DNA of 64,000 bases from Chloroflexota bacterium. Its GTDB lineage: Bacteria > Chloroflexota > Dehalococcoidia > UBA2247 > RBG-13-53-26. Under the pieces are notes generated by a model that saw nothing but the letters and a program-made list of their open reading frames with translations, did not search any database and had not been told where the DNA came from. The translations under genes were made by a program, and so were the position numbers. Positions 1 through 64,000 of this stretch are shown piece by piece (position 1 is the stretch's first letter; the number at the start of each line of letters is the position of its first letter). The stretch lies in assembly GCA_016875915.1 (NCBI GenBank), contig VGOM01000003.1, positions 66,716 to 130,715 of the forward strand, in the 5' to 3' direction.

Positions 1-1403
1 TGCCCAGCATCGCCCAGGTGGCCCAAGTGGAGATGCTCACCTGCGGCGAAGTGGACGCCCCAGGCGTTAATCTCGCCATGCGGGAGGGCAGGACCGTCAA
101 GAGGGAGGCCCGGGCCTGTCCGCAGGGCACCACCGTCACGGTCCGCGATCTCTTCCGCAATGTCCCGGCCCGCCTGAAGTTCCTCAAGTCGGCCACCACG
201 GAGAACAACCAGATCAGCAACATGGTGAGTCAGTACTGCCTGGCCTTTCCGGAGGTGAGGTTCACCCTGAGCATCGATGGCCGGAACGTTCTGCGCACCC
301 CGGGAAGCGGCAGCTTGAGGGATGCCCTGGCGGAGGTCTATGGCCCTGAGGTGGCCCAGGCCATGCTAGAGATCAGGGCCAATGTCGGTGAGGCGGGCCT
401 GGCCCCGGCCGTCACTGGCTTCGTCAGTCCCCCCTCCGTCACCCGCGCTGCCCGGAACTGCCTCAGCTTCTTCGTGAACCGGCGGTGGGTGCAGAGCCGC
501 CTGCTCACCGGGGTGGTGGAGAAAGCCTACGAGGGCTGGCTGGCCGTGCGCAGGTACCCCATAGTGGCCCTCAACCTCTCCATGTCGCCGGCTCTTGTGG
601 ACGTCAACGTTCACCCCGCCAAGAGAGAGGTCAGGTTTGCCCAGGAGCCCGTGGTCTTCGGCACGGTCCACGGTGTCGTGCGGCGGGTCCTGATGGAGAA
701 GGCCCCCATACCGGAGATGAGCCCATCGGCCTTCGCCGCCCCCGTGGAAGTGGGCAGGGCGGGTGAGACACCGCTGGTCACCGCCGGACAGCGGCGGGTC
801 TTGCCCCTCATGCCCGAGCCCGCCCGACGTGAGATACCCGTCCTTCGTGTGTTGGGCCAGGCAGCTGGCACCTATGTCATTGCTGAGGGCCCTGACGGAC
901 TGTACCTCATCGACCAGCACGCTGCCCATGAGAGGGTGCTCTTCGACCGCGTACTGAGTCAGAGCCGGGAGAGGGCCGTGGAGGTCCAGTCGCTGCTGGA
1001 GCCGGTGGCCGTTGAACTCACGCCGAAACAGGAGACACTCCTGGCAGATCACCGGGAGATGATGGTCCAGTTCGGTTTCTCCATTGATCCCTTCGGCGAT
1101 AAGACCTGCCTGGTCCGCGCCGTCCCCTCCGTGCTGACCGGGAAGCGCATCACAAATGCTGTCAAGGAGACGCTGGACTCACTGGAGGGCGAGTCCGACG
1201 TGCTTGACGGCGAGGACAGGATGGCCCGTTCTCTGGCGTGCCATGGCGCAGTACGTGCCGGGCAGTCGCTCAGCCAGGAGGAGATGAGAGAGCTCGTTGG
1301 CCAGTTGGAGAGGACCACCTCCCCCCGCACCTGTCCCCACGGCCGGCCCACCATGGTTCACCTTAGCTCCATCCGGCTGAACCGGGAGTTCGGGCGCACT
1401 TGA
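1..1403 (+). CDS. mutL: DNA mismatch repair protein MutL, 5'-truncated by the window edge (N-terminal ~100 aa missing)
   Basis: ORF in frame to the window start. Motifs GTTVTVRDLFRNVPARLKFLKS and a C-terminal dimerisation region resemble MutL. Confidence 0.85.
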   Translation, partial: PSIAQVAQVEMLTCGEVDAPGVNLAMREGRTVKREARACPQGTTVTVRDLFRNVPARLKFLKSATTENNQISNMVSQYCLAFPEVRFTLSIDGRNVLRTPGSGSLRDALAEVYGPEVAQAMLEIRANVGEAGLAPAVTGFVSPPSVTRAARNCLSFFVNRRWVQSRLLTGVVEKAYEGWLAVRRYPIVALNLSMSPALVDVNVHPAKREVRFAQEPVVFGTVHGVVRRVLMEKAPIPEMSPSAFAAPVEVGRAGETPLVTAGQRRVLPLMPEPARREIPVLRVLGQAAGTYVIAEGPDGLYLIDQHAAHERVLFDRVLSQSRERAVEVQSLLEPVAVELTPKQETLLADHREMMVQFGFSIDPFGDKTCLVRAVPSVLTGKRITNAVKETLDSLEGESDVLDGEDRMARSLACHGAVRAGQSLSQEEMRELVGQLERTTSPRTCPHGRPTMVHLSSIRLNREFGRT

Positions 1404-1486
1404 CCGGGCTGACGATGCCATCGGGGACGTGTCCTACTATCCATTCCTGGAGAAAGCGTTGAGGCTGGTCTGAGGAGGAGTTGGAG

Positions 1487-2266
1487 ATGATTCTGGACAG
1501 GTTCGCGTTGACTGGAAGAGTGGCGATCATCACCGGGGCGGGCCGGGGCATAGGGAAGGGCATCGCCTTGGCCTTCGCTGAGGCTGGGGCCGACATGGTC
1601 CTGATTGACATAACGCCAGATGCGATCGAGAGGGCCGTGTCTGAGGTCGAAGGCCTGGGCCGCCGAGCCCTGGCCGTAGCCTGTGACGTCCGCGAGCCCG
1701 AGCAGATAGACCTGATGGTCAGCTCGGCTATGGGCAAGTTCGGCCGCATCGACGTTCTGGTCAACAACGCCGGCGGCACGCCGTTCAAACCAACCCTGAA
1801 GACCAGCCCCCGCACCTGGGAGGCAATCGTGCGGCAGAATCTGACCGCCACCTTCCTCTGCAGCAAGGCTGTCAGCATCGTCATGCTGGACCAGAAGAAC
1901 GGCTCTATCATCAACATCTCCAGCCGGGACTCTCAAATACCGAGCCTGGGCATGGCCGCCTACGGTGCGGCCAAGGCGGGAGTGAACTCGTTGACCAAGA
2001 CACTGGCCTGGGAGCTCGCCCCCTACGTGCGGGTTAATGCCATCCTGCCCGGGGCCATCTGGACGGAAGGCAGCGCCCCGGTGCTGGAGCCAGTCAGGGA
2101 TCGGGTGATCGCCAACACTCCGCTGAAGCGGATCGGCAGGCCGGAGGACATCGCCCTGGCCGCCATCTACCTCGCTTCCTCTGCCTCAGACTGGGTGACC
2201 GGGAAGCTGTTCGAAATCGACGGCGGCATCGAGTTCGTGCCCGCGGCCGCGGAGGAGATGGGCTAG
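1487..2266 (+). CDS. short-chain dehydrogenase/reductase (SDR, FabG-like)
   Basis: TGAGRGIGKGIA Rossmann motif and NNAG; catalytic Y-x3-K (YGAAK). RBS GAGGAGGAG sits 6 nt upstream of the ATG at 1487. Confidence 0.8.
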   Translation: MILDRFALTGRVAIITGAGRGIGKGIALAFAEAGADMVLIDITPDAIERAVSEVEGLGRRALAVACDVREPEQIDLMVSSAMGKFGRIDVLVNNAGGTPFKPTLKTSPRTWEAIVRQNLTATFLCSKAVSIVMLDQKNGSIINISSRDSQIPSLGMAAYGAAKAGVNSLTKTLAWELAPYVRVNAILPGAIWTEGSAPVLEPVRDRVIANTPLKRIGRPEDIALAAIYLASSASDWVTGKLFEIDGGIEFVPAAAEEMG

Positions 2267-2343
2267 GAGTCACCAGCCGTGCGCGCCCAGGAAGCGAGCA
2301 TCCCCGGACCGAACGAGCTTCCGGCGCTTGTCAGTGCAAGGGT

Positions 2344-3783
2344 CTACGGCTGCGAGGCCATCAAGTTCCGGTGATACCGGATGAACCTGTCGATGGCCTT
2401 GGCCGCGCTGGGGATGGAGTGGTAGACGGTCAGGCCCGCCTCGTAGAAGTCCTTGACGTACTTGGCCGCGAAGTGCCATCCCTCCCCTGTGGCCATGTAG
2501 TGCGCCACCACCGCCATGGGCATGGCTGACTCGCGGTGCAGCCTGATGATCGTCTCCGTCTCGCGGTCGATCAGGATGGGAGCCACGGCCAGCGACAGCA
2601 TGATTCCTCTGATGGGCAGATGGAAGACCAGCAGGTCGATCCCCTGGAACTGACCCAGCTTGGTTAGGGCGTGGCGGAACACCTCATGGCCGAAGCCCAG
2701 GTGGGGGATATCCACGGGGTTGCTCAGGATGGTTCCCGCGTCGTTGCCTAGGGCATCCCTGAAGGCCTGTCTGATGTCATCGGGCAGTTGGGGAAGGACG
2801 AAACCCGCCCTGTCCCAGTCGTCGGTGGCAAGGACCCCCGCCCCTCCCCCCACCCCGGCCATGGCCAGCCTCTTTCCTCCTAGAAGGGGCATGTACTGGA
2901 GGGTGACCAGCATGTCCGCCATCTCGTCCAGGTCGTTCACCCTGATGGCCCCGGCCTGATCCAGGGCCCTCATCCACAGGTCGTGTGAGCCCGCCAGAGA
3001 GGCGGTATGGGAAGCGGCCACCCTGGCCCCGGCACCCGTGGTGCCTCCCTTCAGGACGACCACCGGCTTGACCGCCGCCAGTTCCTGAAGGACGCGGTAG
3101 AAGCGCCGCCCGTCCTTCACTCCCTCGATGTAGGCGGCCACCACCTTGGTCTCCGCATCCTGGTGGAGATACTCCAGCAGGTCCGTTTCATCGATGTCGC
3201 AGGCATTTCCATAGGAGATCACCTTGTTGAACCGGATGCCCCTAGCCCCGGCCGCCCGCACCAGGTACATGGTGTTGCCGCCGCTCTGGCAGATGAAGGA
3301 CACCGGACCGGTCTCATGGGGCAGATCGGGGGCAAAGGAGAAGCCGGCCTTGGGGGAGTGTATGCCCAGGCAGTTGGGGCCGATGACCCGCACGCCGGTT
3401 GACTGAGCCAGACGCTGCACCCCCATCTCCAGTTGCCTGCCGGTCTCTGTTCCGAATTCGGCGAAGCCGGAGGTGAACAGGCAGACGGCCTTGGCCCCCT
3501 TGGCCGCCGAGTCCTTGATCAACTGGGCCACGAAGGGGGCTGGAATGCAGGAGATGACGTAGTCCACTGCCTCGGGGATGTCACTTAGGTGGGGGTAGAT
3601 CTTCAGCCCCAACACCTCGCCGCCCTTGGGGTTGACCAAGTGGATCTTGCCCTTGAATCCGTACTCGATGATGTGATTCAGGAACAGCCGCCCGGTGTTG
3701 AACCCCTCGTCGCCCGGGGCGACGCCGACGATGACCACGGACCGCAGGTTGAAGACGGCATCCAGAGCTTCGTTCTTGTTCAT
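2344..3783 (-). CDS. acyl-CoA synthetase (NDP/ADP-forming) alpha subunit-like, paralog 1
   Basis: CoA-binding N-terminus (NLRSVVIVGV), succinyl-CoA-synthetase-like flavodoxin domain, phosphohistidine motif HTASLAGS. Start ATG 3783 chosen by alignment to the paralogs. Confidence 0.75.
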   Translation of the reverse strand: MNKNEALDAVFNLRSVVIVGVAPGDEGFNTGRLFLNHIIEYGFKGKIHLVNPKGGEVLGLKIYPHLSDIPEAVDYVISCIPAPFVAQLIKDSAAKGAKAVCLFTSGFAEFGTETGRQLEMGVQRLAQSTGVRVIGPNCLGIHSPKAGFSFAPDLPHETGPVSFICQSGGNTMYLVRAAGARGIRFNKVISYGNACDIDETDLLEYLHQDAETKVVAAYIEGVKDGRRFYRVLQELAAVKPVVVLKGGTTGAGARVAASHTASLAGSHDLWMRALDQAGAIRVNDLDEMADMLVTLQYMPLLGGKRLAMAGVGGGAGVLATDDWDRAGFVLPQLPDDIRQAFRDALGNDAGTILSNPVDIPHLGFGHEVFRHALTKLGQFQGIDLLVFHLPIRGIMLSLAVAPILIDRETETIIRLHRESAMPMAVVAHYMATGEGWHFAAKYVKDFYEAGLTVYHSIPSAAKAIDRFIRYHRNLMASQP

Positions 3784-3844
3784 TCCTTGAATCCCCGCCC
3801 GCGGGCACTGGCTATCCGCCGCGGACGCTGCTCCTGGCGAAGCC

Positions 3845-5278
3845 TCAGCCGGTCTTGCCCGCTCTCTGTCTCGCCTCGTGGTAGCGCAGGAAGCGGTCGA
3901 TGGCCTTGGCCGCGCTGGCCATGGAGTGGAAGACGGGCATGCCCGCTTCACTGCAGCCCCGCTGCAGGTCCAGGGCCTTCTGCCAATCCCAGTTGGTGAT
4001 CAGGAACTGCAGGACCAGGGCCAGCGGCTTGTCCGTCTCCCTGTGGATCCTGGTCACGAAGTCCCGGAACTGGTTGATCTCGATCTCGAAGGCGGACGAG
4101 GAGAACCAGGCCGCCTGTCCGAAACCGGCGTGGATCAGTCCCAGGTCGAAGCTGTCGCCGCTGCTGTAGCTCAGCAGCCTCTTCACCACGTCATAGAAGC
4201 TCTGGCTGTAGCCCACCATGGACAGGTCGATGGGATTCTTGAAGATCATTCCGGCGGTATTGCCGAACAGCTCCATCAGCTCCTTGATCAGCTCCGGCGG
4301 CAGCCTGGGCAACGTGAAGCCGGCCATGGTCAGCTCGTCGGTGGCCAAGACGCTGGCTCCTCCGCCGCCTCCGAAGACGCCCACCTTCCGTCCCCTGGGC
4401 AGGGGGAGCAGGGCGAAGGTGACCAGCAGATCGACCATCTCCTCCAGATTGCCCACGCTGATGGCTCCCGACTGCTGGATGAGGCTGTCCCACACCTCGG
4501 CGGAGCCAGCCAGGGAACCGGTGTGCGATGCGGCGATCTCTCCCCCGGCTCTGGTGTAGCCTCCCTTGAGGACCAGGACGGGCTTGACCGCTGAAAGCCT
4601 GGACAGCACCCGGTGGAACCGCTCACCGTCCTTGATCCCCTCGATGTAGGCCGCCACGATCTCCGTCTCGGGATCGTGGGCAAGATACTCCAGGAGGTGG
4701 CTCTCGTTGATGTCGCAGGCGTTCCCGTACGAGACCGCCTTGCTGAACCTGACCCCTCGCTGACTGGCTGCCCGGATGAGGTAGGAGGTGTTGCCGCCGC
4801 TCTGGCCGATCAGGGCCACCTTGCCCACCCGTCGGGAGAAGTCCGAGGCGAACGACAGCCCCACCTTGGGCGAGTAGACGCCCAGACAGTTGGGCCCTAC
4901 GATCCTGATCCTCGAAGCCTGGGCGATGCGGACGATCTCCCGTTCCAGATCCCTGCCCTCCTGGGTCCCCGTCTCCGAGAACCCTGAGGTGTAGATGGAG
5001 ATGGTCTTCACTCCCTTGGCGGCGCAGTCCCTGACCAACTGGGGGACGTGGGGGGCCGGGATGCAGCATATGGTGTAGTCCACGGGTCCCGGGATGTCCT
5101 TGACGTTGGTGTAGGCCAGCAGCCCCGAGACCTCCCCGCCCTTGGAGTTGATGGCGTAGATGGGCCCCTTGAAGCCGGAGGTGCGGATGCTGTCCAGAAA
5201 CCACTGCCCCGACTTCCCCGGAGAAGCGCCGGCGATGGCGATGGACGTTGGGTAGAAGATGGGGTCAAGCGATCCCAT
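3845..5278 (-). CDS. acyl-CoA synthetase (NDP/ADP-forming) alpha subunit-like, paralog 2
   Basis: IAIAGASPGK, HTGSLAGS and ligase-CoA domain; 477 aa. Confidence 0.8.
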   Translation of the reverse strand: MGSLDPIFYPTSIAIAGASPGKSGQWFLDSIRTSGFKGPIYAINSKGGEVSGLLAYTNVKDIPGPVDYTICCIPAPHVPQLVRDCAAKGVKTISIYTSGFSETGTQEGRDLEREIVRIAQASRIRIVGPNCLGVYSPKVGLSFASDFSRRVGKVALIGQSGGNTSYLIRAASQRGVRFSKAVSYGNACDINESHLLEYLAHDPETEIVAAYIEGIKDGERFHRVLSRLSAVKPVLVLKGGYTRAGGEIAASHTGSLAGSAEVWDSLIQQSGAISVGNLEEMVDLLVTFALLPLPRGRKVGVFGGGGGASVLATDELTMAGFTLPRLPPELIKELMELFGNTAGMIFKNPIDLSMVGYSQSFYDVVKRLLSYSSGDSFDLGLIHAGFGQAAWFSSSAFEIEINQFRDFVTRIHRETDKPLALVLQFLITNWDWQKALDLQRGCSEAGMPVFHSMASAAKAIDRFLRYHEARQRAGKTG

Positions 5279-5351
5279 ATCGGCCTCCTCGACAACAGGC
5301 GGTTGAGACTGGAGCAGAGCCGGAGGACGGGCTCACCGGGGGCGGTCCTGG

Positions 5352-6794
5352 CTAGTCAAAGCCCCGTGCCCGCCGTCTCTCATGGTACCGGATGACGTGA
5401 TCGATGGCTCTGGCCGCACTCGTCATTGAGTAGTATACAGGTATCCCCGCTGCGGCGCAGCCCTGTTGCAGGTCTTCGATACTCTTCTGCCAGTCCCAGC
5501 CGGTGATGAGGTACTGCATCACCAGCGCCAGGGGCTTGCCCGCCTCGCTGCGAATCCTGGTCACAGCGTCCTTGAAGGAGTTGATCTCAGCGTCGAAGAC
5601 GGAAGTGGAGAACCAGGCGGCCTGCCCGAAACCGATGTGGATTACCGACAGGTCCACGAAGCCCTCATAGATGAGCAGTCGCCTGATCAACTCATAGAAC
5701 CGATCGCTGTAGGCGAAGGACGAGAGGTCAAGGGGATTGTTCAGGATCAGGCCTGCCTCGGTAGGCACGGACCTCCTGATCTCCTCCCCGATAGCCTCTG
5801 GGAGCGGCGGCAGCACAAATCCATGCCTGGACCAGTCATCGGTGCCCAGCACTGTTGCCCCGCCCCCCCCGCCGAAGATGCCCACCCTTCTCCCCTGTGG
5901 CACCGGAAGGAGAGAGAGGGTGACTAGGACATCAACCAGTTCCTCCAGGCTGTAGACGCGGATGGCCCCGGCCTGTTGCAGCAGCCGGTCCCAGACCTGG
6001 TCCGAGCCGGCTAGGGAGCCGGTATGCGAGGCCGCTGCCTTGGCACCGGCGCCGGTATGTCCTCCCTTGAGGACGACCACGGGCTTGCGGCAGGCCAGCT
6101 CCGTCAGCACCTGAAAGAACCGCTGTCCGTCTCTCACCCCCTCGATGTAGATGGCCACTGTCCGGGTCTCCGCGTCCCCGGCGAGGTACTCCAGCAGGTC
6201 GCTCTCCCCGACGTCGCAGGCATTCCCGTAGGAGACCACCTTGCTGAACCGGATGCCCCTGTAGGTAGCCGCTCTGGTGGTGTAGACGGAGTTGCCGCCG
6301 CTCTGGCAGATGAAGGCCACATCGCCGCTCTCCATGGGGAAGTCCGAGGTATATGTGAATCCCACTCTGGGGGAGTAGACCCCCAGGCAGTTCGGGCCCA
6401 CCACCCGAACCCCGGTCTCCCTGGCCGCGCGCGACACTTCATCCTCCAGCCGCCTGCCCTCTTCGGTGCCGCTTTCGGAGAAGCCGGCGGTGAACACGGA
6501 GACCGCCTTGGTCCCTTTGGCGGCGCATTCCCTGATCAACTGGGGCACCGCCGGTGCCGGGATGCAGCAGACGACGTAGTCTACATGGCCGGGCACCTCG
6601 CCCAGGCTGCGGTAGGCCTTCAGGCCGGAGATGCTCTCCCCCTTGGAGTTGATGGCGTAGATCTGCCCTTTGTAGCCGGAGGCCAGGAGGCTGTCAAGGA
6701 AGAGCTGCCCCGGCTTCCCTGGGGAGGCCCCTGCGATGGCCACCGATCTGGGGTTGAACAGTGAATCCAAGGAGTCGTTCCCCTTGGTCATCAA
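5352..6794 (-). CDS. acyl-CoA synthetase (NDP/ADP-forming) alpha subunit-like, paralog 3
   Basis: NPRSVAIAGASPGK, HTGSLAGS; 480 aa. Confidence 0.8.
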   Translation of the reverse strand: MMTKGNDSLDSLFNPRSVAIAGASPGKPGQLFLDSLLASGYKGQIYAINSKGESISGLKAYRSLGEVPGHVDYVVCCIPAPAVPQLIRECAAKGTKAVSVFTAGFSESGTEEGRRLEDEVSRAARETGVRVVGPNCLGVYSPRVGFTYTSDFPMESGDVAFICQSGGNSVYTTRAATYRGIRFSKVVSYGNACDVGESDLLEYLAGDAETRTVAIYIEGVRDGQRFFQVLTELACRKPVVVLKGGHTGAGAKAAASHTGSLAGSDQVWDRLLQQAGAIRVYSLEELVDVLVTLSLLPVPQGRRVGIFGGGGGATVLGTDDWSRHGFVLPPLPEAIGEEIRRSVPTEAGLILNNPLDLSSFAYSDRFYELIRRLLIYEGFVDLSVIHIGFGQAAWFSTSVFDAEINSFKDAVTRIRSEAGKPLALVMQYLITGWDWQKSIEDLQQGCAAAGIPVYYSMTSAARAIDHVIRYHERRRARGFD

Positions 6795-6806
6795 GTCGTT
6801 TTCCTT

Positions 6807-8687
6807 CTAGCTGTGCAGCGGTATGGCGTCGGGCGGTGACACCCGTATCACCGCATCGTACTCTGGCGGGCAGACCATCTGGCAGTTGCCGCACTTGACG
6901 CACTTGGTCTGATCGATGATCTTGATCCGCTTCTCGTCGCTTCTGATGGCTTCCGCAGGGCAGGTGAGCACGCAGTGCTCGCAGCCCCTGTCGCACTTGT
7001 CGGGGAGGATGTAGTAGGCGATCAGCTCCTTGCACACCAGCGCCGGGCAGCGCTTCTCAAGGATGTGGGCCTCGTACTCATCGCGGAAGTAGCGGACGGT
7101 GGTCAGAACCGGATTGGGCGCCGACCGCCCCAGGCCGCACAGTGAGCCCTCCCGGATGTCCCGGGCCAGTTCGATGAGCAGGTCCATGTCCTCCATCCTG
7201 CCCTTGCCGGCCGCGAAGTCGGCCAGGATGTCCAGCATCTGTTTCGTTCCCAGGCGGCACATAGTGCATTTGCCGCAGGATTCCTTCTGGATGAAGTCCA
7301 GGAAGTACCGGGCGGCATCCACCATGCAGTTGTCCTCGTCCAGGACGATCATGCCCCCGGAGCCCATCAGGGAGCCGGCCTTGGTCAATGAGTCGAAGTC
7401 AACGGGTGTGTCCAGCAGGCTCTCCGGCAGACATCCCCCGGAAGGGCCGCCTATCTGCACCCCCTTGATCCTCTTGTTCCTCGGCACGCCGCCCCCCACC
7501 CCGAAGATGAGGTTGCGCAGGCTGGTGCCCATGGGCACTTCGACCAGGCCGGTATGGGCGATCTTGCCCGCCAGAGCGAAGACGGCCGTTCCCTTGCTGC
7601 CCTCCGTACCGATGCCGGCATACCATTCCGCCCCCCGGTCGAGGATCATGGGTATGCTGGCGAAGGTCTTCACGTTGTTGAGCAGGGTAGGTTTGCCCCA
7701 CAGGCCTGATTCCACCGAGTGGGGCGGCCTCACCCTGGGCATGCCCCGCTTGCCTTCTATGGAGTACATCAGGGCGCTGGCCTCACCGCAGACGAAGGCC
7801 CCGGCCCCCTCGGCAACCTCTATGTGAAAGCTGAAGCCGCTGCCCAAGATGTCCTTCCCCAGGAATCCCGCCGCCTCCGCCTGTTTCAGGGCCAGACTGA
7901 AGCGCCTCACGGCCAAGGGGTACTCATCCCGGACGTAGATGTAGCCCTGTGGCGCGCCCATGGCGTAGCCGGCGACGATCATCCCTTCGATGACTGAATG
8001 AGGATCGCTCTCCAGCAGTGCCCGGTCCATGAAGGCGCCGGGATCGCCTTCGTCGGCATTGCAGATGACGTACTTCGGCCGCCCCGGGGCGTTGTGGCAC
8101 ATCTCCCACTTGACCCCGGCGGGGAAGCCGGCCCCCCCTCGTCCCCTCAGCCCGGACCGTTTGATCTCGGAGATGATCTCTGCTGGTGCCATGCCCAGGG
8201 CACTGACCAGGCTGCCGTATCCGCCGCGGCTGACGTAGTGATCGATGCTCTCGGGGTTGATGTTACCGCAGTGGCGCAGGATGTGCCGCAGCTCGTGTTC
8301 AAACCGGGGCAGCTCGGGAATGGACGGGGCCATGCCCTCGGCCACTTCGAAGGTGCCCAGGGCCAACTCCAGGCAGGGGTCGTCGCCGGCTACGTAGCCC
8401 TCCACCAGACGGCGGACTCTGTCCGTGGTGGTGTTGCCATAGCACACGCTGAAGCTGTCTGGCTTGACGATGACCACCAGGGGCTCGGCGTAGCACAGGC
8501 CCATGCACCCCACCGGGACCACGGGAGCGTCAATGCCCTGCCTCCGTATCTCGGCCTCAAAGGTCCTGGCCACGTCCAGAGCGCCGGCCGCCCGGCCGCA
8601 GGTGGCCGTGCCGATGAGGACGTGGGTTTTGCGCTGCAGTGCCTCCCACTCTGAGATGGCCCGGTGCTTGATATGATCGAAGGTCAT
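6807..8687 (-). CDS. NuoF-like NAD(P)H-binding flavoprotein subunit. It carries an N-terminal thioredoxin-like [2Fe-2S] domain and C-terminal 2x[4Fe-4S], like HydB/HndC/FdhB.
   Basis: GRGGAGFPAGVKW FMN/NADH site; CGKCTMCR; C-terminal CxxCxxCxxxCP x2. Confidence 0.85.
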   Translation of the reverse strand: MTFDHIKHRAISEWEALQRKTHVLIGTATCGRAAGALDVARTFEAEIRRQGIDAPVVPVGCMGLCYAEPLVVIVKPDSFSVCYGNTTTDRVRRLVEGYVAGDDPCLELALGTFEVAEGMAPSIPELPRFEHELRHILRHCGNINPESIDHYVSRGGYGSLVSALGMAPAEIISEIKRSGLRGRGGAGFPAGVKWEMCHNAPGRPKYVICNADEGDPGAFMDRALLESDPHSVIEGMIVAGYAMGAPQGYIYVRDEYPLAVRRFSLALKQAEAAGFLGKDILGSGFSFHIEVAEGAGAFVCGEASALMYSIEGKRGMPRVRPPHSVESGLWGKPTLLNNVKTFASIPMILDRGAEWYAGIGTEGSKGTAVFALAGKIAHTGLVEVPMGTSLRNLIFGVGGGVPRNKRIKGVQIGGPSGGCLPESLLDTPVDFDSLTKAGSLMGSGGMIVLDEDNCMVDAARYFLDFIQKESCGKCTMCRLGTKQMLDILADFAAGKGRMEDMDLLIELARDIREGSLCGLGRSAPNPVLTTVRYFRDEYEAHILEKRCPALVCKELIAYYILPDKCDRGCEHCVLTCPAEAIRSDEKRIKIIDQTKCVKCGNCQMVCPPEYDAVIRVSPPDAIPLHS

Positions 8688-8700
8688 CTGCGGGGTGAGA

Positions 8701-9207
8701 CTACTTGCTCTGGGATGGTCTGCCGGCCTCGGTCTCCTTGAGTCCGGCCAGGACCTCTTCCACCTTGAAGGGTGTCATCCTGGGGTGTATCTCTTCGCCG
8801 ACCACCACCACCGGGGCTAGGAAGCAGCAGCCGATGCAGGCCACCCTGTCCAGGCTGAACTCCCCGTCGTGGGTGATATCCCCCACCTTGGCCCCCAACT
8901 CCCTCTCCAGGGCGTCCAAGACCAGGGCTCCTCCGGCCATGTGACAGGCTGTGCCCATGCAGGCCTTCACCGGGTGTTTGCCTAGCGGCGTGAAGCGGAA
9001 GCGATTGTAGAACGTGGCCGTGCCGTAAACTGAGGCGGCCGGGACCCGGGTGAAGTTGGCCGCCTCCAGCATAGCCTCCCGAGGCAGGTAGCCGAACTCA
9101 TCTTCAGCCTCCTGCAGGATCCGTATCAGCTCCACCCTCTCCGGTTTGTGGCGGCTGAGTATGTGCCTCAGCTGCGCGGTGATCTTCCTGGAATCGGCGT
9201 GCTTCAT
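8701..9207 (-). CDS. NuoE-like [2Fe-2S] thioredoxin-like subunit
   Basis: CMGTACHMAG...CIGCCFLAPV cysteine pattern. Start chosen at MKHADS; this ATG overlaps the upstream stop as ATGA. Confidence 0.7.
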   Translation of the reverse strand: MKHADSRKITAQLRHILSRHKPERVELIRILQEAEDEFGYLPREAMLEAANFTRVPAASVYGTATFYNRFRFTPLGKHPVKACMGTACHMAGGALVLDALERELGAKVGDITHDGEFSLDRVACIGCCFLAPVVVVGEEIHPRMTPFKVEEVLAGLKETEAGRPSQSK

Positions 9208-9611
9208 ACCCGGCTGCAGATCTCCGGCGGATTCTCCACCGTCTCCTTCACATATCGTACCATATGGTTCAGGCACGCCACGGTGAGCTCGACGAGGTCT
9301 TCGCCGCGGATCTTCTTGATGTTGCCGCCCGAGTAGAGGACCCTGACGCTGCTGGGGAACTCCTCGTCGGCGCGGGTGTACAGGAAATGGATTCGGATGC
9401 CCGGGAAGAACTCCTTCCTCATGCCCCAGTGCTCACCCAGGCCCAGCGACTCCACCTCGGCCCCGACGAACCCGGCCAGCCCGGAGACGTCGTCCACCCG
9501 GTCCAGAGCCTCCTTCCGCAGATCCGCCTCTCTCTTGATGAAGGCATCATGGGGGGTGAGCGGCCCGTCGATCTCCTTGATGCTGACCAGCCTCTTGTCC
9601 TTCAGCCCCAT
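9204..9611 (-). CDS. hypothetical protein (~135 aa) embedded between cooC and nuoE-like
   Basis: ORF with GAGGTG RBS. Composition is protein-like; no family recognised. Confidence 0.45.
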   Translation of the reverse strand: MGLKDKRLVSIKEIDGPLTPHDAFIKREADLRKEALDRVDDVSGLAGFVGAEVESLGLGEHWGMRKEFFPGIRIHFLYTRADEEFPSSVRVLYSGGNIKKIRGEDLVELTVACLNHMVRYVKETVENPPEICSRV

Positions 9612-9639
9612 TCCTCCACCTCGGCCGCCCGGTCTGCGG

Positions 9640-10395
9640 TTACAGGCCAACCCTGTCGATCAGTTGAGTCACCCCTGTTCGCAGGGGCGAGTCCTGAGGC
9701 AACTGGGTCGTCGGCAGGCCTTTGACCTCCAGTTCCGCCAGGTTGGGGTCCTGTCGTATGGTGGCCATCAGCTCGAAGTTGTACTTGTTGATCGTCTCCT
9801 CGATCTCCGGAGGCAGGCCGTTGAGGGAGCGGTTGACCACCAGGCAGACCTTGCCCACGCTGGTTCGCAGTTCCCTGACGAGTGACTTCATGGCGGCGGC
9901 GGTTCTGATCCCTCTCTGGGTGAGGTCGGAGACGATGAGCAGTATGTCCACGTCCCTGGTCGTCTGGCGACTGATGTGCTCCATGCCCGCCTCGCTGTCG
10001 ATGACCACGTAGCGGTAGTTCTGGCCCAGCTTGTCGATGGACAGACGAAGCATGTTGTTGGCCGCGCAGTAGCAGCCGGGCCCCTCGGGGCGCCCGATGG
10101 CCAGGAGGTCGAATCCCTTGTATTCGTCCAGGGCCGCCCGTATCCTGCCGTCCAGGTACTCCTGTTTGGACAGGGTGGGACTGAAGGCCCCGGTCTGCAC
10201 CGACTGGCTCATCTCCTCGCGGATCCGGCCCACGGTCTCCCCAACGGGCACGCCCAGGGCCTGATTCAGGTTGGTGGCCGGGTCCGCGTCGATAGCCAGG
10301 ACCACCCCCTTCTGCGAAAGGAGATGGACCAGCAGGGCAGAAATAGTTGTCTTGCCGGTCCCCCCTTTGCCGGCAACGACAACTGTGGTGGTCAT
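9640..10395 (-). CDS. cooC: CO dehydrogenase nickel-insertion ATPase CooC/AcsF
   Basis: P-loop VAGKGGTGKTT; MinD/ParA fold with CxC; operon context. Confidence 0.85.
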   Translation of the reverse strand: MTTTVVVAGKGGTGKTTISALLVHLLSQKGVVLAIDADPATNLNQALGVPVGETVGRIREEMSQSVQTGAFSPTLSKQEYLDGRIRAALDEYKGFDLLAIGRPEGPGCYCAANNMLRLSIDKLGQNYRYVVIDSEAGMEHISRQTTRDVDILLIVSDLTQRGIRTAAAMKSLVRELRTSVGKVCLVVNRSLNGLPPEIEETINKYNFELMATIRQDPNLAELEVKGLPTTQLPQDSPLRTGVTQLIDRVGL

Positions 10396-10404
10396 GCTGT
10401 CGAC

Positions 10405-11772
10405 CTACTTCTTGAGGTTTGCGGCGAAGCCCGGCAGGAAGGCCGGGATCTCGCTGGCCTCCCTGGGGCCGACAACGATCTCCCAGCCGGGGAGGGCCTC
10501 CCCGAGTTCGCCCCTGATCCGGGCGGTCAGTCCAGGGATGATCAGCTTCCGGGTCTTGGTCCGGCCTTCAATGCCGCACTTCCTGACGAAGGGGGCGATG
10601 CTGTCGCCGGTGAACTTGCCGGCGGCCCAGCCGGTGAGCACACCCAGCCCCTCGGTGTCCTTGACCAGGAGGTAGGAAGCCACCTTGCTCCCCTCGATCT
10701 CGGAGCTGACGATGAAGTAGGTCAGGGCCCAGTTTGAGGTGATCAGGACCGGGGAGTCCTCAGTGGGCGTGCCTATGTCATATACCTTCTCTTCCACCGA
10801 CAGCGGCATGCGCGGATCGGTGAAGATGTTGAGACGCTGCACCAGAAGCGGCAGCAGCGAGTGCTGATCGAAGTCGGAGAGGACGGTGATGGCGGCGAAC
10901 TTCACCACGAATGCGGAGGCGGCCAGCGCCTCCTTCAGCCCGCCCTTGGCCACAAAGCATGGGAAGGATATGGTTGGATAGCCCAGCGGCCGGAAGTTCT
11001 GCTTCACCGCCGCCCTGCGGATGAAGGTCTGGTCTCGTATTCCTTCCGTGAGGTTCTTGGAGCCGGGGTCCAGGACCAGATCATCGATCTTCTCTGCCTT
11101 CAGCTTGGTGGTCAGTGGAACAAGTTCAGCGATACTGGAAGCCTTGACTCCCAGAGGGGTTGGCGACTGCTTCACCCTGGGAATCACGGCGTCGATGTTC
11201 TCTTTGGTGATGGGATAGAGGAGCGGCTTTCGGTCGCCGCAGACGTCCCTGGCGGCGAACAGGGTCTCAACGTCGGTGCAAATGAGGACCAGCCCGGCAT
11301 CGGTGCTCGCGCATACCTTCTTCACCAGGGCCAGGTACTTGGCCTTGTCCCCGGATTCGTGTTGCAGGGCTATCAGGTCGGCCTTTAGCTTCAGCCCGAC
11401 CCTCTCGAACTGGATGTCTCTGACCTTCTTGATCTTGGCTTCTGCAACAGCATCGGAATCCTTGTCAGAGATGAGGATGGCTATGGCCGTGGGATGGAAG
11501 TAGGTCTTCTCATGCCGGTAGATCACCTCTTCGTTTCCGATCTGCACGGCGTTACTCCCGGCACCGATAGTGACCAGCTTGATGGCCGGCGCCAGGGCAT
11601 CCTCAAGCTCTGCCTTCACCTCAGCCGTCAGGTAGGGGCACTTGTCCAGCGTAGCTCCCCCTGAAGCCAGCTTCATGGCAAAGGCGAAACAGGTGGGGAA
11701 ACCGCACTCCTTGCAGTTCTTCTTCCCTGCTTCGGGCAGTCTCTTGACAACGTCGGTTCCTTTGATGGGCAT
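10405..11772 (-). CDS. cdhE: corrinoid iron-sulfur protein large subunit, CdhE/AcsC (gamma)
   Basis: N-terminal [4Fe-4S] motif CKECGFPTCFAFAMKLA...CPY, then a TIM-barrel/corrinoid domain; 455 aa. Confidence 0.9.
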   Translation of the reverse strand: MPIKGTDVVKRLPEAGKKNCKECGFPTCFAFAMKLASGGATLDKCPYLTAEVKAELEDALAPAIKLVTIGAGSNAVQIGNEEVIYRHEKTYFHPTAIAILISDKDSDAVAEAKIKKVRDIQFERVGLKLKADLIALQHESGDKAKYLALVKKVCASTDAGLVLICTDVETLFAARDVCGDRKPLLYPITKENIDAVIPRVKQSPTPLGVKASSIAELVPLTTKLKAEKIDDLVLDPGSKNLTEGIRDQTFIRRAAVKQNFRPLGYPTISFPCFVAKGGLKEALAASAFVVKFAAITVLSDFDQHSLLPLLVQRLNIFTDPRMPLSVEEKVYDIGTPTEDSPVLITSNWALTYFIVSSEIEGSKVASYLLVKDTEGLGVLTGWAAGKFTGDSIAPFVRKCGIEGRTKTRKLIIPGLTARIRGELGEALPGWEIVVGPREASEIPAFLPGFAANLKK

Positions 11773-11812
11773 GCTGAATCCTCCTCTATCTCAATGCAGT
11801 CCTATTCCGCAC

Positions 11813-13033
11813 CTAGATTGGCAGCTCTACCTCACCCTTTATCCAGGGGTGCCCCACCTTCTCCAGGAAGGCGGGAAGTTGGTCAACGGTCTTGACATCC
11901 TCTTCGCTGGCTATCTTGTCGTACAGGTCTGCCGGGATGACATCCTTGTAGCGTTCCTTGATGGCCTTGGGCATCCAGACTACTCTGCGCAGTCCGCCGT
12001 CTGCCTGGAAGAACTTCGGCGATCTGATCAGTTCCAGGGCCAGTCCGCAGGAACCCTCCACCTGTCTGCCGCCGGACGTTACCCCGGCCATCTTGGAGAA
12101 GGCCTCGCCGAGCAGCGTCGGCCCGACGAAATCCCTGTGGACGATGCCGAAGGCATCCACTTCTGGGATGTAGAACAGAATAGCCTGGAAGCAGCCACAG
12201 GAGGTGTGGGGGTGCTCAAAGGCGCTGTGGAGATAGACCCGATTGTATTCCCCCAACGATCTCTCGGCGACGCACTGATTGCAGCCACTGTATTCCCCCC
12301 TGCCGGGGTCCAGCAGTTCACCCTTCTCCACTCCGAAGATGGGACCTTCGGGATCCAGCTTGTAGGCCGCCTTGCCGTCAAACCAGTTGATGGCGCCGCA
12401 GTTGGCGATCCGCTCTGGAGTGATCACACAGCAGTGGGTGGGGGCGAAGCTCTGGCACAGGACGCAGCCGTAGAAGAGGTCCACGTCTTCTTCTCTCAGA
12501 CCCTTCAGCCTCTCATCCCTGGCCTCGTAGACCTTGAGGGCTTCGGCCAGCAACTCCTGGACCTTCTTCTCATCGGTGACCAGGGTGATCGATATCTTCT
12601 CGATGGCAGACAGCTCCGAGGTGTAGAGGAAGATCAGAATGTCCCCTACCTCCTTCAGGGAGTTGAGACCCTTCTTGAAGGAGGCCTTGCTCAACCTGAT
12701 CCAGACGTCGTTTCTCTGGTTCATGTGATACACGCCCTCTATGTAGTTGGCGTACATGTGCATCCGCCTCTCGATCACCGGCTCCATGTCCTTCTCTAGG
12801 GCCTCACCGGCGATATTGATCAGGATGGCTATGGGGTAGCTGGACCCCTCCGGCATATCCTTGATATCAGGTCCGATGACCTCCACCTTCTCGTGTTCGA
12901 TCTCATCGGGATTCTTCAGCGTCACCAGTTCGAACTTGGCCTTTGCCTTTGGACCGCCAAACTCGACCTGCATGTCCTCTTTGCGGATCACCTCGCCTTC
13001 ATACTGGGGCCCGATATCGACGTGAAACTCCAT
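11813..13033 (-). CDS. cdhC: acetyl-CoA synthase catalytic (A-cluster) subunit, archaeal-type CdhC (beta), short form of 406 aa
   Basis: A-cluster Cys-Gly-Cys (SCGCFQ) and upstream Cys ligands; operon context. Confidence 0.8.
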   Translation of the reverse strand: MEFHVDIGPQYEGEVIRKEDMQVEFGGPKAKAKFELVTLKNPDEIEHEKVEVIGPDIKDMPEGSSYPIAILINIAGEALEKDMEPVIERRMHMYANYIEGVYHMNQRNDVWIRLSKASFKKGLNSLKEVGDILIFLYTSELSAIEKISITLVTDEKKVQELLAEALKVYEARDERLKGLREEDVDLFYGCVLCQSFAPTHCCVITPERIANCGAINWFDGKAAYKLDPEGPIFGVEKGELLDPGRGEYSGCNQCVAERSLGEYNRVYLHSAFEHPHTSCGCFQAILFYIPEVDAFGIVHRDFVGPTLLGEAFSKMAGVTSGGRQVEGSCGLALELIRSPKFFQADGGLRRVVWMPKAIKERYKDVIPADLYDKIASEEDVKTVDQLPAFLEKVGHPWIKGEVELPI

Positions 13034-13034
13034 C

Positions 13035-13580
13035 CTATCCTTCCTCCTTCAATTTGGATACCAGGGTTTCCAGGAAACTCTTCCACTCCTCGTCCTTCCT
13101 GAAGTTCGGGAGTGAGAAATCAGCATTGGGGAACACGTATTTGCAGAGAGTCATGGTCTTCAAGTGGGGCGCGAAGTGCTTCAGAGTGGAGAGGCCCTGA
13201 TTCCCGAGGTCTGTCCTGATTCCGAAGAAGACCACCAGGTCGTGGTTGCCCTCCTTCCTGACGCCCTTCCAATCAGGATCCTTGAGGCGGTTGATTATCT
13301 CGACGACGTCATACTCGCTGTCGGGCTTGACCCCCAGTTCCATCATCTTGGCCCTGATGTGTGCCGTGGCGCATATCGGTGCCTTGGACGCCTTGGCTAT
13401 CTCCAGTGCGTATTCGACGAGGGACTTCCCGTCAAGGCAAGTGCCCAGCAATCTGGGGCCGAGCACGAATAGTGGTCGCTTCGCCCGCTTGATCGTGTCG
13501 GCAAACTCGGCAGCCTCGGTCACTACCTTGGCTCCCTTTGTCCCGGTTAGGACGTTGACCCTGTGAAGTGGCATCACCAT
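13035..13580 (-). CDS. cdhB: CODH/ACS epsilon subunit CdhB
   Basis: ~180 aa, positioned between cdhA and cdhC; typical CdhB size and composition. Confidence 0.7.
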   Translation of the reverse strand: MVMPLHRVNVLTGTKGAKVVTEAAEFADTIKRAKRPLFVLGPRLLGTCLDGKSLVEYALEIAKASKAPICATAHIRAKMMELGVKPDSEYDVVEIINRLKDPDWKGVRKEGNHDLVVFFGIRTDLGNQGLSTLKHFAPHLKTMTLCKYVFPNADFSLPNFRKDEEWKSFLETLVSKLKEEG

Positions 13581-13652
13581 AGCACTCGGTCCTCCTCGGT
13601 TGTCGACTCATGGCGTGTCGCGCGAATCATCAGTCTGCCCCCGTCACATTCC

Positions 13653-15965
13653 CTAGTGGATCACTGCTTCCAGAGGCACCTTGGTGGGATATGTGCCAAT
13701 CAGTGTGGGCAGGCTCAGAACGGGCTTGGGCTTCCAGCCGATCTCCTTGAGGTAGGTCAGTACCTCCTTCTTGTACACGATGGGGAGGTCCTTGTCGGTC
13801 CGGACATAGTGCTGCAGGTCCTCAGGCAGTCCGCTTCCCATATGCTTCTTGTACAGGGAGATGTAGTGATTGAGCTTGATCGCCCTGCCCTGCGGGGTGT
13901 CGTTCTTCCTGATACACAGCTTGGCGATGGTCACCATGGCTCGTTCCTTCGATTCCGTGACGTACACCAGGTGTTCTGGTGAAGGCTCCTCCGTGTCCAC
14001 GATTTCCCGTTTTCGCCCGTCCATGACCTTCCAGTCATCCTCGCCCTTCTTGCTGAGGTACAGTCTCCGGTATTTTGAGGAGTGAGGGCCGAGCAACACC
14101 GGGATGCCCATGCGGTTGCAGCCCGTGGCGATGGTGGCTGCCTTCTGGGAGTAGGCTCCCCAGGCCACTCCGCAGGCGCCCACGCGGTTGAGGATGTAGT
14201 CGGCGATAACCTCGTAGTTGCCCCTGAGAGGGAGGGTGGCGAAGATGTTGGCGATCTTTATGGCCGCCCCGGTGATGTGGGCATTGGCTACGCAGGAGCC
14301 CACGTTCACAACTCCTCCTGCGTCGAAGTTCCCCGGGAACCTCTCGTAGATCGTCTTTCCCTCGGCATCCTTCTTCATACCGGCCACCATAGCGGCGCAG
14401 CCGCTCATGACCACGATGTACTTCCTCTTGGCGAACTCCTCTGCCATCTCTACGATGTCGTCCACATCGGGGTAGTTGGAGCAGCCCACGAAGGCCACTA
14501 CCCCGGGGATGGTGCCGAGCACGATGGGGGCCCCGACGTTCCTGATCTCCGTGTCCATGATCGGGCCGCGTCCCGCCCTGACCTTGAAAGTATCGGTGCC
14601 GGCGACTGCCTGCATTATTCTCATTATGGGGATCTTGCGCGGGCAATCCTGATCGCACTTCCCACAGCCAATACACTCGTCAACCATCTGCCGCAGGGGC
14701 TCGAAATTGCCTTGCCCGGCCTGCCTTATCCCAGTCCCGATAGACATCAGGTTGGGACAGGCCCTCTCGCATATCTCGCATTCCCGACATGACTTGGCCA
14801 GCTCCTGGGCTTCCTTCTCGTCGAGGAGGTGCTTCCGTCTCTGTGGAGCCAGCTTCAGGGCCACCTTCACCGCCACCTCCCCGGCCTTCTCGTGGTCCAG
14901 GATGAGGTACTGCTTTCCTTCCTCGACCACCTTCTTCACGATCTCGTCGGCATCCATTTCGGTGGCGTCCTCGAAACCGTAGCAGGCCTTGTCCGAGGTG
15001 GCAATCATAGCGGTGCCCACCTTCTTGGCCTCTATGCCTACGTCAGTCCTGATGCACTGTTCATCCGTGACGATGACATCAGCTATCCCGGTCCTGACGT
15101 AGTAGAGCTGTCTGGAGAGCGGCCCGATCACCTTCGCCTTGTCGGCATATCTCGTGGTCTCCAGAGCGGTGCAGCAGATCCCGCCAACCTCCACCTTGTC
15201 GTACAGGTCGTTCTTGCGGAGATGGTCGATGATGTTCGTCGAGGTGGCGGGGTTGTGGCCGATGACCAGTATCGTCGGCTTGGCGATGTCCACACACGAG
15301 ACCCCAGCGTCGATCAAAGGCGTATCGGCAACCGAAGTTGGGTACTTGAAGCCGGTGATCTGGGCTATGTCGGCGGCTTCCATGACCACATGGTCCAGCA
15401 TGCCGGCATGAAGCGCCTTTGACTCGTAGTCCAGATTGCTGCCCTCCTGCCCCGTATTGAGGGCGGAAACCAGGTGGATCAGCTCACGTTCCGCGTATTC
15501 TACGGCCGTTCTCAGATCTGCCAGTGTCTCCGGCTTCAGGCCCAGCACTGTCCTGATGTTGGGGGCCTCAACGGCGACGTTGTCTCCCAGGTTGATCTTG
15601 CAGTCCTCGCCATGCTTCTCGATGAGGTAGTCGATGATATGCCGGGCATGGCCACCGTGGGCGGCCAGTCCCATACAGCAGGCCAGGAGCACGATCCTTC
15701 CCTGTTGACCGGCGATATCGATGCCGCAGGCTCCTCTCTTGCCCGCGGTGAGGTCGCACTTGCCGTAGGTGCAGAAACAGCACAGGTCGCAGAATGGTGC
15801 GTACCACGGAGCGTAGGTCTTCAGGAGCCTCATATCCCAGTTTCGCAGGTCGGCCACGTCTGGCATCGGCGTGGCGCCGATCGGCTCCCAGTTGTCTTCC
15901 GCCCTGATGATCTTCTCGATTTCCTTGCGTTTCTTGGTCTTCTTGTGTTCCGCTGTTTGCGTCAT
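13653..15965 (-). CDS. cdhA: carbon monoxide dehydrogenase catalytic alpha subunit CdhA (archaeal-type, with inserted ferredoxin domain)
   Basis: 770 aa. N-terminal Cys cluster CDLCCFCTYGKCDL; HcpC/CooS fold motifs; internal 2x[4Fe-4S] (CRECEICERACP, CIGCGKCDQDCP). Confidence 0.9.
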   Translation of the reverse strand: MTQTAEHKKTKKRKEIEKIIRAEDNWEPIGATPMPDVADLRNWDMRLLKTYAPWYAPFCDLCCFCTYGKCDLTAGKRGACGIDIAGQQGRIVLLACCMGLAAHGGHARHIIDYLIEKHGEDCKINLGDNVAVEAPNIRTVLGLKPETLADLRTAVEYAERELIHLVSALNTGQEGSNLDYESKALHAGMLDHVVMEAADIAQITGFKYPTSVADTPLIDAGVSCVDIAKPTILVIGHNPATSTNIIDHLRKNDLYDKVEVGGICCTALETTRYADKAKVIGPLSRQLYYVRTGIADVIVTDEQCIRTDVGIEAKKVGTAMIATSDKACYGFEDATEMDADEIVKKVVEEGKQYLILDHEKAGEVAVKVALKLAPQRRKHLLDEKEAQELAKSCRECEICERACPNLMSIGTGIRQAGQGNFEPLRQMVDECIGCGKCDQDCPRKIPIMRIMQAVAGTDTFKVRAGRGPIMDTEIRNVGAPIVLGTIPGVVAFVGCSNYPDVDDIVEMAEEFAKRKYIVVMSGCAAMVAGMKKDAEGKTIYERFPGNFDAGGVVNVGSCVANAHITGAAIKIANIFATLPLRGNYEVIADYILNRVGACGVAWGAYSQKAATIATGCNRMGIPVLLGPHSSKYRRLYLSKKGEDDWKVMDGRKREIVDTEEPSPEHLVYVTESKERAMVTIAKLCIRKNDTPQGRAIKLNHYISLYKKHMGSGLPEDLQHYVRTDKDLPIVYKKEVLTYLKEIGWKPKPVLSLPTLIGTYPTKVPLEAVIH

Positions 15966-15968
15966 GTC

Positions 15969-16874
15969 CTACCCCTGTTTGATGGTTTCTCTTACCAGCT
16001 TGAGTGTCTCGGGATGTCTCAACACCACCAGGTTTGCCCCGGCTAGGAGGAGGGAGATGGCGGTCATTCCTTCCCAGAGTATGCCCTGCTCCTTGTTCTC
16101 CTTGGCCTCCTTGGTCTTCCAGCACTCGCCTGCCACGTCGGCGATGATCGGCATCTGTGTCTGGGCGTCCTTGAAGATGACCCCGGTCTGCTTCGTTCTC
16201 TCCATGATGGTGAAGGTGTATTCCATGCCATACCCCAGGGCTGAACTCAGGGGGTCAATGACGACCCTGTCAGCGGGGAAGACCTTGGACAGTTTGATGT
16301 TCAGCTCTTTCATCAGGTTGATGTCCAGCGGGCTCTGAGCGATTATGGCATGGCCATTCTCTGCCGCAGCCTTGGCGATCACCTCGTAGTTCTCCTTCAC
16401 CACCGGGCCGAGGAGCAGGTTTTCGCCCTTGCACACTTCAGCCACCTTGGACAGCACCTGGGCGTCCTTCTTGTCGTCCTTTGACCCGCAGACGATCAGC
16501 GGTGCTCCCACTGCATCAGCCACCTTCTTGACCAGCTGTGCTGCTCCCTCTGCTGGGGCATTCTTGCCCGCCGGGTCGGTGCTCTCCAGTACCAGACAGA
16601 TGGCGTCCGCTCCATAGTCCAGGCACTTCTTGGCCCACTTGACGGGATCGGATATCACGTCTTGGAACGGTTCCAGGACCCACTTGGCCCATCCCTCTGG
16701 CGGTGAATCGAAGACTTGGAGGGCGAACTTGGGCGGGTTGGGTATGGAGCCCTCGTCGAAGAAATGGAAGGGGAGGGCATTCTCCCCGCCTATCTTCAAA
16801 GCCTTGGGGCCTTTGCCGATGGCAACCTCTCTGACCTTCCCGGTGTATGACTCGACTGCTGCTTTGTACTCCAT
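15969..16874 (-). CDS. cdhD: corrinoid iron-sulfur protein small subunit CdhD/AcsD (delta)
   Basis: 301 aa TIM-barrel protein directly upstream of cdhA; N-terminus MEYKAAVESYTGKVREVAIG resembles AcsD. Confidence 0.85.
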   Translation of the reverse strand: MEYKAAVESYTGKVREVAIGKGPKALKIGGENALPFHFFDEGSIPNPPKFALQVFDSPPEGWAKWVLEPFQDVISDPVKWAKKCLDYGADAICLVLESTDPAGKNAPAEGAAQLVKKVADAVGAPLIVCGSKDDKKDAQVLSKVAEVCKGENLLLGPVVKENYEVIAKAAAENGHAIIAQSPLDINLMKELNIKLSKVFPADRVVIDPLSSALGYGMEYTFTIMERTKQTGVIFKDAQTQMPIIADVAGECWKTKEAKENKEQGILWEGMTAISLLLAGANLVVLRHPETLKLVRETIKQG

Positions 16875-16900
16875 AGTCTGTCCCTTCTCCTTTCCTGTCT

Positions 16901-17815
16901 CTAGTCCTCCAACCAGGAATGGGAATATAGCGTCTGCCCCAGGAGGATCTGGGCTGTCTTCACATAGTCACGCTGCTTCTTGGAGAGGCTCGAGAGTACG
17001 ATATGTTCCTCGTCCATTGCCTTGTGGATGAGTTCGATGATGTCAGGCATCTTGCCCTGGTCTAGAGCCATTAGCTCCGCATCCAGGGGGTCGGCGATGG
17101 CGGAGTACAGTCCGTTTCGTTTCAGCATCATCAGGTAGGTGCGGTTGATGATCCCTCTGAGTTCCTCGGGTGTTCCATTGGACACATTTGAAAGGCCCAC
17201 TGTGGATTTGATGTCAGGCAGGATATCAGGCAGTATCTTGATGAACTCCAGGTCCGCGGTCACCTGTGTCTGGTCCGCGCTCACTGGCAGTACGATCGGA
17301 TCGACCCAGATGTCCTCGTTGGGGATGCCCAGTTCGTTGGCGTAGGCCACCGTGTCCAGGATGCTCTCTGTCCTCGATTCCACATCAGGCGGGCAACCCT
17401 TGTCTGTGAGCACTGACAGGACCACGGCAGTGTTGTACTTCTTGGCTAGGGGCAGCGTCTTCTCCTTGCTGTCGGTTCGCCCTGACGCCGAGTTGAGCAG
17501 TGGTCTCTTCTTGCTGGCCTTCAGACCTGCCTCCATGGCGATGGGATTCAGGGTATCTATCGACAACGGCAAATCGGACACGGCCTGCACGGTGTTCACC
17601 AGCCACTCCACGGTCTCCTCGGGGTTCTTCCTCGCTGGACCTATGTTCAGGTCCAGGTAATCCGCGCCTGCCTTGGTCTGAGCTATGGCCAGATCCTGGA
17701 TTACCTTGGCGTTTCTCTCCTTCACTGCTGTGGAGACTTCCTTGGAGATGATGTGGATATTCTCACCGATGATGATCACTGAGTACCTCCTTGCGTATTC
17801 TGAATGGCACGCCAA
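16901..17815 (-). CDS. acsE: methyltetrahydrofolate:corrinoid/iron-sulfur protein methyltransferase AcsE (pterin-binding, MtrH-like)
   Basis: 304 aa. Pterin-binding barrel motifs IIGENIH and DYLDLN; first gene of the operon. Confidence 0.85.
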   Translation of the reverse strand: MACHSEYARRYSVIIIGENIHIISKEVSTAVKERNAKVIQDLAIAQTKAGADYLDLNIGPARKNPEETVEWLVNTVQAVSDLPLSIDTLNPIAMEAGLKASKKRPLLNSASGRTDSKEKTLPLAKKYNTAVVLSVLTDKGCPPDVESRTESILDTVAYANELGIPNEDIWVDPIVLPVSADQTQVTADLEFIKILPDILPDIKSTVGLSNVSNGTPEELRGIINRTYLMMLKRNGLYSAIADPLDAELMALDQGKMPDIIELIHKAMDEEHIVLSSLSKKQRDYVKTAQILLGQTLYSHSWLED

Positions 17816-18162
17816 CCGCCGTCCGTGGTTGGGGGCTGACTGGAGTCGGACTGGTCCTGGGTCCCCCTGAGGGAGAAACCGGGCCTATGGACGGAGCTTC
17901 TGGGAGTTGAATCTGGATCAAGGAGGACGATGTCGGAAGAGGTGGCTACTTGACCACAGCCATGATGGCTGAAGTGTGTCCCCTTGGCTGATGCTGGGAA
18001 GAATCGCTGCGCACCTCCCCGTCCGGCACCGGGAGTGGCCCTTGTCTCCTTCATCCAAACGATTATTATAGCATCGCCCAATTGGGGCTACAAATCAGGG
18101 GTGAGGCCCGAGCCAGAGCGCGAGACGAGGTGCTGGCTGATCTCTGTTGCCGCCCTGGCTGG

Positions 18163-19605
18163 CTAGTCCATGGGGCAGGCGCAGTAGAGGTAGTCCACCT
18201 TCTGGTACTCGCCGATGTCGTGGTTGTTGTAGTAGAACTTGGCCAGCAGGGGGTCCACCTTGGCCTGTGTGTCGTAGTCCCAGGGTGGAGCGGCGCACTC
18301 CGGACACCAGTGTCCGGCCCGGATGAGGACCGGAGTGGCATCCCATTCATGATCGAAGGCGCAGCGCCACCTCAGCTTCGTCTTGGCATTGGTGAATGTG
18401 CTAGACAGGCACTCCCCTCCCCTTATCCTGGCCATGGTCTGGATCTCCTCCATGGTGAAGTTCTTCAGGTCGAGGATGGCTTGGGGTTCGCCCGGCTCAT
18501 CCTCGGGAACCGTATAGTGCTTCCAGTCGGGGATCTTCTCCCAGGCCTCGCGGCTGCCGAAGAACGCCTTGATCTTCTCCTCATCGTTGTTCTTGATCCA
18601 GTGCAGTGGCTCTGCCATCCTCTTCAGGAATGCCCTGACTACGAGGGGTGGCGCGATCCTGGCTCCGTATTTCAGATACCAGGGGATGTTGGCCTCCACC
18701 TGCTTGTAGTGGTCCTCGAGCGACTGCCTCCAGTGGCCCAGGTATTCGTTGAGGACGTAGCTGTCCTCGTACCAGCAGCAGTGGAAGTTCCGGGTGGCGA
18801 ACCAGTTCAATGGCATTATCTTCCGGTAGTCCCCCATGCCAAAGAGCTTCATCATGCGGTCAAGGTAGTCCTTGAAGACCACCCGGCAGGCCGGGCCTCC
18901 GCCCATGTTGTACACCCGGCCGTAGAAGTCATCGGGCGCCTCTATGGTCTGGACCAGGCCGTAGCCGGCGTCCGTGCTCGTGATCAGCTCTATGTGTGTG
19001 TCTACCGGCTGATGGAACATGATCGGGTCCATCAAAGTAAGGGCGTTGGGGATGGCGATGTAGGTCTGCCGCATTACCGCCCAGTACTTCAGCCCCGACT
19101 CTATGACCGACGTCTCGGCGGCAATCTTGGTCGTGGCGTAGTAGTCGCCCACGCTGGGCTTCATCGGGTCGCCCACCCTGACCATGTGGATCGGCGGCAG
19201 GCGGTCGCCATACTGGGCTACGGAGGCTACGTAGACGAGGCGGACGTTGTCCCCGTTCTGGGGCTGCTTCTTGATGGCGGCAATGATGTTGGCCGTGCCG
19301 CCCCGGTTGACGGCCTTGCACATGGCCGGCTTGTCGTCGGCCTCTGGGGCGATCAGCGAGGCGGGATGGAGGACGTGGTCTGCACCATCAATGGCCCTCA
19401 GCACGTCGTCGGGATTGCACAGGTCCCCCCAGGCGATGGTCACCCCCGGCTGCCCCTCGTACTTGGAGAAGGCCTTCTTGTTCTCCTTGGATGGCCGGAG
19501 GAGGAGAACTGTGTCGTACTTGTCCCTTCTCCGCAGCAGTTCCTGGAACGCCTCGCCGCCCATGGAGCCCGAGGCACCGGTAAGCACAATCTTCTTCTTG
19601 GCCAC
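18163..19605 (-). CDS. NAD-dependent epimerase/dehydratase family protein with long C-terminal extension
   Basis: N-terminal Rossmann motif VLTGASGSMGGE; YxxxK. The Trp/Cys-rich C-terminal ~150 aa is unrecognised. Confidence 0.6.
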   Translation of the reverse strand: MAKKKIVLTGASGSMGGEAFQELLRRRDKYDTVLLLRPSKENKKAFSKYEGQPGVTIAWGDLCNPDDVLRAIDGADHVLHPASLIAPEADDKPAMCKAVNRGGTANIIAAIKKQPQNGDNVRLVYVASVAQYGDRLPPIHMVRVGDPMKPSVGDYYATTKIAAETSVIESGLKYWAVMRQTYIAIPNALTLMDPIMFHQPVDTHIELITSTDAGYGLVQTIEAPDDFYGRVYNMGGGPACRVVFKDYLDRMMKLFGMGDYRKIMPLNWFATRNFHCCWYEDSYVLNEYLGHWRQSLEDHYKQVEANIPWYLKYGARIAPPLVVRAFLKRMAEPLHWIKNNDEEKIKAFFGSREAWEKIPDWKHYTVPEDEPGEPQAILDLKNFTMEEIQTMARIRGGECLSSTFTNAKTKLRWRCAFDHEWDATPVLIRAGHWCPECAAPPWDYDTQAKVDPLLAKFYYNNHDIGEYQKVDYLYCACPMD

Positions 19606-19799
19606 AGTCGCTACCCCCGACTACAGTCTCTGGGTCTCTCCCTGTTGTCAGCCCAGATTATACAATAGATAGGCAATTGACCGGGTGGTCTGCTGCTTCC
19701 TGGGGGAGGGCCTCCCTTGTTTGTGCCAGGCCGGGCCCTGTCTGCGGGCCTCCCGCCCGGCGTGAAGCGCCTCGCAGACCCGCCCCCGGCCGCGGTGCT

Positions 19800-20642
19800 T
19801 CAGAAAGTCACCACGCTGCCGGCGGCGTTGAACAAGAGGCTCTGGCCGAGTTCCTGGGCCAGCCGCACTGATGCCGGCATACCGGTGCAGTGGCAGACGC
19901 CCAGCCTCTGGACCCCCATTCCCTTCAGCTCGGCGATGGTAAGCTCCAGTTGCACCTCGGAAGCCCGGATGAGGTGCATGCCGCCCACCACCGTGTGTAT
20001 GGGTTGAACGCCGGTCACCTTCTGCGCGTGTCTCAGGGTATTGATGGCGCCGCGGTGGGCACACCCCAGCACCACCACCAGTCCCTCATCCGTCTTGATG
20101 AACAGAGCCTGGTCGTCGGCCAGGGGGTCCGGCAGAATCGCTCCGTTCTTCTCCACATACATCCCCGGGTCGATGGCCTCGTAATCCGTGATCATAGGGA
20201 TCTCGCCGCTGGTGACCACGTCCTTCGACAGCCAGACGGGCTCCCGGGTGATCTGGAACACGGCGCCCAGCCTCTCCAACTCTTGCCTGTCGTGTGGCAT
20301 CCCGATGCCACCGGGTGTCTCGTCCTTGAAGACCTGGATGTACTTCGCCTCAAAGATGCCGGGGTGGGCCACCACCTTCACCGTCCTGTTGATCCTGGTT
20401 AGGACCTGGCGCAGACCGCCGGTGTGGTCGTAGTGGCCGTGGCTGAGCACGATGGCATGGATCCGGGGCCAGTCGATGCCGAGGATATCACCATTGTGCA
20501 CCGCTGAGACGCTGGCTCCCGCGTCGAGCAGGACCGTGATGCCCTCCGTTTCCATCAGGATGCTCAGGCCCCATTCCGCCAGCAGTCCCCGTGGCCGGCC
20601 AGATACCGTGTTGTCACTCAAAGTGGTCAGCCGGCACTTCAT
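19800..20642 (-). CDS. MBL-fold metallo-hydrolase
   Basis: HGHYDHTGG metal-binding motif. Confidence 0.7.
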   Translation of the reverse strand: MKCRLTTLSDNTVSGRPRGLLAEWGLSILMETEGITVLLDAGASVSAVHNGDILGIDWPRIHAIVLSHGHYDHTGGLRQVLTRINRTVKVVAHPGIFEAKYIQVFKDETPGGIGMPHDRQELERLGAVFQITREPVWLSKDVVTSGEIPMITDYEAIDPGMYVEKNGAILPDPLADDQALFIKTDEGLVVVLGCAHRGAINTLRHAQKVTGVQPIHTVVGGMHLIRASEVQLELTIAELKGMGVQRLGVCHCTGMPASVRLAQELGQSLLFNAAGSVVTF

Positions 20643-20768
20643 GTGGCACTCCTCTCTGCCGCCTCGGAGATCTCACATTCTGGCAGCGGTGGCCCCGGCC
20701 GGTCAAGCTGCAGGGCCGGTCATCTCGACATTGTTGAGCACGGTCTGCCATGCTAGAATACGCCTGCC

Positions 20769-21704
20769 ATGAGAGTGGTCTTCATGGGCACGCCCGGCTT
20801 CGCCCTCCCCGCGCTCCGCCGCCTTGCCGGCAGTGACTTCGAGGTGGCCGCCGTCTACACCCAGCCCGATGAGCCGGTGGGGAGGGGACGCCGCATGGTG
20901 CCCACGCCGGTCAAGTCGCTGGCCCTGGACCTGGGGCTGACCGTGAGGCAGCCGGCTTCTTTGAAGGAGGCTGGGGAGGTGGCCTGGCTGGCCGGACTGC
21001 GGCCTGACTTCATAGTGGTCGCCGCCTACGGTCAGTTGCTGCCCCAGAGCGTCCTGGACATCCCCCGGTTCGGCTGCATCAACATCCACCCCTCCCTCCT
21101 CCCCCGGCACCGCGGCCCCTCCCCGGTTGCTGGCGCCATCCTGGCCGGCGATGAGGTCACCGGGGTGAGCATCATGCTCATGGACAGAGGCATGGACACC
21201 GGCCCGGTGCTGGCCCAGCGCCAGCAGCCCATGTCCGCTGACGACACAACGGAGACCCTCACCGACAGCCTGGCGGAGGTGGGGGCGGACCTCCTCATGG
21301 AGACTCTGCCGCTCTGGCTGGCTGGACGCATCGCCCCCCAGGCGCAGGATAACGGAATGGCCACCTGCTCCAGGGTGATCACCAAGGAGGACGGCCGGAT
21401 GGACTGGCATCTGCCGGCCCCGGAGCTGTGGCGCAGGGTCCGGGCCTTCCAGCCTTGGCCCGGCTGCTACACCACCTGGGAGGGCAAACTGCTCAAGATC
21501 GTCCAGGCAGTGCCACTGCCGGGTGAAGGCGAAGCCGGCAGGGTGACGGAGATCAGGGGCGTGCCGGGGGTGGCCGTCGGCGTGCAGACCGGGGATGGCC
21601 TTCTGGGATTGCTCAAGGTGCAACTGGAAGGGAAGCGGGTGGTGGATGCCGGGGAGTTCGTCCGGGGACAGCGGGGCTTCGCCGGCTCGCTGCTGCCCGG
21701 CTAG
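20769..21704 (+). CDS. fmt: methionyl-tRNA formyltransferase
   Basis: MRVVFMGTPGFALPAL N-terminus; SLLPRHRGPSP formyltransferase motif; C-terminal Fmt domain. Confidence 0.9.
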   Translation: MRVVFMGTPGFALPALRRLAGSDFEVAAVYTQPDEPVGRGRRMVPTPVKSLALDLGLTVRQPASLKEAGEVAWLAGLRPDFIVVAAYGQLLPQSVLDIPRFGCINIHPSLLPRHRGPSPVAGAILAGDEVTGVSIMLMDRGMDTGPVLAQRQQPMSADDTTETLTDSLAEVGADLLMETLPLWLAGRIAPQAQDNGMATCSRVITKEDGRMDWHLPAPELWRRVRAFQPWPGCYTTWEGKLLKIVQAVPLPGEGEAGRVTEIRGVPGVAVGVQTGDGLLGLLKVQLEGKRVVDAGEFVRGQRGFAGSLLPG

Positions 21705-21707
21705 CCT

Positions 21708-23417
21708 TCAGCTCAGTATCAGGTTGAGTATCCCCCCGGCTATCAGGGACGCCGCCACCATGATAGCCGTCGCCTTCAGTACCCCCCTCAGCCCGAACTC
21801 CCGCAGCAGGATGACGAAGGTGGCGATGCAGGGGAAGGACATGGCCAGGACCACGCTGCCCACCACCAGTTGCCCTGCGGTCATGTCCAGCGGGGCCATC
21901 AGCCCCAGGGCCACATCCTTGCGCAGGAATCCCATGATCAGGGCAACCACCGCCTCCTTGGGCAGACCTAGAACAGTGGTCACCACCGGGGCAGCGGCGT
22001 CGGCGATGGCATCGAAGATGCCGAAGCTGTAGAAGAGATTGATCAGCAGCACGCCGCCCAGGACAATGGGCGTGGCCTCCACCACGAAACCTCTGATTCG
22101 GCGCCACAGCTTCTGGAGCACCGCTTGCCGGGAGGGCACGCGGTAGGGCGGTATCTCGATGAGCAGTTCCGGGGTGAAGCCCTTCACTCCGTAGCGCAGT
22201 ATCAGGCCCAGAACCACCCACACCGCCAGCAGTGTGCCATAGACCATGAGCACATACTCCACCCCTCTGTCGCCCACTAGGCCGAAGATCATGGCCTGGA
22301 GGGAGGCGCAGGGAATGGCGATGGAGATCAGGGTAGCCGCGATGAACCGCTCCCGCTTGCTTTCCAGGATCCGGGTGGCCAGGATGCCTGGCACGTTGCA
22401 GCCGAAGCCCAGCAGGGTGGGGATCACCGCATAGCCGTGCAGGCCCAGGCGGTGCATCACGGTATCCACCAGCACCGCCAGCCTGGGCAGATAGCCGATG
22501 TCCTCCAGCAGCCCCAGCGCCAGATAGAAGGAGAACACGTACGGCAGCACCATGCCGAACTCCACATAGAGCCCCGTGGTCAGCAGGCCCAGGGCCCCCG
22601 GGAAGTCGATCTCGCCCCCCGTGGTATTGCCTATCAGCAGGTCGTGGAGCAGGCCGCTGCCTCCCAGGAGGTCGCTCAGCCGCAGTATCACCGGCGCCCA
22701 GAGCCTTTCGAACAGGGGATCGATGGCGTAGCTGATCAGGCTCTCGCTGATGAAACGCACTGCCACGAAGGTCCCCGCCAGGATGGCCAGGGCCATGATG
22801 CTGCCGGTCAGCGGCCTGATGCTGGCGTCGGCCATGTGCTCCAGCCAGGTGTGATGGCGGTGGCTGATCTGCTGCACCTGCGCCACGATCTGTCCCACCG
22901 CGGCCCAGCGCTCCTCGCTGGTCCGGGCCTTCTGTGGCGGGGAAACGGCCCGGGGAATGATCGACACCAGGTCCTTGATCCCTTCGCCGCTGACCGCCAC
23001 CGTCGGTATCACCGGCACCCCCAGGAGTTCCCTCAGCTTGTCCAGGTCGATCCCGATGCCCCGGTGTTTGGTGTCGTCCCACAGATTCAGGGCCACCACC
23101 ACCGGTACGTTGCTCTCCAGCAACTGCAGGGTCAAATAGAGGTTCCTCTCCAGGTTGGTGGCATCGACGACATTGACCACCACGTCGCCGCTGGGCAGCA
23201 TCTCCAGGGCGATCCTTTCCGCCTCGCAGGTTGGCTCCAGGGTGTAGGTGCCTGGGACGTCGATGATCTCCGCCTGCCCCTCGCCCAGCTTCATGGTCCC
23301 CTGGGTGTAGCCCACCGTGGTCCCGGGGTAGTTGGAGGAGATGACGTGCACGCCGGTGAGGCGGGAGAAGATAACGCTCTTCCCCACGTTGGGGTTGCCC
23401 ATGAGGAGTATTCGCAT
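21708..23417 (-). CDS. feoB: ferrous iron transporter FeoB
   Basis: N-terminal G-domain GNPNVGKS, followed by a polytopic membrane domain. Confidence 0.85.
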   Translation of the reverse strand: MRILLMGNPNVGKSVIFSRLTGVHVISSNYPGTTVGYTQGTMKLGEGQAEIIDVPGTYTLEPTCEAERIALEMLPSGDVVVNVVDATNLERNLYLTLQLLESNVPVVVALNLWDDTKHRGIGIDLDKLRELLGVPVIPTVAVSGEGIKDLVSIIPRAVSPPQKARTSEERWAAVGQIVAQVQQISHRHHTWLEHMADASIRPLTGSIMALAILAGTFVAVRFISESLISYAIDPLFERLWAPVILRLSDLLGGSGLLHDLLIGNTTGGEIDFPGALGLLTTGLYVEFGMVLPYVFSFYLALGLLEDIGYLPRLAVLVDTVMHRLGLHGYAVIPTLLGFGCNVPGILATRILESKRERFIAATLISIAIPCASLQAMIFGLVGDRGVEYVLMVYGTLLAVWVVLGLILRYGVKGFTPELLIEIPPYRVPSRQAVLQKLWRRIRGFVVEATPIVLGGVLLINLFYSFGIFDAIADAAAPVVTTVLGLPKEAVVALIMGFLRKDVALGLMAPLDMTAGQLVVGSVVLAMSFPCIATFVILLREFGLRGVLKATAIMVAASLIAGGILNLILS

Positions 23418-23427
23418 GGCCGCCAGT

Positions 23428-23685
23428 CTAGTCCGGCTGGACCGCTATCTTCCTGGCCATGCCGAAGCCGATGGCTACCTCCGCCCGGTCCACGCGGACT
23501 ACCACCGGACCGTGCATGAAGGCGGCGCTGACCTTGGTGATCCTCTTGCCCGGTCTGATGCCCAGGGCGTCGAGGCGGTTGACCAGGCCTTGTCCGCCTT
23601 TGATCTCGACCACCGTGGCGCTCTGCCCCGTGGCCATGCGGGCCGCCGTGAGCCTCTCACCGTCGGTTCGGGGCTTCTCCGTCAT
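23428..23685 (-). CDS. feoA: FeoA family protein
   Basis: 85-aa SH3-like protein directly upstream of feoB. Confidence 0.75.
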   Translation of the reverse strand: MTEKPRTDGERLTAARMATGQSATVVEIKGGQGLVNRLDALGIRPGKRITKVSAAFMHGPVVVRVDRAEVAIGFGMARKIAVQPD

Positions 23686-23749
23686 GCCTCCTCCGCCGGC
23701 GTCGCGGATTTGTTAGGGCCCGCTAACTTATCATCGCAAAAAAAGAGAC

Positions 23750-24247
23750 TCATCGTTGCCTCCGCCTGGACTTCGGCTTCAGGGGACGGGCCCGCGGCAG
23801 TTCGCCGTACTGAACATAGCGCTGGTAGTTCCCCAGCCATGGTGGCATGTCCTCGGGGCAGGCCTCCACGAAGGCCAGGAACTTGGAGAACCTCTCCAGG
23901 GTGGCCGGGCTCACCGAATGCTCCATGCGGCAGGCATCCTCCCTGGCGGTGGCCGGATCGATGTCCAGGACGTCGGTCAGGAAGCGGCGCAGCACCTCGT
24001 GACGGTGGAACACATTCCGGGCCGTCTTGTCGCCGGCCGTGGTCAGCTTCACCCGCCCGTACCTCTCGTGCTCCACCAGCCCTTCCTCGGAGAGCTTTCG
24101 CAGCGCCGCGGTGACGCTGGGCATCTTCACCCCCAGCGCCTGGCTGATCTCCTTCACCCTCACCGCCTTGCCTCTGGAGCGGAGCATGGCCACAGCCTCG
24201 AGGTAGTCCTCCATGCTGGATGTCTGCTCTGATCCTATTCTTTCCAT
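23750..24247 (-). CDS. DtxR/MntR-family metal-dependent transcriptional repressor
   Basis: EDYLEAV N-terminal HTH; metal-binding and dimerisation region; sits upstream of feoAB. Start uncertain (24247 vs 24214). Confidence 0.7.
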   Translation of the reverse strand: MERIGSEQTSSMEDYLEAVAMLRSRGKAVRVKEISQALGVKMPSVTAALRKLSEEGLVEHERYGRVKLTTAGDKTARNVFHRHEVLRRFLTDVLDIDPATAREDACRMEHSVSPATLERFSKFLAFVEACPEDMPPWLGNYQRYVQYGELPRARPLKPKSRRRQR

Positions 24248-24395
24248 ACGATTGTTAGTCTCACAAAACATTCTAGCGCAAATCGCCTCACCGGTCAAGT
24301 GCGCCCCGCTTTGGGAAAACTTGTGAGCTGAGATGGATTGGGAATAGAATCATAGATTATCGTCCAGCGAACAATCGTCAGGCGGTGAGGAGACC

Positions 24396-24605
24396 TTGGC
24401 CGGGCGCATAGAGATCGATCAGGAAGTCTGCAAAGGGTGCGAGATGTGCATCACCTTCTGCACTAAGAAGTCCATCTGCCTCTCCGGCTCCCTGAATGCC
24501 GCCGGCTACATACCGGTGGTCTTCAGCGATGGCGGCGAGTGCAACGGCTGCGCCGTGTGCGCCGTGGTCTGCCCCGAGGCGGCCATAGAGGTCTATCGTG
24601 ACTAG
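24396..24605 (+). CDS. 2-oxoacid:ferredoxin oxidoreductase delta subunit (2x[4Fe-4S] ferredoxin)
   Basis: CKGCEMCITFC and CNGCAVCAVVCP motifs; TTG start after a GGTGAGGAG RBS; overlaps korA start. Confidence 0.7.
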   Translation: MAGRIEIDQEVCKGCEMCITFCTKKSICLSGSLNAAGYIPVVFSDGGECNGCAVCAVVCPEAAIEVYRD

Positions 24606-25670
24606 AAGGCTGATGGATGGCAACAGCGCCGTCGGCGAGGCGGCCATCAGGGCCGGCTGCCAGTGCTACTTCGGCTACCCCATCACCCCTCAGAACGAGC
24701 TGACGGAGTACATGGCCACCCACCTCAGTCGCCGCAAGGGCTGCAGCTTCATCCAGGCAGAGAGCGAGATCTCGGCCATCAACATGGTCTTCGGGGCCAG
24801 TGCCGTGGGGGCCAGGTCAATGACTTCATCGTCCAGCCCCGGGATGAGCCTGAAGCAGGAGGGGATATCCTATCTGGCCTCCTGCGAGCTTCCTGCCGTG
24901 ATCGTCAACATGTCCCGGGGTGGCCCGGGACTGGGCACCATCTCCGCTGCGCAGTCCGACTACTTCCAGTCCACCCGCGGCGGCGGGCACGGCGACTACC
25001 GCACCATCGTCCTGGCACCCTCGTCGGTCCAGGAGCTGGCCGACCTGACCCACAGGGCGTTTGACCTGGCTGACAAATACCGCATCCCGGTGATCATCCT
25101 GGGCGATGGCATGCTCGGCCAGATGCAGGAGCCCGTGGATTTCAGGCATGAAGCGCCGGCGGAACTGCCGGTGAGGAGCGATGCACTGAGAGGGGCTAGG
25201 GGCCGCCCCAGCAAGATAGTCAGGACCTGCACCTCCAATACCAGCGAGATGGAGGAGCTGAACTGGAGCCTCTACCGAAGGTATCAGTTGATCGAGAAGA
25301 AGGAGACCGCCTTCGAGACCTTCCTGGTCGATGACGCGGAGCTGATCGTGGTGGCCTTTGGCATCGCCGCCAGGATTGCCAAGGGAGCTATCAAGAGCGC
25401 CCGGGCCAACGGCCTCAAGGTGGGTCTGGCCCGGCCCATCACCCTCTGGCCCTTTCCATCGGGGCGCATCAAAGAGCTGGCCGCCACCGCCAAGTGCCTC
25501 CTGGTCTTCGAGATGAACATGGGCCAGATGCTCGAGGACGTGCAGTTGGCCCTGCAGGGACAGGGGGAGGTCTTCTTCTACGGCCGGCCGGGCGGCGTCA
25601 TCCCCACCCCCAGCGAGGTGCTCCGGGTGATCTCCCGCCACTATTACCAGCGGGGGCTGAAGAAGGGCAA

Positions 25671-25674
<4 letters not shown>
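24598..25674 (+). CDS. 2-oxoacid:ferredoxin oxidoreductase alpha subunit
   Basis: 358 aa Por/Kor/Vor alpha-like protein; ATGA overlap with the beta gene. Confidence 0.8.
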
Positions 25675-26415
<741 letters not shown>

Positions 26416-26426
<11 letters not shown>

Positions 26427-26946
26427 GACCATCTTCGCCGGCTTCGGAGGCCAGGGAGTCCTCTCCATGGGCCTCAATCTGGCCGAGGCGGCCATGCTGG
26501 AAGGCAAGAACGTCACTTTCCTGCCGTCCTACGGCGTCGAGGTCCGCGGGGGCACGGCCAACTGCACCGTGGCCGTGTCCGACGAAGAGATCGCCTCGCC
26601 GGTGGCCTCGGCGCCGGAGTTCGTGGTGGCCATGAACCAGCCCTCGCTGGTCAGGTTCCAGAATCAGGTCCAGTCGGGAGGCGTCCTCTTCTACAACGCC
26701 TCGCTGGTCAATCCCCAGAACCCCCGGGGCGACATCGAGCTTGTCGGCGTTCCGGCGGGGGAGATCGCCGAGAAGCTGGACAGCCCCAAGTCGGCCAACA
26801 TGGTTATGCTCGGGGCCTTCGCCAGGAAGACCAATATCGTCTCGATGGACACTGTGGCCGAGGTGCTGAGCACCATCCTGAAGAACAAGGCCAAGCTGGT
26901 GTCCATCAACAAGAAGGCCCTGAAGGCGGGTTATGACCTGTTCTAG
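26416..26946 (+). CDS. 2-oxoacid:ferredoxin oxidoreductase gamma subunit
   Basis: 176 aa; FAGFGGQGV gamma-subunit motif. Confidence 0.75.
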
Positions 26947-27008
26947 CCCCGGCGGCTGTCTGCTGCCAGGGGAGCCAAGTTGACATAAAGGACAGCGGAG
27001 AGCGGATC

Positions 27009-27440
27009 ATGTGTGTGAAGCAGATATCCATCAGCCTGGACAATGTCCCCGGGAAGTTACTGGACGTCAGCGAGCGCCTCGGCATCGAGGGGATCAACAT
27101 CCGTGCCATCTCGGTGGCCGACACCGCCGATATCAGCACGGTGCGGTTCGTCACCGATGACCCGGAGAAGACCACCAACGTGCTCAGGAGCCAAGGCTAC
27201 TCCGTGAAGACCACCGATGTCATCGCCGTCGAGGTCCCCGACCACCCCGGCGGACTGCAGGCCGTACTCAAGCCGCTCAAGGCTGCCGGGATCAACGTCC
27301 ACTACCTCTATCCCTACCTCGGCCGGGGCGAGAGCGGCCAGCCCGTAGTCATCGTCGGTGTGGACAAGACCGAAGAGGCGGTGAACGTGCTGCGCAAGAA
27401 CTGGGTCCACACCTTCGGCGAAGAGATCTACTCGCTCTGA
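27009..27440 (+). CDS. ACT-domain protein (tandem ACT)
   Basis: Two ~65-aa ACT-like repeats (ISISLDNVPGKL / VIAVEVPDHPGGL). Confidence 0.55.
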   Translation: MCVKQISISLDNVPGKLLDVSERLGIEGINIRAISVADTADISTVRFVTDDPEKTTNVLRSQGYSVKTTDVIAVEVPDHPGGLQAVLKPLKAAGINVHYLYPYLGRGESGQPVVIVGVDKTEEAVNVLRKNWVHTFGEEIYSL

Positions 27441-27459
27441 GGCCGGGCCCCGCCCCTTC

Positions 27460-28200
27460 CTACGCCACCACGGCCGCCGGCTGGTCCTGCAGGGGATGGG
27501 TCCTCACCACCAGTGAGAACAGGAAGGGGTACTCCGCCTTCAGGTGCTCCACGTAGCTCAGCCACTCGGTGATCAGCCGGCTGAACGCCCGTTCGATGTC
27601 GCCCGCTATGTGCTTCAGGTCGCTCTCGGGGAGGCCCCCGAGCGACCGGCGGGCCTCCAGCTCCTCGTCGAGGTGGAACACCGCCAGCAGCATGTCGGTG
27701 AACCCCTCATGCTCCAGCAAGTTGGGATTCTCCATCAGGGCCAGCATGAAAGGCCTCTTGGCTCCCAGGAGGGCCTTCAGCGGATCGAGGCTGGCAGCAT
27801 CGACTCTGGATTGCAGCCCGGCGGCATGCGCCAGGACCCTGGCTCTCTTGAACTCCCCCGGACCCCACCGGGTGGTCACCCGGAAGCGCTCCTTGATCTC
27901 GGCGCTCCGCTCCGAGTAGCTCACCAGTTCGGCCAGCAGGTGGTTTCCCACCTCGCTGAAGAAGGCCCCCACCACGATGTTCAGCTTGCGGAGCAGCGCC
28001 TGTTTCTCCCGCTGGTGCAGGAGCCTGTCGATGACCAGGCCCACCAGGAACACCTCCAGGGGGAGGAAGGCCAGATCGCCGACGAGGTAGATGTAGATGT
28101 GGTGCGTGTCGCGGAAGATGGCATAGTGCGCCAGGTACAGCAGGCCGGAGCTGATCAGGAACACCGCGGCGACGATGGCGAAGAAGAGGTGCCTTCTCAC
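27460..28200 (-). CDS. hypothetical membrane-anchored protein
   Basis: Two N-terminal TM helices, then a soluble domain; no family recognised. Confidence 0.4.
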   Translation of the reverse strand: MRRHLFFAIVAAVFLISSGLLYLAHYAIFRDTHHIYIYLVGDLAFLPLEVFLVGLVIDRLLHQREKQALLRKLNIVVGAFFSEVGNHLLAELVSYSERSAEIKERFRVTTRWGPGEFKRARVLAHAAGLQSRVDAASLDPLKALLGAKRPFMLALMENPNLLEHEGFTDMLLAVFHLDEELEARRSLGGLPESDLKHIAGDIERAFSRLITEWLSYVEHLKAEYPFLFSLVVRTHPLQDQPAAVVA

Positions 28201-28227
28201 GTTGTTCTGTCCCCGGTCAACATTCTA

Positions 28228-29661
28228 TCATGGTCGCGGGTTCAGGGATCGGTGGTAGCTGCTGAACCGGCGCAGCGCCCTGGCGGCGCGGCGCAGCGAG
28301 CTGTACGTCACGATGCCGGACCGGCGCAGGTCCTGGACGAACTCCGCCGACTCTGCCGGCCTCTCCTGCTCTTGGACGGCCACAAGAACGGGCTTCCCCG
28401 CCGGGCTGCTCCGGTTGTAGTCCACGATGAAGGCCTTGAACTCGGCCAGAGCCTGCTCCGACAGCCACTTGGCGTAGTCGGCCCCCATGTGGAGGATGAT
28501 CAACTCCACCTGCTGCTCAGCAGATACGGCATCCAGGGCCTTCCGCAACAGCGCGGTGCTGGCGAAGAGGCTGCCGGCATCCATGGGATTGACTATGCTC
28601 TGGTTCACCAGGGTGGTGAACTCCAGCAGTCTAGCCGTGGTCTGGGGCGAGGGAGAGGGCAGATCGAGTCCCTCTTCAGCGCAGGTGTCAGCCGTGGCCA
28701 CATTGTTGCCTCCGCCACCGCCGAACACGGCCACCCCCGTGCCGGCGAATGGCTTCACCCTGAGGAAGGTCATGCACAGATCGCCCATCTCATCGATCGA
28801 ACCGACGGACAGGGCCCCTGTCTGCTTGAAGAAGGTCTCCCACATCCGCCTGTTTCCGGCCATGGAGCTGGTGTGCGTGGCCGTTGCCCTGGCTCCGGAG
28901 GAAGTCAACCCGCCCTTCCAGACGATCACCGGCTTTCTGGGTGTCAGGTCCCCAACGATGCGGGTGAGCTTCCTGCCGTCCTTCACACCTTCCAGGTACA
29001 TGCAGATGATGTCCGTCTCAGTATCCTGAGCGAGGTACTCAAGGAAGTCCGTGCAGTCCATCATCAGGGCATTGCCGTAGCTGACCAGCTTGGAGAAGCC
29101 GATCCCCATGGTCGGGCCCAGCCTAGCGAATCCCTGTCCATGGCCGCCGCTCTGGGAAAGGAAGGCCACCGGCCCTGGAAGCAGGGTGATCTTGTCATAC
29201 ATCTGCATACGTGCCGCCGGCACGTGGTAGCCCAGGCAGTTCGGTCCCACCACCAGCAGCCCCCCGCGGATGGCGATATCCCGTATCTCCCGTTCTGCCT
29301 CCGCCCCCCGTGCCTCACCCGTCTCGGAGAAGCCGGCGGTGGCGATCTGTATGTTCACCGCGCCCGCCTGGACGCAGTCCCGCAGCACGGAGGCCACCGC
29401 CGCCACCGGCACGGCCACAATCACCAGGTCCACGGTCTCAGGGATGGCGCTCACGGCGGGGTAGGCCTTCAGTCCCTGGATGACCTCGGCCTTGGGATTC
29501 ACCGGGTAGATCCGTCCCTCGAAGCCGGCCTGCTGCAACAGGCGGAGGAAGGTGAACCCCGTGTAGCCCGGAGGATGGTTGGCCTCGCTGCGGGGGACGC
29601 CGACTATGGCCACGGACCTGGGGTGGAAAGCCCGTTCCAGATCCTCGAATCTGCTCGTCAC
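28228..29661 (-). CDS. acyl-CoA synthetase (NDP/ADP-forming) alpha subunit-like, paralog 4
   Basis: HPRSVAIVGV CoA-binding; HTSSMAGN phospho-His region. The N-terminus of the longer track ORF is non-homologous; GTG start chosen at 29661 by alignment to the paralogs. Confidence 0.7.
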   Translation of the reverse strand: MTSRFEDLERAFHPRSVAIVGVPRSEANHPPGYTGFTFLRLLQQAGFEGRIYPVNPKAEVIQGLKAYPAVSAIPETVDLVIVAVPVAAVASVLRDCVQAGAVNIQIATAGFSETGEARGAEAEREIRDIAIRGGLLVVGPNCLGYHVPAARMQMYDKITLLPGPVAFLSQSGGHGQGFARLGPTMGIGFSKLVSYGNALMMDCTDFLEYLAQDTETDIICMYLEGVKDGRKLTRIVGDLTPRKPVIVWKGGLTSSGARATATHTSSMAGNRRMWETFFKQTGALSVGSIDEMGDLCMTFLRVKPFAGTGVAVFGGGGGNNVATADTCAEEGLDLPSPSPQTTARLLEFTTLVNQSIVNPMDAGSLFASTALLRKALDAVSAEQQVELIILHMGADYAKWLSEQALAEFKAFIVDYNRSSPAGKPVLVAVQEQERPAESAEFVQDLRRSGIVTYSSLRRAARALRRFSSYHRSLNPRP

Positions 29662-29719
29662 TATGGCTGCTGTTCCATGGCCTGGAGACTGGGGAGGCAG
29701 TCCTGACCTGCCGCCTTCT

Positions 29720-30655
29720 CTAGGCCGCCTGGGGCTGCCTCTGCAGCTCCTCGATATCCAGCGGTTCGCCCCTCGACGGGTCCCTCCGCAGCTTGATTGC
29801 CTCGATGGGGCACACATCCACGCAGACGCCGCAGCCCATGCACTTGGCCTCGTTGATCACGGCCTTCTGGCCGTCCTTGCTCATGCTGATGGCATTGAAC
29901 TTGCAGGTGCCATCGGTGCAACTCGCACAACCATTGCAGTCGTCGCTGACCTCTGCCACGTACCCCGAGGAAGCCATGATGGGGACCATCCCTTCCAGCA
30001 TGTTCCACATCCTGATTCCCACGCAGCAGCAGGAGCAGCAGTTGCAGATGGCCATGAATCTGTTGCCCATCTCCTTCTTGAAGTAGGCGGTGTGAACGAA
30101 GCCCTTCTTGTGGACATCCTCCAGGATCTTCACCGCCTCGTCCTGGGACACCTTGCGGAACATCTTGCTCTCCTCCGCGATGAACGACGCAAACGGATCA
30201 CCCACAAACATGCACGCCTCATACGGCGGTGGCATACACGGGGTCTCAGAGAGGGAGCGGCACACACAGGTGCCCACCGCCACCGGGCTGTTGGCCTTCA
30301 GGATCACCTCCCTGGCCAGCTTGTAGGGCATGACCTTCTCCGAAGGGACCAGGTGCAGGTCCTTCTTTTGGGTCACCAGCTTGATGGCATCCTGCAGCTT
30401 GACCACCTTGCCGTGGTAGATGTTCGTCTCGGTGGTGGCCGAGGAATCCGCTATCTGCTGCACGTAGAACTTCAGCATGGCATCCGTTTCCTCGGACACC
30501 TTCTGGCGCGGCTCCTTGACCGGCAGGCCCGATGCTTGGAAGGCGTGCCAGATGAAGTTCTCGATGTACTTCATGTAGAGGAACGCCGGGAAGAAGTCGT
30601 TCTTGTGCTCCAGCGGATAGATGTCGTAGAGTCCCTTGGCCAGTTCGTGGTGCAT
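29720..30655 (-). CDS. Cys-rich iron-sulfur protein: unusual CNCCSCCC motif plus C-terminal 2x[4Fe-4S] ferredoxin domain
   Basis: CxxCxxCxxxC and CxxCxxCxxxCP (CMGCGVCVDVCP) motifs; extra clusters CVCRS and CNCCSCCC; 311 aa. Confidence 0.55.
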   Translation of the reverse strand: MHHELAKGLYDIYPLEHKNDFFPAFLYMKYIENFIWHAFQASGLPVKEPRQKVSEETDAMLKFYVQQIADSSATTETNIYHGKVVKLQDAIKLVTQKKDLHLVPSEKVMPYKLAREVILKANSPVAVGTCVCRSLSETPCMPPPYEACMFVGDPFASFIAEESKMFRKVSQDEAVKILEDVHKKGFVHTAYFKKEMGNRFMAICNCCSCCCVGIRMWNMLEGMVPIMASSGYVAEVSDDCNGCASCTDGTCKFNAISMSKDGQKAVINEAKCMGCGVCVDVCPIEAIKLRRDPSRGEPLDIEELQRQPQAA

Positions 30656-30870
30656 TCTCTCCTCCTCGGATTCCCTGACGGAAGTGTCCAGCCGCTTGAG
30701 GGGCGTGTCCGCCTTGCTCAGTCCCGCTCCGGGGACAGCCTATCACATGGATAATAGCAGGTCAAAGCGTACCTTCGGCTGTCTCACAGGACCGGCTGCC
30801 TCTCGTGCCGCCGGCCCTGTTGACAGGAATCGCCTGTCCGAGTACCTTTCGTCCAGAAAGGAGACCGCCT

Positions 30871-31167
30871 ATGGATGCCAGAATACGACCCCTGGTGGAT
30901 GCCGAGACCCTGGCCGCGGAGATGCGCAGGCTTGTGGAGGAATCGAGCAGCCTCATAGTATCCCAGGCGCAGGCCTACCTGCATGGTGAGACCGAGGTGG
31001 AGGGGAAGGTATCCGCCGAGTGGACCCAGTTCGCCCTTGAGGCCCCTGACCAGGTGGTGGTGGCTCTGCCTCTGGTCATGGAGTCCATCCTGCGGGCCAC
31101 CACGACCATGATTGCCAGGAACAACCTGAGGCTTCTTCAGCTTCTGAACCTGGCTCCCCGCGACTGA
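30871..31167 (+). CDS. hypothetical small protein (~98 aa)
   Basis: ATG preceded by an AGGAGA RBS; no homology recognised. Confidence 0.3.
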   Translation: MDARIRPLVDAETLAAEMRRLVEESSSLIVSQAQAYLHGETEVEGKVSAEWTQFALEAPDQVVVALPLVMESILRATTTMIARNNLRLLQLLNLAPRD

Positions 31168-31183
31168 GCCTTCGTCACGCCGC

Positions 31184-32617
31184 TCAGGCCCTGACCGGCG
31201 GACGCCTGTCCGCCCAGGGCCGCGCCTGCTCCAGTTGCGCCGCCAGGCGGAACAGGGTTGCCTCGTCCCCGAAGCGCCCCGCGAAATGCGTTCCCACCGG
31301 CAGGCCATCGTTGTTCCAGAACAGGGGCACGGACATGGCCGGCTGTCCGGTGAAGTTGCAGATCGGAGTGAAGGGAATGTACTCCGCCATGCGCAGCACC
31401 CCCTGAAGGGGATTCTCCGCAGGGGAGTCGAAGGTGCCCAACGGCACCGGGGGCTCGGCGATGGTGGGCGTCAGCCAGACGTCGTACCGCTCCATGAAGC
31501 GCCCGATAACCCGTGCAATTCTCTGCAGGTCGGCCACTGCCGCGAGGTACGATGATGCGCTGTGCAGGCATCCCATCTGGTAGAAAGCCCAGGTCAGCGG
31601 CTCGAACTGGTCCGGCGTCGGCCTGCGCCCGGTCTCCCTGGCCATGTGGTCGATGTTCCAGGCCAGCCCCGCCGAGAACGCGGTGACGAAGGAATCAGCT
31701 GTCCCTTGGGCCTCGACTGATATGGTAGCTTCCTCCACGTCGTGCCCCAGATCGGCGCACAGCCGGGCCGCATCGCGGACGGCAGACACGCAGTCGGCGT
31801 GGACCGGCACTCCGGTGGGAGCGGCGCTGGTGAAGGCGATGCGCAGCCGTCCGGGATCGGCGCCCAGCTCTTTGGCGAAAGAGCGGACAGGCGGCGGTGC
31901 ACAGTATGGGTCGCCGGCGTCGGGGCCGGCGGTGGCGTCCAGGAGCGCCGCGCTGTCCCGTACCGAGCGGGTGATGGCGTGCTCCACCACCAGGCCTCCA
32001 TATATGTCGCCGTAGTCGGGTCCCATGGGATTGCGGGCCCGGGTGGGCTTCATGGCGAACACCCCGCAGCAGGAGGCGGGGATGCGCAGAGACCCGCCGC
32101 CGTCCCCTCCGTGAGCCATGGGCACCATGCCGGAGGCCACGGCGGCCGCGGAGCCCCCGCTGGAGCCGCCGCTCGATCTCGTGGTATCCCATGGATTGCG
32201 GCAGGGGCCGAAGAGGCGAGGCTCGGCGCTGGTGATGATGCCGAACTCCGACGTGCTGGTCCGGCCCAGGGTGACCAGCCCTGCCAGCTTCTGACGGTGG
32301 ACCAGCTCGCTGTCGTGGTCGGGCACGTAGTCCCGCAGGAAGGCCGAGCCCGCCGTGGTTCGCACTCCGGCGTAGGACGAGAGGAGGTCCTTGAGCAGGA
32401 AGGGCACGCCGGTGAAGGGTCCCCGGGGCAGCTGTCTTGAAGCTGTTTCGCGTGCCTGTTCATACATCGGCGTGACCACTGCATTGAGCACCGGGTTCAG
32501 CCTCTGGATGCGCTCAATGGCTGCGTCCACCAGTTCCCGGGGGTTCACTTCCCGGCGCCGCACCAGCTCCGCTTGGGCGGTGGCGTCCGTGAATGCCAAT
32601 TCATCTATTGGAGACAT
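31184..32617 (-). CDS. amidase (amidase-signature family, GatA-like)
   Basis: [14 protein letters not shown] amidase signature; catalytic Ser-cisSer-Lys context. Confidence 0.8.
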
Positions 32618-32698
32618 CGTTCACCTCCTGTGACCTGCCCCGGGGCTTTCCCTTATGCGATCCGGGTGCAGACACTCGAACGCGGCGCGATGGTCTTG

Positions 32699-34549
32699 TC
32701 AGGAGGGGCCCACTCTGCGTCGTGGCCGTGCCCTTGCCGGCTTCCTGCTGTCGAAGGGGAGGGTGAAGAAGAAGGTGGCCCCCTTGCCCAGTTCTGACTT
32801 CACCCCTATCTTGCCTCCGTGGGCCTCCACCAGCCTCCGGCATACCAGGAGCCCCAGTCCGGCTCCTCCGATGCCGCCGATCTTGGTCACCTCCGCTCTC
32901 TCGAAGGGCTGAAACAGGCGGGTCTGATCCTCGGGGGAAATGCCCATTCCCTGATCACTCACGCTGATGGTCAGCATCTGCCCGTCTCCTTCAGCGAAGA
33001 CCCGTATGTCGCCGCCGTCAGGCGAGTAGTTCACCCCGTTCTCCAGGAGGTTGTACAGAATGCGCCCCAATCTCAGTTCATCGGCGTGGATCGGTGGCAA
33101 CTCCCCGGGCAGGTCCACCACGAACCGGTGCCGCGAGGACTGGCGCCTCACCTGGTCCACCGCTTTCTGAACAACCGCCTGGAGGTTCACCGGTGTGACG
33201 TAGAGCGACAAGCGGTCGGCCCGGACCCTGGACAGCTCCAGCAGGTTCTCCAGCAGATGAGACAGGGAATCGGTCTCGAAAGAGGCGTCCTCCAGGAGTT
33301 GCCGCATCTCCTCCTTCGAGAGATGTGCTCCGTCGGCCAGGGCCGTCTTCAGGGCCCCCATGATCACAGTCAGGGGACTGCGCAGCTCGTGGGAGACCAG
33401 GCCGATGAACTCATCCTTCAGTTCATCCATCTTCTTTCGTCGCTCGATGTCGCGTAGGTAGACCATAAGCTGGAAGCTGCCCTGGCCGCTGTCCTTGAGT
33501 TCCACGATCTTGGCCCAGACGGGGATCTTCCGGCCGTCGAACCTGACCAACTCCACCTCCGCCTCGGCAACCCCGGTCGCATCAAGGTCGGCTCTGACCG
33601 ACGACTGTATTTCCATGGTCTTGCCGGTGACCATGTCCCGCATGTCGGCGCCGCGGAGGCGTTCGACGGGATAGCCCAGCAGGCTGCAGGCTCCGTTGTT
33701 GCAGTCGATGATGTGCCCGGTGGAAGCGACCGTCAGGATCCCGTCGGGGGAGGACTCCACCAGGGTGCGGTACCTTTCCTCCGCCCTTCTCGTCTCCTCG
33801 TCGGCCTTCTTGCGGTTCGTGATGTCCACCAGTACCCCCTGCATCCCCACTATGGCGTTGCCGACGTAGACGGGCCTGTTGAACCCCTGTACCCAGAACG
33901 CCTCGCCGGAGCCGGGCATGACCATGCGGCATTCCCATGGCTCGTCGAGCCGGCCCGACATGGCTTTGCCGAACTTCTCCATCGAGCCGGGCAGATCTTC
34001 AGGGTGTATGAAGTCTGCGAAGGGCTTGCCCACCAGTTCTGATTCGCTGTGCCGGAAGATCGACTCAAAGGTGGGGCTGATGTAGGTGGTCACGCCGGCA
34101 GCGTCGACGGAGTAGACCACCGCATCGATATTCTCCACCAGGTGGCGGTACTTGTCCTCCGATTCCAGGACTCTCCTCTCGATCTCCTTGTGGTGTGAGA
34201 TGTCTCTGGCGAAGACCAGCGTGGCCGGTTTGCCGTTGTATTCCGTCATGGTCGAGCGGATCTCCACGTGCACCTCGCAGCCGTCACACCTGAGGAGTTG
34301 GATCTCCTGGCGAGCGGCGACACTCCTCCCCTTCTGCCTTTGGCGATATCTATTCACCATGGCAGGCAAGTCGCTGGAATGGACGAAACTGGCGAAGGTT
34401 GTGCCCACCAACTCGCCCTTCCTGCATCCCAGGATGCGCTCAATCTCCTTGCTGGCCGCGACAATCACTCCCACTCTGTCGTCGACGTCCTGAAGGAGAG
34501 CCACGCCTTCCCCGGCGCGGCTGGCCGTCTCCACCAGCAGACGGTACAT
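32699..34549 (-). CDS. multi-PAS sensor histidine kinase
   Basis: Three PAS-like segments; H-box [12 protein letters not shown]; HATPase N/G boxes (GGAGLGL). Start set at MYRLLVE; the upstream part of the track ORF overlies the repeat region. Confidence 0.75.
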
Positions 34550-34854
34550 CTCCGCCTGGGGGTCTGCGGCTCCTCTTGCACCGGCAATGTTCCCGGACTT
34601 GCCCCGGGTCGACCGCGACGCCGCGCTGGGCCTTCCGGCTGCCCTAGTCGGTCTGGTGGATCTGGAGGAGGTATGCCCTGTCTCAGGTTCTCTCAAGAGG
34701 ACCTCCGTTGTGCAACCGGCCCGGGAACCCCTGCTGGCACGGCCTGCCCTTCCTCGACACCTGCCGTATGCGCACTATTCTGCAAGGTAGCATAGCGTTT
34801 CGCACCTAGTCAAACGGCCCCCATATGCGACTCCGGGGGCCGTGGCGCCATCAG

Positions 34855-34980
34855 GTCCTTCCGCGGAAGGATCATCCCTCACTTGATCCAGCATCCACTC
34901 CGCTCAAGCGTGTCATCCCGCACTTGATGCGGGATCCAGGGGTGGTGCGGGGACCAAGACGGGTGATGCAAACCCACCCC
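34855..34980. repeat. REP-like repeat cluster: two tandem units plus flanking hairpins
   Basis: CCTTCCGCGGAAGG palindrome; partial unit GATCATCCCTCACTTGAT; full unit GTCATCCCGCACTTGATGCGGGATCCAGGGGTGG; GGGGTGG...CCACCCC inverted repeat. Confidence 0.8.
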
Positions 34981-35037
34981 GTCGTACTTGCCACGCGGCG
35001 GCCCCGGGCGTACACTCGAACATTGGACCCGTTGGCA

Positions 35038-35994
35038 ATGAGCACTCTCCTACTCGGCCGGAAGGAAGTCGCGGGACTGCTGGACATGGGGGAGGTCATG
35101 CGGGTGGTGGAGCAGGCCTTTCGCGACTACGCTGCCGGGTGTGCCCAGATGCCGGCCAAGGTCTACCTCCGCGTCCCCAGGGGCGACTTCCGGGCCATGC
35201 CCGCCGCCGTGCCCCATGCCGCGGGCGTGAAATGGGTCAACGTCCATCTCTCCAACCATGAGCGGGGACTGCCCAGCATCATGGGCGTCCTCATCCTCAG
35301 CGATCCGGACACCGCCTATCCCCTGGCCATCATGGATGCCACGGAAATCACCGCTTACCGCACGGCGGCCACCTCTGCCAACGCCTCCCGGCACCTGGCC
35401 CGCCCGGAGTCGCGTACTCTGGGGTTGATCGGCGCGGGACGCCAGGCCAGGATGCACCTCCAGTCCCATGCCCTAGTCTTCGCCTTGGAGAGGGTCAGGA
35501 TCCACGACGTTCACCTCCAGGCTGCCGAATCCCTGGTCAGGTCCTTCCCCCAGCTCTGTGCCGAGGCCTGCTCCGCTGAGCAGGCGGCTGCTTCGGACAT
35601 CGTCTGCACGCTGACCCCGTCCACCGTGCCCGTGGTGAAGGCGGCCTGGATCAGGCCGGGGACCCACATCAACGCCGTTGGCGCCGATGCGCCCGGCAAG
35701 CAGGAGTTGGAGCCATCGCTGTTGCTCTCAGCGCGGGTGGTGGTCGACGATCTCACTCAGGCCTGCCATGCCGGTGAGATCAATGTTCCCCTGTGTCGCG
35801 GTCTCTTCAGCAAGGAGCAGGTCTGGGCTACCCTGGGCGAGATCATCGCCGGGGCCAAGCCCGGCCGCAGTGATGACCGGGAGATCACCATCTTCGATTC
35901 CACCGGACTGGCCATCGAGGATGTGGCCACGGCCTGGATGGTCTATCAGCGGGCGAAGGCGCATGGCGGCTACCCCTCCATGGACATCGTCTGA
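35038..35994 (+). CDS. ornithine cyclodeaminase / mu-crystallin family protein
   Basis: 318 aa; Rossmann motif LGLIGAGRQA; OCD fold. The upstream in-frame part of the track ORF is translated repeat DNA. Confidence 0.75.
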   Translation: MSTLLLGRKEVAGLLDMGEVMRVVEQAFRDYAAGCAQMPAKVYLRVPRGDFRAMPAAVPHAAGVKWVNVHLSNHERGLPSIMGVLILSDPDTAYPLAIMDATEITAYRTAATSANASRHLARPESRTLGLIGAGRQARMHLQSHALVFALERVRIHDVHLQAAESLVRSFPQLCAEACSAEQAAASDIVCTLTPSTVPVVKAAWIRPGTHINAVGADAPGKQELEPSLLLSARVVVDDLTQACHAGEINVPLCRGLFSKEQVWATLGEIIAGAKPGRSDDREITIFDSTGLAIEDVATAWMVYQRAKAHGGYPSMDIV

Positions 35995-36006
35995 GGTTGA
36001 GGAAGC

Positions 36007-37350
36007 CTAGCCGCCGCTGGGCCCCAGCCAGGGCGTGCCGCCGGGCGGCAGCACCTCGAACGGCTCGCCGGCCAGCTTGGCGCTCAGGGTTGTCGCCACT
36101 GATTCCGCCGGCACCCGGATCTGCTTCAGGGAGTCCCTGTCCCTGATCGTCACCTGGTGGTCTTCCAGCGACTGGAAGTCGATGGTCACGCAGTAAGGAG
36201 TGCCGATCTCATCCTGGCGGCGGTAGCGCCTGCCGATGCTCTGCGAGTCATCGTACTGGGTGATCATGCACCGCCGCAGGCGGGCGTTGACCTCCGTGGC
36301 CATGGGCACCAACTTCTCGTTGCGGCTCAGGGGCAGCACGGCAGCCTTGATCGGCGCCAGGTCGGGGTGCAGCCTCAGCACCACCCGCTTCTCCTTCTCC
36401 ACCGTTTCCTCGGCGTAGGCGTCGAGGAGGAAGGCCAGCACCGAGCGGTCCACTCCGGCAGAGGGCTCGATGATGTAGGGCAGGAAGCGCTGCCCGCTCT
36501 CGTCGTCGAAGTAGCTCAAATCCTTGCCGCTGTGCTTGGCGTGCTGCTCCAGGTCGAAGCTGCCCCGGTTGGCGATGCCCTCCAGCTCCGACCAGCCCAT
36601 GGGGAAGAGATACTCCACGTCGTAGCAGCCGATGGCGTAGTGGGCCAGTTCCTCCTTCCCGTGCTGGCGCAGGTGGAGGTGCTCCTTCTTGATGCCCAGC
36701 CTGGTGTACCAGTTGAACCGCTGTTCCAGCCAGTACTCGAACCACTTGCCGTCGGTGCCGGGCTTGACGAAGTACTCCATCTCCATCTGCTCGAACTCGC
36801 GGCTTCTGAAGATGAAGTTCCCCGTGGTGATCTCGTTGCGGAAGGACTTGCCTATCTGGGCGATGCCGAAGGGGAGCTTCTTCCGTGACGAACCCAGGGC
36901 ATTCTGGAAGTTGACGAAGATCCCCTGGGCCGTCTCCGGGCGGAGGTAGACCACTGCCGCCTGATCCTCCACCGGGCCCATGAAGGTCTTGAACATCAGG
37001 TTGAACATCCGGGGCTCGCCGAGGACGCCCCCGCACTGGGGGCACTTGTTGCCAGGCACCTGATCGGCCCGGAAGCGGGAGTTGCAGGACTTGCATTCCA
37101 CCAGCGGGTCGGCGAACTGCTGGACGTGTCCGCTGGCCACCCACACCTGGGGGTGCATCAGGATGGCGGAATCGAGGCCCACCACGTCGTCTCTCTCGTG
37201 GACCATGGCCTTCCACCAGGCCTCCTTGACGTTGCGCTTGAGCTCCACGCCCAGTGGCCCGTAGTCCCAGCAGCTGCCCAGTCCGCCGTAGATCTCGCTG
37301 GACTGAAAGATGAAACCCCGCCTCTTGCACAGCGAGACGATGGTCTCCAT
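36007..37350 (-). CDS. glyQS: glycine--tRNA ligase (dimeric alpha2 type)
   Basis: [20 protein letters not shown] class-II motif; anticodon-binding C-terminus; ~448 aa from ATG 37350. Confidence 0.9.
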
Positions 37351-37470
37351 GTCAACGCCGTTTCCCTGCTTCACTCCCTGCGCGTCTCCCTTCAATTCGT
37401 TGCAGTTAAGGTATCAGCTTTGTGCTGCAGTGTCAAAGCTTGACACTGGGTGCGGCGATGCGGAAGAATT

Positions 37471-38115
37471 ATGGCCATGATTCTCAGGGGACTGGAAGTT
37501 GGCATGTATATGTCCAACTGCTACATCGTGGGCTCGGAGAAGACCCTCGACGGGATGATTATTGACCCCGGTGGTGAGGCGGGACGGATTCTGGAGACTG
37601 TTCAGGACCTCGGCCTGACTGCCAGGATCATTGTGGCCACCCATCTGCACTTGGACCACATCGGTGCCGTGGCCAAGGTCAAGGAGGCCACTGGGGCCCA
37701 GTTCGCGGCCCACGAATCGGCAGGCTCCAAGAAGGGTGGCCAGGCCGTCAACCGGATGGTTGCCTCCATGATGGGCGGCTCCTTCCGCGCTCCGCCTCAG
37801 CCTGACAGGCTGCTGCGTGAAGGGGACACCGTCGAGGTCGGCGAGCTGCGCTTCGGGGTGATCCACACCCCCGGCCACAGCCCCGAAGGGATGTGCCTCT
37901 ATGGCCACGGCCTTCTGTTCTGCGGGGATACCCTGTTCAACCTGAGCATCGGCCGGACGGACTTCCCCGGCGGCGACTATGACCAACTGATGGGCAACAT
38001 CCACAAGAAGCTGATGACCCTCCCCGATGAGACCAGGGTGCTCTGCGGCCATATGTCGGAGACCACCATTGGCTTCGAGCGCAAGCACAACCCCTTCGTG
38101 CTCGGCCTCTACTAG
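37471..38115 (+). CDS. MBL-fold hydrolase (glyoxalase II-like)
   Basis: HLHLDHIG and HTPGHSPEG motifs. Confidence 0.7.
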   Translation: MAMILRGLEVGMYMSNCYIVGSEKTLDGMIIDPGGEAGRILETVQDLGLTARIIVATHLHLDHIGAVAKVKEATGAQFAAHESAGSKKGGQAVNRMVASMMGGSFRAPPQPDRLLREGDTVEVGELRFGVIHTPGHSPEGMCLYGHGLLFCGDTLFNLSIGRTDFPGGDYDQLMGNIHKKLMTLPDETRVLCGHMSETTIGFERKHNPFVLGLY

Positions 38116-38211
38116 TCAGGCCGTTTCCCTCTGCTGTCCGCAAGTCCTCAAAAAGAGTAGCGCGGGGCATGCCCCGCGCTTACTGACTTGATCGGTATCC
38201 GCAGCCTTGAT

Positions 38212-40281
<2,070 letters not shown>

Positions 40282-40491
40282 CAGCAACCCTCCTTGATCC
40301 GGCCACAAACTAAGGGGGCCGTCTGCAGCGGTCCCCCGGGGCGAGATCGACAACTGGCCTGAGACACTGGCCATAGAGTTTACCGAAAGGGCTATTGGCG
40401 GTCAAATGGCCGAACGCGTGGGATGCCCGCCCGCACGTTGTGGGCCGCCGCACCGATGGTGTAGAATACGGCGTCACCCTGGGAGCGCAAT

Positions 40492-43194
40492 GTGGACAGG
40501 CCTCTTCTTGTTCTCTTCGATGGTCATGCCCTGGTCCACCGCGCCTTCCATGCCCTGCCCCCCCTTTCGGTGAGCAAGACGGGTGAGCCGACCGGAGCGG
40601 TGTACGGCTTCGTCCTCATGCTGCTCAAGGTCATTCACGACCTCAAGCCCACCCACTGGGCCATCGCCTTTGACCGGCCCACCCCCACCTTCCGCCACCT
40701 GGAGTTCGATGAATACAAGGCCCAGCGGCCCAAGGCCCCTGACGAGCTCGTCCGGCAGTTTGGCCGGGTCCGGGAGGTGGTCGACGCCTTCAAGATGCCG
40801 GCCTTCGAGGTGGATGGCTATGAGGCTGATGACGTCCTGGGCACCATCGCCCGTCGAGCCTCGGCTCAGGACATGGACACCATCATCGTCACCGGTGACA
40901 ACGATGAGCTGCAGCTCGTTTCACCCAGGGTGAAGGTCCTCCTCCCCCAGAGGGGCTTCGCCGAGTCCAGCCTCTACGATGTTGCCGCGGTCAACGCCAA
41001 GTACGGCGTTTCCCCGGGGCAGGTGGCCGATTTGAAGGGACTCAAGGGCGATCCCTCGGACAACATCCCCGGGGTCCCCGGTGTGGGCGACAAGACCGCC
41101 GCCCGGCTGATCCAGGAGTTCGGCACCGTTGAAGCGGTCTACCAGCGCCTCGATGATGTCGCCCCGCCCAAGCTCCGCGAGACCCTCCGGGCCGGCGAAA
41201 CCCAGGCCAGACAGGGCAAACGGCTGGCCACCATCATCACCGACGTGCCGGTGGACTTCGACCCCGCCCGCTGCACGGTGGGCGGCTACGACCGCCCCCG
41301 GTTGCTGCAGCTCCTTCGGGAGCTGGAGTTCTTCCGGGTGCTGGACCGCCTGCCTGAGCTGGGGAACGGGCAACCCGCCGCCGCGCCTGACCCTCCCCAG
41401 GGCGGCCCGGAGTATCAGCTTGTGGAAGCGGCCCCCGATCTTCATCAGGTGGTCGAGGCCCTGGCCGGCAGCACCGCCTTGGTCATCCATCCCGTGGTCC
41501 AGCGCGCGGGCCGCGGTCAGACGGAGCTCATCGGCCTGGCGCTCTGGGTTCCCCAAGGCAGGACTTGCTACGTGCCGTTGCGCCGTGGACCGTCCATGTG
41601 GTCGCGGGGACTGGACCCGGAGCAGGCCCTGGGCCTGCTCCGCCCTCTGCTCTCGGCGGCTCAGCCCGCCAGATGGGCCCACGACACCAAGGAGGTCATC
41701 ACCTGCCTCCTCGACCACGGCATCGGGCCGGTCAGCCTGGACTTCGACACCATGATCGCGGCCTATCTCCTGGGGGAGAAGGCGCTGGACCTCAGGACGC
41801 TGGCCATGAGCCGACTGGGAGTCGAGCTGGCGTCTTCGGCGGAGCTGATCGCCCCCAAGCGGGGACTGGCCGCCGGGGAGGACCTCCCCGGACTTCCCGG
41901 AGTTGCCTGTGCCGAAGCGGCGGCCGTGGGCCGGCTCCAGCCGCTGCTGAAGGAGGCCATGGCCGGGCAGGGACTACTCAAGTTGTTCACCGAGGTGGAG
42001 ATGCCTTTGGTCCCCGTTCTGGCCCGGATGGAGCGGAACGGGGTGGCCCTGGACGTCGACCACTTCAGGGCCATGTCCCAGAATCTGGGAAGACAACTCC
42101 TGGAGCTGGAGCGCTTGATCTACGGCTTCGCCGGACATCCTTTCAACATCAACTCCCCGCAGCAGCTGGGCACCGTCCTGTTCAGCGAGCTGAAGCTGCC
42201 CGGAGGCAGGAAGACCAAGACCGGCTACTCCACGGAGGCCTCCGTTCTGGAGGGCCTGGCCGGGAGCGTCCCCATTGTCAAGCTGGTCCTGGAGTACCGC
42301 CAGTTGGCCAAGCTCAAGTCCACTTACATCGATGCCCTGCCCGTCCTGGTGGACCGCCGCACAGGACGGGTGCACACCAGCTTCAACCAGACGGTGGCCG
42401 CCACGGGACGGCTCTCCTCCAGCGATCCCAACCTGCAGAACATCCCTATCCGGGGCGAGCTGGGCAATCAGGTGAGGCGGGCCTTCGTCGCCGCCCCCGG
42501 TTGCCTCCTGGTCAGCGCGGACTACTCCCAGATAGAGCTTCGGGTCCTGGCCCACCTCTCCCGGGACGCCGGCCTGCTCACCGCCTTCCAGGAGGACAAG
42601 GACATCCATGCCGCCACGGCCGCCGAGGTGTTCGGGGTGTCCCTGGCCGAGGTCACCTCCGACATGCGCCGCATCGCCAAGGTGGTCAACTTCGGGGTGG
42701 CCTATGGCATGAGCGACTACGGACTGGAGCAGGCCACCGAGCTCTCCCGGGAGCAGGCCTCGAAGTTCATTGCCTCGTATTTCCAGAGGTACCCCCGGGT
42801 GAAGGACTACATCGAGGCCACCAAGAGGCAGGCCCGGGACAGGGGCTATGTGGAGACCCTGCTGGGACGGAGGCGGTACATCCCCGAGATGCACTCCCCC
42901 AACAGGCAGCTCCGGGAGGCCGCCGAGCGGATGGCCATCAACATGCCCGTTCAGGGGACGGCGGCCGACATCATCAAGGTGGCCATGGTCGACCTTCAGA
43001 GGGCCTTGGACAGGGATGGTATGATGTGTAGGATGATCCTCCAGGTGCACGACGAGCTTCTCCTCGAAGCGCCGCAGGGAGAGGTGGAGCGGGCCCGCCG
43101 GCTGGTGGAGGAGAAGATGTCCCAGGCGGCTGCCCTGGCCGTCCCGCTGAAGGTGGATGTCAAGGTGGGGCCGAACTGGGCCGAGATGAATTAG
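40492..43194 (+). CDS. polA: DNA polymerase I
   Basis: 5'-nuclease domain (LLVLFDGHALVHRAFHAL); 3'-5' exo-like region; polymerase motifs A/B/C (DYSQIELR, RRxAKxxNFGxxYG, VHDE). GTG start. Confidence 0.95.
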   Translation: MDRPLLVLFDGHALVHRAFHALPPLSVSKTGEPTGAVYGFVLMLLKVIHDLKPTHWAIAFDRPTPTFRHLEFDEYKAQRPKAPDELVRQFGRVREVVDAFKMPAFEVDGYEADDVLGTIARRASAQDMDTIIVTGDNDELQLVSPRVKVLLPQRGFAESSLYDVAAVNAKYGVSPGQVADLKGLKGDPSDNIPGVPGVGDKTAARLIQEFGTVEAVYQRLDDVAPPKLRETLRAGETQARQGKRLATIITDVPVDFDPARCTVGGYDRPRLLQLLRELEFFRVLDRLPELGNGQPAAAPDPPQGGPEYQLVEAAPDLHQVVEALAGSTALVIHPVVQRAGRGQTELIGLALWVPQGRTCYVPLRRGPSMWSRGLDPEQALGLLRPLLSAAQPARWAHDTKEVITCLLDHGIGPVSLDFDTMIAAYLLGEKALDLRTLAMSRLGVELASSAELIAPKRGLAAGEDLPGLPGVACAEAAAVGRLQPLLKEAMAGQGLLKLFTEVEMPLVPVLARMERNGVALDVDHFRAMSQNLGRQLLELERLIYGFAGHPFNINSPQQLGTVLFSELKLPGGRKTKTGYSTEASVLEGLAGSVPIVKLVLEYRQLAKLKSTYIDALPVLVDRRTGRVHTSFNQTVAATGRLSSSDPNLQNIPIRGELGNQVRRAFVAAPGCLLVSADYSQIELRVLAHLSRDAGLLTAFQEDKDIHAATAAEVFGVSLAEVTSDMRRIAKVVNFGVAYGMSDYGLEQATELSREQASKFIASYFQRYPRVKDYIEATKRQARDRGYVETLLGRRRYIPEMHSPNRQLREAAERMAINMPVQGTAADIIKVAMVDLQRALDRDGMMCRMILQVHDELLLEAPQGEVERARRLVEEKMSQAAALAVPLKVDVKVGPNWAEMN

Positions 43195-43209
43195 GGCTGG
43201 AGGGGGCAG

Positions 43210-43584
43210 ATGAGCCACGCCAGGATACTTGTAGCCGATGATGAGCCTGATATCCGCCTCATGGTGACTCGGATGCTGGGCAAGGACTACCTGGTCCTGG
43301 AGGCGGCGAACGGAAACCAGGCCGTCAGCCTGGCCCGGCTGCACAAGCCCGACCTCGTCCTGATGGACATCATGATGCCCGAGAAGGATGGCTACTCGGC
43401 CTGCGCCGCCATCAAGTCCGATCCCGACACCAAATGCATCCCCGTGATCATGGTCACCGGCATCGACCACCAGCTGAACATCAAGCTCAGCGAAGAGATG
43501 GGCGCTGACGGATACATCACCAAACCCTTCAGCCTCGACGAGTTGCTCAATGTGGTTACCAGGTACGTCCAGAGCACCGGCTAG
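43210..43584 (+). CDS. single-domain response regulator (CheY-like receiver)
   Basis: DD...D phospho-acceptor (LMDIMMP) and K motifs; 124 aa. Confidence 0.8.
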   Translation: MSHARILVADDEPDIRLMVTRMLGKDYLVLEAANGNQAVSLARLHKPDLVLMDIMMPEKDGYSACAAIKSDPDTKCIPVIMVTGIDHQLNIKLSEEMGADGYITKPFSLDELLNVVTRYVQSTG

Positions 43585-43797
43585 ACCCCCGGGCCTTCGC
43601 CGGCTCCACTCCACAATTGATGCCAGATCCACCATGGGCCCCTCCATGGTCTTCGGATACATCGCCGCCCTGCACGCCACAGGCGACCAAAGTCACATAC
43701 AGCCCATCTAGCGGAATCTGCTATCATATTGCCCATATCCAGGTGGGGCGGGAACCCGGCGAGTCAGAATCGAAAGCTGAAGGAGGAAAGTCGAACC

Positions 43798-43953
43798 ATG
43801 AAGATCGTCACTCTGTGTAGCTCAGGCAGTTGCTGCCCGGTGCTCAAGATCGGTGAAACGCAGGTGGAGATTGGTGAGGATGGGAATCTGTGTGTTCTCA
43901 CCATGGAGCAGTGGCAGACCCTCAAAGACAAGATAGTCAAGAACGAAGTCTAG
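43798..43953 (+). CDS. small Cys-rich protein (51 aa) with CSSGSCCP motif
   Basis: ATG 6 nt after a GAAGGAGGAAAG RBS; GC3-rich codons; followed by a strong hairpin terminator. Confidence 0.45.
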   Translation: MKIVTLCSSGSCCPVLKIGETQVEIGEDGNLCVLTMEQWQTLKDKIVKNEV

Positions 43954-44049
43954 GATATCCCTCGGAGTTGAGCAGCTAGGCCCCACCTCGAGCATGCTCG
44001 TACCCCCGGGTACTCACATAGACACGAATCGGCAAGCTGTGCCCCCGCC

Positions 44050-44083
44050 GAAGAAGGGGCTGGATGCATCCAGCCCCTTCTTC
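44050..44083 (+). terminator. intrinsic-terminator-like hairpin (15-bp perfect stem, TGCA loop)
   Basis: GAAGAAGGGGCTGGA-TGCA-TCCAGCCCCTTCTTC lies downstream of the small Cys-rich ORF. The U-tract is weak. Confidence 0.5.
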
Positions 44084-44105
44084 TCATGCCTGGCCCTTCG
44101 CGGCG

Positions 44106-44114
44106 TGCTATAAT
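44106..44114 (+). promoter_or_regulatory. extended -10 promoter element TGCTATAAT
   Basis: Perfect TGnTATAAT 40 nt upstream of the ATG at 44154; an identical 9-mer occurs at 48635. Confidence 0.45.
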
Positions 44115-44153
44115 GGCTTCCCATCCGCTGAACATGCTACAGGAGACAGGTCA

Positions 44154-44897
44154 ATGAGCAAGCTGATGAAGAGACTCCGCCAGGTGTGTGAGTGTGCCCC
44201 TCCCCCGATGGGATTCAAGAAGGGCGCGGCCCAGCCCAACCGCCAGATGGCCCTCGTGGCCTCCCTGCCCCCGGGAGGGAGGCGTCTGGCCGGTGGACTG
44301 AATCTGGCCGAGATCGACGCCGTCCTGATTCACGGAGGTGATCTGGCCGGCGAAGGCGCGCTTCAGGAGATCACCGCTGTCCTGGGTCAGACCCCCTGGG
44401 GGGTGTGGCTGGGCCACGGGGCGTCGCCCGATTTGGAGAAGATCGTCGAGTCCGGCGCCGACTTCATCGCTCTGGAGTCGTCACAGGCCGCCGGACTGCT
44501 CCAGGAGGACCTGGGCAGCATCCTCAAGGTGGACCTGTCGGGCGACAGGTTCCTCCTCGGGGCCGTCGGCGATCTGCCCGTCGATGCGGTGCTCATGTAC
44601 CTGGGGCAGGGCGGGGGCGACCTCACCATTGCCGACATCCTGCGCTGCGGGTGGCTGGCCGGCCTGGTGGACAAGCCCCTCCTGGTGGCCCCCGGCCGGG
44701 AGTTATCCGACAAGGAGATGCGCCTCATCTGGGATGCGGGGGTCAGCGGCCTCGTCGTCCCGGTGGCCGATGAGCAGGGCCGGGAGGTCCTCTCCCGGCT
44801 GTTCCAGATCATCAAGGACCTGCCTGCCCGGACCCGGAAGCGAAGCGAGGACCACATCTTTCTGCCGTCCGTGGACGTCGAGTCCGACGAAGACTGA
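44154..44897 (+). CDS. hypothetical protein (247 aa)
   Basis: AGGAGACAGG RBS; protein-like composition; no family recognised. Confidence 0.45.
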   Translation: MSKLMKRLRQVCECAPPPMGFKKGAAQPNRQMALVASLPPGGRRLAGGLNLAEIDAVLIHGGDLAGEGALQEITAVLGQTPWGVWLGHGASPDLEKIVESGADFIALESSQAAGLLQEDLGSILKVDLSGDRFLLGAVGDLPVDAVLMYLGQGGGDLTIADILRCGWLAGLVDKPLLVAPGRELSDKEMRLIWDAGVSGLVVPVADEQGREVLSRLFQIIKDLPARTRKRSEDHIFLPSVDVESDED

Positions 44898-44917
44898 TAG
44901 CCTGTGCCCTTCTGAGC

Positions 44918-44982
44918 AGATCATCCGGCCCTGTGCTCTCAACGTCATCCCGCACTTGATGCGGGATCCATGGGGCGGGGTG
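44918..44982. repeat. REP-like hairpin repeat, copy (core ATCCCGCACTTGATGCGGGAT)
   Basis: Shares the core TCATCCCGCACTTGATGCGGGATCCAGGGG with the loci at 34855, 45538, 49277 and 54396. Confidence 0.8.
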
Positions 44983-45009
44983 TAGTGACCATAGTTGAAA
45001 GGAGGAGCC

Positions 45010-45492
45010 ATGTCATCTCACATCGACGTCGCCATCAGGGATCTCCAGCCGCAGATGGTGGCCTACATCAGCAAGAAGGGACCGTACACCGGGATTCAGC
45101 AGGCCTTCGGCACGCTGTTTGGCTGGCTGGGCCAGAAAGGACTGGTGCCCGCCGGACCGCCGTCGGGCGCCTACTTCAACGCGCCCGGCGAGGTGCCTGA
45201 GGAACAGCTCCTCTGGGAGTTGCGCTGCCCCGTGGCCGGCAACGTCCCTGCTGCCGGTCCCGACGCCGGCGGACTGGGCGTCAAGCGGGTTGAGGCCGCG
45301 CAGTTGGCCGCCACCATGCACAAGGGGTCCTTCGAGGGTATTGGAGCCACCTGGGGGGCACTGGGCCAGTGGGTCGCCGCCAACGGGTACCAGATAGCCG
45401 GCCCGGGAATCGAGATCTACCTCAGCGACCCCGGAACCACCAAGCCCGAGGACCTGCTCACCGAGGTGGCCTTCCCCGTCCGCAAGGCATAG
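45010..45492 (+). CDS. hypothetical protein, possibly GyrI-like small-molecule-binding domain
   Basis: AAAGGAGGAG RBS; 160 aa. The fold guess is low confidence. Confidence 0.4.
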   Translation: MSSHIDVAIRDLQPQMVAYISKKGPYTGIQQAFGTLFGWLGQKGLVPAGPPSGAYFNAPGEVPEEQLLWELRCPVAGNVPAAGPDAGGLGVKRVEAAQLAATMHKGSFEGIGATWGALGQWVAANGYQIAGPGIEIYLSDPGTTKPEDLLTEVAFPVRKA

Positions 45493-45537
45493 GGGCCCCG
45501 TGGCCAATGCGCCTCGGTCCGCTGGCCGTGCCGTAGT

Positions 45538-45622
45538 GTCCTTCTTCGGAAGGACTACCCTCTCTGATGTCATGCCGCACTCGATGCGGCATCCAGAGGC
45601 GGTGGGGGTGCACGCACCCCCG
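45538..45622. repeat. REP-like composite repeat (UUCG-type hairpin + core hairpin + GC hairpin)
   Basis: GTCCTTC-TTCG-GAAGGAC, then GTCATGCCGCACTCGATGCGGCATCCAG, then GGGGGTG-CACG-CACCCCC. Confidence 0.8.
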
Positions 45623-45694
45623 TTTGACACGCCGCCAAGATACTTCGTACAATACTAATAGTTTCTCGGCAGTGATGGGAAGAGGAGGCTGCAG

Positions 45695-45892
45695 GTGAAG
45701 TCCGAAGCTATCCAGTGGTTTGTCCGCAGCGGGGTCATGCCCATTGGCGGCGGATTGTTCAGAGAGGTTCCCTGCCTGGTCAGCCGGGACGGGGTTCATG
45801 TGGTGGCCCTCAACGGCCGCACCGTGGAGCAGGCCAAGCGGCTCTATCTTGAGGAACGCGGTACGGGCGACGGCCCGTCCCTGATCTGCTGA
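45695..45892 (+). CDS. hypothetical small protein (65 aa)
   Basis: GTG start 6 nt after an AGAGGAGG RBS. Confidence 0.3.
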   Translation: MKSEAIQWFVRSGVMPIGGGLFREVPCLVSRDGVHVVALNGRTVEQAKRLYLEERGTGDGPSLIC

Positions 45893-45914
45893 AGCCCTGC
45901 CTCAGCGCCGGGCC

Positions 45915-48443
45915 CTATTGGCCGGCCTCCTGCACCTCGAAGACCACCGTGGAGTACCCCCTGTCGTAGGTGAAGCCGATCCGGCCGGAGCCGTCGGCCT
46001 GCAGGGTCTCCAGCCGCGTTCTGTGCCCGCCGTCCCTGGTGTACCACACGGCATAGGACTTGCCCGGGGAGAGGTCGCCCACCACGTGCGCCGTGGTCAC
46101 GCTTGATGCGCTGGCCGACTCCGTCCATTTCCGGTAGCGGTCGCCCGAGCTGTTCCAGGCGCCGATGGCGATCTCCACGGAGCCCGACGAAGGGGCGACG
46201 CTCATGTTCACCGACTCCGTGGACGTCACCCCAGCCAGATCGATCAGCAGTGCCGCGTTGCCTTGCGCGTCGATAGTGGTCACCCCCCGGGAGAAGGGCC
46301 GGCTGAAGCGGCTCACCGCCACCCGTGTGCTGAACGTCCCGTCCAGCATCAGCGATATCCTTCCGGTGGCCGGGTCGTAGGTGGCGTCCAGCACGTTCGT
46401 GGCCGGGGTGGACACCGAGGTGATCCGCGGCAGGTCCGGGTTGTAGCTCCCCTTGAGCACCTGCAGCGTCTCCATGGAGTTGCTCTGCTTCCCGTAGCGG
46501 AGGGTCTGTCCGTCCACACAGATCCAGTAGTCGTCACCCACCCTGACCTCTCCGATGGGGAAGGGCATGACTATGTCCAGCTCGTGCCTGGCCTCGCCGT
46601 CCCCGAACGGCGACGAATCCAGGGTCAGGGCGATGTTCCCTGATTTGTCCTCGATAGAGTTCATCCTGGTCCACAGCCAGCCGATGCTCTTGTTGGCCGC
46701 CGTCTGGGTGGAGACCAGGTCGAAGCCTGCCGTCTTCATCACGCTGAGGGCGGAAAGATAGGAATCCCGGAGCTGGTACCCCGGGGTATCGCCCCGGTCG
46801 AACTGCCACAGGTGGTTGGTCACCAGACACACCGGGTAGCTGCCGGCGTAGCCCATGAAGTTCCTCGAGAAGAGGACCTGCTGAGCGCTGCTCAGAGCCA
46901 CGTCGGTGTTGTAGCCGATGTCGGCCGGGGAAACCCGGCCCGGAACGTAGGTGCCGTTCACCCAGCCCAGGGTCATGGTGTGGTGCTCCGTCTCCGGCTT
47001 GGCCGAGATCACCGTGAACCCGTACTTGCTGGCCAGGCCGTTTGTGTACCCGTCCAGATACTGGAACTTGGTGGCGATGAGCACCTGGGTGTCGGAGTAG
47101 CCGTAGAGGTCGAGGACCTCCCTCATCCTCTTCAGCCAGGATTCCTGCACCGCCATGTCCGGCTCCATGAAAGCCCCCACGCTGTACATCTCCAGGTCCG
47201 GGTCCGCGGTATTGGTCACCCCGTCGCCGTCCATGTCCCAGTCCAGCCAGTTCTTCGTGCCATCGCCATCGGCATCGCCGAAGGGATCGACTGGAAGGCA
47301 AGACCCCGCCCAGCGCCACCAGTCCCTGTCGTGCTGATAGCCGTGCGACGCCACGATGTAGTCCTGGTATGGCCTCAGAATGTCCATCAGCTCTTCGCTG
47401 TCGGCATTGTACTGCCCATTGTCGTTGTACTGGGGGGGATCCTGATCGTAGACCATTATGCCTGCCGGCGGCTTGGGATCCAACTGGTCCTCCATGAAGG
47501 CCAGGGTGGGATACCCGCCCAGATTGGCCTTGGTCCAGTTGATCAGGCTGACGTAGTCCTCGATGGCCGTCTCCGGGACGCCGCAGTCATCGATCTCCAG
47601 GGAGTAGTACGGTTTCACGTAGGGCATCCCCGAGTACTCCTGGATCAGCCGCACCAGCATCGAAGCGTGGACCGGATAGCCCCAGTCCTTGAACCCGAAG
47701 TAGACCGCCCGCGCCCCGCTGCCATACTTTGCCAGAGTGATCGCCGGGGTCCCGTCGCTGTAGCTCTCCAGAACGGTCACCCCGCTGGCGCTGGCCGAGA
47801 TGTTCATGAACCCCCAGCTCGTGCCGCTGATCTGATACCCCTTGAAGGGCTCCAGAGCCCAGGTCCCCGCCCGGTTGGCCGCCGTCAGGCTCTTGGCGGC
47901 GCTGCCCGAAATCCCCACCTGGAACACATTGTTCACGTTCCCGCCCCAGGTGCAGTCGTTCTCCATCCGGACTATCCCCAGGAAGGGATACTCCTCGAAC
48001 ATCCGCTTCACGCTTCTCTCCGGCGTCTCCACGTCGGAGTAGGCATAGCCGTCCCCGGCATCGAAGATGATCACCCGGTACCGCATGTTCCCGTTCAGCA
48101 CCAGGTCTAGGTCCCCGCGCCCGCCGCCCTGGTCCTTCAGATACCACCGGTCCCCGCCCCCCGCCAGATCGTAGCGTTCGGTGCGGTCGAAGACCTGAAC
48201 AGAGTACCCCCACTTCTTCAGCGGGGTCTCCAGCAAAGGCAGCTCGGAGCTGGCCACGGCATCGCCCCTGACCAGTATCAGGATGCGGTGGTCAATGGAA
48301 GTGCCCGTGCCGCTGCTGTTGTTGTGGCTGTCGTCCGGCGGGGCGGTCTTGGCCTGGGCGCAGAGAGAAACGCTGCTGATGATCAGGATGGCCAAGACCA
48401 GAATTGAGGAGGATGCCCACGCTCTCCTGAGGAGTCTCTTCAT
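45915..48443 (-). CDS. large secreted protein (~842 aa) with a polysaccharide-deacetylase/DUF2334-like region and tandem Ca-binding DxDGDG loops
   Basis: Signal peptide MKRLLRRAWASSSILVLAILIISSVSLCAQA; HGYQHDRDWW motif; DADGDGTKNWLDWDMDGDGVTNTAD; W/Y/N-rich composition unlike GC-driven spurious ORFs. Confidence 0.6.
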   Translation of the reverse strand: MKRLLRRAWASSSILVLAILIISSVSLCAQAKTAPPDDSHNNSSGTGTSIDHRILILVRGDAVASSELPLLETPLKKWGYSVQVFDRTERYDLAGGGDRWYLKDQGGGRGDLDLVLNGNMRYRVIIFDAGDGYAYSDVETPERSVKRMFEEYPFLGIVRMENDCTWGGNVNNVFQVGISGSAAKSLTAANRAGTWALEPFKGYQISGTSWGFMNISASASGVTVLESYSDGTPAITLAKYGSGARAVYFGFKDWGYPVHASMLVRLIQEYSGMPYVKPYYSLEIDDCGVPETAIEDYVSLINWTKANLGGYPTLAFMEDQLDPKPPAGIMVYDQDPPQYNDNGQYNADSEELMDILRPYQDYIVASHGYQHDRDWWRWAGSCLPVDPFGDADGDGTKNWLDWDMDGDGVTNTADPDLEMYSVGAFMEPDMAVQESWLKRMREVLDLYGYSDTQVLIATKFQYLDGYTNGLASKYGFTVISAKPETEHHTMTLGWVNGTYVPGRVSPADIGYNTDVALSSAQQVLFSRNFMGYAGSYPVCLVTNHLWQFDRGDTPGYQLRDSYLSALSVMKTAGFDLVSTQTAANKSIGWLWTRMNSIEDKSGNIALTLDSSPFGDGEARHELDIVMPFPIGEVRVGDDYWICVDGQTLRYGKQSNSMETLQVLKGSYNPDLPRITSVSTPATNVLDATYDPATGRISLMLDGTFSTRVAVSRFSRPFSRGVTTIDAQGNAALLIDLAGVTSTESVNMSVAPSSGSVEIAIGAWNSSGDRYRKWTESASASSVTTAHVVGDLSPGKSYAVWYTRDGGHRTRLETLQADGSGRIGFTYDRGYSTVVFEVQEAGQ

Positions 48444-48634
48444 CAGGTCAAAACAAACTGGCTGAGCTTCGTCCCCGACGGCCGCCGCACCGCGCAAAGC
48501 GGCTCTTCAGCAGCACAATTGGGGTCTCGCGCTCTGGCCGTCCCCCGTGTACCCGACCACTACCTTAGTCGCTGCGGCTGGCCGCTTTCCCTCTGGGCGC
48601 TCGGGCAGGGGCCGGGCCGACTCCGTGCCCGACC

Positions 48635-48643
48635 TGCTATAAT
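48635..48643 (+). promoter_or_regulatory. extended -10 promoter element TGCTATAAT (candidate leaderless transcript)
   Basis: The identical 9-mer occurs at 44106. The first ATG (48642) overlaps the box, so the next ATG (48651) would sit at about +1 to +3. Confidence 0.4.
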
Positions 48644-48650
48644 GTCCGCC

Positions 48651-49274
48651 ATGGAGGGACCTCAGAAGTGGGACCGCTCCTATCTCGAGCCGCCCGACAC
48701 CAGTTGGCGCAGCGACACCCGGCTTCGGCCCGTCGAAGTGGTCGTCTGCACCACCACCGGCACCTTCTCCGGCCGGACCTACCGCCTCGACCGCCAGCGT
48801 CTCCTCGATGCCCTGAACCAGGGCCTGGCCCCCAAAGGCTCTTCCATCGGCAGGGACTTCCTGCCTCTGACCCAGGTTGAGGTCTGCTCGCCGGATGGCA
48901 CCAGGGCTTCCCTGGAATCCACCTTCGTGGGCAAAGCCAACATTCTCTTCGTCGGTGAGCGCAGCAAAGGCCAGGTCAGCCCCTCCGCCGCGGGCGGCGA
49001 CCAGCGGGGACCGCATTGGCGGGAGAAGAAGCCCGTGGCCACGGAGGTGCGCGTCTCGTCCTACGTCATCGTGGGCAGCATGCACACCGAGGCGTGGCAG
49101 GAGCTACTGGAGATCCTTGACAGCGAGGAGCGCTTCCTCCCCCTGACCGGCGTCCGGGTCACGCCGGCCCCGGCCGCCGGCGACGCCGAGTTCGAATTCG
49201 TGGCCGTGAACAAGGCCCGCATAGACTACCTCGGCCAGCCCCCGGTTGATCCGCTGCGTTCATCCCTGGTATGA
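48651..49274 (+). CDS. hypothetical protein (~207 aa), possibly leaderless
   Basis: ORF 48519..49274; an ATG at 48642 or 48651 lies just after the TGCTATAAT box; no RBS. Confidence 0.4.
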   Translation: MEGPQKWDRSYLEPPDTSWRSDTRLRPVEVVVCTTTGTFSGRTYRLDRQRLLDALNQGLAPKGSSIGRDFLPLTQVEVCSPDGTRASLESTFVGKANILFVGERSKGQVSPSAAGGDQRGPHWREKKPVATEVRVSSYVIVGSMHTEAWQELLEILDSEERFLPLTGVRVTPAPAAGDAEFEFVAVNKARIDYLGQPPVDPLRSSLV

Positions 49275-49276
49275 AG

Positions 49277-49355
49277 TCGACTGTCTCTCCCCTCCCGATG
49301 TCATGACGCACTTGATGCGGCATCCGGGTGAGGCTGGGGTGCGTGTAGACAGTCC
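49277..49355. repeat. REP-like hairpin repeat copy flanked by 8-bp inverted repeat GACTGTCT/AGACAGTC
   Basis: Core GTCATGACGCACTTGATGCGGCATCCGGG. Confidence 0.8.
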
Positions 49356-49376
49356 GGGAATCGAAGGAACTGGGCC

Positions 49377-50237
49377 ATGCCCAAATGTCTGATAGCCTAC
49401 TTCTCGCAGACGGGAGCCACGGCCCGGGCCGGTGAGCGCATTGCCGCCGGCCTGCGCGCTTCGGCCTTTGAAGTCAAAGCCTGCAACATCAAGGACCAGA
49501 AGCCGCCGGATGTCAACGAATACGACGTCCTGGGCATCGGGTTGCCTGTCTATGTCTATGCCCCGCCGCTCAACGTCTCTGACTACGTCAGAAGCCTGCC
49601 CCGTCTCGATGGGAAATCGGCCTTCGTCTTCGTCACCTACGGCACCTACCGCTTCAATGCCGCTGACCGCATCCGGCAGGCGCTGGCCCGCAAGGGGGCC
49701 AAGGGAGTGGGCTACTTCCACTGCCGTGGTGCTGACTTCTACCTGAGCTACCTCAAGCTGGGCTACCTCTTCTCTCCGGATCATCCCACAGCCGAGGAAC
49801 TGGCCGGGGCGGAGGCCTTCGGCGGGCAGGTCGCCGCGCGGGTCAAGGCCGGGGAGGACTTCAACGCGGCAAGGGAAAGCGCCCCATCCCTGATCTACCG
49901 CATCGAACGGGCCTCATTCAGTCGCTGGATGTCCACCTGGCTCCATACCAGGTTCTTCAAAGTTGACCAGCAGAAATGCAACATGTGCGGCCTTTGCGCC
50001 GCACGTTGCCCGGTGGGCAACATCACCGAGGACAAGGCCGGCTACCCTGTCTGGGGACGCGATTGCCTGCTCTGCCTCACCTGTGAAATGGAATGTCCCG
50101 AAGAGGCCATAGCTTCCCTGCAAACCTCAAGGGCCTTCCTCCCCTTCATGAAGCACAACGTCCGGAAGGCCTGTGAAGACCCCTCAGTCACCCATGCACG
50201 GGTGACTCAGCGCAATGGCCGTACCATCCGCGTCTAG
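49377..50237 (+). CDS. flavodoxin-like domain fused to 2x[4Fe-4S] ferredoxin domain (EFR1-type ferredoxin)
   Basis: IAYFSQTGAT flavodoxin signature; CNMCGLCAARCP and CLLCLTCEMECP. Confidence 0.65.
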   Translation: MPKCLIAYFSQTGATARAGERIAAGLRASAFEVKACNIKDQKPPDVNEYDVLGIGLPVYVYAPPLNVSDYVRSLPRLDGKSAFVFVTYGTYRFNAADRIRQALARKGAKGVGYFHCRGADFYLSYLKLGYLFSPDHPTAEELAGAEAFGGQVAARVKAGEDFNAARESAPSLIYRIERASFSRWMSTWLHTRFFKVDQQKCNMCGLCAARCPVGNITEDKAGYPVWGRDCLLCLTCEMECPEEAIASLQTSRAFLPFMKHNVRKACEDPSVTHARVTQRNGRTIRV

Positions 50238-50281
50238 CAGACGGTCGAGCCTGCTCCCTTCGTATCCGGGCTGAGGCCCGG

Positions 50282-50290
50282 TGGTATAAT
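50282..50290 (+). promoter_or_regulatory. extended -10 promoter element TGGTATAAT
   Basis: TGnTATAAT 38 nt upstream of the ATG at 50329. Confidence 0.4.
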
Positions 50291-50328
50291 GTCGCCGATG
50301 GAGTCAAGTGAGGTAGGGGGAACCAGCT

Positions 50329-50616
50329 ATGGCACCGACTGACTGGGTGAAATGGGGAGTCGCCGCAGAGTTTGCGCCGCCAAACCATGGTGAGCCGGCC
50401 AAGAGGAAGCTCCGCTGCGTGTACTGTGAGATCGAGACCATGCATGAATGGCTCGAACCCACTGGATGGTGGCAGTGCGGTGAATGCAAACACCTGAGGC
50501 GGCCGCACGGACTCTACTGCCCCGTGTGCAAGGAAGGGATGCTGCACTTCCAATACTACGATGTCTGGAAGTGCCGGGTGTGTGGTCATGCCAAGCAGGA
50601 GGGTGACGGCGACTGA
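50329..50616 (+). CDS. zinc-ribbon protein (four CxxC pairs)
   Basis: CVYC...CGEC...CPVC...CRVC; 95 aa. Confidence 0.5.
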   Translation: MAPTDWVKWGVAAEFAPPNHGEPAKRKLRCVYCEIETMHEWLEPTGWWQCGECKHLRRPHGLYCPVCKEGMLHFQYYDVWKCRVCGHAKQEGDGD

Positions 50617-50632
50617 GCCGGAGTTTGCTCCC

Positions 50633-51169
50633 CTACTGCTCTCCTGAGCGCCTCTTGTGCAGCAGCCTGGCCACGTGCGGGGCCACCGGATTGTAGTGCA
50701 GACCCTTCTCCCTGATCAGCCTCACGATATACCTGATCAGGAAGACCTCCAGCAGCAGGATGCCCGCGATGGCGCACAGGTCGGCCACGTTGAAGATCGT
50801 CCTCACCTGGCCCCCCGAGGTGATCAGCTCCACGAAGTCGGTCACATGGCCGTAGGCGATCCGGTCCACCAGGTTCCCCAGGCTGCCCCCGATGAACAGC
50901 CCCGTGCCCAGGTTGAGCAGCGTGTCGTTGGTTCGCTCCAGCCGCCAGTAGAGCACCAGGGACGCCCCAATCATCAGCGAAGGCAGGAGCACGGAGATCA
51001 GGGGCGAAGCCGGAATGCCCAGGAATATCCCCGGATTGACCACGTAGGTCATCCGCAGCCAGAAGTCCTGAGGCAGGGCCTCGCCCAGCGTCAGGCTCTC
51101 CCTGACGCACAGCTTGGTGAGCTGGTCCAACTCCAGCACCGCCAGGGCCACGAAAGGCGCCAGCAGCAT
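50633..51169 (-). CDS. lspA: lipoprotein signal peptidase II
   Basis: Motifs NPGIFLG, GGSLGNLVDR and FNVAD; four TM segments. Start chosen at MLLAPF. Confidence 0.8.
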   Translation of the reverse strand: MLLAPFVALAVLELDQLTKLCVRESLTLGEALPQDFWLRMTYVVNPGIFLGIPASPLISVLLPSLMIGASLVLYWRLERTNDTLLNLGTGLFIGGSLGNLVDRIAYGHVTDFVELITSGGQVRTIFNVADLCAIAGILLLEVFLIRYIVRLIREKGLHYNPVAPHVARLLHKRRSGEQ

Positions 51170-51438
51170 CACCCGCCACAGCCCCGCCCCCCTCAGTCCT
51201 CCCCCGCTGGCGGCCTCAGCCTCAATCCTCGTAGACACCTTTGGGTCAGTCGCCCCCCCCACAGCCCCATTCTCACACCACTAGGCGCAGACTGCAAACG
51301 CGCCCGGGCCGTGCGCAGGCACGGGGAACGCCACCCACTATAGGGCAGGCGGCTCACATCGATGTCTCATTCCCCGGCGCGGACTTAACATAACCTCCGC
51401 CCCGGCACCGCCCGTCGGCCGCGGGTGGCCGGCGCGGC

Positions 51439-52218
51439 TCAGCCCGGGAAGGACAGGCCGCCGCTGACGCTGAAGATCTGCCCGGTGATCTGGTTGGATT
51501 CCTCTGCAGCCAGGAACAGGGTCAGTTGGGCGATGTCCCCCGGCCGGTTCATCCCGAAGGGCATTCGCTCCTCGGCCTTCTTGAAGATCCGGTAGATATG
51601 GCTGGTGGGGTCGGCCATGGCATAGTCGTAGCCCGGGGTGTCCTTGGTCACCGTGGTGCAGATGGTGTTGACCCGTATCTGCCACCGGGCTGTCTCCTGG
51701 GCGATCACTTTGGTCATCAGCACCAGCCCCGCCGCGGCCCCCCCGATCAGCGACTCCCTGGGGGTCGGCGTCCTTCCCGCGTCCGTGGTGATCATGATGA
51801 TCTTCCCCTGCTGCCTTTCCATCATGTGGTCCAGCACGGCCCGCACGCAGTAGAGCCGGGACAGCAGGTGACTCCTCACCGTGTCCACGTACAGCCCCGG
51901 GTCGATCTTGACGAAGAACTCCGGCGGCGCTCCGCCCCCCGCCCCGCTGGCCACCAGGATGTCCACCCGGCCGCACCTCCCCACCGCCCGGTCCACCATC
52001 CGCTTCACTTGCTCATAGTCCCAGATGTCGGCCTCCTCAAAGCTGGCCTGCCGTCCCATCCCCCGGATCTCCTCCAGGACCGGCCGGGCCTGTTCCTCGC
52101 TCCGCCCGTTCAGCACCACCTCCGCCCCGTTCCGCGCCAGGGTAAGGGCCACCGCCCTGCCGATGCCCTTGGTCGATCCGGTGACCAGCGCCACCTTGCC
52201 CGTCAGGTCTGCCTGCAT
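51439..52218 (-). CDS. SDR-family oxidoreductase
   Basis: TGSTKGIGRAVA, NGR and YxxxK-like motifs. Confidence 0.8.
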   Translation of the reverse strand: MQADLTGKVALVTGSTKGIGRAVALTLARNGAEVVLNGRSEEQARPVLEEIRGMGRQASFEEADIWDYEQVKRMVDRAVGRCGRVDILVASGAGGGAPPEFFVKIDPGLYVDTVRSHLLSRLYCVRAVLDHMMERQQGKIIMITTDAGRTPTPRESLIGGAAAGLVLMTKVIAQETARWQIRVNTICTTVTKDTPGYDYAMADPTSHIYRIFKKAEERMPFGMNRPGDIAQLTLFLAAEESNQITGQIFSVSGGLSFPG

Positions 52219-52374
52219 GCTCTGCCTCCCTCGAAGAACTGCTAGGTCATGCTATAGAACCCAAGCCCTCGCCGCAAGTCCCCCGCCGCAGGCGGGCCCG
52301 TCCAAAGTGGCGGCCCCGGCCCGACAACCGCTACACTAGTACCTTGGGCGCAGATCAACGCGAAAGGACGGACC

Positions 52375-54378
52375 ATGAGAACACTCACCAAGCTCTTCCA
52401 GCCCATCAGGATCGCCGATGTTCGGGTCAAGAACCGCATCGTCATGTCCCCCATGGGACTGGGCCGGGCCACCGTGGACGGCTACGTCACCGACGGCATG
52501 GTCGACTTCTACATCGAGAGGGCCAGGGGTGGGGCCGGACTGATCTACGTTGTCTGCGGCTACAACGACTTCTGCGTCTACCTGCCCACCATCCCCGCCC
52601 TGGAGGACGACAAGTTCCTTCCCGGACTCAGGAGGCTCACCGGCGCCATGCACGAGCACGGCGCCAAGGTCTTCGCCCAGCTGATGAGCATGGGTTCATC
52701 CAGCTTCGGCATGCCCGGTGGCATCCCCCAGCCGGCGCCCTCGGCCATCCTCAACACCCTCACCAAGTGCATGCCCCGGGAGATAACCACCGCCGAGGTC
52801 AGGCTGCTCGTCGAGCATTTCGCTGAAGGTGCCTGGCGCGCCAAGGAGGGCGGCTTCGACGGCGTGGAGCTCTGCGGCAACGGCGGCTACATCATGAACC
52901 AGTTCCTCTCCCCGCTGACCAACCAGCGCACCGACGAGTACGGCGGGGATTTCGAGAGGCGGACGAGGTTCCCCATCGAGGTCGTCCGGGCCATCAGGAC
53001 CAGGGTCGGACCGGGCTACCCCATCTCCTACCGGGCCTCCGGCGATGACTTCATGGAGGGCGGCAACCGCCGCGAGGAGGTCAAGGCCGTGGTCAGGGCC
53101 CTGGAGAAGGCCGGCATCGACCTCATCAACGTCACCGCCGGCTGGCACCAGTCCTTCCTGCCCCTGGCCTCCATGGACGTCCCCCGCGGCACCTACGTCT
53201 ATCTGGCCCACGGCATCAAGCAGGAGGTCGGCCTCCCCGTCATCGCCTGCAACCGCATCAACAACCCCTTCCTGGCCGAGCAGATCCTGGTTAACGGCCA
53301 GGCGGACATGATCGGCATGGGCCGCCCCTTCCTCACCGACCCCGAATGGCCGAAGAAGGCCGCCGAGGGACGCTACGACGAGATCCGCCAGTGCACCGCC
53401 TGCGACCAGCGCTGCCTCGATGCCGTCTTCTCCCTCAAGGAGATCACATGCACCTTCAACCCCGCCGCCGGCAGGGAGAAGCAGTACGCCCTCATCCCCG
53501 CCCCGAAGATGCGCAAGGTCCTGGTCATCGGCGGCGGTCCCGCCGGCATGGAGGCCGCCCGCACCCTGGCCCAGCGGGGCCACCGGGTCACCCTGTACGA
53601 GAAGTCCCACAGGCTCGGCGGCCAGTTCAACCTGGCCGCGGTGCCCCCCGGCCGGGGCGAGTTCGCCTCCGCCGTGGACTTCATGGCCCGGGAGCTCTAC
53701 CGGGTCGGCGTCAGGGTGGAGCTGGGCCATGAGGCCAGCGCGGATACAGTCAAGAAGCACCGGCCCGACGCCGTGATCATCGCCACCGGCGCCACCCCCC
53801 TGCACCCCGACATCCCCGGTATAGACGGCGGCAACGTCTTCGGCGCCTGGGAGGTACTGGAGCGCAAAGCCGCTCTGGGCAAGCGGGTGGTCGTCATCGG
53901 TGGCGGGGCGGTGGGCATGGAGACAGCCCTGTTCATCGCCCGCCAGGGCCCCCTGTCCGCTGAATCGGCCGTGTTCCTTGCCCTGGGCGAAGGACTGGAT
54001 GCCCAGGCCGCCGTCCAGTTGCTCCGCAGTGGCCCCGAGGTCACCATACTGGAGATGCTCGACCGCATCGGCCAGGATATGGGGCCGACCACCCGGTCCT
54101 CCATCAGGTTCGCCTTGCGCCAGCACGGGGTGAAGGTCATCACCCGGGCCAAGGCCCGCCGCATCACTCAGGCCGGCGTCATCTACCAGCTCGGCGGCAA
54201 AGAGGCTCTGGCCGAGGCGGACGCCGTGGTCATCGCTATGGGCGCTAGGCCGGAGAACCGCCTCTTCGAAGCCCTTCAGGGCCTGGTCCCCGAGGTCTAC
54301 AGCATCGGCGACTGCGTCAAGGCCCGGACCGCCTGTGAAGCCATCGAAGAAGGCGCCCTCATCGCCCGCCAGATCTAG
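52375..54378 (+). CDS. Old-Yellow-Enzyme-family FMN oxidoreductase fused to FAD/NAD(P)-binding domain (2,4-dienoyl-CoA reductase/enoate reductase-like)
   Basis: N-terminal OYE TIM barrel (RIVMSPMG); CxxC...C [4Fe-4S] linker (CTACDQRC); GGGPAG and GGGAVG Rossmann motifs; 667 aa. Confidence 0.85.
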   Translation: MRTLTKLFQPIRIADVRVKNRIVMSPMGLGRATVDGYVTDGMVDFYIERARGGAGLIYVVCGYNDFCVYLPTIPALEDDKFLPGLRRLTGAMHEHGAKVFAQLMSMGSSSFGMPGGIPQPAPSAILNTLTKCMPREITTAEVRLLVEHFAEGAWRAKEGGFDGVELCGNGGYIMNQFLSPLTNQRTDEYGGDFERRTRFPIEVVRAIRTRVGPGYPISYRASGDDFMEGGNRREEVKAVVRALEKAGIDLINVTAGWHQSFLPLASMDVPRGTYVYLAHGIKQEVGLPVIACNRINNPFLAEQILVNGQADMIGMGRPFLTDPEWPKKAAEGRYDEIRQCTACDQRCLDAVFSLKEITCTFNPAAGREKQYALIPAPKMRKVLVIGGGPAGMEAARTLAQRGHRVTLYEKSHRLGGQFNLAAVPPGRGEFASAVDFMARELYRVGVRVELGHEASADTVKKHRPDAVIIATGATPLHPDIPGIDGGNVFGAWEVLERKAALGKRVVVIGGGAVGMETALFIARQGPLSAESAVFLALGEGLDAQAAVQLLRSGPEVTILEMLDRIGQDMGPTTRSSIRFALRQHGVKVITRAKARRITQAGVIYQLGGKEALAEADAVVIAMGARPENRLFEALQGLVPEVYSIGDCVKARTACEAIEEGALIARQI

Positions 54379-54395
54379 CGCCTTGCATGCCGGCA

Positions 54396-54455
54396 GGTCC
54401 GCCTCTGGCGGATCATCCCTCACTTGATGCGGCATCCAGGGGGTGGCGGCGTCCC
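54396..54455. repeat. REP-like hairpin repeat copy
   Basis: GGATCATCCCTCACTTGATGCGGCATCCAGGGGGTGG. Confidence 0.8.
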
Positions 54456-54622
54456 TTCATGTCCACCACGACATAGGCCCACCCGCACGTAGCATTTGAC
54501 AACTGAATCTCATTCTGCTATCTTCCACTCACCCATCGCAGCCGATCCATGCAGGTTGTGACTGCTCACTGAGGGGATCGGGTTCGTGATAGAATCGGGA
54601 TTCTGAGGGGAGGGAACACACC

Positions 54623-55522
54623 ATGAGACTCAGACTGATCTTGTTGGCCATTCTGGTTGCCTCATTCATCGCGCCTCTCGTCCCGGCAGGGCCTGCCGGC
54701 GATGTGCGTGGTGCGGACAGTGGGGCATGCAGGGCGTACATCCGCAACGTGGACGTGAGTTCGTACAACACCCCCGACCACGCGTTTCCAGTGGACTACC
54801 TCGAGACTGTAACCGTCAGAGTCGTCTCTCCCCTGCCTTTCATCAGCCACAAGGTGGATATGGCCTTCATGGACCTCTTCTCCTGGACCGTTTCGGAAGA
54901 AACGGATACCGGCACTGAGACCTCCTATGAGACGCCGGTTGATGTGGCAGACTACGCCGACTACGGGATCGGACTCTACAAGGTGACCGCGAGGGGAGTG
55001 CTGCAGGACGGGCGCACGTGTTCGGCCGTGGTCTTCATCGTGGTTGGAGGCACAACGCCGGTGAGCACCGTCGCGGGGATAGTTGCGCTTGTCCTGGCTG
55101 TCGGCGGAGCACTTGGTCTCCTGATACTGCTGATACTCATATTCATGGGCATTCTGGGTTCATCCTCGTTGGTCGGCTGCCTGGGCGTCTTGCCGTTTGC
55201 TGCACTGCTCATACCGTTGGCCATGGTCACAGGCGGCGGCCAGAGCTCAGGATCTGGCCAAACGACTGGATCGGGGGGCGCGCCGCAAGCACCTGCCGGT
55301 AGCCCGGACGCCTCCGGAGGCGGCGTGAAGTTCCGCCTGAAGATATCATTGCTCGCCATCGGCTGCGCGCTGTTGTCAACCATAGGGTTCGTTGTGCTGT
55401 TCCAGCAGATGGGTTCGGTGTACCCGACCATTACGGTCGTGGTGCTGTCGCTTGTGCTGGGGCTGGTCGCTGGTATTCTACTGCCAACACTGGCAGCGAC
55501 ATTCGCTCGTCGTCGGAAATAA
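54623..55522 (+). CDS. hypothetical membrane protein with N-terminal signal peptide and extracytoplasmic domain
   Basis: Signal peptide; ~150-aa soluble domain, then 4-5 TM helices and a Gly/Ser linker. Confidence 0.5.
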   Translation: MRLRLILLAILVASFIAPLVPAGPAGDVRGADSGACRAYIRNVDVSSYNTPDHAFPVDYLETVTVRVVSPLPFISHKVDMAFMDLFSWTVSEETDTGTETSYETPVDVADYADYGIGLYKVTARGVLQDGRTCSAVVFIVVGGTTPVSTVAGIVALVLAVGGALGLLILLILIFMGILGSSSLVGCLGVLPFAALLIPLAMVTGGGQSSGSGQTTGSGGAPQAPAGSPDASGGGVKFRLKISLLAIGCALLSTIGFVVLFQQMGSVYPTITVVVLSLVLGLVAGILLPTLAATFARRRK

Positions 55523-55628
55523 GCGCAGGGGGTGGGCAGCAATGCCCACCCCCTCCTCTTTCCCTGGCCCCTCCGCCCGGAGGCCACAGGGCGTCCGTTT
55601 CATGCCCCCCATTGATTCAGACCGAAAG

Positions 55629-56297
55629 CTACGGTGCTTTCAGAACCATGAAGGAGAAGGAGTTCTGGATCTTGGATCCGCATTCATCGTAGATCTGCAC
55701 GGACAGCCGGCCTCCCGTGCTCCCGTAGCCTGCACCACGTGCGGCACTGAATGTGGGAGTGATTATCGTCACGAAGCTATTGCACTCGTATGAGATGCCA
55801 GATAGCGCAATCAGATAGCGGCAATGGTTGCTGTCCCAGGCGCAACTGTCGACGTTGAACCCATAGTCGATGGCTCCGCTTTCACCTATAGCGCCCATGG
55901 CAACTATCATGTTTGGCCCGGGCTCTCCCTGGGTACCCTGCACTCCCTGGTCGCCCGTGTCACCCTTCGCTCCCTGCGGACCTTGTTCCCCCTGAACCCC
56001 CTGCATGCCTTGAGGACCCTGCTCTCCGATCTCGCCCTTGACGCCTTGAACACCCTGCATTCCCTGTTCGCCCTGGGCTCCTTGTGGTCCCGGCGAACCC
56101 ATCATGCTGCCTGTCCTGTACATGCCACCATCGGTCAGATTGATGGTAATGGTGCCGTCGGCGTTGCTCACCACGCTCTCAATCCCAACCCCTGGTGGCC
56201 CCTGTTTGCCCCTGGCCCCCGCACAAGCACTGCCTACAGTTGCGCCAGCGACCAGCAGTAGTACCACCCCGACAGTCACGAGCTTGAAGAAACGCAT
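55629..56297 (-). CDS. secreted collagen-like triple-helix repeat protein
   Basis: Signal/anchor MRFFKLVTVGVVLLLVAGATVGSACA; about 25 G-x-y triplets, then a ~90-aa Cys-containing C-terminal domain. Confidence 0.7.
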   Translation of the reverse strand: MRFFKLVTVGVVLLLVAGATVGSACAGARGKQGPPGVGIESVVSNADGTITINLTDGGMYRTGSMMGSPGPQGAQGEQGMQGVQGVKGEIGEQGPQGMQGVQGEQGPQGAKGDTGDQGVQGTQGEPGPNMIVAMGAIGESGAIDYGFNVDSCAWDSNHCRYLIALSGISYECNSFVTIITPTFSAARGAGYGSTGGRLSVQIYDECGSKIQNSFSFMVLKAP

Positions 56298-56436
56298 CTT
56301 CCCCCTCCTTGCCTAGATACTGCGGCTAGGATTCTAAAGAAACGATGGAGGGCGGGTCAAGGAAGGCCAGAAGAGAAGGAGCGCATTGCCTCTCACCTTC
56401 CTGAGGCGCCCGCCGGGCGCCCAGAGGCTTCTATCA

Positions 56437-56712
56437 TCACAAGTGGTGGAAGAAGATGAGCAGGGCGTCGCCCTCATTGAGCGGTCCGTCGCGCTCGTCG
56501 TCCGGCAGCCTCTCTCCGTTGCTGAAGAACCATATCTGCGGGCGGATCATCCCCGCTTCGTCGTAGGCCCAGCGCTTCATCGAAGGGAACCTCTCCGCCG
56601 TGGCCCGGAGGCACTCAGTGGCGCTGCACGCCTCTACCTCGAATGCTTCCAGATCGCTGCTCAACTGGCTCAGATGGCGCAGCAGCCGCGATATGGTCAC
56701 CCTGATCTTCAT
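56437..56712 (-). CDS. MoaD/ThiS-like beta-grasp protein lacking the C-terminal Gly-Gly
   Basis: Alignable to the MoaD pattern (MKIRVTISRLL...GDALLIFFHHL versus ...GDEVAIIPPVSGG); sits downstream of acr3. Confidence 0.4.
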   Translation of the reverse strand: MKIRVTISRLLRHLSQLSSDLEAFEVEACSATECLRATAERFPSMKRWAYDEAGMIRPQIWFFSNGERLPDDERDGPLNEGDALLIFFHHL

Positions 56713-56737
56713 CGGCTTCTCATCCGACGCCCCCGCG

Positions 56738-57835
56738 CTACCCGTGGGAGGCCGCCGCCCGACCTGGTTCCCCGCCGAAGTACCGCCGCTTGAAGTAGAG
56801 CGACACATTCACCAGGCTGATCAGCACCGGCACCTCCACCAGCGGCCCGATCACCGCTGCAAACGCCACTCCCGAGCCGATGCCGAACACCGCCACCGCC
56901 ACCGCGATAGCCAGTTCGAAGTTGTTGCTGGCGGCTGTGAAAGCGATGGTGGCTGTCTTCGAGTAGTCGGCCCCAACCCTCTTGCCCATGTAGAATGAGA
57001 CCAAGAACATCGCCACGAAGTAGATCAGCAGCGGGATGGCGATGCGCACCACGTCCAGAGGCTGATCCACTATCTCTTCCCCTCTGAGTGAGAACATCAC
57101 CACAATGGTGAAAAGCAGAGCGACAAGGGTCATCGGGCTGATGTTCGGGATGAACCTGCTTTCGTACCACTGCCGCCTCTTCGCTCTGAGCAAGGCAAAG
57201 CGGGTGAGCATCCCGCCAAAGAAGGGGATGCCCAGGTAGATAGCCACACTCCGGGCGATCTCTGCCATGGTCACCTCCACTGACGCCCCCTCCAGGCCGA
57301 ATTTGGGCGGCAGAACGGTGACGAACACGTAGGCGTACACGGAGTAGAACAGTATCTGGAAGATGGAGTTGAAGGCCACCAGACCGGCTGCATACTCCGT
57401 ATTCCCCTTGGCCAGCTCGTTCCACACGATGACCATGGCGATGCAGCGGGCCAGGCCCATCATGATCAGTCCCACCATGTAGTCCGGGTAGTCCCAGAGC
57501 ACCCCCAGGAACAGTATCGCCAGGAAGAACATCAGCACCGGGCCGATGACCCAGTTCTGCACTAGTGAGAGCCCCAGCACCCGCCAGTTGCGGAACACCC
57601 GGCCCAGCTCCTCGTACCTCACCTTCGCCAGAGGTGGATACATCATCAGGATCAGCCCGATGGCGATGGGTATTGAGGTGGTGCCCACCTGGAAGCGGGT
57701 GATGGTGTCGGCCACCTCGGGAACGAAGTTGCCCAGCCCCACTCCCAGCGCCATGGCCAGGAATATCCACAGCGTCAGGAAGCGGTCGAGCAGAGAGAGC
57801 CGGCCCATTCGGGTTCCCGGTTTGGTGTTGCTCAT
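56738..57835 (-). CDS. acr3: ACR3-family arsenite efflux permease
   Basis: Polytopic; [10 protein letters not shown] and MMYPPLAKV motifs typical of the ACR3/ArsB(Acr3) family. Confidence 0.85.
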
Positions 57836-57941
57836 CCCCCGGTTCGCAGCCACTCCATTCCAGCGACCTGTCTGGGACGTTCTATCTTGCTTCTCCCCCG
57901 ATGCCCCTGATTGGCTGATCTCCACTCAACTTCAGCAATCA

Positions 57942-58781
57942 TCACCCCAGCAGCTTGGCCAGCGCCTGGCGGTCGGCAGCGGCCTCAGGCTCACCCAGCG
58001 GCGGGCACTCCTCAAGGCGGGCCTTCCCCTTGGCCAGATCTATGGCGAAGGCCAGACAGGTCTTCCGGCCACACTCGCGGCAGTTGGTCTGCGGCAGGAA
58101 TTTGTTCATGGCCAGGCCCATGCCCATCTTCGACTTGCCCGGCTCGATGGCATGCTGCGGTTTGTGCTCCTGCAACACTGACGCGATCTTGTGGAACAGC
58201 GCCGGCTCCGGATACGCCCCCATGTCATGCACTGTGTAGCCCCTGAACACCACCGGATTCTCCTGGAAACAGCTCCAGACGGCCTTCTCTACTACCTTGG
58301 GGTCAAGCCCGGGTGACTTGGTATCGGTCTCTCCCGGGCGGCACAGCAGGCTGACGATGGTCACTATCTGCTTGTTGAATCTCTCGATCACCTCCACAGG
58401 GATGTTGTGCAGATATGGAGTCGGCGCTGTCGATCCGATGACCTGCTTCTTGTCATCAACACCGTTCCTCTTCAATGCCAGCAGCGTTTCCCCCGGCAGA
58501 TGCCCGGAGGACTCCCTGCCGCAGAGCACCAGATACCGGATATTGGGGTTGGCCACGATGTTGCATAGCATCTTCTCCGTGCCCACGTTCTCCGTCTGCA
58601 GCATGCCCGACAGCGCCGCCCCGGCGTCCATCCCTGCCAGAACCAGCGACTGCAGCTCGGGGGGAATCTTGAAGTCGAAATCGTCCAGGATCACGCAGAC
58701 TGCTACCGGGGAGAAGTCATTGCCCCTGACATAGCGCCCCGGCTCAGGAGGATAGCCCTCTGGCGGCTTCACTTTCAGCAT
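57942..58781 (-). CDS. MtrA-like corrinoid-binding domain fused to a CFeSP-type N-terminal [4Fe-4S] domain
   Basis: Blocks close to methanogen MtrA (PVAVCVIL, QTENVGTEKMLCNIVANPNIRYLVLCGRESSGH, NGVD, HNIPVEVIERF). C-terminal CRECGRKTCLAFAIDLAKGKARLEECP resembles the N-terminus of CdhE at 10405..11772. GGAGG RBS. Confidence 0.75.
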   Translation of the reverse strand: MLKVKPPEGYPPEPGRYVRGNDFSPVAVCVILDDFDFKIPPELQSLVLAGMDAGAALSGMLQTENVGTEKMLCNIVANPNIRYLVLCGRESSGHLPGETLLALKRNGVDDKKQVIGSTAPTPYLHNIPVEVIERFNKQIVTIVSLLCRPGETDTKSPGLDPKVVEKAVWSCFQENPVVFRGYTVHDMGAYPEPALFHKIASVLQEHKPQHAIEPGKSKMGMGLAMNKFLPQTNCRECGRKTCLAFAIDLAKGKARLEECPPLGEPEAAADRQALAKLLG

Positions 58782-58906
58782 CACGACTCGCCTCCAATTA
58801 TCAGGTATGGATACCCCCCTTGACAAAGCCCGGTGGTCGTAATATGATATGTCTCGATATATCGAGATATTACCCGATATAGTTCAAACCAGCAAGGGAG
58901 TTGGGC

Positions 58907-59404
58907 ATGTTCAGAACACACAGAATGTTCCACGACCACTGGCAGGAAAGCCCGTTTCAACGAGGAGACCTGAAGTACGTCATACTGGATCTGATAAAGG
59001 ACAAACCCCGTCATGGGTACGAGATCATACAAATCCTGGAGGAACGCTCTCACGGCTTCTACAAGCCCAGCCCCGGCGCCATCTACCCCACACTTCAACT
59101 CCTGGAAGAGATGGGCCACATTGAGGTCACTCATCAGAACGGTAAGAAGGTCTACACCATAACCGATGAGGGCAGACGCTTCTTGTCTGACCGTGAGCAC
59201 TTCGCAGACGGCATCAAGAGACAGATGAGGGATTGCTGGGGCAAAGGCAATGCTTCAGAGATGCGGGAGACCATGGCCGAGATAGGCAGGATCGGCAGGA
59301 TCGTTGGCAGGCGTTTTCGCAACTTGGACGCCGACAAGATGAACCGCATTCGCGAGGCCATCTCCAGGGCCCGCAAAGACATCGAGGCCATACTCGAGGA
59401 CTAG
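58907..59404 (+). CDS. PadR-family transcriptional regulator
   Basis: Winged HTH motif YVILDLIKDKPRHGYEIIQILEE...GAIYPTLQLLEEMG; divergent from the mtrA-like/acr3 operon. Confidence 0.75.
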   Translation: MFRTHRMFHDHWQESPFQRGDLKYVILDLIKDKPRHGYEIIQILEERSHGFYKPSPGAIYPTLQLLEEMGHIEVTHQNGKKVYTITDEGRRFLSDREHFADGIKRQMRDCWGKGNASEMRETMAEIGRIGRIVGRRFRNLDADKMNRIREAISRARKDIEAILED

Positions 59405-59420
59405 AAGGGAGGGAAACGGA

Positions 59421-59897
59421 ATGAGCGACATGAGTGACATGATGAAGGCCATGTTGGGCAGCATGAGCAAAGAGGAGAAGCTGGGGATGATGAGTACCAT
59501 GATGGAGACCTTCTTCGCCGGCGTGTCGGTCCAGGATAGACAGAAGATGATGGAGCAGATGATGCCGAAGATGATGGAAGGGGTCAACATGATGGAGATG
59601 ATGCCCAGGATGATGATGGGCATGATGCCAGCTATGATGGGCAGAAGCGAAGGCAGGGAAGGGATGACCCCGGTGATGGGCGGCTGTCACGGAGAGGGTA
59701 TGGGTATGATGCCGCAGATGATGGTCCAGATGATGCCGAACTGCGTCAAGATGATGCTTCCCGGTATGCCCAAGGAAGAGCGTATGGACTTTGTCTCCAA
59801 TATGGTCGCCACCCTGGTGGAGCAGGGCTCGGCCGGAATGTCGGAGGAAGAGAAGAGCGAGTTCGTGGCCAGGATACTGGAGAAGGTAACCTCCTGA
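59421..59897 (+). CDS. methionine-rich protein (~40 of 158 residues Met; MMP/MMxxMM repeats; one Cys-His pair)
   Basis: Strong GGGAGGG RBS 16 nt after the padR stop; GC3-rich codons on this strand, while the antisense His-rich ORF has T-rich third positions. Confidence 0.6.
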   Translation: MSDMSDMMKAMLGSMSKEEKLGMMSTMMETFFAGVSVQDRQKMMEQMMPKMMEGVNMMEMMPRMMMGMMPAMMGRSEGREGMTPVMGGCHGEGMGMMPQMMVQMMPNCVKMMLPGMPKEERMDFVSNMVATLVEQGSAGMSEEEKSEFVARILEKVTS

Positions 59898-60104
59898 AGC
59901 CCGCCGGGCTCCTTCTGTCGTCACCGCAGACCTGAACCACGTCCTGCATCCCCGTCCGCGGTTGCACCCCGTCCGGAGTCATCGCTGCTGCTCCCGCTTG
60001 ACCCACCTCATCAAGCCACGAGACCCCGCGGCGCAACCGCCCTGCGCAACCCCGGCCCCCAATCGTCTCCTCTCCACCACTTTGCCCCGCCCAAAGGGTT
60101 CGGT

Positions 60105-60134
60105 TTTACAGGGTCATCCGGAAAACTATATAAT
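60105..60134 (+). promoter_or_regulatory. sigma70-like promoter (TTTACA -35, 18-nt spacer, TATAAT -10) embedded in a CCGGAAA...TTTCGG inverted repeat
   Basis: An AT-rich island in GC-rich DNA 250 nt upstream of the HMGCS-like gene; an inverted repeat brackets the -10. Confidence 0.5.
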
Positions 60135-60385
60135 TACTTTCGGTAATGGCGACTCAGGTCACTGCAAAGCGGCTTCCCCCACGTGTCATCCTAGCCAGCC
60201 GTTTGCAGTCGGCCCCATCCCTTCTCCAGCTTCTGACTGAGCCCCGTTTCGTTCGCCATCGGACTGCCCCTGCGTGTAGGCGGTGGTCCGCCTAGTCCGT
60301 GCCTGCCGGGGCCCATGTCGCCCGGTGGCATGACTCTACATCGGAGAATGAGAACAGATCTAGACTAAGGAGGTAAAGAGGGAAA

Positions 60386-61807
60386 ATGATAGGAATCTGT
60401 TCGTACGGCGCATATGTACCCCTTTACAGACTGGCCCGGGAGATCATGGTCCTTGAGGGCAAAGGGGGTGCAGGCGAAAGGGCGGTTGCCGGGGCCGATG
60501 AAGATGCCCTGACCATGGCCGTTGACGCCATCCTCGACTGCACCAAGGGTATGGACCGCGGCTCGGTCGAGGCGCTGCTCACTGCCACCACCTCATCGCC
60601 GTTTGCGGAGAAGCAGTTGGCCGCCGCCGCAGCAGCCGCAGTCGATCTCAACGACAACATCATCACCGCTGACCTCACCGCTTCGCTCAAGGCGGGGCTG
60701 ACCGCCCTGAAGCTGGCCGCCGACATGGTCAAGGCCGGCTCGGCCAAGAAGGTCATGGTCGCCGCCACCGACTGCCGCCTGGGCACGCCGCTGTCCCCCG
60801 TGGAGTCCAACTCCGGCGACGGCGCCGCCGCCCTGCTCGTCGGTGACAAGGACGCCATCGCCACCATCGAAGGCTTCTACACCTTCGCCACCGACTTCAC
60901 CGACACCTGGAGGCCGGCCACCGACAAGTTCGTCCATGTCTGGAGCGACCGGTTCACCGTTGCCGAAGGCTACACCCCCATGATGCAGAAGGCCATCGCC
61001 GCTGCCATGAAGAAGTTCGGGGTCGAGGCCAAGGACATCTCCAAGCTGGTCTACAGCGGTCCCGACGCCAGGACCCATGCCGGCATCGCTGCCGCCCTGA
61101 AGTTCGACCCCAAGACCCAGTTACAGGACGGCCTCTTCGGTGTCATGGGCAACACCGGCGCTGCCTTCCCCCTGATGCTCCTGGTCGCCGCTCTGGAGCA
61201 GGCCAAGCCGGGTGACACCATCCTGGTCGCTGCCTGGGGTGACGGCGTGGACGTCATGCTTCTCAAGGTCACCGACGCCATCGAGAAGGCCAGGGACAGG
61301 CACGGTGTGCTGGGCTATCTGAAGTCCAAGAAGATGCTCCCCAGCTACGTCAAGTACCTCCGGCTGCGCCACCTCTTCTACTATGAAGCCTCCCGGATGA
61401 CCCCCATCACCCCAGGGTTGGCACAGCTCTGGAGGGAGAGGGACTCGATGTACAAGCTGCATGCCAGCAAGTGCAAGCAGTGCGGCTGGCTGGAGTTCCC
61501 CATCCGCCGCATCTGCCCCAAGTGCTACTCCAAGGACAGCTACGATCAGGTGAGACTGCTGGAGCAGAAGGTCAAAGTGTACAGCTTCAGCACCGATACC
61601 ATCCCCACCATCCCCGAGGTCACCGACCCGCCGCTGGGCCGGGCCATCGTCGACTTCGAGGGCGGTGCCAGGCTGGAGCTTGAGATGACGGACTTCGGCA
61701 ACATCCAGGATATGAAGATTGGTCAGCCCATGGAGATGACCTTCCGGAGGCTGGAGAGGCAGGGAGACGTCGCTGCCTATGCCTGGAAGTGCAAGCCGGT
61801 GCGATAA
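60386..61807 (+). CDS. HMG-CoA-synthase-like (thiolase-fold) domain fused to a DUF35 zinc-ribbon/OB-fold domain
   Basis: N-terminal GICSYGAYVPLYRL, as in archaeal HMGCS; C-terminal CKQCGW...CPKCYS zinc ribbon + OB. The position of the catalytic Cys appears to be Ser/Leu (TASLKAG). Confidence 0.7.
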   Translation: MIGICSYGAYVPLYRLAREIMVLEGKGGAGERAVAGADEDALTMAVDAILDCTKGMDRGSVEALLTATTSSPFAEKQLAAAAAAAVDLNDNIITADLTASLKAGLTALKLAADMVKAGSAKKVMVAATDCRLGTPLSPVESNSGDGAAALLVGDKDAIATIEGFYTFATDFTDTWRPATDKFVHVWSDRFTVAEGYTPMMQKAIAAAMKKFGVEAKDISKLVYSGPDARTHAGIAAALKFDPKTQLQDGLFGVMGNTGAAFPLMLLVAALEQAKPGDTILVAAWGDGVDVMLLKVTDAIEKARDRHGVLGYLKSKKMLPSYVKYLRLRHLFYYEASRMTPITPGLAQLWRERDSMYKLHASKCKQCGWLEFPIRRICPKCYSKDSYDQVRLLEQKVKVYSFSTDTIPTIPEVTDPPLGRAIVDFEGGARLELEMTDFGNIQDMKIGQPMEMTFRRLERQGDVAAYAWKCKPVR

Positions 61808-61817
61808 GAAGGAGGAA

Positions 61818-63005
61818 ATGATGGGTACCATAAAAGACAAAGTTGCCATAGTCGGAATGGGTTGCACCAATTTCGGGGACCTCTGGAGCAAAGGCGTCTC
61901 CGACATGATCATCGACAGTGCCTACGAGGCCTACCAGGATGCCGGGGTCGGACCCAAGGACATCGAGGCGGTTTTCGTCGGCAACGTCTCCTCCAGCATG
62001 TGGACCGGGGCCACGGTGACCGAGGCCCTTCAGTTGGACAAGATCCCCGCCACCAGGGTGGAGAACAACTGCGCCACCGCCGCCGAGGCTCTCAGGGTGG
62101 GTGCCTTCTCCATCGCCGCCGGCATGTACGACACCGTCCTCTGCGTCGGCTTCGAGAAGCTGAAGGACTACGGCAGCGGCGCTCTGGAGATGCCCGGCTC
62201 GCTGCACCCCATCTCTGTGGTCGGCTCGGCGCCTGGCTCCTTCGCCAAGTCTGCCGTGCAGTACTTCGAGAAGTACCAGATCCCCTTCCAGAAGGGCAAG
62301 GAGATGCTGGCCAAGATCGCCGTGAAGAACCACGCCAACGGCGCCCTGCACCCCAAGGCCCACTTCCGCCGGGCCATCACCCTGGAGACGGCCATGAATG
62401 CCCCCATCATCGCCTGGCCGCTGGGGCTCTTCGACTGCTGCCCGGTCACCGACGGGGCGGCCTGCGCCGTCATCACCAGCGCCGAGAAGGCCAAGGCCAT
62501 GAAGAAGCCCCACGTTCTGATCAAGGGACTGGGACTGGCCGTCGGCCGCATAGACCCGTTCAAGGGCAAGTTCCGCTCCGATGTTGACATCACCTTCTGG
62601 GACGAGACCTGGGCGGCGGCCCAGCAGGCCTATCAGCAGGCCGGGGTCAAGGACCCCCGCACGGAGATCGGCTCCGCCGAGGTCCACGACTGCTTCACCA
62701 TCACTGAGCTGATCATCTACGAGTCGCTGGGATTCTGCCCCCGCGGCAAGGGCCCCGAAGAGGTGGAGAAGGACTCCTTCACCCTGACGGGTGATCTGCC
62801 GGTCAACACCGACGGCGGACTGAAGTCCTTCGGCCATCCAGTTGGCGCCAGCGGTCTGCGCATGGTCTACGAGCTGTACAACCAGCAGCTTGGCAGAGCC
62901 GACAAGCGGCAGCTGAAGAATCCCAAGCTCGGTCTGGCCCATTCCCAGGGCGGCACGCCGGGCATGTTCCAGGCGTCTGTGACCATCGTTGGTCCCGGTA
63001 ACTAG
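61818..63005 (+). CDS. SCP-x-type (nonspecific lipid-transfer) thiolase
   Basis: VAIVGMGCT active-site Cys region; C-terminal HxxGAxG (GHPVGASG); AAGGAGG RBS. Confidence 0.85.
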   Translation: MMGTIKDKVAIVGMGCTNFGDLWSKGVSDMIIDSAYEAYQDAGVGPKDIEAVFVGNVSSSMWTGATVTEALQLDKIPATRVENNCATAAEALRVGAFSIAAGMYDTVLCVGFEKLKDYGSGALEMPGSLHPISVVGSAPGSFAKSAVQYFEKYQIPFQKGKEMLAKIAVKNHANGALHPKAHFRRAITLETAMNAPIIAWPLGLFDCCPVTDGAACAVITSAEKAKAMKKPHVLIKGLGLAVGRIDPFKGKFRSDVDITFWDETWAAAQQAYQQAGVKDPRTEIGSAEVHDCFTITELIIYESLGFCPRGKGPEEVEKDSFTLTGDLPVNTDGGLKSFGHPVGASGLRMVYELYNQQLGRADKRQLKNPKLGLAHSQGGTPGMFQASVTIVGPGN

Positions 63006-63197
63006 GACATACACGGAATCGAAAGCGTTCGCTGGGGCGGCGGGTGCTGCCCCAGCATGGCCCTTCATCAGGAAGGGCCGGTGATGCCGATGTGTAAACG
63101 CGACTGCCATCCCCGGTTGTGGCAGGCCAAGTATGGTCAGGCATCAGTCGACTTGCCACTGACTTCACCCGGCCATCTGCGGTTCTAAGGAGGACTC

Positions 63198-64000
63198 ATG
63201 GATTTCGCCTTCACCCCCGAGCAGGAAGCCTGGCGGCGGGAGATACAGGATTTCCTCAAAGACAATCCCCCCGAGAAGTTCCCCACCCAGTCCGGAGAGG
63301 ACTCCTGGGGACATGGTGCCTTCTCCTACGAGTTCGTCCGCCTCCTCGGTCAGAAGAACTGGATCCCCCTGACCTGGCCCAAGAGGTACGGCGGCTCCGA
63401 GCGGTCCAATATGGACCTGATGATCCTTTTTGAGGAGCTGGCCTGGGCCCGGGTTCCCTGGGCGGCCGGCGCCATCTGCTGGTCCATGGCCAACACCATC
63501 CTGGACATGGGCAGCGAGGAGCTGAAGCAGGAGTTCCTGCCCGGAATAGGGAAGGGCGAGACCATCCTCTGGCTGGCCATGAGCGAGCCGGATGCCGGCT
63601 CCGACCTGCTGGCCCTGCGGACCACCGCCGTGGAGCAGGACGACTGCTTCCTGGTCAACGGCCAGAAGGTCTGGAGCTCTCTGGCCCACATCTCTCAGTA
63701 CGGCTTTCTCTTCGTCCGCACGGAGACCGACCCCAAGGTGCCCAAGTGGGCCTCCATCAGCACCCTCATTCTGGACAAGAGCCTGCCGGGGGTCACTGTT
63801 GTGCCCATGGTCAGCATGCTGGGAGAGGTCTTCCACACTGAGGTCTTCCTGGACAACGTCCGGGTGCCCAAGCGGCACCTCCTGGGTCAGAAGAACCAGG
63901 CGGTCCTGCACCTGGCCAAGACACTGGAGTTCGACCGCTTCTGGGCCCGCTTCCCCAAGGCCCGTTTCTGCCAGAGGATCACCCACGACCTGGTTCAGTA
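63198..64000 (+). CDS. acyl-CoA dehydrogenase, 3'-truncated by the window edge
   Basis: MDFAFTPEQEAWRREI...; ACAD N-terminal and middle-domain motifs; AAGGAGG RBS at 63187. Not in the ORF track because it runs off the end. Confidence 0.75.
   Translation, partial: MDFAFTPEQEAWRREIQDFLKDNPPEKFPTQSGEDSWGHGAFSYEFVRLLGQKNWIPLTWPKRYGGSERSNMDLMILFEELAWARVPWAAGAICWSMANTILDMGSEELKQEFLPGIGKGETILWLAMSEPDAGSDLLALRTTAVEQDDCFLVNGQKVWSSLAHISQYGFLFVRTETDPKVPKWASISTLILDKSLPGVTVVPMVSMLGEVFHTEVFLDNVRVPKRHLLGQKNQAVLHLAKTLEFDRFWARFPKARFCQRITHDLVQ

Follow-up and report, generated by a model that had tools for sequence, protein, structure and literature searches.

The 64-kb window analysed here (the whole stretch of DNA, from a Dehalococcoidia-like bacterium of the Chloroflexota from Lake Tanganyika water) carries 13 co-directional genes on the minus strand, running from 17779 to 2344. 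The best explanation of these genes, which we hold with about even confidence, is a single operon that would join a hybrid CODH/ACS to a BfuBC electron module without BfuA and to three ACD alphas. From synteny, we propose that BfuBC is an electron module, for NAD(H) and ferredoxin, dedicated to this CODH/ACS. The genes, assigned by Pfam and NCBIfam profile searches, and their upstream region are:

17780..18162, minus strand, intergenic region upstream of acsE, with an extended -10 box resembling a promoter and a leader of ~286 nt
16901..17779, minus strand, acsE-like methyl-tetrahydrofolate:corrinoid/Fe-S protein methyltransferase (292 aa; Pfam Pterin_bind, E 3e-18)
15969..16874, minus strand, acsD, short delta subunit of the bacterial CoFeSP small-subunit type (301 aa)
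13653..15965, minus strand, cdhA, archaeal-type Ni-CODH alpha with an inserted 2x[4Fe-4S] domain (770 aa)
13035..13580, minus strand, cdhB, epsilon subunit, outside this type archaea-exclusive (Pfam CO_dh, E 7e-30)
11813..13033, minus strand, cdhC, short archaeal-type acetyl-CoA synthase (A-cluster) subunit (406 aa)
10405..11772, minus strand, acsC, gamma subunit, corrinoid/Fe-S protein large subunit (NF003195)
9640..10395, minus strand, cooC-like P-loop ATPase (Pfam CbiA, AAA_31, ArsA_ATPase)
9204..9611, minus strand, DUF3786 protein (135 aa, only 2 Cys; Pfam DUF3786, 28 bits)
8701..9207, minus strand, bfuC, NuoE/HydC-like [2Fe-2S] subunit (168 aa; Pfam 2Fe-2S_thioredx, E 3e-43)
6807..8687, minus strand, bfuB, NuoF/HydB-like FMN/NAD(H) subunit (626 aa)
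5352..6791, minus strand, acd1, NDP-forming acyl-CoA synthetase alpha (479 aa; Pfam CoA_binding_2 and Succ_CoA_lig)
3845..5278, minus strand, acd2, paralogous ACD alpha (477 aa; 61% identical to acd1)
2344..3783, minus strand, acd3, paralogous ACD alpha (479 aa; ~50% identical to acd1 and acd2)

An initial annotation had described this co-directional run together with its Cdh/Acs, NuoEF-like and ACD alpha homologies. The profile searches bear out both, and the same genes were called independently on the metagenome contigs from which the sequence comes. From acsE to acd3 the intergenic gaps are 26, 3, 72, 1, 40, 9, 28, -4 (an ATGA overlap), 13, 15, 73 and 61 nt. Those of 72, 73 and 61 nt exceed the 1-40 nt or ATGA overlaps first reported, which hold for the rest. 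GC3 of the 13 operon genes is high (0.75-0.90). Both strands of 1400-19000 together contain 4 terminator-like sites, compared with 10.3 expected from shuffles, and the sole minus-strand site lies within acsD. The start of acsE is most likely the GTG at 17779, preceded by a ribosome-binding site (AAGGAGG), rather than 17815; the metagenome gene call for acsE is 292 aa too. Direct reading of the sequence upstream of acsE located an extended -10 box, TGCTATAAT, at 18073-18065, which is a putative promoter, and an Rfam search of 17780..18162 gave no family match. At the other end acd3, which starts at 3783 and not at 3951, is the final gene, and a convergent gene comes next downstream. The 13 genes probably form a single transcription unit and would be co-transcribed.

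Judged by sequence, the CODH/ACS is of the hybrid bacterial/archaeal six-subunit type, acsE-acsD-cdhA-cdhB-cdhC-acsC, in which archaeal-type CdhA, CdhB and CdhC are combined with a corrinoid protein and a methyltransferase of bacterial type. CdhA scores 1080.8 bits against TIGR00314 (cut-off 781.3); its Pfam domains are Prismane, with Fer4 at residues 379-445, and in the PDB it best matches the alpha chains of archaeal ACDS (8riu_A, 9c0q_A and 3cf4_A; E as low as 3e-253). CdhB scores 125.8 bits against TIGR00315 (cut-off 101.2) and CdhC 593.8 bits against TIGR00316 (cut-off 355.95). The top PDB match of CdhC is an archaeal beta chain (9c0s_E), and the protein lacks the AcsB N-terminal domain: of bacterial AcsB, only residues 319-724 align with it. 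The archaeal five-subunit type originally assigned thus holds for these three subunits but not for delta: AcsD falls short of the archaeal cdhD model TIGR00381 (211 bits, cut-off 252.9), passes the short-form model NF003376, and has bacterial CoFeSP small subunits (2h9a_B and 4djd_D) as its best solved relatives, near-full length at E 2e-79. An AcsE-like gene is also present, its product scoring 236 bits against NCBIfam PRK07535 and 189 bits against CODH_ACS_meth, both below the cut-offs. AcsC scores 564.7 bits against NF003195 (cut-off 306), with bacterial CoFeSP large subunits as its top PDB matches (4djd_C and 2h9a_A; E 1.5e-115). Of the CdhABCDE subunits of Methanosarcina (PDB 3cf4, 9c0q-9c0t), alpha, epsilon and beta have clear orthologues here, which pass the TIGR equivalog cut-offs, whereas delta is here the short bacterial form and the methyltransferase is the folate-type AcsE. 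Unlike the operon described here, the archaeal acetyl-CoA decarbonylase/synthase uses ferredoxin and has no NuoEF-like genes alongside.

A hybrid six-subunit CODH/ACS has already been published for Chloroflexi RBG_13_51_36, Ca. Desulforudis audaxviator, NPL-UPA2 Unc8 and a Hakuba actinobacterium (PMC6305446, PMC7325909; both cite Adam et al. 2018). The present cluster shares with these its archaeal-type CdhA/B/C and bacterial-type AcsC/AcsD/AcsE, its representation in a Chloroflexi lineage and, with the Hakuba single-cell genome, its gene order. A nuoEF set lies near the hybrid cluster of NPL-UPA2 Unc8 (Suzuki et al., PMC6305446), and NuoE/F/G-type COGs occur among the gene contexts of Wood-Ljungdahl-type CODHs (PMC6344411). 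The arrangement is also common in Dehalococcoidia metagenomes, and calling it not the canonical layout overstated its novelty. In the published systems, however, nuoEF is a neighbour that possibly regenerates NADH, whereas here it is a BfuBC-type pair inside the operon, and the published description does not include the tandem ACD-alpha genes. What is new is the near-universal linkage of bfuC in the sampled clade, a second Bfu set between cdhA and cdhB of some relatives and, in several relatives, a downstream operon part that encodes no further redox enzyme.

Between acsC and bfuC lie cooC and an ORF, first listed as unknown, that encodes the short DUF3786 protein, with a Pfam match confined to the C-terminal part of the model. 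The two genes adjoin at a conserved position in relatives, and the stop of the second overlaps the bfuC start (ATGA). From its family, the CooC-like ATPase is presumed to be a nickel-insertion chaperone, and both proteins are likely maturation helpers. A single-sequence AlphaFold2 model of the DUF3786 protein (pLDDT 45) was too low in confidence for use.

On its alignments, the "NuoEF" pair belongs to the electron-bifurcating Bfu family, as its BfuC/BfuB core, with the B subunits of NfnABC/HydABC, and not complex I, as nearest solved kin. BfuC scores below the cut-offs for every true NuoE model, and its translation contains the cysteine pattern C-x4-C ... C-x2-CC. In the PDB, BfuB best matches subunit B of several bifurcating enzymes (9bov_B of NfnABC, 9n5u_B, 7t2r_B, 8oh5_B, 7q4v_B and 7p5h_B), aligned over residues 20-608 with E of 1e-180 to 5e-219, whereas the match to complex I NuoF is limited to residues 120-546. 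BfuB has a thioredoxin-like domain at the N-terminus and 2x[4Fe-4S] at the C-terminus, and every domain by which a bifurcating BfuB differs from the NuoF of complex I or of Hox-type enzymes (by the criteria of PMC9304861 and PMC11829005) is present. As read from the alignments, its FMN/NADH and cluster motifs are conserved, the first ferredoxin motif having one added residue (C-x3-C vs C-x2-C), an unusual spacing that counts against the module proposed here. By these matches and motifs the NuoF-like protein is of the bifurcating/confurcating kind, in line with the possible confurcation suggested earlier, and BfuBC probably bifurcates. With the Bfu family (PMC9304861), which includes the solved NfnABC/HydABC (PMC11829005; PDB 9bov, 7t2r, 7q4v, 7p5h), it shares the FMN/NAD(H) site, B1 cluster motif, thioredoxin-like and 2x[4Fe-4S] domains of BfuB and the [2Fe-2S] motif of BfuC. 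Alternatively, BfuBC could be a plain non-bifurcating diaphorase, working between ferredoxin and NAD(P)+ beside the CODH or passing CO-derived electrons directly to NAD+. The FMN and NAD(H) motifs and ferredoxin-like domain fit such a role, no third-substrate subunit is encoded with BfuBC in the window, and Hug et al. suggested only NADH regeneration for the orphan NuoEF operons of related genomes (PMC3971608). We nevertheless judge a diaphorase improbable, in that the known non-bifurcating homologues (complex I, Hox and FdsB) are without the N- and C-terminal cluster domains kept in BfuB (PMC9304861) and the nearest solved BfuB relatives are all bifurcating.

A NuoG/HydA-like partner, the absence of which the initial annotation had raised, was sought in the 64-kb window, as were genes for BfuA (NuoG-like), Fdh or hydrogenase, and none was found there. 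Lack of an adjacent BfuA is shared with Bfu type 4 (e.g. the predicted Rub-Bfu, PMC9304861), whose described members are, in contrast to the present pair, tied to rubrerythrin or to nothing identifiable. These type 4 enzymes are predictions only (PMC9304861), and all characterised Bfu enzymes route electrons via BfuA (PMC9304861, PMC11829005), which counts against a BfuA-less module. The implied third substrate, CO/CO2, would be that of the type 2 Codh-Bfu of Firmicutes (PMC9304861); that enzyme, as described, has a CooS-type CODH and BfuA and has been found in Firmicutes only, whereas the candidate partner here is CdhAB of archaeal type, part of a complete ACS in Chloroflexota.

Gene neighborhoods in relatives argue that the linkage of the NuoEF-like genes to CODH/ACS is non-accidental, since it is kept despite rearrangements. 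In a metagenome scan anchored on acsC, and independent of the BfuB-based genome loci, bfuC lies at most 3 kb from acsC in 59 of the 61 loci whose downstream flank is 1.7 kb or longer, and bfuB is present in 37 of the 39 whose flank reaches 4.5 kb or more. The exceptions are L100, in which the flank is missing, and L104, in which the Bfu set sits between cdhA and cdhB instead. All 10 genome loci with a BfuB at least 64% identical are in a CODH/ACS cluster or cut just upstream of one (L013); seven include acsC, and L014 retains only the acsC 3' end, then bfuC-bfuB. The pair comes before or after cooC-DUF3786, always within the operon. The BfuB sequences encoded after acsC group together by similarity (60-87% identical), the nearest neighbour of each being another member of the group. 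A second set, bfuC'-bfuB'-mini-bfuA, lies between cdhA and cdhB in L087, L102, L104 and L154, and apparently in the partly covered L007.

These neighborhoods bear on whether BfuBC is merely co-regulated with Wood-Ljungdahl genes, working with a BfuA-type partner encoded elsewhere, such as a formate dehydrogenase or hydrogenase, to supply the pathway with formate or reduced ferredoxin without docking on CODH/ACS. The use of BfuA by every characterised Bfu enzyme agrees with this, as does locus L089, where a NiFe hydrogenase (small and large subunits and HycI) directly follows bfuB-cooC. In the same locus a paralogous BfuBC, 58% identical, adjoins an FdhA with a NuoG-like N-terminus; the CODH-linked BfuB group is not sharply set apart, because its closest member shares 61% identity with this FdhA-adjacent Dehalococcoidia paralog. 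Yet the Fdh of L089 already owns this separate BfuBC, and the mini-BfuA proteins of relatives have no catalytic domain. Moreover, the same-strand run stops after bfuB or after cooC-DUF3786 in L118, L141 and L122, with no other redox enzyme encoded in the downstream operon part, the window has no candidate partner gene of this kind, and shared regulation explains poorly the Bfu sets inside cdhA-cdhB. We therefore regard co-regulation without docking as unlikely, but as deserving real weight. Because some relatives have mini-BfuA (L087, L014) or a NiFe hydrogenase (L089), the Bfu partner may vary by lineage or be encoded elsewhere in the genome.

The ACD alphas are less widely conserved. Their link to CODH/ACS recurs, under both operon architectures, but is confined to a subset of relatives (~9 metagenome loci); L087 has positional orthologues of all three at 77-81% identity. 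The top PDB matches of Acd1 are archaeal ACD alphas (2csu_A, 4xyl_A), and the histidine of its SHTGS motif is invariant across all 4 ACD-alpha paralogs of the window. Acd1 scores 378 bits against TIGR02717 (cut-off 567), and no ACD alpha of the window reaches the acetate-CoA ligase equivalog cut-off; an acetate-forming ligase, as first named, is unproven. The alphas would convert acyl-CoA to acid via phosphohistidine, acetyl-CoA being the likely substrate of at least one. They cannot form ATP alone, because an ATP-grasp beta is required; none was found in the 64-kb window or beside related loci, which contradicts the idea of a self-contained module from CO2/CO to acetate plus ATP. ATP formation would draw on a beta encoded elsewhere. 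Thermococcales ACD alphas share an unlinked beta. As in the ACD of Pyrococcus/Thermococcus (PDB 2csu, 4xyl), the alphas are separate, 460-480 aa long, with an SHTGS-type histidine motif and several paralogs, and beta is not adjacent. They differ from archaeal ACD in their bacterial host, where fused alpha-beta forms are common, and in the placement of three tandem alphas inside a CODH/ACS operon.

In the proposed operon, an archaeal-type CdhA2B2 CO dehydrogenase and CdhC would work with bacterial-type AcsC/AcsD and AcsE. The BfuBC core would contribute FMN, an NAD(H) site and a ferredoxin-facing 2x[4Fe-4S] domain, and the role of BfuA could be filled by the CdhA Fe-S chain or by the CdhB interface. 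In the synthesis direction, NADH and reduced ferredoxin would converge on CO2. Against a BfuBC-CODH module, the CO2/CO couple, at about -520 mV, is more negative than the average of NADH and ferredoxin, and confurcation onto CO2 would be feasible only with the pull of the exergonic formation of acetyl-CoA; the overall couple is about -200 mV. A different use for BfuBC would be to give very low-potential electrons for reducing corrinoid Co(II) to Co(I), replacing or assisting RACo, and not for the CO2/CO step. In its favour, no RACo gene was found in the window operon, and downstream of bfuC-bfuB-mini-bfuA in L014 come genes for a methyltransferase, a corrinoid protein and RACo. That locus, however, has RACo and Bfu genes together, activation is an occasional repair that hardly needs a stoichiometric two-subunit flavoprotein, and there is no precedent; we find this use very improbable. 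Coupling of BfuBC to CODH, physical or functional, is suggested by position: Codh-Bfu was argued from its "sandwiched" genes (PMC9304861), and the same argument is applied to the cdhA-cdhB Bfu sets. The direction of flux and the ACD substrates given here are likewise predictions from gene content. If true, the pairing of BfuBC with CODH/ACS hints at another way to power the Wood-Ljungdahl pathway.

The gene cluster reported in the initial annotation holds, with corrections, as 13 consecutive minus-strand genes whose identities are now based on Pfam and NCBIfam profiles.

Genes of the CODH/ACS operon, identified by Pfam and NCBIfam profiles
16901-17779, minus strand: acsE, AcsE-like pterin methyltransferase
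15969-16874, minus strand: acsD, short delta subunit
13653-15965, minus strand: cdhA, CODH alpha subunit, 770 aa, with a two-cluster ferredoxin domain insert
13035-13580, minus strand: cdhB, epsilon subunit
11813-13033, minus strand: cdhC, acetyl-CoA synthase subunit, 406 aa
10405-11772, minus strand: acsC, gamma subunit
9640-10395, minus strand: cooC, CooC-like ATPase
9204-9611, minus strand: short DUF3786 protein
8701-9207, minus strand: bfuC, NuoE-like
6807-8687, minus strand: bfuB, NuoF-like, 626 aa
5352-6791, minus strand: acd1, ADP-forming acyl-CoA synthetase (ACD) alpha subunit
3845-5278, minus strand: acd2, ACD alpha subunit
2344-3783, minus strand: acd3, ACD alpha subunit

At third codon positions all 13 genes have the high GC expected of real genes in a genome of 64% GC, and the identical gene set was called independently on contigs from Lake Tanganyika water-column metagenomes that encode an identical CdhC. 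Successive genes are separated by 26, 3, 72, 1, 40, 9, 28, -4 (an ATGA overlap), 13, 15, 73 and 61 nt, and most are preceded by a GGAGG-like site. Terminator-like sites were fewer than chance in a consensus scan, the sole minus-strand site lying inside acsD. Non-coding DNA of 383 nt (17780-18162), with a TGCTATAAT extended -10 box, is located 5' of acsE, and the gene downstream of acd3 is convergent. Given the gaps, the terminator scan, the upstream non-coding DNA and the convergent neighbor, the natural reading is that the 13 genes would form one transcription unit. From the -10 box to the start of acsE runs a leader of approximately 286 nt, which could contain a regulatory element not yet described; scanning the entire window against Rfam revealed no riboswitch or leader RNA upstream of acsE.

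The CODH/ACS block (10001-18000) has a GC content of 0.57-0.61, compared to about 0.64 in the remaining window, and a strongly negative AT skew; its GC3 is 0.75-0.81, whereas bfuB and the acd genes reach 0.83-0.90. Either foreign origin or expression-linked codon use could underlie this composition. A single-sequence AlphaFold2 model of the DUF3786 protein was unusable (pLDDT 45), and a look-up of contigs encoding the 665-aa histidine kinase returned no match.

CdhA scores 1080.8 bits against TIGR00314 (cut-off 781.3), has archaeal ACDS alpha chains as its best PDB matches, and carries its ferredoxin insert as Fer4 domains at residues 379-445 (Pfam). CdhB and CdhC pass the cut-offs of the archaeal equivalog models TIGR00315 and TIGR00316, respectively. 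The best solved relative of CdhC is an archaeal ACDS beta chain; CdhC is without the N-terminal domain of bacterial AcsB, the alignment being limited to AcsB residues 319-724. The delta subunit, however, is only 301 aa, fails the archaeal cdhD model TIGR00381 (211 bits versus 252.9) and matches the small subunit of the bacterial corrinoid/Fe-S protein (CoFeSP) over nearly its full length. The best match of the gamma subunit is the bacterial CoFeSP large subunit, and the first gene of the operon encodes an AcsE-like protein with a Pterin_bind domain that scores under both NCBIfam cut-offs. The previous assignment to the archaeal five-subunit enzyme, ACDS, thus stands for the features shared with it, CdhA with its ferredoxin insert, the CdhB epsilon subunit and the short CdhC, but not for the short bacterial-type delta subunit or the AcsE-like gene, since ACDS has a long CdhD and no separate AcsE. 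A hybrid six-subunit CODH/ACS, defined with the gene order acsED-cdhABC-acsC, is known from a Rifle Chloroflexi MAG, Ca. Desulforudis, NPL-UPA2 and a Hakuba actinobacterium (PMC6305446, PMC7325909). The window combines CdhA, CdhB and CdhC with AcsC, AcsD and the low-scoring AcsE in the same order as these published clusters, and we assign its CODH/ACS to this already described type.

Among solved structures, the acd1-3 products most resemble the archaeal ACD alphas 2csu and 4xyl. The predicted products carry CoA-binding and ligase-flavodoxin domains, and the SHTGS motif histidine (H256) is invariant in all four window paralogs, acd4 being the fourth and lying outside the operon. These archaeal matches and the conserved histidine confirm the earlier call of three ADP-forming acyl-CoA synthetase alpha genes, and the predicted products of acd1-3 are bona fide ACD alpha subunits. 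The four score 327-378 bits against TIGR02717 (acetate-CoA ligase alpha), for which the cut-off is 567. Pairwise identities among acd1-3 are 61%, 51% and 49%, and the three are evidently old paralogs; their positional orthologues in L087, a related locus on a 1.84-Mb contig with a 79% identical BfuB, are 77-81% identical.

The non-alpha regions of five fused ACDs, taken as the ATP-grasp beta part, served as tblastn queries and for a home-made HMM; neither search detected an ATP-grasp beta subunit or domain in the window, and in 2.5 Mb of related loci they yielded a single weak hit, in L012. Because ACD alphas alone cannot phosphorylate ADP and no beta is encoded locally, the beta subunit must be encoded elsewhere. 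The same arrangement is found in Thermococcales, where the beta subunit is encoded apart from the alphas. The acetate/ATP part of the proposed "self-contained" module leading from CO2/CO to acetate and ATP is therefore incomplete in the window.

Other features of the window
24598-25674: 2-oxoacid:ferredoxin oxidoreductase, POR_N/PFOR_II subunit
25671-26420: 2-oxoacid:ferredoxin oxidoreductase, TPP-binding subunit
26416-26946: 2-oxoacid:ferredoxin oxidoreductase, gamma subunit
27009-27440: ACT-domain protein
28228-29817: acd4, fourth ACD alpha, 36% identical to acd1-3
38212-40374: H+-pyrophosphatase
45915-48497: 860-aa protein, no Pfam match
49377-50237: EFR1-family flavodoxin-ferredoxin fusion
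52375-54378: BaiCD/OYE-like Fe-S flavoenzyme, scoring under cut-offs
55629-56297: collagen-repeat protein

The five genes listed between 38212 and 56297 fit an anaerobic way of life or are uncharacterised. A second acyl-CoA module, again without a beta subunit, occupies 24598-29817, with acd4 and a 246-aa ORF (27460-28200) on the strand opposite to the 2-oxoacid:ferredoxin oxidoreductase genes. This ORF, which is beside acd4, was considered as an ACD beta subunit and rejected, as it has no Pfam or PDB match and a membrane-protein-like sequence. At 57942-58826 on the minus strand, an MtrA-like domain (tetrahydromethanopterin S-methyltransferase subunit A) is fused with an AcsC N-terminal-type "putative Fe-S cluster" domain. 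The protein passes the cut-off of NCBIfam NF002126, its gene adjoins an SBF-family transporter and a PadR regulator, and it may be a corrinoid protein.

The Bfu family is defined by its BfuBC core, and non-bifurcating homologues are without the additional cluster domains (Schut et al.; PMC9304861, PMC11829005). Residues 20-608 of BfuB align with the B subunits of the solved bifurcating enzymes NfnABC (9bov, 9n5u), NiFe-HydABCSL (7t2r), Stn (8oh5) and HydABC (7q4v, 8a6t, 7p5h), with E values of 1e-180 to 5e-219, whereas the match to complex I NuoF is confined to the central residues 120-546. The FMN/NAD(H) and B1 [4Fe-4S] motifs are kept in alignments to 9bov_B, 9n5u_B and 7t2r_B (GLRGRGGAGFP, NADEGDPGAF, ESCGKCxxCR and SLCGLG). 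Also read as conserved in alignments are the putative cluster cysteines of an N-terminal thioredoxin-like domain (B2) and the putative metal-site cysteines of a C-P-A-x-x-C site, which we assign as B5. Both ferredoxin motifs of the C-terminal 2x[4Fe-4S] domain (B3, B4; Fer4 at 559-610, Pfam) are conserved, one additional residue in the first being the sole motif difference. BfuC matches Pfam 2Fe-2S_thioredx (E 3e-43), and the Cys pattern of the C1 [2Fe-2S] cluster is present in its translation.

We rejected the possibility that this pair is a complex I fragment. BfuB scores 470 bits against the NuoF model TIGR01959 (cut-off 558.65) and BfuC 136 bits against the best NuoE model (cut-off 141); the additional domains are present, and no further nuo genes occur among the window ORFs scanned. 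We assign the pair, from its sequence, as a Bfu-type BC core. The initial description as "NuoEF-like" is correct as to homology, but the pair is closer to bifurcating BfuBC than to complex I; a link to pyridine nucleotide and ferredoxin is plausible, and its support is now stronger than that available at first reading. All of the nearest homologues of BfuB come from Dehalococcoidia or Chloroflexi MAGs. In Bfu types 1-3, BfuA, a subunit resembling the N-terminus of NuoG, feeds electrons in, whereas no BfuA/NuoG-like gene was detected in the window (tblastn with the short mini-BfuA of L087; Pfam on the window ORFs scanned). BfuBC without BfuA formally fits only type 4, a predicted class for most members of which the third substrate is unidentifiable; on the 57-clade tree of that study, enzymes lacking BfuA make up clade 57 (PMC9304861).

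A genome scan with BfuB identified 10 loci at 64% identity or above, nine labeled Dehalococcoidia, Dehalococcoidales, Chloroflexi or Chloroflexota and one Deltaproteobacteria. All 10 lie within a CODH/ACS cluster or, for L013, are cut just upstream of it. Seven include acsC; L014 retains the acsC 3' end alone, followed by bfuC, bfuB and mini-bfuA and, after these, genes for a methyltransferase, a corrinoid protein and RACo. In the reverse scan, with acsC as anchor on metagenome contigs (66-75% identity), bfuC was found within 3 kb in 59 of the 61 loci having at least 1.7 kb downstream, and bfuB in 37 of the 39 having at least 4.5 kb. One exception has a short flank, and another, L104, has its Bfu set within the cluster instead. 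Two gene orders were seen, acsC-cooC-DUF3786-bfuC-bfuB as in the window and the commoner acsC-bfuC-bfuB-cooC-DUF3786; the BfuBC pair has therefore been kept in the operon despite rearrangements. ACD alphas occur in operons of both architectures (approximately nine metagenome loci plus L007, L013, L087 and L088) and are absent from most relatives.

A second, more divergent Bfu set is found between cdhA and cdhB in L087 (at 1397-5098), L102, L104, L154 and apparently L007. The set contains bfuC', bfuB' (split into two gene calls in L087) and a mini-BfuA of 211 aa that is NuoG/HoxU-like and lacks a catalytic domain, together with a 202-aa uncharacterised protein that is absent in L104. In another relative, L118, a DUF166 gene, absent from the window, lies between cdhA and cdhB (7484-8182); its product resembles the DfsP (seleno)protein model, under cut-off. 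The same gene is suggested for 17 other loci, where the space between cdhA and cdhB is likewise about 745 bp, the content having been checked in L118 alone.

By identity matrix, a measure distinct from phylogeny, the post-acsC BfuB proteins are mutually 60-87% identical, and the nearest neighbor of each is always another member. A Dehalococcoidia BfuB paralog beside FdhA is 61% identical to the closest post-acsC member, and Firmicutes homologues from the same scan do not exceed 58%. Across these loci, the hybrid CODH/ACS is the only constant partner of BfuBC. The most economical explanation of the synteny and domain content is that BfuBC would be the electron module of the hybrid CODH/ACS. As the main rival, BfuBC may only be co-regulated with these genes and work with a formate dehydrogenase or hydrogenase of BfuA type encoded elsewhere, in favor of which a NiFe hydrogenase comes after bfuB-cooC, and a paralogous BfuBC adjoins FdhA, in the more distant relative L089. 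Beyond bfuB in L118 the genes are on the opposite strand, and in L141 and L122 the same-strand run encodes CooC-like ATPases and DUF3786 only; no other redox enzyme is encoded there in any of the three. Less probable than co-regulation are that BfuBC is a plain diaphorase or that it has a role in corrinoid re-reduction. In L089, most of the Wood-Ljungdahl pathway is strung together at 11902-21905: acsC-bfuC-bfuB is followed by cooC, the NiFe hydrogenase (small and large subunits, HycI), two DUF5981 genes, MTHFR, a full-length DUF3786 gene, a second bfuC-bfuB and FdhA with a NuoG-like N-terminus.

If BfuBC is the electron module of CODH/ACS, the Fe-S chain of CdhA itself would take the place of BfuA, and the CO2/CO step would be coupled to both NAD(H) and ferredoxin at once. 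With a complete ACS, the couple to consider is acetyl-CoA / methyl-H4F + CO2, at about -200 mV. At such a potential, acetyl-CoA cleavage would become easier if the electrons were split between NAD+ and ferredoxin, and confurcation during synthesis would save reduced ferredoxin. We tentatively propose, as a possible though somewhat doubtful generalization, that in a large Dehalococcoidia clade CODH/ACS may itself be a flavin-based bifurcating or confurcating enzyme, with BfuA-less BfuBC docked on archaeal-type CdhAB, so that making or cleaving acetyl-CoA would consume or supply both NAD(H) and ferredoxin instead of ferredoxin alone. An analogous Codh-Bfu was proposed in Firmicutes by Schut et al., who argued that bifurcation could make very low CO activities usable (PMC9304861); that enzyme has a CooS-type CODH and BfuA, whereas the window has archaeal-type CdhAB and no BfuA.

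The arrangement had been thought not to be the canonical layout, but it occurs commonly in public Dehalococcoidia data, with earlier passing mentions (PMC3971608, PMC6305446, PMC6344411). In the open-access literature searched, an explicit CODH/ACS-BfuBC enzyme in Chloroflexi likewise receives passing mentions only. That a BfuA-less Bfu core is almost obligatory in the hybrid CODH/ACS operon of this clade appears not to have been stated before, nor, it appears, have the variants in which cdhA and cdhB flank a further Bfu set. Since cdhAB plus bfuBC make a compact operon, co-expression could test the idea directly, and if true it would offer research on Bfu enzymes a natural test case without BfuA.

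Reduced ferredoxin alone is assumed to power the carbonyl branch of the Wood-Ljungdahl pathway, and how anaerobes pay for ferredoxin near the thermodynamic limit is a central question of their bioenergetics. If BfuBC is indeed the electron module of CODH/ACS, part of the reducing power could come from, or go to, NAD(H). ATP yields predicted for the abundant Chloroflexota of the subsurface and of lakes would then be different, and this would help to explain the spread of the hybrid archaeal/bacterial enzyme among bacteria.

Follow-up and report, generated by a model that had tools for sequence, protein, structure and literature searches.

Hairpin repeats downstream of genes in an uncultured Chloroflexota bacterium and their likely kinship with CGTC-tagged REPs and the Ssn-related motif

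A 64-kb stretch of DNA from the metagenome-assembled genome of a Chloroflexota bacterium (the window) contains short hairpin sequences that recur between its genes, and the question arises to which family they belong and by which enzyme, if any, they are recognised. The original prediction was of a REP-like family of oriented hairpin repeats, intergenic and mostly placed just 3' of genes, which might act as transcript stabilisers, terminators or RAYT substrates.

Repeat units in the window

The repeated-hairpin family is real, and its REP-like character, orientation and position relative to genes are all supported. Six units with a common core, (T/C)GTC-ATCCCGCA-CTTGA-TGCGGGAT-CCA, lie at five intergenic loci, all on the + strand (Table 1). 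The proposed count of the core 21-mer ATCCCGCACTTGATGCGGGAT, with up to three mismatches allowed, gave five matches in the window (at 34915, 44947, 45572, 49303 and 54415), again all on the + strand, and none in 100 shuffles. The tandem arrangement of two units suspected at 34855..34980 was borne out by a degenerate sixth unit (34869-34897), which lies 41 nt before the unit at 34910. A seventh copy is present on the + strand about 5.8 kb outside the window (L120, position 9544), and it contains a G.T wobble, which pairs on the sense strand only. Inverted partners or BIME-like inverted doublets were not found in the window, where the copies occur as same-strand singletons and one head-to-tail pair. 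Direct translation of the core yields both of the recurrent spurious peptides attributed to it, IPHLMRDP in a + frame and RIKCGMT in a - frame.

Table 1. Repeat units and associated elements of the window
Feature	Position	Strand	Composition	State and surroundings
Degenerate unit	34856..34897	+	accessory hairpin TCCTTCCGCGGAAGGA (34856-34871) abutting TCATCCCTCACTTGATCCAGCATCCA	tag GATC instead of GTC; 3' arm decayed
Intact unit	34911..34946	+	TGTC-ATCCCGCA-CTTGA-TGCGGGAT-CCAG, then G-rich extension GGGTGGT	divergent intergenic region, histidine kinase gene (-) / ornithine cyclodeaminase gene (+)
Intact unit	44943..44978	+	CGTC-ATCCCGCA-CTTGA-TGCGGGAT-CCAT plus GGGGCGG	starts 45 nt past stop at 44897; ends 38 nt before GyrI-like gene start at 45010
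Three-part composite	45539..45621	+	accessory hairpin, intact unit, GC hairpin	followed by sigma-70-like promoter 45624-45653
Accessory hairpin of composite	45539-45554	+	TCCTTCTTCGGAAGGA	
Intact unit of composite	45568-45596	+	TGTC-ATGCCGCA-CTCGA-TGCGGCAT-CCAG	compensated G-C stem pair
GC hairpin of composite	45604-45621	+	GGGGGTGC-AC-GCACCCCC	
Unit with one stem mismatch	49299..49342	+	TGTC-ATGACGCA-CTTGA-TGCGGCAT-CCGG	starts 24 nt past stop at 49274; ends 49 nt before flavodoxin/Fer4 gene
Decayed unit	54398..54446	+	accessory hairpin TCCGCCTCTGGCGGA abutting TCATCCCTCACTTGATGCGGCATCCAG, plus GGGGTGG	tag GATC; two stem mismatches; 32 nt past stop at 54378; promoter-like site downstream at 54496

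The predicted fold, an 8-bp stem closed by a 5-nt CTTGA or CTCGA loop, holds for only some of the window units. The stem (ATCCCGCA/TGCGGGAT or ATGCCGCA/TGCGGCAT) is perfect in three of the six units, 34915, 44947 and 45572, for which folding as single-stranded DNA gave -9.0 to -9.6 kcal/mol; it carries one A/G mismatch in copy 49303 and is broken in copies 34872 and 54413, which have lost the family hairpin. The 5' tag reads TGTC at 34911, 45568 and 49299, CGTC at 44943, and GATC in both decayed units, and the 3' tail is CCA except in the unit at 49303, where it reads CCG. Directly 3' of the stem, ATCC is found in all six units, and GTC stands directly 5' of it in four.

The placement of copies just past the stop codons at 44897, 45492, 49274 and 54378 was verified, with gaps of 45, 75, 24 and 32 nt, respectively, and the remaining locus does lie in a divergent region, as had been supposed; three copies have a stop codon before them and a sigma-70-like promoter after them. 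Upstream CCTTC-N4-GAAGG hairpins were found where expected, at 34856-34871 and 45539-45554, and a similar hairpin, TCCGCC-N3-GGCGGA, at 54398-54412. An 8-bp flanking inverted repeat, GACTGTCT/AGACAGTC, is indeed present around 49303, but it is probably incidental, since the sequence of the orthologous site in a relative does not conserve it.

No copy is followed by a T/U run, G-rich sequence coming next instead, and therefore the repeats are not canonical intrinsic terminators, which leaves the proposed terminator role unsupported. Five terminator-like sites occur in the region 34700-54650, none of which overlaps a repeat. Neither an Rfam family (at gathering thresholds) nor a tRNA, a match to which had been named as an argument against the family, was detected in the window.

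Distribution and conservation of the core

The repeats are neither confined to the window nor an unfamiliar, genome-specific family, as could have been supposed from the original prediction, because the core recurs in many phyla and fits published families. A degenerate 24-mer of the core was found at more than 115 loci, compared with about 0.14 expected by chance (a uniform-composition estimate), in Patescibacteria, Bacteroidota, Alpha-, Gamma- and Zetaproteobacteria, Nitrospinota, Chloroflexota and others, so that an essentially invariant 24-nt core is found in over 100 genomes of very distant phyla. The sole freely degenerate stem pair is C..G in 116 and G..C in 10 of the 126 matches listed, and non-pairing in none. 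Window copy 45572 is of the G..C form, which is also carried by L127, a contig of the same lake metagenome series that may derive from another organism. When metagenomes were scanned with a pattern adapted to this lineage, only four short contigs came up, none with a GIY-YIG gene. Viral contigs contained five matching stretches, the genome-scan figure for comparison being that among the matches listed. The core sequence and spurious peptides of this kind had no literal match in the literature searched.

Two ideas on the origin of the pattern were abandoned. The loop CTTGAT resembles the nick sites of pC194 and phiX174; however, a HUH/rolling-circle nick site was rejected because loops vary freely among family members, and it is the flanks that are conserved. 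A replication-strand effect was considered in view of the GC skew, negative throughout the window, and the location of the copies on one strand, yet local skew at the cross-phylum matches listed had no bias (66 negative, 59 positive; Wilcoxon p = 0.96).

In a relative whose flavodoxin/Fer4 protein is 81% identical (proteins about 80%), a copy follows the DUF6812 gene at the position taken by 49303 in the window, and the spacer downstream of the GyrI-like gene, corresponding to the 45572 region, contains another, at a position that is not alignable. The orthologous copy of the 49299 unit is intact in relatives L128 and L129, and the core of the orthologous-site copy is conserved far above its flanks. 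One orthologous site has a different stem combined with the same tag and tail. From the matching position in a relative of about 80% identity we infer, by sequence comparison, that at least one of the window copies is old and vertically inherited. One related contig stops 7 nt short of a copy.

Published families and the partner enzyme

CGTC-tagged REPs were described by Di Nocera, De Gregorio & Rocco (2013, BMC Genomics 14:522; PMC3733652). They have a CGTC, TGTC or CCTC tag, an 8-9 bp stem starting with A-T, T-A, a 4-5 nt loop and a CCA tail, and most of them follow ORFs, in unidirectional or convergent settings; the authors found none of them flanking the gene of a RAYT or another transposase. 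The window units share the CGTC/TGTC tag, the 8-bp stem with A-T, T-A, the 5-nt loop and the CCA tail, and they are likewise multi-copy and intergenic, close to where the upstream ORF ends, with a core spread over several phyla and no associated Y1 transposase. Differences are that the article names five phyla, Chloroflexi not among them, and that its repeats are mostly head-to-head dimers (a family tendency, not a strict rule), whereas the window units are all on one strand. As stem and loop lengths agree with those given in its text, the window repeats would fit family CGTC-2.

The second relative is the NTS, or Ssn-related motif (SRM), of Chenal et al. (2025, Nat Commun 16:2388; PMC11893778), with the NTS sequence CGTCAT-TCCCGCG-MAV-CGCGGGA-ATCYRG, the SRM search sequence HGTCWYN(0-2)YYVSBRHN(0-5)WNVSBRGN(0-2)RNCYNB and the Neisseria dRS3 repeat as a member. 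According to these authors, the tagged strand folds into a hairpin on single-stranded DNA, which is bound by Ssn, a single-domain GIY-YIG nuclease of about 94 aa (cd10448), and cut a few nucleotides before the tag, on its 5' side. For binding, the C that directly follows the stem matters most, and cleavage relies on the three nucleotides that precede it. The nuclease does not act on double-stranded DNA, on RNA or on the reverse strand. The ssn genes are typically hairpin-flanked, in an IS-like SRM-ssn-SRM arrangement (PMC11893778).

The layout of the window units is the same, and all six have the binding-critical C after the stem. The published SRM pattern is matched exactly by two of them (34911-34939 and 44943-44971), compared with about 0.8 per simulated window, the others missing it because of the compensated G-C pair or decay. 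The window stem and loop, CCCGCA-CTTGA, differ from TCCCGCG-MAV of the NTS, and the published motif lacks both the accessory CCTTC-N4-GAAGG hairpin and the lineage-specific, G-rich stretch GGGGYGG on the 3' side. Moreover, natural transformation is a Neisseria phenotype, whereas the host here is an uncultured Chloroflexota bacterium.

In four unrelated genomes (L032, L085, L100 and L033) the same hairpin flanks genes for GIY-YIG proteins of about 95 aa, which is a further point in common with the SRM. These neighbours were assigned by PF01541 (E ~1e-15), and the association was found before comparison with PMC11893778. The hairpin precedes the start of the GIY-YIG gene by 3-80 nt, and a related one follows the stop, in direct orientation in L085, a Pseudovibrio genome, and inverted in the other three; no other neighbour is physically tied to the hairpin. 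All-against-all clustering of ORFs near 115 loci revealed no recurrent transposase. The larger clusters, by sequence inspection short-chain-dehydrogenase-like and transcription-regulator-like proteins, were rejected as partners, not being positioned relative to the hairpin.

Around the window copies themselves, the 64 kb and about 10 kb on each side (about 84 kb) contain no ssn or other GIY-YIG gene, in which they differ from the published arrangement, and no Y1 transposase gene. A search with the GIY-YIG protein gave no Chloroflexota name among the 120 matches listed of at least 8000.

Possible roles of the repeats

The window repeats are very probably members of the CGTC-tagged REP superfamily, that is, of the NTS/SRM group. 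They represent an ordinary new Chloroflexota instance of it, since the family is already described across phyla and is recognised by small GIY-YIG nucleases on single-stranded DNA. Each unit would then start with the unpaired tag (C/T)GTC, continue with a stem of 8 bp whose first pairs are A-T and T-A and which encloses a 5-nt loop, and end in an unpaired CCA tail. The copies may be viewed as gene-less, non-autonomous relatives of SRM-ssn-SRM units, residing in tolerated spots just 3' of genes, about half of them presumably in decay. If the genome encodes Ssn, candidate substrates would be only the intact GTC-tagged copies 34911, 44943 and 45568, and possibly 49299; the top strand TGTCATCCCGCACTTGATGCGGGATCCAG, as single-stranded DNA, would be bound and cut by Chloroflexota Ssn homologues.

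The copies could instead, or in addition, act mainly at the transcript level, lying in the 3' end of the upstream gene or in an intercistronic spacer, where an RNA hairpin would block 3' exonucleases or shape operon polarity. We regard this as possible, though rather doubtful. All seven copies are on the strand of the flanking + genes, and among the 126 cross-phylum matches listed, by crude ORF calls, co-orientation prevails by 36 vs 13 in unidirectional contexts and by 68 vs 30 with respect to the upstream gene. The location of three copies between a stop codon and a promoter-like site, the position kept in the relative of about 80% identity with the core conserved far above the flanks, and the sense-strand wobble of L120 point in the same direction, and Di Nocera et al. 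argue likewise for CGTC repeats (PMC3733652). On the other hand, no U-tract follows any copy, half the copies are without the stem, SsnA does not bind RNA (PMC11893778), and selection on top-strand single-stranded DNA would give the same strand asymmetry. A narrower proposal, that in this Chloroflexota lineage the hairpins are kept by selection as sense-strand elements of transcript 3' ends independently of any Ssn, is based on the 7/7 co-orientation, the position kept in the relative, the swapped stem with the same tag and tail, and the lack of ssn in 84 kb, and seems improbable to us.

Classical REP/REPIN elements moved by a RAYT (an IS200/IS605-like Y1 transposase), one of the possibilities raised at the outset, would also be short tagged hairpins, multi-copy and intergenic, and inverted partners occur downstream in 54 of the 126 cross-phylum matches listed, as in the often inverted doublets of GTAG REPs, REPINs and BIMEs in E. 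coli and Pseudomonas. In both systems, single-stranded DNA is recognised by a small enzyme of nuclease type, and the repeats flank its gene. However, the tag is C/TGTC rather than GTAG, the enzyme fold is GIY-YIG rather than HUH Y1, and the sequence of GTAG REPs is usually species-specific, whereas the core is identical across phyla here. The check for a RAYT (tnpA-REP) gene was negative, with no Y1_Tnp among about 50 window genes scanned; the CGTC-repeat literature reports no RAYT association (PMC3733652), the partner shown biochemically is Ssn (PMC11893778), and at the 115 loci it is GIY-YIG genes, in four cases, that are directly flanked, with no recurrent transposase. Mobilisation by RAYT is thus very hard to sustain. 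Equally little credence can be given to a double-stranded operator of a dimeric transcription factor of this organism. An intergenic palindrome with 8-bp arms and a 5-bp spacer, in some cases 30-60 nt ahead of a promoter-like site, might suggest it, but the identical sequence stands beside unrelated genes in many phyla, its asymmetric flanks are conserved, its stem changes are compensatory, and several copies lie between co-transcribed genes without a promoter.

A separate observation is that 15% of the cross-phylum copies listed have truncated 5'-half arrays just upstream, in which GTCATCCCGCACTT plus 6-8 nt is repeated 2-3 times. These arrays could be footprints of a copying mechanism, for instance one in which an Ssn nick primes synthesis that then stalls at the loop of the hairpin.

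Membership of the window repeats in the NTS/SRM group supplies a Chloroflexota case for a repeat family whose partner enzyme became known only in 2025. For annotation, it accounts for the recurrent spurious ORF peptides. The strand bias and the 5'-half arrays are the only side observations that touch on how these hairpins spread and on what role Ssn may have outside Neisseria.

Structure and distribution of the repeat units

Recounting of the core 21-mer ATCCCGCACTTGATGCGGGAT with up to three mismatches gave five matches in the window (34915, 44947, 45572, 49303 and 54415), against none in 100 dinucleotide-preserving shuffles. All five lie on the + strand, and their strand is unambiguous because the loop is asymmetric. 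Repeat finding revealed a degenerate sixth unit (34869-34897), head-to-tail with the one at 34910, in agreement with the tandem pair originally proposed. Read 5' to 3', a unit consists of an unpaired (T/C)GTC, an arm ATCCCGCA or ATGCCGCA, a CTTGA or CTCGA loop, the complementary arm, CCA and a G-rich GGGGYGG. As single-stranded DNA, three units fold into a perfect 8-bp hairpin (-9.0 to -9.6 kcal/mol) and copy 49303 has one stem mismatch; copies 34872 and 54413 have lost the hairpin and carry GATC in place of GTC. The accessory hairpins (see the table) and the GACTGTCT/AGACAGTC pair described in the original prediction are present, the spurious peptides are direct translations of the core in either strand, and its observation of the repeats is confirmed.

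One genome per species was scanned with a degenerate 24-mer, CATSMCKCACTYGATGCGGSATCC, that takes in the variants seen in the window; it matched more than 115 loci, where about 0.14 matches in 1.2e12 positions would be expected by chance (an estimate assuming uniform base composition). The family is not local to the window: the matches listed include Patescibacteria, Bacteroides, Mediterranea, Rickettsia, Coxiellaceae, Legionellaceae, many Alphaproteobacteria, Zetaproteobacteria, Nitrospinota, Omnitrophota, Rhodothermales and Chloroflexota. In the pattern, both positions of one stem pair are unconstrained, and among the 126 matches listed this pair was C..G in 116, G..C in 10 and never a non-pair, which speaks cleanly for selection on the hairpin itself. 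An inverted related hairpin (CTGGAT-stem-loop-stem-ATGAC), its stem different from that of the unit yet pairing internally, follows within 120 nt in 54 of the 126 matches listed.

Family assignment and the partner enzyme

The window repeats are a new Chloroflexota instance of an already published family. CGTC-tagged REPs, defined by Di Nocera et al. 2013 (PMC3733652), have a CGTC or TGTC tag, an 8-9 bp stem starting with AT, a 4-5 nt loop and a CCA tail; they lie mostly just downstream of ORFs, occur in five phyla and have no dedicated transposase. The window units agree with this superfamily in all structural criteria. From stem and loop length as given in the text of that paper, rather than from consensus sequences, we infer family CGTC-2.

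The Neisseria form, NTS (CGTCATTCCCGCGMAVGCGGGAATCYRG), extends the dRS3 repeat and is oriented (Chenal et al. 2025, PMC11893778). According to the same paper, NTS-like Ssn-related motifs (SRM) flank homologues of ssnA (cd10448, about 94 aa), which encodes a small GIY-YIG nuclease; at least one SRM lies near 71% of the homologues, and 42% are flanked by one on each side. For binding and cutting alike, SsnA accepts nothing but the tagged strand in single-stranded form, and it cuts a few nucleotides 5' of the motif; binding depends most on the C just past the palindrome, and cleavage on the three nucleotides that precede it. In N. meningitidis the system reduces transformation by NTS-bearing DNA, and the authors regard the SRM-ssn-SRM arrangement as IS-like and suggest domestication (PMC11893778). 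The published degenerate SRM search string matches exactly at 34911-34939 and 44943-44971; the remaining window units miss it only through a compensated G-C pair or decay.

Clustering of all ORFs from the 115 loci listed yielded no recurrent transposase. One small cluster was marked out by position, a protein of about 95 aa at four loci (L032, L085, L100 and L033) starting 3-80 nt past the hairpin on the same strand, with a related hairpin past its stop codon (direct in L085, inverted in the others). It consists of a single GIY-YIG domain (PF01541, E about 1e-15 to 1e-16) and, in a profile search, belongs to a very large, well-conserved family of at least 8000 proteins with E below 1e-10. A Pfam scan of the approximately 50 window genes found neither a GIY-YIG protein nor a Y1 transposase, and an HMM of the GIY-YIG proteins matched no window ORF of at least 50 aa and nothing in the flanks. 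Only four short contigs, all lacking a GIY-YIG gene, came out of a metagenome scan that used a lineage-flavoured pattern. The REP-like reading originally proposed is correct in part; both the repeat family and its partner enzyme were already published, and the expectation of a RAYT was wrong.

Genomic setting and age of the copies

Gene context was derived from ORF calls based on GC3, from Pfam scans and from the genes called on an identical JGI contig. Every window unit is intergenic. As predicted, four units begin 24-75 nt past stop codons of + strand genes (for a hypothetical protein, a GyrI-like protein, a DUF6812 protein and an OYE-type oxidoreductase), and one locus lies between divergent genes. 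Units 44943 and 49299 stand 38-49 nt before the next + strand start codon and are probably intercistronic, since no promoter-like site intervenes; sigma-70-like promoter matches occur 30-60 nt downstream of three units. About 10 kb were walked beyond each window end: a seventh copy, its stem with a G.T wobble, lies to the right (L120, 9544, + strand) between + strand genes, and no further copy was found to the left. A 2-kb metagenome contig (L117), identical to the window, ends at 44936, 7 nt short of repeat 44943, a position that would fit an assembly break at a repeat present in many copies.

Two contigs of a relative (L128 and L129) are syntenic with the window from PolA (MBM4444063.1) onwards, their flavodoxin/Fer4 protein being 81% identical. 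In both, a copy with an intact stem follows the DUF6812 gene at the position of 49303; its core is almost invariant, the flanks are about 70-75% identical, and the 8-bp flanking inverted repeat is not kept. L128 also has a copy after the GyrI-like gene, again accompanied by the CCTTCCGCGGAAGGA accessory hairpin; here the intergenic region of L128 exceeds that of the window by about 150 nt and the copies cannot be aligned to one position, so their orthology is uncertain. At the 44947 site, L128 (about 3650-3690) has another, shorter hairpin, TGTC-GTCCGCC-TCA-GGCGGAC-CCA, sharing tag, tail and G-rich 3' flank with 44943-44971; either the original stem was reshaped where it stood or another member of the family took its place. 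No comparable unit occupies the 54415 site. Judged from this site comparison, at least one copy is older than the split of the two lineages, and some sites have turned over.

The approximately 50 window genes scanned with Pfam are housekeeping genes, among them MutL, acetyl-CoA synthetase-like paralogues, a CODH/ACS cluster, Feo, 2-oxoacid:ferredoxin oxidoreductase, PolA and H+-PPase.

Features of the window and truncated repeat arrays (L-numbers, other loci compared)
Feature	Position	Strand	Basis
Three tandem paralogues, ~480-535 aa, CoA_binding + Succ_CoA_lig (ADP-forming acyl-CoA synthetase-like)	2344-6794	-	Pfam
CODH/acetyl-CoA synthase cluster (CdhC, CdhD, CO_dh, Prismane/CO dehydrogenase domains, CbiA-family ATPase)	9640-16874	-	Pfam
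Fourth CoA_binding/Succ_CoA_lig paralogue, 22 kb away	28228-29817	-	
Accessory hairpins	34856-34871; 45539-45554; 54398-54412		
860-aa ORF (842 aa in JGI gene calls)	45915-48497	-	strong coding GC3 signal
222-aa ORF, collagen triple-helix repeats	55629-56297	-	PF01391
MtrA-like/FeS protein, separate from CODH/ACS cluster	57942-58826	-	
158-aa ORF, ATGATG repeats, Met-rich MMxxMM-type repeat protein	59421-59897	+	direct-repeat family D4
Truncated 5'-half arrays, outside window	L017 ~1100-1170; L004; L022; L057; L011; L108; L053 4700-4830		

The three tandem CoA_binding/Succ_CoA_lig paralogues share 66-78% DNA identity over long stretches. The CODH/ACS cluster and the MtrA-like/FeS protein suggest that this Chloroflexota MAG encodes a Wood-Ljungdahl pathway. 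Neither the Met-rich nor the 860-aa ORF has a Pfam match; the latter is conserved in L128 and L129. The collagen-repeat ORF lies within a segment of about 6 kb (54.4-60.4 kb) absent from the syntenic position in L128. A strong sigma-70-like promoter, TTGACA-18-TACAAT (45624-45653), has a leader running to the GTG of a conserved 65-aa ORF (about 45695-45892). Promoter and leader (45622-45700; L128 4470-4555) are about 96% identical, against 81% for the flavodoxin/Fer4 protein, and far more conserved than the intergenic DNA around them.

Possible roles of the repeats

Work elsewhere has shown that the tagged strand folds on single-stranded DNA and that Ssn binds the hairpin and nicks 5' of the tag. 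The window units are probably gene-less relatives of SRM-ssn-SRM units that persist immediately 3' of genes, where their cost is low, and only intact GTC-tagged copies would stay Ssn substrates. A role at the transcript level is a reasonable addition to this reading, as all seven copies (six in the window and that in L120) are co-oriented with neighbouring genes, and co-orientation prevails by 36 to 13 in unidirectional contexts among the cross-phylum matches listed, the ORF calls there being crude. However, the copies lack a U-tract (no T-run follows any window unit), half of the local ones have decayed, and selection on top-strand single-stranded DNA would be expected to produce the same asymmetry. 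Replication-strand bias was tested as a cause of the orientation and not found.

A separate observation concerns truncated 5' halves, one to three of which lie just upstream of 19 of the 126 cross-phylum copies listed, and downstream of only 4. They are tandemly repeated, for example as GTCATCCCGCACTT with a 6-8 nt spacer, in Coxiellaceae, Bacteroides, Patescibacteria and Pseudovibrio, and could be a footprint of repeat copying; the word 'tandem' is absent from the main text of PMC11893778. The sense-strand bias and these arrays, neither of which appears in the text examined of PMC11893778 and PMC3733652, may merit a look.

Follow-up and report, generated by a model that had tools for sequence, protein, structure and literature searches.

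A protein that joins an MtrA-type cobalamin-binding domain to a CFeSP-type [4Fe-4S] domain, here termed MtrA-FeS, is encoded beside the arsenite efflux permease ACR3 in the genome of an uncultured Dehalococcoidia bacterium and is probably an arsenic-handling component of anaerobes that has not been described before, since about 90% of related species have the same pairing with ACR3. A full-text literature search returned no paper describing a link between MtrA-FeS and arsenic. How toxic and mobile arsenic is in anoxic soils and sediments depends on its methylation and demethylation, straighthead disease of rice included, and to our knowledge the sole known demethylase, ArsI, requires O2. The anaerobic demethylation route has been ascribed to unidentified corrinoid enzymes (PMC10579292; bioRxiv 2026.08.27.747368). 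MtrA-FeS, which lies beside ACR3 across Dehalococcoidia and recurs in other ars clusters, is a concrete and testable candidate; if the role proposed below is true, it would supply the enzyme that the anoxic methyl cycle of arsenic still lacks and would be to arsenic what HgcAB is to mercury, and mtrA-FeS would serve arsenic surveys as a new marker gene.

The window, i.e. the whole 64,000-nt stretch of DNA that was analysed, contains the five genes and, between the two divergent units, a spacer of 125 bp (58782-58906), all at the positions first given. In the preferred explanation, which as a whole, with the arsenic chemistry proposed below, has about an even chance, the region consists of two modules side by side, namely an arsenic operon on the minus strand with the gene order mtrA-FeS, acr3 and moaD-like, and a plus-strand pair of padR followed by the gene of a Met-rich protein. 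The first-pass annotation had described an arsenic cluster with unusual accessory proteins, and this is borne out; its five domain assignments are all correct. The absence of arsR and arsC on which it had remarked holds for the 64-kb window, in which tblastn detected neither ArsR nor ArsC nor ArsM.

The mtrA-FeS gene (57942-58781, minus strand, 279 aa) carries the ribosome-binding site GGAGG 9 nt upstream of its ATG and was characterized by Pfam, NCBIfam and PDB matches and by alignments. The product comprises an N-terminal MtrA-type cobalamin-binding domain (aa 1-146; PF04208, 2e-36), a family-specific extension with the invariant residues C147 and C171, and a C-terminal CFeSP-type [4Fe-4S] domain (PF04060, 4.6e-14, 52 bits) with the motif C234-x2-C237-x4-C242-x16-C259, all four cysteines of which are invariant in the alignments. 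The MtrA entries 5LAA and 8Q3V of the PDB are about 50% identical to the fusion over 145 residues, and the N-terminus of CFeSP (residues 5-47 in 2H9A, 4C1N and 4DJD) matches its Fe-S domain at 1e-9. The score on the MtrA equivalog TIGR01111 remains far below the cutoff (118 against 249 bits), and in place of a hydrophobic C-terminal helix or transmembrane anchor, which is absent from the fusion, the Fe-S domain is found; likewise, full-length CFeSP large subunits (NF003195) are matched with only 54 bits against a cutoff of 306 and only by residues 237-285. At present, databases label the protein "tetrahydromethanopterin S-methyltransferase subunit A". All seven cobalamin contacts of M. fervidus MtrA (PMC4915002) map to family-invariant residues, with Y17, T63, E64, N65, G67, N74 and H94 of the fusion aligned to Tyr18, Thr53, Glu54, Asn55, Gly57, Asn64 and His84. 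H94 and C171 are invariant across all 80 loci surveyed, fused and unfused, and the equivalent of Glu54 is Pro in some ACR3-linked unfused members. The domain identities and conserved ligand residues are thus demonstrated at the level of sequence, and we infer that the protein would bind the cofactors.

Four cysteines of the fusion (C29, C73, C147 and C171) are family-specific. C73, which is present in every ACR3-linked member, was mapped beside the nucleotide-tail pocket and not to the corrin upper face, and the AF2 model of the fusion (pLDDT 41.6) is too poor to place the cysteines relative to cobalt. Such residues would also suit a protein that mainly binds As(III) as a chaperone or sensor, with structural or redox-gating cofactors and with cysteines that capture As(III) and pass it to ACR3, as ArsD does to ArsA, or gate DNA binding where a winged helix is fused. 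We regard this explanation as rather unlikely. Invariance of the four cysteines, with C73 and C171 in all ACR3-linked members, and the very short distance between mtrA-FeS and acr3 argue for it, as does the fusion of an MtrA-like domain to an ArsR-type HTH (HTH_20) in locus L071, whose tail is similar to the C-terminal tails of MtrA-like proteins from Methanosarcinales. However, the HTH fusion is no proof of a sensor role, because enzyme-regulator fusions of ArsR and ArsM exist (PMC10190100), and since all cobalamin contacts and Fe-S ligands are invariant, the cofactor chemistry appears to be under selection.

The acr3 gene (56738-57835, minus strand; TIGR00832, PF01758) encodes 365 aa if translation begins with the ATG at 57835; a GTG further upstream, at 57925, is a possible alternative start, and gene calls on identical contigs give products of 365-371 aa. 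Its score on the TIGR00832 equivalog is 457.3 bits against a cutoff of 282.8. The translation contains ARCIAMV and PLVEVPV, and the Cys of RCIAMV and the Glu of VEVP are the conserved transmembrane residues required for transport by ACR3 proteins (CgAcr3/AmAcr3).

Linkage to arsenic genes in other genomes was surveyed within a 5-kb radius of 47 FeS-fused loci in GTDB species representatives and of 33 unfused relatives. ACR3 was located at most 5 kb from the fusion in 43 of the 47 species-representative genomes, mostly at less than 140 bp, and at least one ars gene was present near it in 45 of the 47, so that the MtrA-FeS/ACR3 pair is a conserved module, and a distinct one, as the first-pass annotation had suggested for the cluster. 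Linkage to ACR3 is still seen at 59% identity and in loci that carry the label Deltaproteobacteria, and while the gene order shifts, the closeness is retained. Elsewhere, the fusion and ACR3 are usually embedded in ArsR-led arsenic islands which hold ArsM, ArsC, ArsP-type permeases and ArsEF-like genes; ACR3, ArsR and ArsP_1 are among the neighbours as well, and these neighbours are genuine (ArsM, 335 bits on NF008823; ArsF family, 95 bits on NF040494). The SAM-dependent arsM lies within 5 kb in about a quarter of the fused-family loci. Among the unfused relatives, which belong to other phyla and to archaea, 20 of 33 are ars-linked and 11 of 33 stand beside ACR3; those beside ACR3, ArsR or ArsM include relatives from Spirochaetota, Desulfobacterota-type bacteria and archaea, Methanosarcinales among them. 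In L075 and L044 arsM is translationally coupled or adjacent to the MtrA-like gene, and the fusion to an ArsR-type HTH in L071 is a further tie to arsenic genes. The adjacency might be a passenger effect, MtrA-FeS then being a housekeeping corrinoid protein with no role in arsenic handling, given that 13 of the 33 unfused loci have no ars context and that thymidylate-synthase-like domains occur as another fusion partner of MtrA-like domains. Against a chance expectation of less than 1% per locus (a rough estimate), species-level linkage of this extent, kept at low identity and despite a varying gene order, makes such an effect very improbable.

Because MtrA-FeS is hardly ever found apart from ACR3 in the arsenic islands of Dehalococcoidia, we infer for it a corrinoid-dependent step that acts on arsenic when oxygen is absent. 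This step would probably be a methyl transfer, comparable by analogy to that of HgcAB on mercury. In the proposed mechanism, ACR3 would export As(III), and MtrA-FeS would be a cytoplasmic, single-chain miniature corrinoid/iron-sulfur protein with cobalamin bound base-off/His-on as in MtrA and with a [4Fe-4S] cluster of the CFeSP type in the same chain, by which the cobalt could be re-reduced. A methyl group would pass between the cobalt and arsenic held by C29, C73, C147 and C171, either in the direction of a SAM-independent methylation of As(III) or in the reverse direction, by which As(III) would be freed for the pump. Genes of a CODH/ACS corrinoid system lie in the window as well, and therefore the organism appears to use corrinoid methyl chemistry; the enzyme of anaerobic arsenic demethylation is unidentified, with corrinoid proteins suspected (PMC10579292). 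As a tentative extension, MtrA-FeS and its unfused relatives may constitute the SAM-independent, cobalamin-dependent arsenic methyltransferase/demethylase of strict anaerobes, with the Met-rich and beta-grasp proteins as dedicated accessories. Several points weigh against methyl transfer: the operon contains no methyltransferase partner of the MtrH, MtaA/B or pterin-binding type, a second methylase would be partly redundant since about a quarter of the fused loci carry arsM, the position of C73 away from the upper corrin face and the Pro at the Glu54 equivalent of some ACR3-linked unfused members do not favour it, and the logic of a methylase paired with an As(III) pump is not obvious, as ACR3 does not export methylated species.

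The lack of a methyltransferase partner would fit a B12/Fe-S reductase, which would convert arsenate or pentavalent/organo-arsenicals to the trivalent form for ACR3 or ArsP-type permeases and would resemble in function the cobalamin/[4Fe-4S] reductases of Dehalococcoidia (reductive dehalogenases, QueG). The junction of an Fe-S domain with a cobalamin domain, a further fusion of an MtrA-like domain to a 2x[4Fe-4S] ferredoxin in protein P0126, the position of mtrA-FeS immediately upstream of the pump gene and the absence of arsC from the window and from most islands are consistent with this proposal. However, reductive dehalogenases and QueG have a fold different from the MtrA type, and because a pI258-type arsC directly adjoins mtrA-FeS on its upstream side in seven loci (L018, L020, L021, L030, L051, L060 and L090), the fusion is no simple substitute for arsC. 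Moreover, His-on binding of the MtrA type is known only from methyl transfer (PMC4915002), and we consider a reductase unlikely.

The third gene of the arsenic operon (56437-56712, minus strand) encodes a small beta-grasp (MoaD/SAMP-like) protein of 91 aa, for which the AF2 model reached a pLDDT of 82 and Foldseek returned SAMP1 (4hro, TM 0.76) as well as MoaD (1fm0) and Urm1; the NCBIfam SAMP1 profile matched weakly (4e-4). The C-terminal Gly-Gly is absent from this protein, which ends in FFHHL, and was present in none of 14 aligned members, which end in FFHHL/V, FFHQL or FFNHV. The family has 18 members, and the gene also follows ACR3 in L100-L103 (80% identity) and L120 (76%). No E1-like, MoaE or ThiG partner was seen among the open reading frames of 52-64 kb, and the protein may be an accessory peculiar to one subclade.

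On the plus strand, padR (58907-59404) encodes a 165-aa regulator whose winged-helix domain is followed by a helical extension at the C-terminus (PF03551, 74 bits against a cutoff of 27), in agreement with gene calls on identical contigs. The gene of the Met-rich cytoplasmic protein (59421-59897, plus strand, 158 aa) begins 16 nt past the padR stop codon. Roughly one-quarter of its residues are Met, as estimated from the translation, with the motifs MMPKMMEG.NMMEMMP and MMPxC..MLP..PKEER and a single invariant cysteine, C108; no Pfam family was matched, the N-terminus (MSDMSDMMKAM...) is hydrophilic and no signal peptide was found. The family comprises 246 members, and the gene follows PadR in six of nine PadR-orthologue loci. 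In other genomes the pair stands beside CoA-transferase genes, an rRNA operon or arsM. Met-rich homologues are located between mtrA-FeS and acr3 in L013/L014, in L075 ahead of arsM and an MtrA-like gene, and after a B12-binding protein in L097-L099; in L108 the padR/Met-rich pair and arsM are transcribed divergently.

The divergent spacer contains a padR promoter (58820-58848, plus strand; TTGACA-17-TATGAT) that agrees with the consensus at 11 of 12 positions, and a consensus scan gave a candidate promoter of the mtrA-FeS operon (58797-58826, minus strand; TTGTCA-18-GATAAT), which is a weak call. Since the candidate -10 box abuts the ribosome-binding site, a nearly leaderless transcript is predicted for mtrA-FeS. 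An operator palindrome, which the first-pass annotation had proposed to look for, is present in the form of an 11+11 inverted repeat at 58849-58870 that starts directly after the padR promoter and lies within a putative PadR operator (58846-58883). This operator was detected with a repeat finder and consists of four 10-bp-phased copies of a palindromic octamer (GATATGTC, GATATATC, GATATTAC and GATATAG); the GATATATC motif is unique to it in the window, with 0.03 matches expected by chance. Eight PadR orthologues were examined, and seven of them, which are 61-70% identical, have the TTGACA-N17 -10 layout ahead of their genes; the same repeats occur at the same place relative to the -10 box in L104-L110, and the arrays hold two to four phased octamers; in L112, with a PadR of 43% identity, the repeats are absent. 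PadR would thereby repress its own promoter via the phased GATATATC repeats, which extend over the -10 box and the start of transcription, and the Met-rich protein would be the product under its regulation.

The first-pass annotation had assigned control of the acr3 operon to PadR and had suggested a PadR-regulated metal(loid) cluster, for example for methylated As, Sb or Cu/Ag. On this model all five genes would form a single regulon, and soft metals would be buffered by the Met-rich protein. The back-to-back promoters, with the predicted operator at a distance of 20-57 bp from the -35 box of the divergent unit, and the recurrence of Met-rich homologues beside ars or corrinoid genes speak for a single regulon, and PadR control of the divergent operon is possible. 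On the other hand, the operator repeats follow the padR promoter whatever gene stands upstream, and the closest relatives of MtrA-FeS with usable context (L113, L120 and L015; 81-86% identity) have no PadR, L113 being ArsR-led. A PadR-regulated arsenic operon is therefore unsupported. Because the nearest relatives are without PadR and the pair is self-contained elsewhere, the adjacency of padR to acr3 is specific to one lineage, an outcome of the kind that the first-pass annotation had itself named as counting against its reading, and from its sequence context the padR/Met-rich pair appears as a self-contained module that adjoins the acr3 operon only there. Nothing was found in favour of a role in Cu or Ag handling: the pump scores as an ACR3 equivalog, a signal peptide is missing from the Met-rich protein, and copper or silver genes were absent from the neighbourhoods examined. 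One regulon for all five genes accordingly has a small probability.

In comparison with known systems, the PadR unit resembles autoregulated PadR repressors in its winged helix, in a predicted operator over its own promoter and in a small effector gene within the same unit; it differs by a predicted operator made of two to four phased GATATATC octamers and by a partner that is a soluble Met-rich protein instead of a phenolic-acid decarboxylase or membrane protein. The Met-rich protein lacks the signal peptide and the Cu/Ag linkage of the periplasmic Met-motif Cu(I)/Ag(I) proteins (CusF, PcoC/CopC, SilE/PcoE). With MoaD, ThiS and SAMP the beta-grasp protein has the fold in common but not the C-terminal Gly-Gly of adenylation/thiocarboxylation. 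Canonical ars operons (arsR-acr3/arsB-arsC with or without arsM, arsD and arsA) likewise contain a genuine ACR3; unlike these, the window is without arsR, arsC and arsM, which orthologue loci in other genomes have, and adds a B12/Fe-S protein and a beta-grasp protein without Gly-Gly, neither of which occurs in the ars systems of the literature searched.

MtrA-FeS itself belongs to the Rossmann-type fold family of MtrA and the cytoplasmic MtrA homologues of methanogens (5LAA, 5L8X, 8Q3V) and retains the equivalents of His84, Glu54 and the other cobalamin contacts, but adds an 11-aa insertion, the Cys-bearing extension and the [4Fe-4S] domain, and has no transmembrane anchor. Its host is a bacterium (a Chloroflexota/Dehalococcoidia MAG) and not a methanogen, and instead of an mtrEDCBAFGH operon its neighbours are acr3 and padR, which is a context of arsenic resistance and not of methanogenesis. 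CFeSP of the Wood-Ljungdahl pathway (AcsC/CdhE and AcsD/CdhD) is likewise a cobalamin carrier with a CX2CX4CX16C [4Fe-4S] domain. However, this domain is N-terminal in CFeSP and C-terminal in the fusion, the B12 domain of the fusion is of the MtrA and not of the CdhD/TIM-barrel type, and its single 279-aa chain does not have the full architecture of AcsC/CdhE (TIM barrel and B12 domain, about 445 aa); the organism has a real CFeSP besides, with its genes at 10405-11772 and 15969-16874. HgcAB, a corrinoid protein and an Fe-S protein, is ArsR-controlled and arsenic-linked in P. mercurii (10.1101/2022.10.17.512643). HgcA has an unrelated, CFeSP-like corrinoid domain with a cap-helix Cys as cobalt ligand and transmembrane helices, and HgcB is a ferredoxin, whereas the fusion is of the MtrA type with a His ligand, has no transmembrane segment and showed no connection to mercury. 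The likeness lies in a corrinoid and Fe-S electron-transfer module that acts, or in the case of MtrA-FeS would act, on a toxic soft element, and together the two systems suggest that anaerobes have repeatedly turned to modules of B12 and Fe-S against such elements.

The linkage of MtrA-FeS, a 279-aa fusion of an MtrA-type cobalamin domain with the [4Fe-4S] domain type of the corrinoid/iron-sulfur protein (CFeSP), to ACR3 and to ars islands is near-obligate, and the partnership of the two proteins is widespread and conserved. In the window, the minus-strand operon comprises mtrA-FeS (57942-58781; Pfam MtrA, 2e-36; PF04060 "Putative Fe-S cluster", 4.6e-14), acr3 (56738-57835; TIGR00832 equivalog, 457 bits vs a cutoff of 283) and a beta-grasp ORF of 91 aa (56437-56712; ORF map). 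The divergent plus-strand pair consists of padR (58907-59404; PF03551, 74 bits) and the gene for a Met-rich protein of 158 aa (59421-59897; ORF map). The ORF map and profile searches bore out all elements and coordinates of the first-pass annotation, and gene calling on six identical metagenome contigs recovered these five genes. The window stems from an uncultured Chloroflexota/Dehalococcoidia population. By tblastn, no ArsR, ArsC, ArsM, ArsP-type permease or DsbD was detected elsewhere in the 64-kb window, and comparison with Rfam revealed neither a riboswitch nor any other RNA family there.

A word-index search with MtrA-FeS returned 2,197 relatives, the best 120 of which were all full-length fusions with at least 71% identity; among these 120, all source-named ones were labelled Chloroflexi or Dehalococcoidia. 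At 50% clustering, the full-length family formed essentially one cluster, and its members are currently annotated as a methanogenesis subunit. For the analysis of gene context, GTDB species representatives were scanned, which gave 80 loci (47 FeS-fused and 33 with shorter proteins without the Fe-S domain), and ars-type genes were placed on them by tblastn. ACR3 was located within 5 kb of MtrA-FeS in 43 of the 47 FeS-fused loci, typically 13-140 bp downstream, and at least one ars-type gene was found at 45; the loci without linkage were mostly contig ends. Chance adjacency of MtrA-FeS and ACR3 is effectively excluded by the 43/47 linkage. In the plasmid collection, only DUF4346 proteins on Planococcus plasmids were found, with no ars context.

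The usual setting of MtrA-FeS is a long ArsR-led island with the typical order arsM, arsR, ArsP_1 permease, Thioredoxin_3, small proteins, Fe-S protein, ArsF-family protein, DsbD/ArsE-like, PKD protein, mtrA-FeS, acr3 and ArsP_1+YHS permease. The island arsenite methyltransferase matches NF008823 at 335 bits and the ArsF-family protein matches NF040494 at 95 bits; judged by profile matches, the neighbours of MtrA-FeS are genuine ars genes. In L044, mtrA-FeS is followed by arsM and then acr3. In at least seven loci a pI258-type arsC lies directly upstream of mtrA-FeS, and therefore MtrA-FeS is not merely a substitute for ArsC. A second ACR3 clade, 34-37% identical to the window ACR3 and passing the ACR3 equivalog at 360 bits, is also found beside mtrA-FeS (L007, 6853-7926; L022, L023, L031, L033, L036, L037, L039, L044 and L049). 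In the Dehalococcoidia islands (3582-4768 in L007 and equivalent positions in many loci), the ArsF-family protein adjoins a DsbD_TM protein, PKD-domain proteins and thioredoxins, a composition which we take to resemble the ArsEFG organoarsenical system. These islands additionally hold a 181-aa protein with the PF04060 Fe-S domain, as in MtrA-FeS.

The domains of MtrA-FeS are clearly identified and its cofactor-ligand residues are conserved. Over residues 3-147, it shares about 50% identity with the MtrA sequences of PDB entries 5LAA (Methanothermus fervidus) and 8Q3V (M. marburgensis); residues 222-266 correspond to the [4Fe-4S] domain found at the N-terminus of the CFeSP large subunit (2H9A, 4C1N, 4DJD). 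In M. fervidus MtrA, His84 is the cobalt ligand, Glu54 is part of the hydrogen-bond relay, and Asn55, Thr53, Gly57, Asn64 and Tyr18 are further cobalamin contacts (Wagner et al., PMC4915002). Alignment to the PDB sequences assigned these residues to H94, E64, N65, T63, G67, N74 and Y17 of MtrA-FeS, respectively, none of which varies in the family alignments A1 and A3; the CX2CX4CX16C motif (C234, C237, C242, C259) is likewise invariant. In contrast to MtrA, the family carries an 11-residue insertion, an extension of about 75 residues and four family-specific cysteines that do not vary (C29, C73, C147, C171). With no membrane anchor, no mtr operon and a TIGR01111 score of 118 bits against a cutoff of 249, MtrA-FeS does not count as MtrA sensu stricto. 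Its AF2 model, built from a low-diversity alignment of 24 sequences, reached a pLDDT of 41.6.

MtrA-FeS would bind cobalamin in the base-off/His-on form, and its own Fe-S cluster would maintain the cobalt in a reduced state. In the His-on form, methyl-cob(III)alamin gives CH3+ to nucleophiles, and thiolate-held As(III) is such a nucleophile. Run in reverse, with pentavalent methylarsenicals as the starting point, the reaction would supply ACR3 with As(III). Because of the presumed His-on cobalamin and this CH3+ donor chemistry towards As(III), corrinoid-dependent methyl transfer to or from arsenic is tentatively favoured as the function of MtrA-FeS over a competing role as B12/Fe-S reductase; that the protein has a direct arsenic-related function of some kind is considered probable.

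The 33 unfused MtrA-like proteins originate from Spirochaetota, deltaproteobacterial MAGs, Methanosarcinales, Bathyarchaeia and others; ars linkage was seen for 20 of them, and 11 have ACR3 as a neighbour. Across all 80 loci H94 and C171 do not vary, and no ACR3-linked member lacks C73. C-terminal to the MtrA-like domain, an ArsR-type HTH_20 domain (34 bits) was detected in Ca. Alkanophaga (L071, about 8001-8864) and a GYF_2 domain in L067, and winged-helix-like tails similar to HTH_20, as judged by eye, were seen in Methanosarcinales and Methanolliviera MAGs. Archaeal proteins with winged-helix or GYF_2 C-termini comprise L071, L065, L083, L079 and L064; L067 and L080. The HTH fusions and the cysteines suggest a role of MtrA-FeS as an As(III) chaperone or sensor, another rival to the favoured methyl transfer. 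Several of the archaeal HTH- or GYF_2-fused proteins adjoin ACR3, ArsR or ArsP genes. One archaeal ars island (L075, 1757-6021; Ca. Methanospirareceae MAG) carries two MtrA-like paralogues; the start codon of one, which is preceded by a Met-rich gene, overlaps the arsM stop, and the other comes after arsR and an ArsP_1 permease. Elsewhere, MtrA-like domains are fused to 2x[4Fe-4S] ferredoxin, TusA and thymidylate-synthase-like domains, the last with five representatives (all such proteins: P0158, P0159, P0164, P0165, P0167, P0126, P0130), which points to a broader family of MtrA-type corrinoid modules that lies outside methanogenesis and is unstudied.

The spacer between the divergent modules is 125 bp long and contains a near-consensus promoter, TTGACA-17-TATGAT. 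The operator palindrome that the first-pass annotation had proposed to look for is present there as an inverted repeat 3′ of this promoter, within four 10-bp-phased GATATATC-like octamers; the motif was found nowhere else in the window, against a chance expectation of 0.03 matches. The sole minus-strand promoter from the consensus scan (58826-58797) is doubtful because it abuts or overlaps the ribosome-binding site. A metagenome scan identified PadR orthologues at nine loci (43-74% identity), in six of which a Met-rich homologue directly follows. The upstream design of TTGACA, a 17-nt spacer, a -10 box and two to four copies of GATATATC at 10-bp spacing was shared by seven of the eight orthologues examined and is kept whatever gene adjoins upstream; the upstream genes include arsM (L108), 23S rRNA (L106), AMP-ligase (L107) and CoA-transferase genes (L115-L118). 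In the L112 orthologue (43% identical) the GATATATC repeats are absent. This putative operator is conserved, and the phylogenetic footprint predicts that the GATATATC repeats serve padR autoregulation.

PadR is missing from the closest mtrA-FeS relatives with usable context, namely L113 (86% identity to the window MtrA-FeS; order arsR, permease, Trx genes, dsbD, mtrA-FeS), L120 (86%; order mtrA-FeS, MauE/DoxX, acr3 (92%), moaD-like gene (76%)) and L015 (81%; no PadR within 610 bp upstream). Therefore, the divergent juxtaposition of padR and the acr3 operon is, on the comparison across genomes, specific to the lineage of the window. The initial proposal of a single PadR regulon covering both modules is left largely unsupported, since the padR repeats are kept whatever lies upstream and these relatives are without PadR; PadR might control the acr3 operon. 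Between mtrA-FeS and acr3, a gene for a MauE/DoxX membrane protein is inserted in L120 (1457-2647), and in L015 the two genes are separated by a gap of comparable size (about 985 bp; approximately 1444-2429). The gap of 106 nt in the window, compared with the insertion or large gap in these relatives, suggests a deletion.

The AF2 model of the beta-grasp protein (pLDDT 82) matches SAMP1, MoaD and Urm1 with a TM of up to 0.76. All 14 aligned family members end in an FFHH[LV]-like sequence without Gly-Gly, which rules out the chemistry of a sulfur carrier or modifier. The gene comes after ACR3 in L100-L103 and L120. A distant relative in another ars island (L050, 6023-6307; hhalign probability 94%) ends ...SGGCCG, with Gly-Gly followed by Cys-Cys-Gly, an ending which the window protein lacks. 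The small Cys-Cys protein hyp87/92 of the ars islands was rejected as a relative (hhalign probability 0.2%).

The Met-rich family has 246 members with one invariant Cys and the motifs MMPKMMEG and MMPxC; no Pfam match was obtained, and the sole NCBIfam match was non-significant (TsoA, E = 0.012). The Met-rich gene lies between mtrA-FeS and acr3 within an ArsR operon in L013/L014, upstream of arsM and an MtrA-like gene in L075, and directly after genes for a thymidylate-synthase-like and a classical B12-binding (PF02310) protein in L097-L099 (3278-5468); in L108, the padR/Met-rich pair and arsM are divergently oriented. Adjacency to a corrinoid protein thus occurs in four independent arrangements (L097-L099, L013, L075 and the window), and the other contexts examined showed no corrinoid or ars link. 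This link to corrinoid or ars genes, less tight but repeatedly seen, is regarded as a lead, not a finding. A Cu/Ag role, also raised at first pass, gained no support because the Met-rich protein lacks a signal peptide and is not linked to copper genes.

Elsewhere in the window, a complete archaeal-type CODH/acetyl-CoA synthase cluster is located on the minus strand (9640-17815), where GC content dips to 57-60% and the AT skew is strongly negative. Its genes, named by eye from translations, encode a CooC-like ATPase, the CFeSP large subunit (10405-11772) with an Fe-S domain of the same type as in MtrA-FeS, CdhC-like, CdhB-like and CdhA-like (13653-15965) proteins, the CFeSP small subunit and a pterin methyltransferase. 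A minus-strand gene at 55629-56297 encodes a collagen-triple-helix repeat protein with GxQGxQ repeats and a hydrophobic segment at the N-terminus. The gene has a separate promoter-like site (56360-56331) and is kept just downstream of the operon on the identical contigs. The flanks (60386-63005 and 51439-54378) carry genes resembling fatty-acid or aromatic-type CoA metabolism without metal relation, for ketoacyl-synthase-like (473 aa), thiolase-like (408 aa), Old-Yellow-Enzyme/2,4-dienoyl-CoA-reductase-like (667 aa) and short-chain dehydrogenase proteins.

Full-text searches found no literature linking MtrA-like proteins with ars genes or clusters, the matches to "MtrA" being mostly the Shewanella decahaem cytochrome, and the MtrA-FeS/ACR3 partnership has apparently not been described so far. 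MtrA homologues are noted to occur in some bacteria, with nothing further on them (Wagner et al., PMC4915002), and unidentified corrinoid systems in methylotrophic methanogens have been invoked to account for anaerobic methylarsenical demethylation (PMC10579292). The window operon represents an ars cluster to which a new component carrying cofactors is added, and could be more than that if the methyl-transfer chemistry were confirmed. In its architecture, MtrA-FeS compares with CFeSP as a miniature corrinoid/iron-sulfur protein on one chain, and the nearest conceptual precedent is the mercury methylation pair HgcAB, which consists of a corrinoid protein and an Fe-S ferredoxin.

Follow-up and report, generated by a model that had tools for sequence, protein, structure and literature searches.

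We found that a minus-strand gene in the window (the whole stretch of 64,000 nucleotides that was analysed) encodes a soluble MtrA-like protein fused to a [4Fe-4S] domain. With a probability that we put at roughly 0.85, the family to which it belongs is a dedicated component of ars operons in strict anaerobes, normally co-transcribed with the arsenite permease gene acr3. This suggests a dedicated, B12-based arsenic chemistry in anaerobic bacteria and archaea.

The gene corresponds exactly to a single coding sequence, with its ATG at 58781, its TGA stop codon at 57942-57944, and a GGAGG located 8-10 nt 5' of the ATG. A Chloroflexi MAG has an annotated protein (P0001) identical to the gene product, and PADLOC returned zero defence-system matches. 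The gene and its parts are as follows.

57942-58781, minus strand: coding sequence of the 279-residue MtrA-like/[4Fe-4S] fusion protein, stop codon counted (open reading frame and translation; PF04208 and PF04060)
58182-58781, minus strand: residues 1-200, MtrA-fold, predicted cobamide-binding domain with a conserved C-terminal extension carrying AVWSC[FY]QE (pLDDT, Foldseek, conserved cobalamin contacts)
58500-58502, minus strand: codon of His94, the counterpart of the lower axial cobalt ligand His84 of MtrA (aligned to the GH of 5LAA and 8Q3V)
58098-58181, minus strand: residues 201-228, flexible linker (pLDDT 34-54)
57999-58097, minus strand: residues 229-261, PF04060 [4Fe-4S] domain with C234, C237, C242, and C259 (Pfam, E=4e-14)

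Profile, sequence, and structure searches all placed the first part of the protein with MtrA. The Pfam model PF04208 (MtrA) matched residues 3-146 with 125.9 bits (E=1.7e-36; cut-off, 25 bits), and NF002126, the NCBIfam model of a soluble "MtrA" subfamily, matched residues 2-200 at 164.6 bits, barely over its cut-off of 161. The best phmmer match in the PDB was 5LAA (E=1.9e-34), with the Mtr complex 8Q3V at 7.6e-32. Similarly, when the AlphaFold model, in which pLDDT exceeds 85 across residues 21-200, was searched by Foldseek, the only significant matches were MtrA structures (TM 0.73-0.80, target-normalised). The MtrA similarity proposed in the initial annotation is borne out. Its block-by-block alignment over residues 1-200 stands for residues 3-146, the only part alignable with canonical MtrA, and fails for residues 147-200, which form an extension common to soluble MtrA-like proteins.

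The protein shares with MtrA (5LAA, 5L8X, 8Q3V) a Rossmann-like fold, 48% core identity, the His ligand, the Glu-Asn loop, and the nucleotide-tail contacts. It differs in a 10-residue helix insertion (residues 41-50) and in the meander motif, which is 109-GAIP[FY]xEN in MtrA, APTPYLHN in the long forms of the family, and LxxYLYN in the short forms; the latter are without the FeS domain, and their linker stretch (201-228) is missing or substituted. The anchor of MtrA to MtrB-G is absent: we detected no hydrophobic tail or transmembrane segment in the window protein, and its C-terminus is the PF04060 domain. The context differs as well, since the host is a bacterium, the mtrEDCBAFGH operon is absent, and the neighbours in this ars setting are a PadR gene, acr3, and a small open reading frame.

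In 5LAA, cobalamin is held by the side chains of Tyr18, Thr53, Asn55, Gly57, Asn64, and His84, the last of which is the lower axial cobalt ligand (PMC4915002). The residues Y17, T63, N65, G67, N74, and H94 are invariant in the 239 members of the clade (119 long and 120 short forms). Given this conservation of the cobalt ligand and of the cobalamin-holding side chains, the protein is, judging from its sequence, most likely a real corrinoid protein, and its cobalt is predicted to be coordinated base-off/His-on via His94. In the short forms, Glu64, the counterpart of the His-ligand partner Glu54 of MtrA, is replaced by Ala or Pro.

The C-terminal domain resembles that of the corrinoid iron-sulfur protein (CFeSP). 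The Cx2Cx4Cx16C spacing of C234-C259 is the same as that of C20-C45 in the CdhE encoded in the window (10405-11772, minus strand), and the FeS part matched the N-termini of the CFeSP large subunits 2H9A and 4DJD by phmmer (~1e-9). The PF04208, PF04060, and PDB matches together bear out the proposed architecture of an MtrA-like domain joined to a CFeSP-type FeS module, with a CdhE-like [4Fe-4S] motif in place of the MtrA anchor. In CFeSP, the role of the cluster is the reductive activation of cobalt; the domain studied here is most plausibly a CFeSP/RnfB-type module that feeds low-potential electrons to cobalt, taking Co(II)/Co(III) to Co(I). Like the CFeSP large subunit (AcsC/CdhE), the protein combines a PF04060 Cx2Cx4Cx16C domain, a flexible linker, and a cobamide domain in a single polypeptide. 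However, its FeS domain is C-terminal rather than N-terminal, its cobamide domain is MtrA-type rather than the Rossmann/TIM-barrel pair of CFeSP (PF03599 had a match in the window CdhE and none in the MtrA-like protein), its predicted His-on state differs from the base-off/His-off state of CFeSP, and neither a small subunit nor an ACS partner is encoded near the gene.

FeS pairings were found independently as the PF04060 fusion of the window, as 2x[4Fe-4S] in P0246, and as a separate PF04060 gene adjoining the Methanohalophilus mahii paralogue, suggesting that the corrinoid and FeS parts form a functional pair. Further relatives carry Fer4 or TusA fusions, on contigs too short to give an informative gene context. 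The FeS module is also 57% identical to that of FeS181, an FeS protein of ars islands; FeS181 was itself tested as a DUF3786 relative and proved unrelated.

The surroundings of the gene in the window are as follows.

56738-57835, minus strand: acr3, arsenite efflux permease, second gene of the operon (TIGR00832, 457 bits against a cut-off of 283)
56437-56712, minus strand: 91-residue small protein, third gene of the operon (weak SAMP1 match)
58797-58870, no strand assigned: divergent region, inferred to be promoter-like, with a 22-bp palindrome at 58849-58870 (ATGTCTCGATA/TATCGAGATAT)
58901-59404, plus strand: divergent PadR-family regulator (PF03551, E=1e-20)
59421-59897, plus strand: Met-rich 158-residue protein in the same orientation as the PadR gene (no family match)

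The operon with acr3 that had been proposed is borne out; both genes lie on the same strand, and no terminator-like site was found between them. In other phyla, too, the MtrA-like gene is flanked by Acr3 orthologues (61-83% identical).

To see how general this arrangement is, we examined homologous loci across the family. Of 69 dereplicated loci with flanks of 1.5 kb or more, 64 contained ars genes, and all 23 dereplicated loci that had 5 kb or more on each side were collinear ars islands, spanning two domains of life. The suspected link to metal(loid) genes therefore holds, and the scenario of orthologues that never co-occur with them fails. The co-occurrence with acr3 holds as well: Acr3 was found in 55/69 dereplicated loci and is the tightest and commonest neighbour, with a median gap of 64 bp and a presence in 22 of 24 fully flanked islands. 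The genes usually run arsR-arsP-arsE-(DGC)-(arsFG)-(arsC)-mtrA-like-acr3-(arsM), most islands being headed by ArsR genes, and the hosts belong to Chloroflexota, Spirochaetota, and Methanoregulaceae. When every ORF within 5 kb at 101 loci was clustered, the recurrent neighbours were ars and thiol-redox genes only. URO-D, MtrH, and pterin-binding genes, considered as a source of a methyltransferase partner, were absent from the recurrent neighbours, and none of the 24 fully flanked loci contained mtr genes. With no corrinoid methyltransferase gene recurring nearby, the MtrH/AcsE-type partner put forward in the initial annotation is unsupported: it was found in 0/24 fully flanked islands, and the AcsE-like gene of the window lies 40 kb away, as part of the cdh operon.

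A second lineage of soluble MtrA paralogues, which branches off separately, occurs in ars islands too, in Methanosarcinaceae that include the cultured Methanosarcina mazei (within 2,090,905-2,105,453 of CP009513.1), Methanomethylovorans hollandica, Methanolobus psychrophilus, and Methanohalophilus mahii. These paralogues, the archetype of NF002126, likewise reside beside DGC, ArsE, ArsC, Acr3, and ArsM. They differ from the window protein in sharing only 38-41% identity with it, in grouping with canonical MtrA in a rough NJ tree, and in lacking the FeS fusion.

What reaction such a protein would catalyse is less certain. Tentatively, and at somewhat less than even odds, we favour a transfer of methyl groups from cobalt to As(III) in the manner of HgcA/HgcB. 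A soluble MtrA-fold cobamide protein, carrying a flexibly linked [4Fe-4S] domain in place of the membrane anchor, would have its cobalt methylated by a housekeeping donor, either methyl-THF or methyl-H4MPT via resident AcsE/MtrH-type enzymes, or SAM. The methyl group would then pass from CH3-Co(III) to As(III), the resulting methylarsenicals would leave via the island permeases or as volatile arsines, and the FeS domain would re-reduce the cobalt at each turnover or after oxidative inactivation. The hgcAB genes encode another corrinoid and FeS pair, have no methyltransferase of their own, and also adjoin acr3, arsC, arsM, and arsR (PMC7438021). For methanogen systems, work cited in PMC13262295 (Thomas 2011; Wuerfel 2012) attributes methylation and hydrogenation of arsenic to methylcobalamin and cob(I)alamin.

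The parallel with HgcA/HgcB, which moves a methyl group to a toxic metal, is functional and contextual only. HgcA, whose CFeSP-like corrinoid fold is unrelated, uses a "cap-helix" Cys as its ligand and has a transmembrane domain, and HgcB is a 2x[4Fe-4S] ferredoxin, whereas the window protein has no Fer4 domain. Several observations also count against As(III) methylation. The islands contain no recurrent methyl-loading gene of the MT1, MT2, or MtrH/AcsE type, which leaves the methyl source as an assumption; Acr3, the tightest neighbour, exports inorganic As(III) rather than methylated products, which an As(III)-making enzyme would fit better; and cobamide binding is itself a prediction. The short forms, moreover, have no FeS domain and carry Ala or Pro at Glu64. 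Finally, arsM counts both ways: its presence in 10 of the 24 islands, directly adjoining the MtrA-like gene in two loci (L023 and L065), speaks for arsenic methylation, and yet a second methylation route beside it would be redundant. ArsM is the SAM-dependent As(III) methyltransferase and ArsI the O2-dependent C-As lyase. Both are encoded in ars operons and form or cleave As-C bonds; in sequence and fold, they are unrelated to the MtrA-like protein, which has a predicted cobamide/FeS cofactor and would need neither oxygen nor SAM.

The prominence of Acr3 fits better with the reverse reaction, which we nevertheless consider unlikely. Here, protein-bound Co(I) would take a methyl cation off pentavalent methylarsenicals (MAs(V), DMAs(V), and thiolated forms), yielding CH3-Co(III) and As(III)/MAs(III); As(III) would leave via Acr3 and the methyl group would enter C1 metabolism, making the protein an ArsI counterpart that needs no oxygen. 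The gene for an ars enzyme usually neighbours that for the exporter of what the enzyme makes, the hosts are taxa of anoxic sediment, wetland, and peat, and the complete cdh CODH/ACS (Wood-Ljungdahl) operon encoded in the window could accept the methyl groups. Demethylation of DMAs has been reported for Methanosarcina mazei (Chen 2023, as cited in PMC13262295), and anaerobic DMAs demethylation is thought to proceed through corrinoid proteins (PMC10579292; PMC6776024). However, a substrate-specific MT1/MT2 gene is absent from the islands, the arsM found in 10/24 of them would set up a futile cycle with a demethylase, and Methanoregulaceae are hydrogenotrophic, while demethylation was assigned to methylotrophic methanogens (PMC10579292).

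Slightly less probable again is a redox module without methyl transfer, in which low-potential electrons would pass from ferredoxin via the [4Fe-4S] cluster to Co(I). They would serve to reduce arsenate, to form hydride (arsine), or to return the thiol-disulfide proteins that crowd the islands (ArsC, ArsE, DGC, GCAxxG, ArsG) to their reduced state. The position of arsC is in keeping with such a role: its median gap to the MtrA-like gene is 11 bp (11 loci), in Methanoregula the start of the MtrA-like gene overlaps the end of arsC, pointing to translational coupling, and most Dehalococcoidia islands with the FeS-fused form have no ArsC. Against this, no corrinoid protein is known to us to work in biology as a plain arsenate or disulfide reductase, and the FeS domain is missing from the short forms. 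ArsC is also present alongside the MtrA-like protein in several islands, which argues that the latter is not simply an ArsC substitute. Chemically, cob(I)alamin does form arsenic hydrides (Wuerfel 2012, as cited in PMC13262295).

It is improbable that the protein is a non-catalytic arsenic binder, serving as an Acr3 chaperone, sensor, or decoy through its conserved cysteines with a vestigial or structural cobamide site, even though ArsD sets a precedent as an ars metallochaperone. Cys73 and Cys171 (the latter in AVWSC[FY]QE) do not vary among the ars-linked proteins, whether long or short. As an ars-specific As(III)-binding pair, however, they were dropped as diagnostic on the basis of a table of 150 family representatives: the C-Q-E cysteine (C[YFIL]QE) occurs family-wide, also away from ars genes, and is matched by a cysteine in canonical MtrA, and Cys73 is also present in family members and fusions outside ars contexts. 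Furthermore, the invariance of all the cobalamin contacts argues for a functional cofactor site, and recurrent FeS fusions make sense only with a redox-active cofactor.

The weakest reading, that of an ordinary C1 methyl carrier (a misplaced MtrA or a CFeSP analogue) lying beside acr3 by chance, could appeal to the name given to the protein by NCBI and JGI, tetrahydromethanopterin S-methyltransferase subunit A, to the Wood-Ljungdahl cdh operon of the same organism, and to the relative L108, but it is effectively refuted already by the synteny of the 23/23 islands, and the protein reaches 118.2 of the 249 bits required by the MtrA equivalog model TIGR01111 and lacks both an mtr operon and a membrane anchor. 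L108, the one exception to the lack of methyltransferase neighbours, has a URO-D-type corrinoid methyltransferase and DUF3786 alongside and no ars genes; its gene context shows that family members can serve as methyl carriers, a point that also counts in favour of methyl transfer to As(III).

Whichever direction the methyl group takes, we consider it about an even call that these operons encode a cobamide/FeS system that makes or breaks arsenic-carbon bonds in anaerobic bacteria and archaea. Such a system would be a third route beside ArsM and ArsI, mechanistically parallel to HgcAB, and would supply a dedicated enzyme for the methylcobalamin-dependent arsenic methylation and volatilisation of methanogens or for anaerobic methylarsenical demethylation. 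The claim that no system of this form has been described agrees with the literature that we searched: we found no description of a corrinoid protein in ars operons, and neither a review of ars-gene distribution nor a 2026 review names one. Cobalamin-linked arsenic methylation in methanogens is currently viewed as an incidental, unregulated side reaction (PMC13262295), and the mechanism of anaerobic methylarsenical demethylation is still unknown (PMC10579292). A corrinoid protein conserved in ars operons argues that cobamide-arsenic chemistry is selected, and probably regulated.

Arsenic methylation and demethylation in anoxic soils govern the arsenic load of rice and straighthead disease, and the operons reach Chloroflexota, Spirochaetota, and several methanogen families, including the cultured and genetically tractable Methanosarcina. 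This is also the second independent corrinoid and FeS module in arsenic gene neighbourhoods, after hgcAB, and the ars-linked MtrA-FeS proteins may bear on the question of the native role of HgcAB. In addition, thousands of non-methanogen entries named "tetrahydromethanopterin S-methyltransferase subunit A" are misnamed and can mislead reconstructions of methane metabolism.

The remaining genes of the window locus recur elsewhere. The third gene of the operon had been labelled moaD-like, a label whose sole basis is a sub-threshold SAMP1 match (E=4e-4, 20.8 bits against 60); the protein lacks a C-terminal GG and had zero PDB or Pfam matches, and possibly adopts a beta-grasp/ThiS-MoaD-like fold. 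Its homologues adjoin MtrA-FeS genes in two further loci (L007 and L124). The PadR protein is likely the regulator of the window locus, standing in for ArsR, with the palindrome at 58849-58870 as its putative operator, and in Methanohalophilus mahii a PadR gene likewise adjoins the ars/MtrA-paralogue cluster. The Met-rich 158-residue protein is conserved next to MtrA-FeS in L057, L058, and L063.

The initial annotation placed an mtrA-like gene first in an operon with an arsenite permease, and the reading frame matched its coordinates exactly. A GGAGG motif lies 8-10 nt 5' of the ATG, and a Chloroflexi MAG carries an annotated copy of the identical protein. The relevant features of the window are:

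Features of the operon and its upstream region
57942-58781, minus strand: mtrA-like/FeS coding sequence, 279 aa; ATG at 58781, stop at 57942-57944
next gene 3' of mtrA-like, minus strand: acr3, a bona fide Acr3 arsenite permease (TIGR00832, 457 bits)
after acr3, minus strand: 91-aa ORF whose only match, SAMP1/ubiquitin-like, is sub-threshold; no C-terminal GG
59421-59897, plus strand: Met-rich 158-aa protein without family match, directly after PadR

The operon with acr3 held up; the two genes are consecutive on one strand, and no terminator-like site was found between them. The "moaD-like" label of the third gene is weakly founded. Promoter-like hexamers and a 22-bp palindrome lie 5' of the mtrA-like gene, and this region is faced by a divergent PadR regulator and the Met-rich protein. 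The latter has an extreme methionine content, with runs such as MMPRMMMGMMPAMM, may bind a soft metal, and is kept beside MtrA-FeS in three related contigs (L057, L058, and L063).

The proposed alignment of residues 1-200 to MtrA was borne out for residues 3-146 (Pfam PF04208, E=1.7e-36); residues 147-200, in contrast, form an extension common to other soluble MtrA-like proteins, outside canonical MtrA. In NCBIfam, the "subunit A" subfamily model NF002126 takes residues 2-200 barely over its cut-off (164.6 versus 161), and the score for the MtrA equivalog TIGR01111 falls well short (118 versus 249). The top PDB match was 5LAA, a cobalamin-bound cytoplasmic MtrA homologue (E=1.9e-34), with MtrA in the Mtr complex 8Q3V also among the best. 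As had been claimed, the C-terminus carries a [4Fe-4S] motif: residues 229-261 match PF04060 "FeS" (Pfam, E=4e-14) and, in the PDB search, the cluster domain at the N-terminus of the CFeSP large subunit (about 1e-9), and the spacing of C234-x2-C237-x4-C242-x16-C259 is exactly that of C20...C45 in the window's CdhE (10405-11772, minus strand). The AlphaFold2 model, for which 56 family members were used, had pLDDT >85 for residues 21-200, a disordered linker (207-226), and an FeS domain of moderate confidence; its only significant Foldseek matches against the PDB were MtrA structures.

In MtrA, His84 is the cobalt ligand and is hydrogen-bonded by Glu54, Asn55 binds a propionamide, Thr53, Gly57, and Asn64 hold the nucleotide tail of cobalamin, and Tyr18 and Val61 sandwich the base (PMC4915002). 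We aligned 119 long (FeS-fused) relatives, 120 short ones, and four spirochaete sequences. The equivalents of these contacts, H94, N65, T63, G67, N74, and Y17, showed little or no variation, and at position 71, the Val61 counterpart, the residue was always hydrophobic; Glu64 was invariant in FeS-fused forms and Ala or Pro in short forms. The "meander" motif, tied to energy coupling in the pump by Wagner et al. 2016 (PMC4915002), has diverged in these relatives, and the MtrA membrane anchor is missing from the window protein. Judged from this conservation, the window protein is most likely a soluble base-off/His-on cobamide protein outside any Mtr pump.

Homologue searches recovered thousands of relatives in two forms: long forms in Dehalococcoidia and other Chloroflexota, and short, FeS-less forms of about 225 aa in Methanoregulaceae and Spirochaetota. 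We collected 101 loci from species-representative genomes, metagenomes (skewed to freshwater sediments), and exact-protein look-ups, and grouped them into 84 clusters at 95% identity, 69 of them with at least 1.5 kb of flank. Neighbours were annotated by tblastn with a purpose-built reference set, comprising ArsM (NF008823, 341 bits), ArsE (TIGR00412), ArsF (NF040494), ArsG (NF040495), pI258-type ArsC, DGC, ArsP_1, and ArsR, with identities checked against NCBIfam and Pfam. The suspected link to metalloid genes was strongly borne out: 64 of the 69 clusters contained an ars-island gene and 55 contained Acr3, and where both flanks reached 5 kb or more, every cluster (23 of 23) was a collinear ars island, usually ordered arsR-arsP-arsE-(DGC)-(arsF-arsG)-(arsC)-mtrA-like-acr3-(arsM). 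Even a seeming exception, L135, carries arsD and arsA instead. Acr3 is the commonest neighbour (median gap 64 bp); ArsC, where present, lies 11 bp away, and a complete Methanoregula genome has an overlap of the arsC stop with the mtrA-like start. The window protein is a probable corrinoid/FeS protein and a member of ars operons. The sole clear non-ars case, and the only long form found outside an ars island, is locus L108 (5279-8501), where the protein is 64% identical and the next genes are DUF3786 and, convergently, a corrinoid methyltransferase of the URO-D family (MtaA/MtbA-like); this context hints that part of the family may work in ordinary methyl transfer. Cys-rich uncharacterised proteins recur in anaerobic ars islands (L055, L056, L145-L147, and many metagenome loci), including DGC domain PF08859, C_GCAxxG_C_C, DUF169, DUF6951, and MauE/DoxX-thioredoxin fusions.

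A second ars-linked lineage appeared in cultured methanogens. A distant, 182-aa MtrA homologue, the archetype of NF002126 (263 bits), lies directly 3' of arsM in an ars island of Methanosarcina sp. UBA5, and every relative that it has in the complete genome of a cultured methanogen sits among ars genes:

MtrA paralogues of cultured methanogens and their gene neighbours
Methanosarcina mazei, CP009513: divergent from usp-acr3; arsD-arsA near
Methanomethylovorans hollandica, CP003362: arsP-metallophosphoesterase-arsE-DGC-paralogue; arsR
Methanolobus psychrophilus, CP003083: arsE-DGC-paralogue-x-arsC; arsA and arsD
Methanohalophilus mahii, CP001994: acr3, DGC, paralogue, convergent 268-aa PF04060 FeS protein, arsP, PadR

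In a rough tree (neighbour-joining only, about 130 columns), this lineage clusters with canonical MtrA and not with the window clade; the arsenic link is either old or arose twice. In three cultured Methanosarcinaceae, the gene immediately 5' of the paralogue is DGC.

The FeS protein is a separate neighbouring gene in M. mahii and fused in the window lineage, a classic sign that the cobamide and electron-input domains form a functional pair. Among other homologues, P0246 is fused to a 2x[4Fe-4S] ferredoxin domain, and P0250 and P0253 to Cys-rich C-terminal domains. The window FeS module shares 57% identity with the C-terminal part of "FeS181", an ars-island protein of roughly 180 aa found in many phyla. 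FeS181, the module's closest relative, joins an uncharacterised N-domain to a C-terminal PF04060 [4Fe-4S] domain (L001:5040-5585, with homologues in L025-L052; L147:7787-8593) and occurs in islands with ArsR, ArsP, ArsE, and Acr3 in Actinomycetota, Desulfobacterota, Anaerolineae, and Methanothrix, including islands that have no MtrA-like gene. Six further homologues (P0278, P0279, P0284, P0285, P0287, and P0298) fuse the MtrA-like cobamide domain with a thymidylate synthase of the methanogen type (TIGR03283; P0279 scores 219 bits), and some lack the His ligand; we are aware of no function reported for such a fusion.

Compared with known systems, the window protein has the fold and cofactor site of Mtr subunit A but not its equivalog score, anchor, operon, or meander motif. 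It has the cluster domain and logic of CFeSP but neither its cobamide domain nor its partners. The cobamide/electron-input pairing is that of both CFeSP and HgcA/HgcB; HgcAB is resembled only in logic and neighbourhood. MtrA homologues in bacteria and extra copies in methanogens were noted in passing, without assigned function (Wagner et al., PMC4915002). In agreement with the initial annotation, no mention of a corrinoid protein of ars operons turned up in full-text literature searches, in a 2018 ars-gene survey, or in a 2026 review. We therefore regard it as a corrinoid/FeS protein with a new domain fusion, in a strongly conserved functional context that has not been described; databases mis-name it as a methanogenesis enzyme.

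As to the reaction, we favour an HgcAB-like methylation, in which the methyl group would pass from CH3-Co(III) to As(III). In its favour, McBride and Wolfe reportedly observed, in 1971, methylcobalamin-dependent dimethylarsine formation by methanogen extracts. The preference also draws on the shared logic and neighbourhood, since HgcAB is a corrinoid and FeS pair without its own methyltransferase gene, repeatedly found beside acr3, arsC, arsM, and arsR (PMC7438021), and on methylcobalamin and cob(I)alamin, which methylate and hydrogenate arsenic in methanogen systems (work cited in PMC13262295). Counting against it, no methyl-loading enzyme is encoded near the mtrA-like gene, and the AcsE-like methyltransferase once suggested as its partner lies 40 kb away with the cdh operon; moreover, Acr3, the closest neighbour, is an exporter of inorganic arsenite, and ArsM, which depends on SAM, is frequently present as well. 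The strongest competing reading runs the reaction backwards: Co(I) would strip the methyl group from pentavalent methylarsenicals, yielding As(III) for Acr3. Because the mechanism of anaerobic arsenical demethylation is stated as unknown (PMC10579292, PMC6776024), this would supply the missing oxygen-independent demethylase. A plain redox role in arsenate, disulfide, or arsine chemistry is possible, consistent with the tight coupling to arsC and with islands rich in thiol-redox proteins. We rank low a chaperone or sensor acting through the conserved cysteines, as these also occur in members without an ars link, and conservation of the cofactor site is complete.

In this Chloroflexi genome, the remaining window encodes chromosomal housekeeping genes (PolA, H+-PPase, FeoB) and, at 9640-17815 (minus strand), a complete archaeal-type CODH/ACS operon. 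The latter comprises a CooC-like ATPase, CdhE with its FeS domain, CdhC, CdhB, CdhA, CdhD, and the AcsE-like pterin methyltransferase, and has 57-60% GC versus ~64% in the rest of the window. Just 3' of the mtrA-like operon lie a secreted-looking collagen-like G-x-x repeat protein (PF01391; 55629-56297, minus strand) and a 299-aa membrane protein with multiple passes and no family match (54623-55522, plus strand), an arrangement kept in contigs L057-L059. At 60386-63005 (plus strand), a 473-aa ORF extends over the beginning of a thiolase-like gene (PF00108/PF22691) and has no Pfam match at E<=1e-8. The mtrA-like/PadR region (58001-60000) has a GC content of 57.3%, below the window average, and the window Acr3 shares 61-83% identity with its counterparts in Spirochaetota and Methanoregulaceae; both observations suggest that the acr3/mtrA-like module was transferred horizontally across domains.
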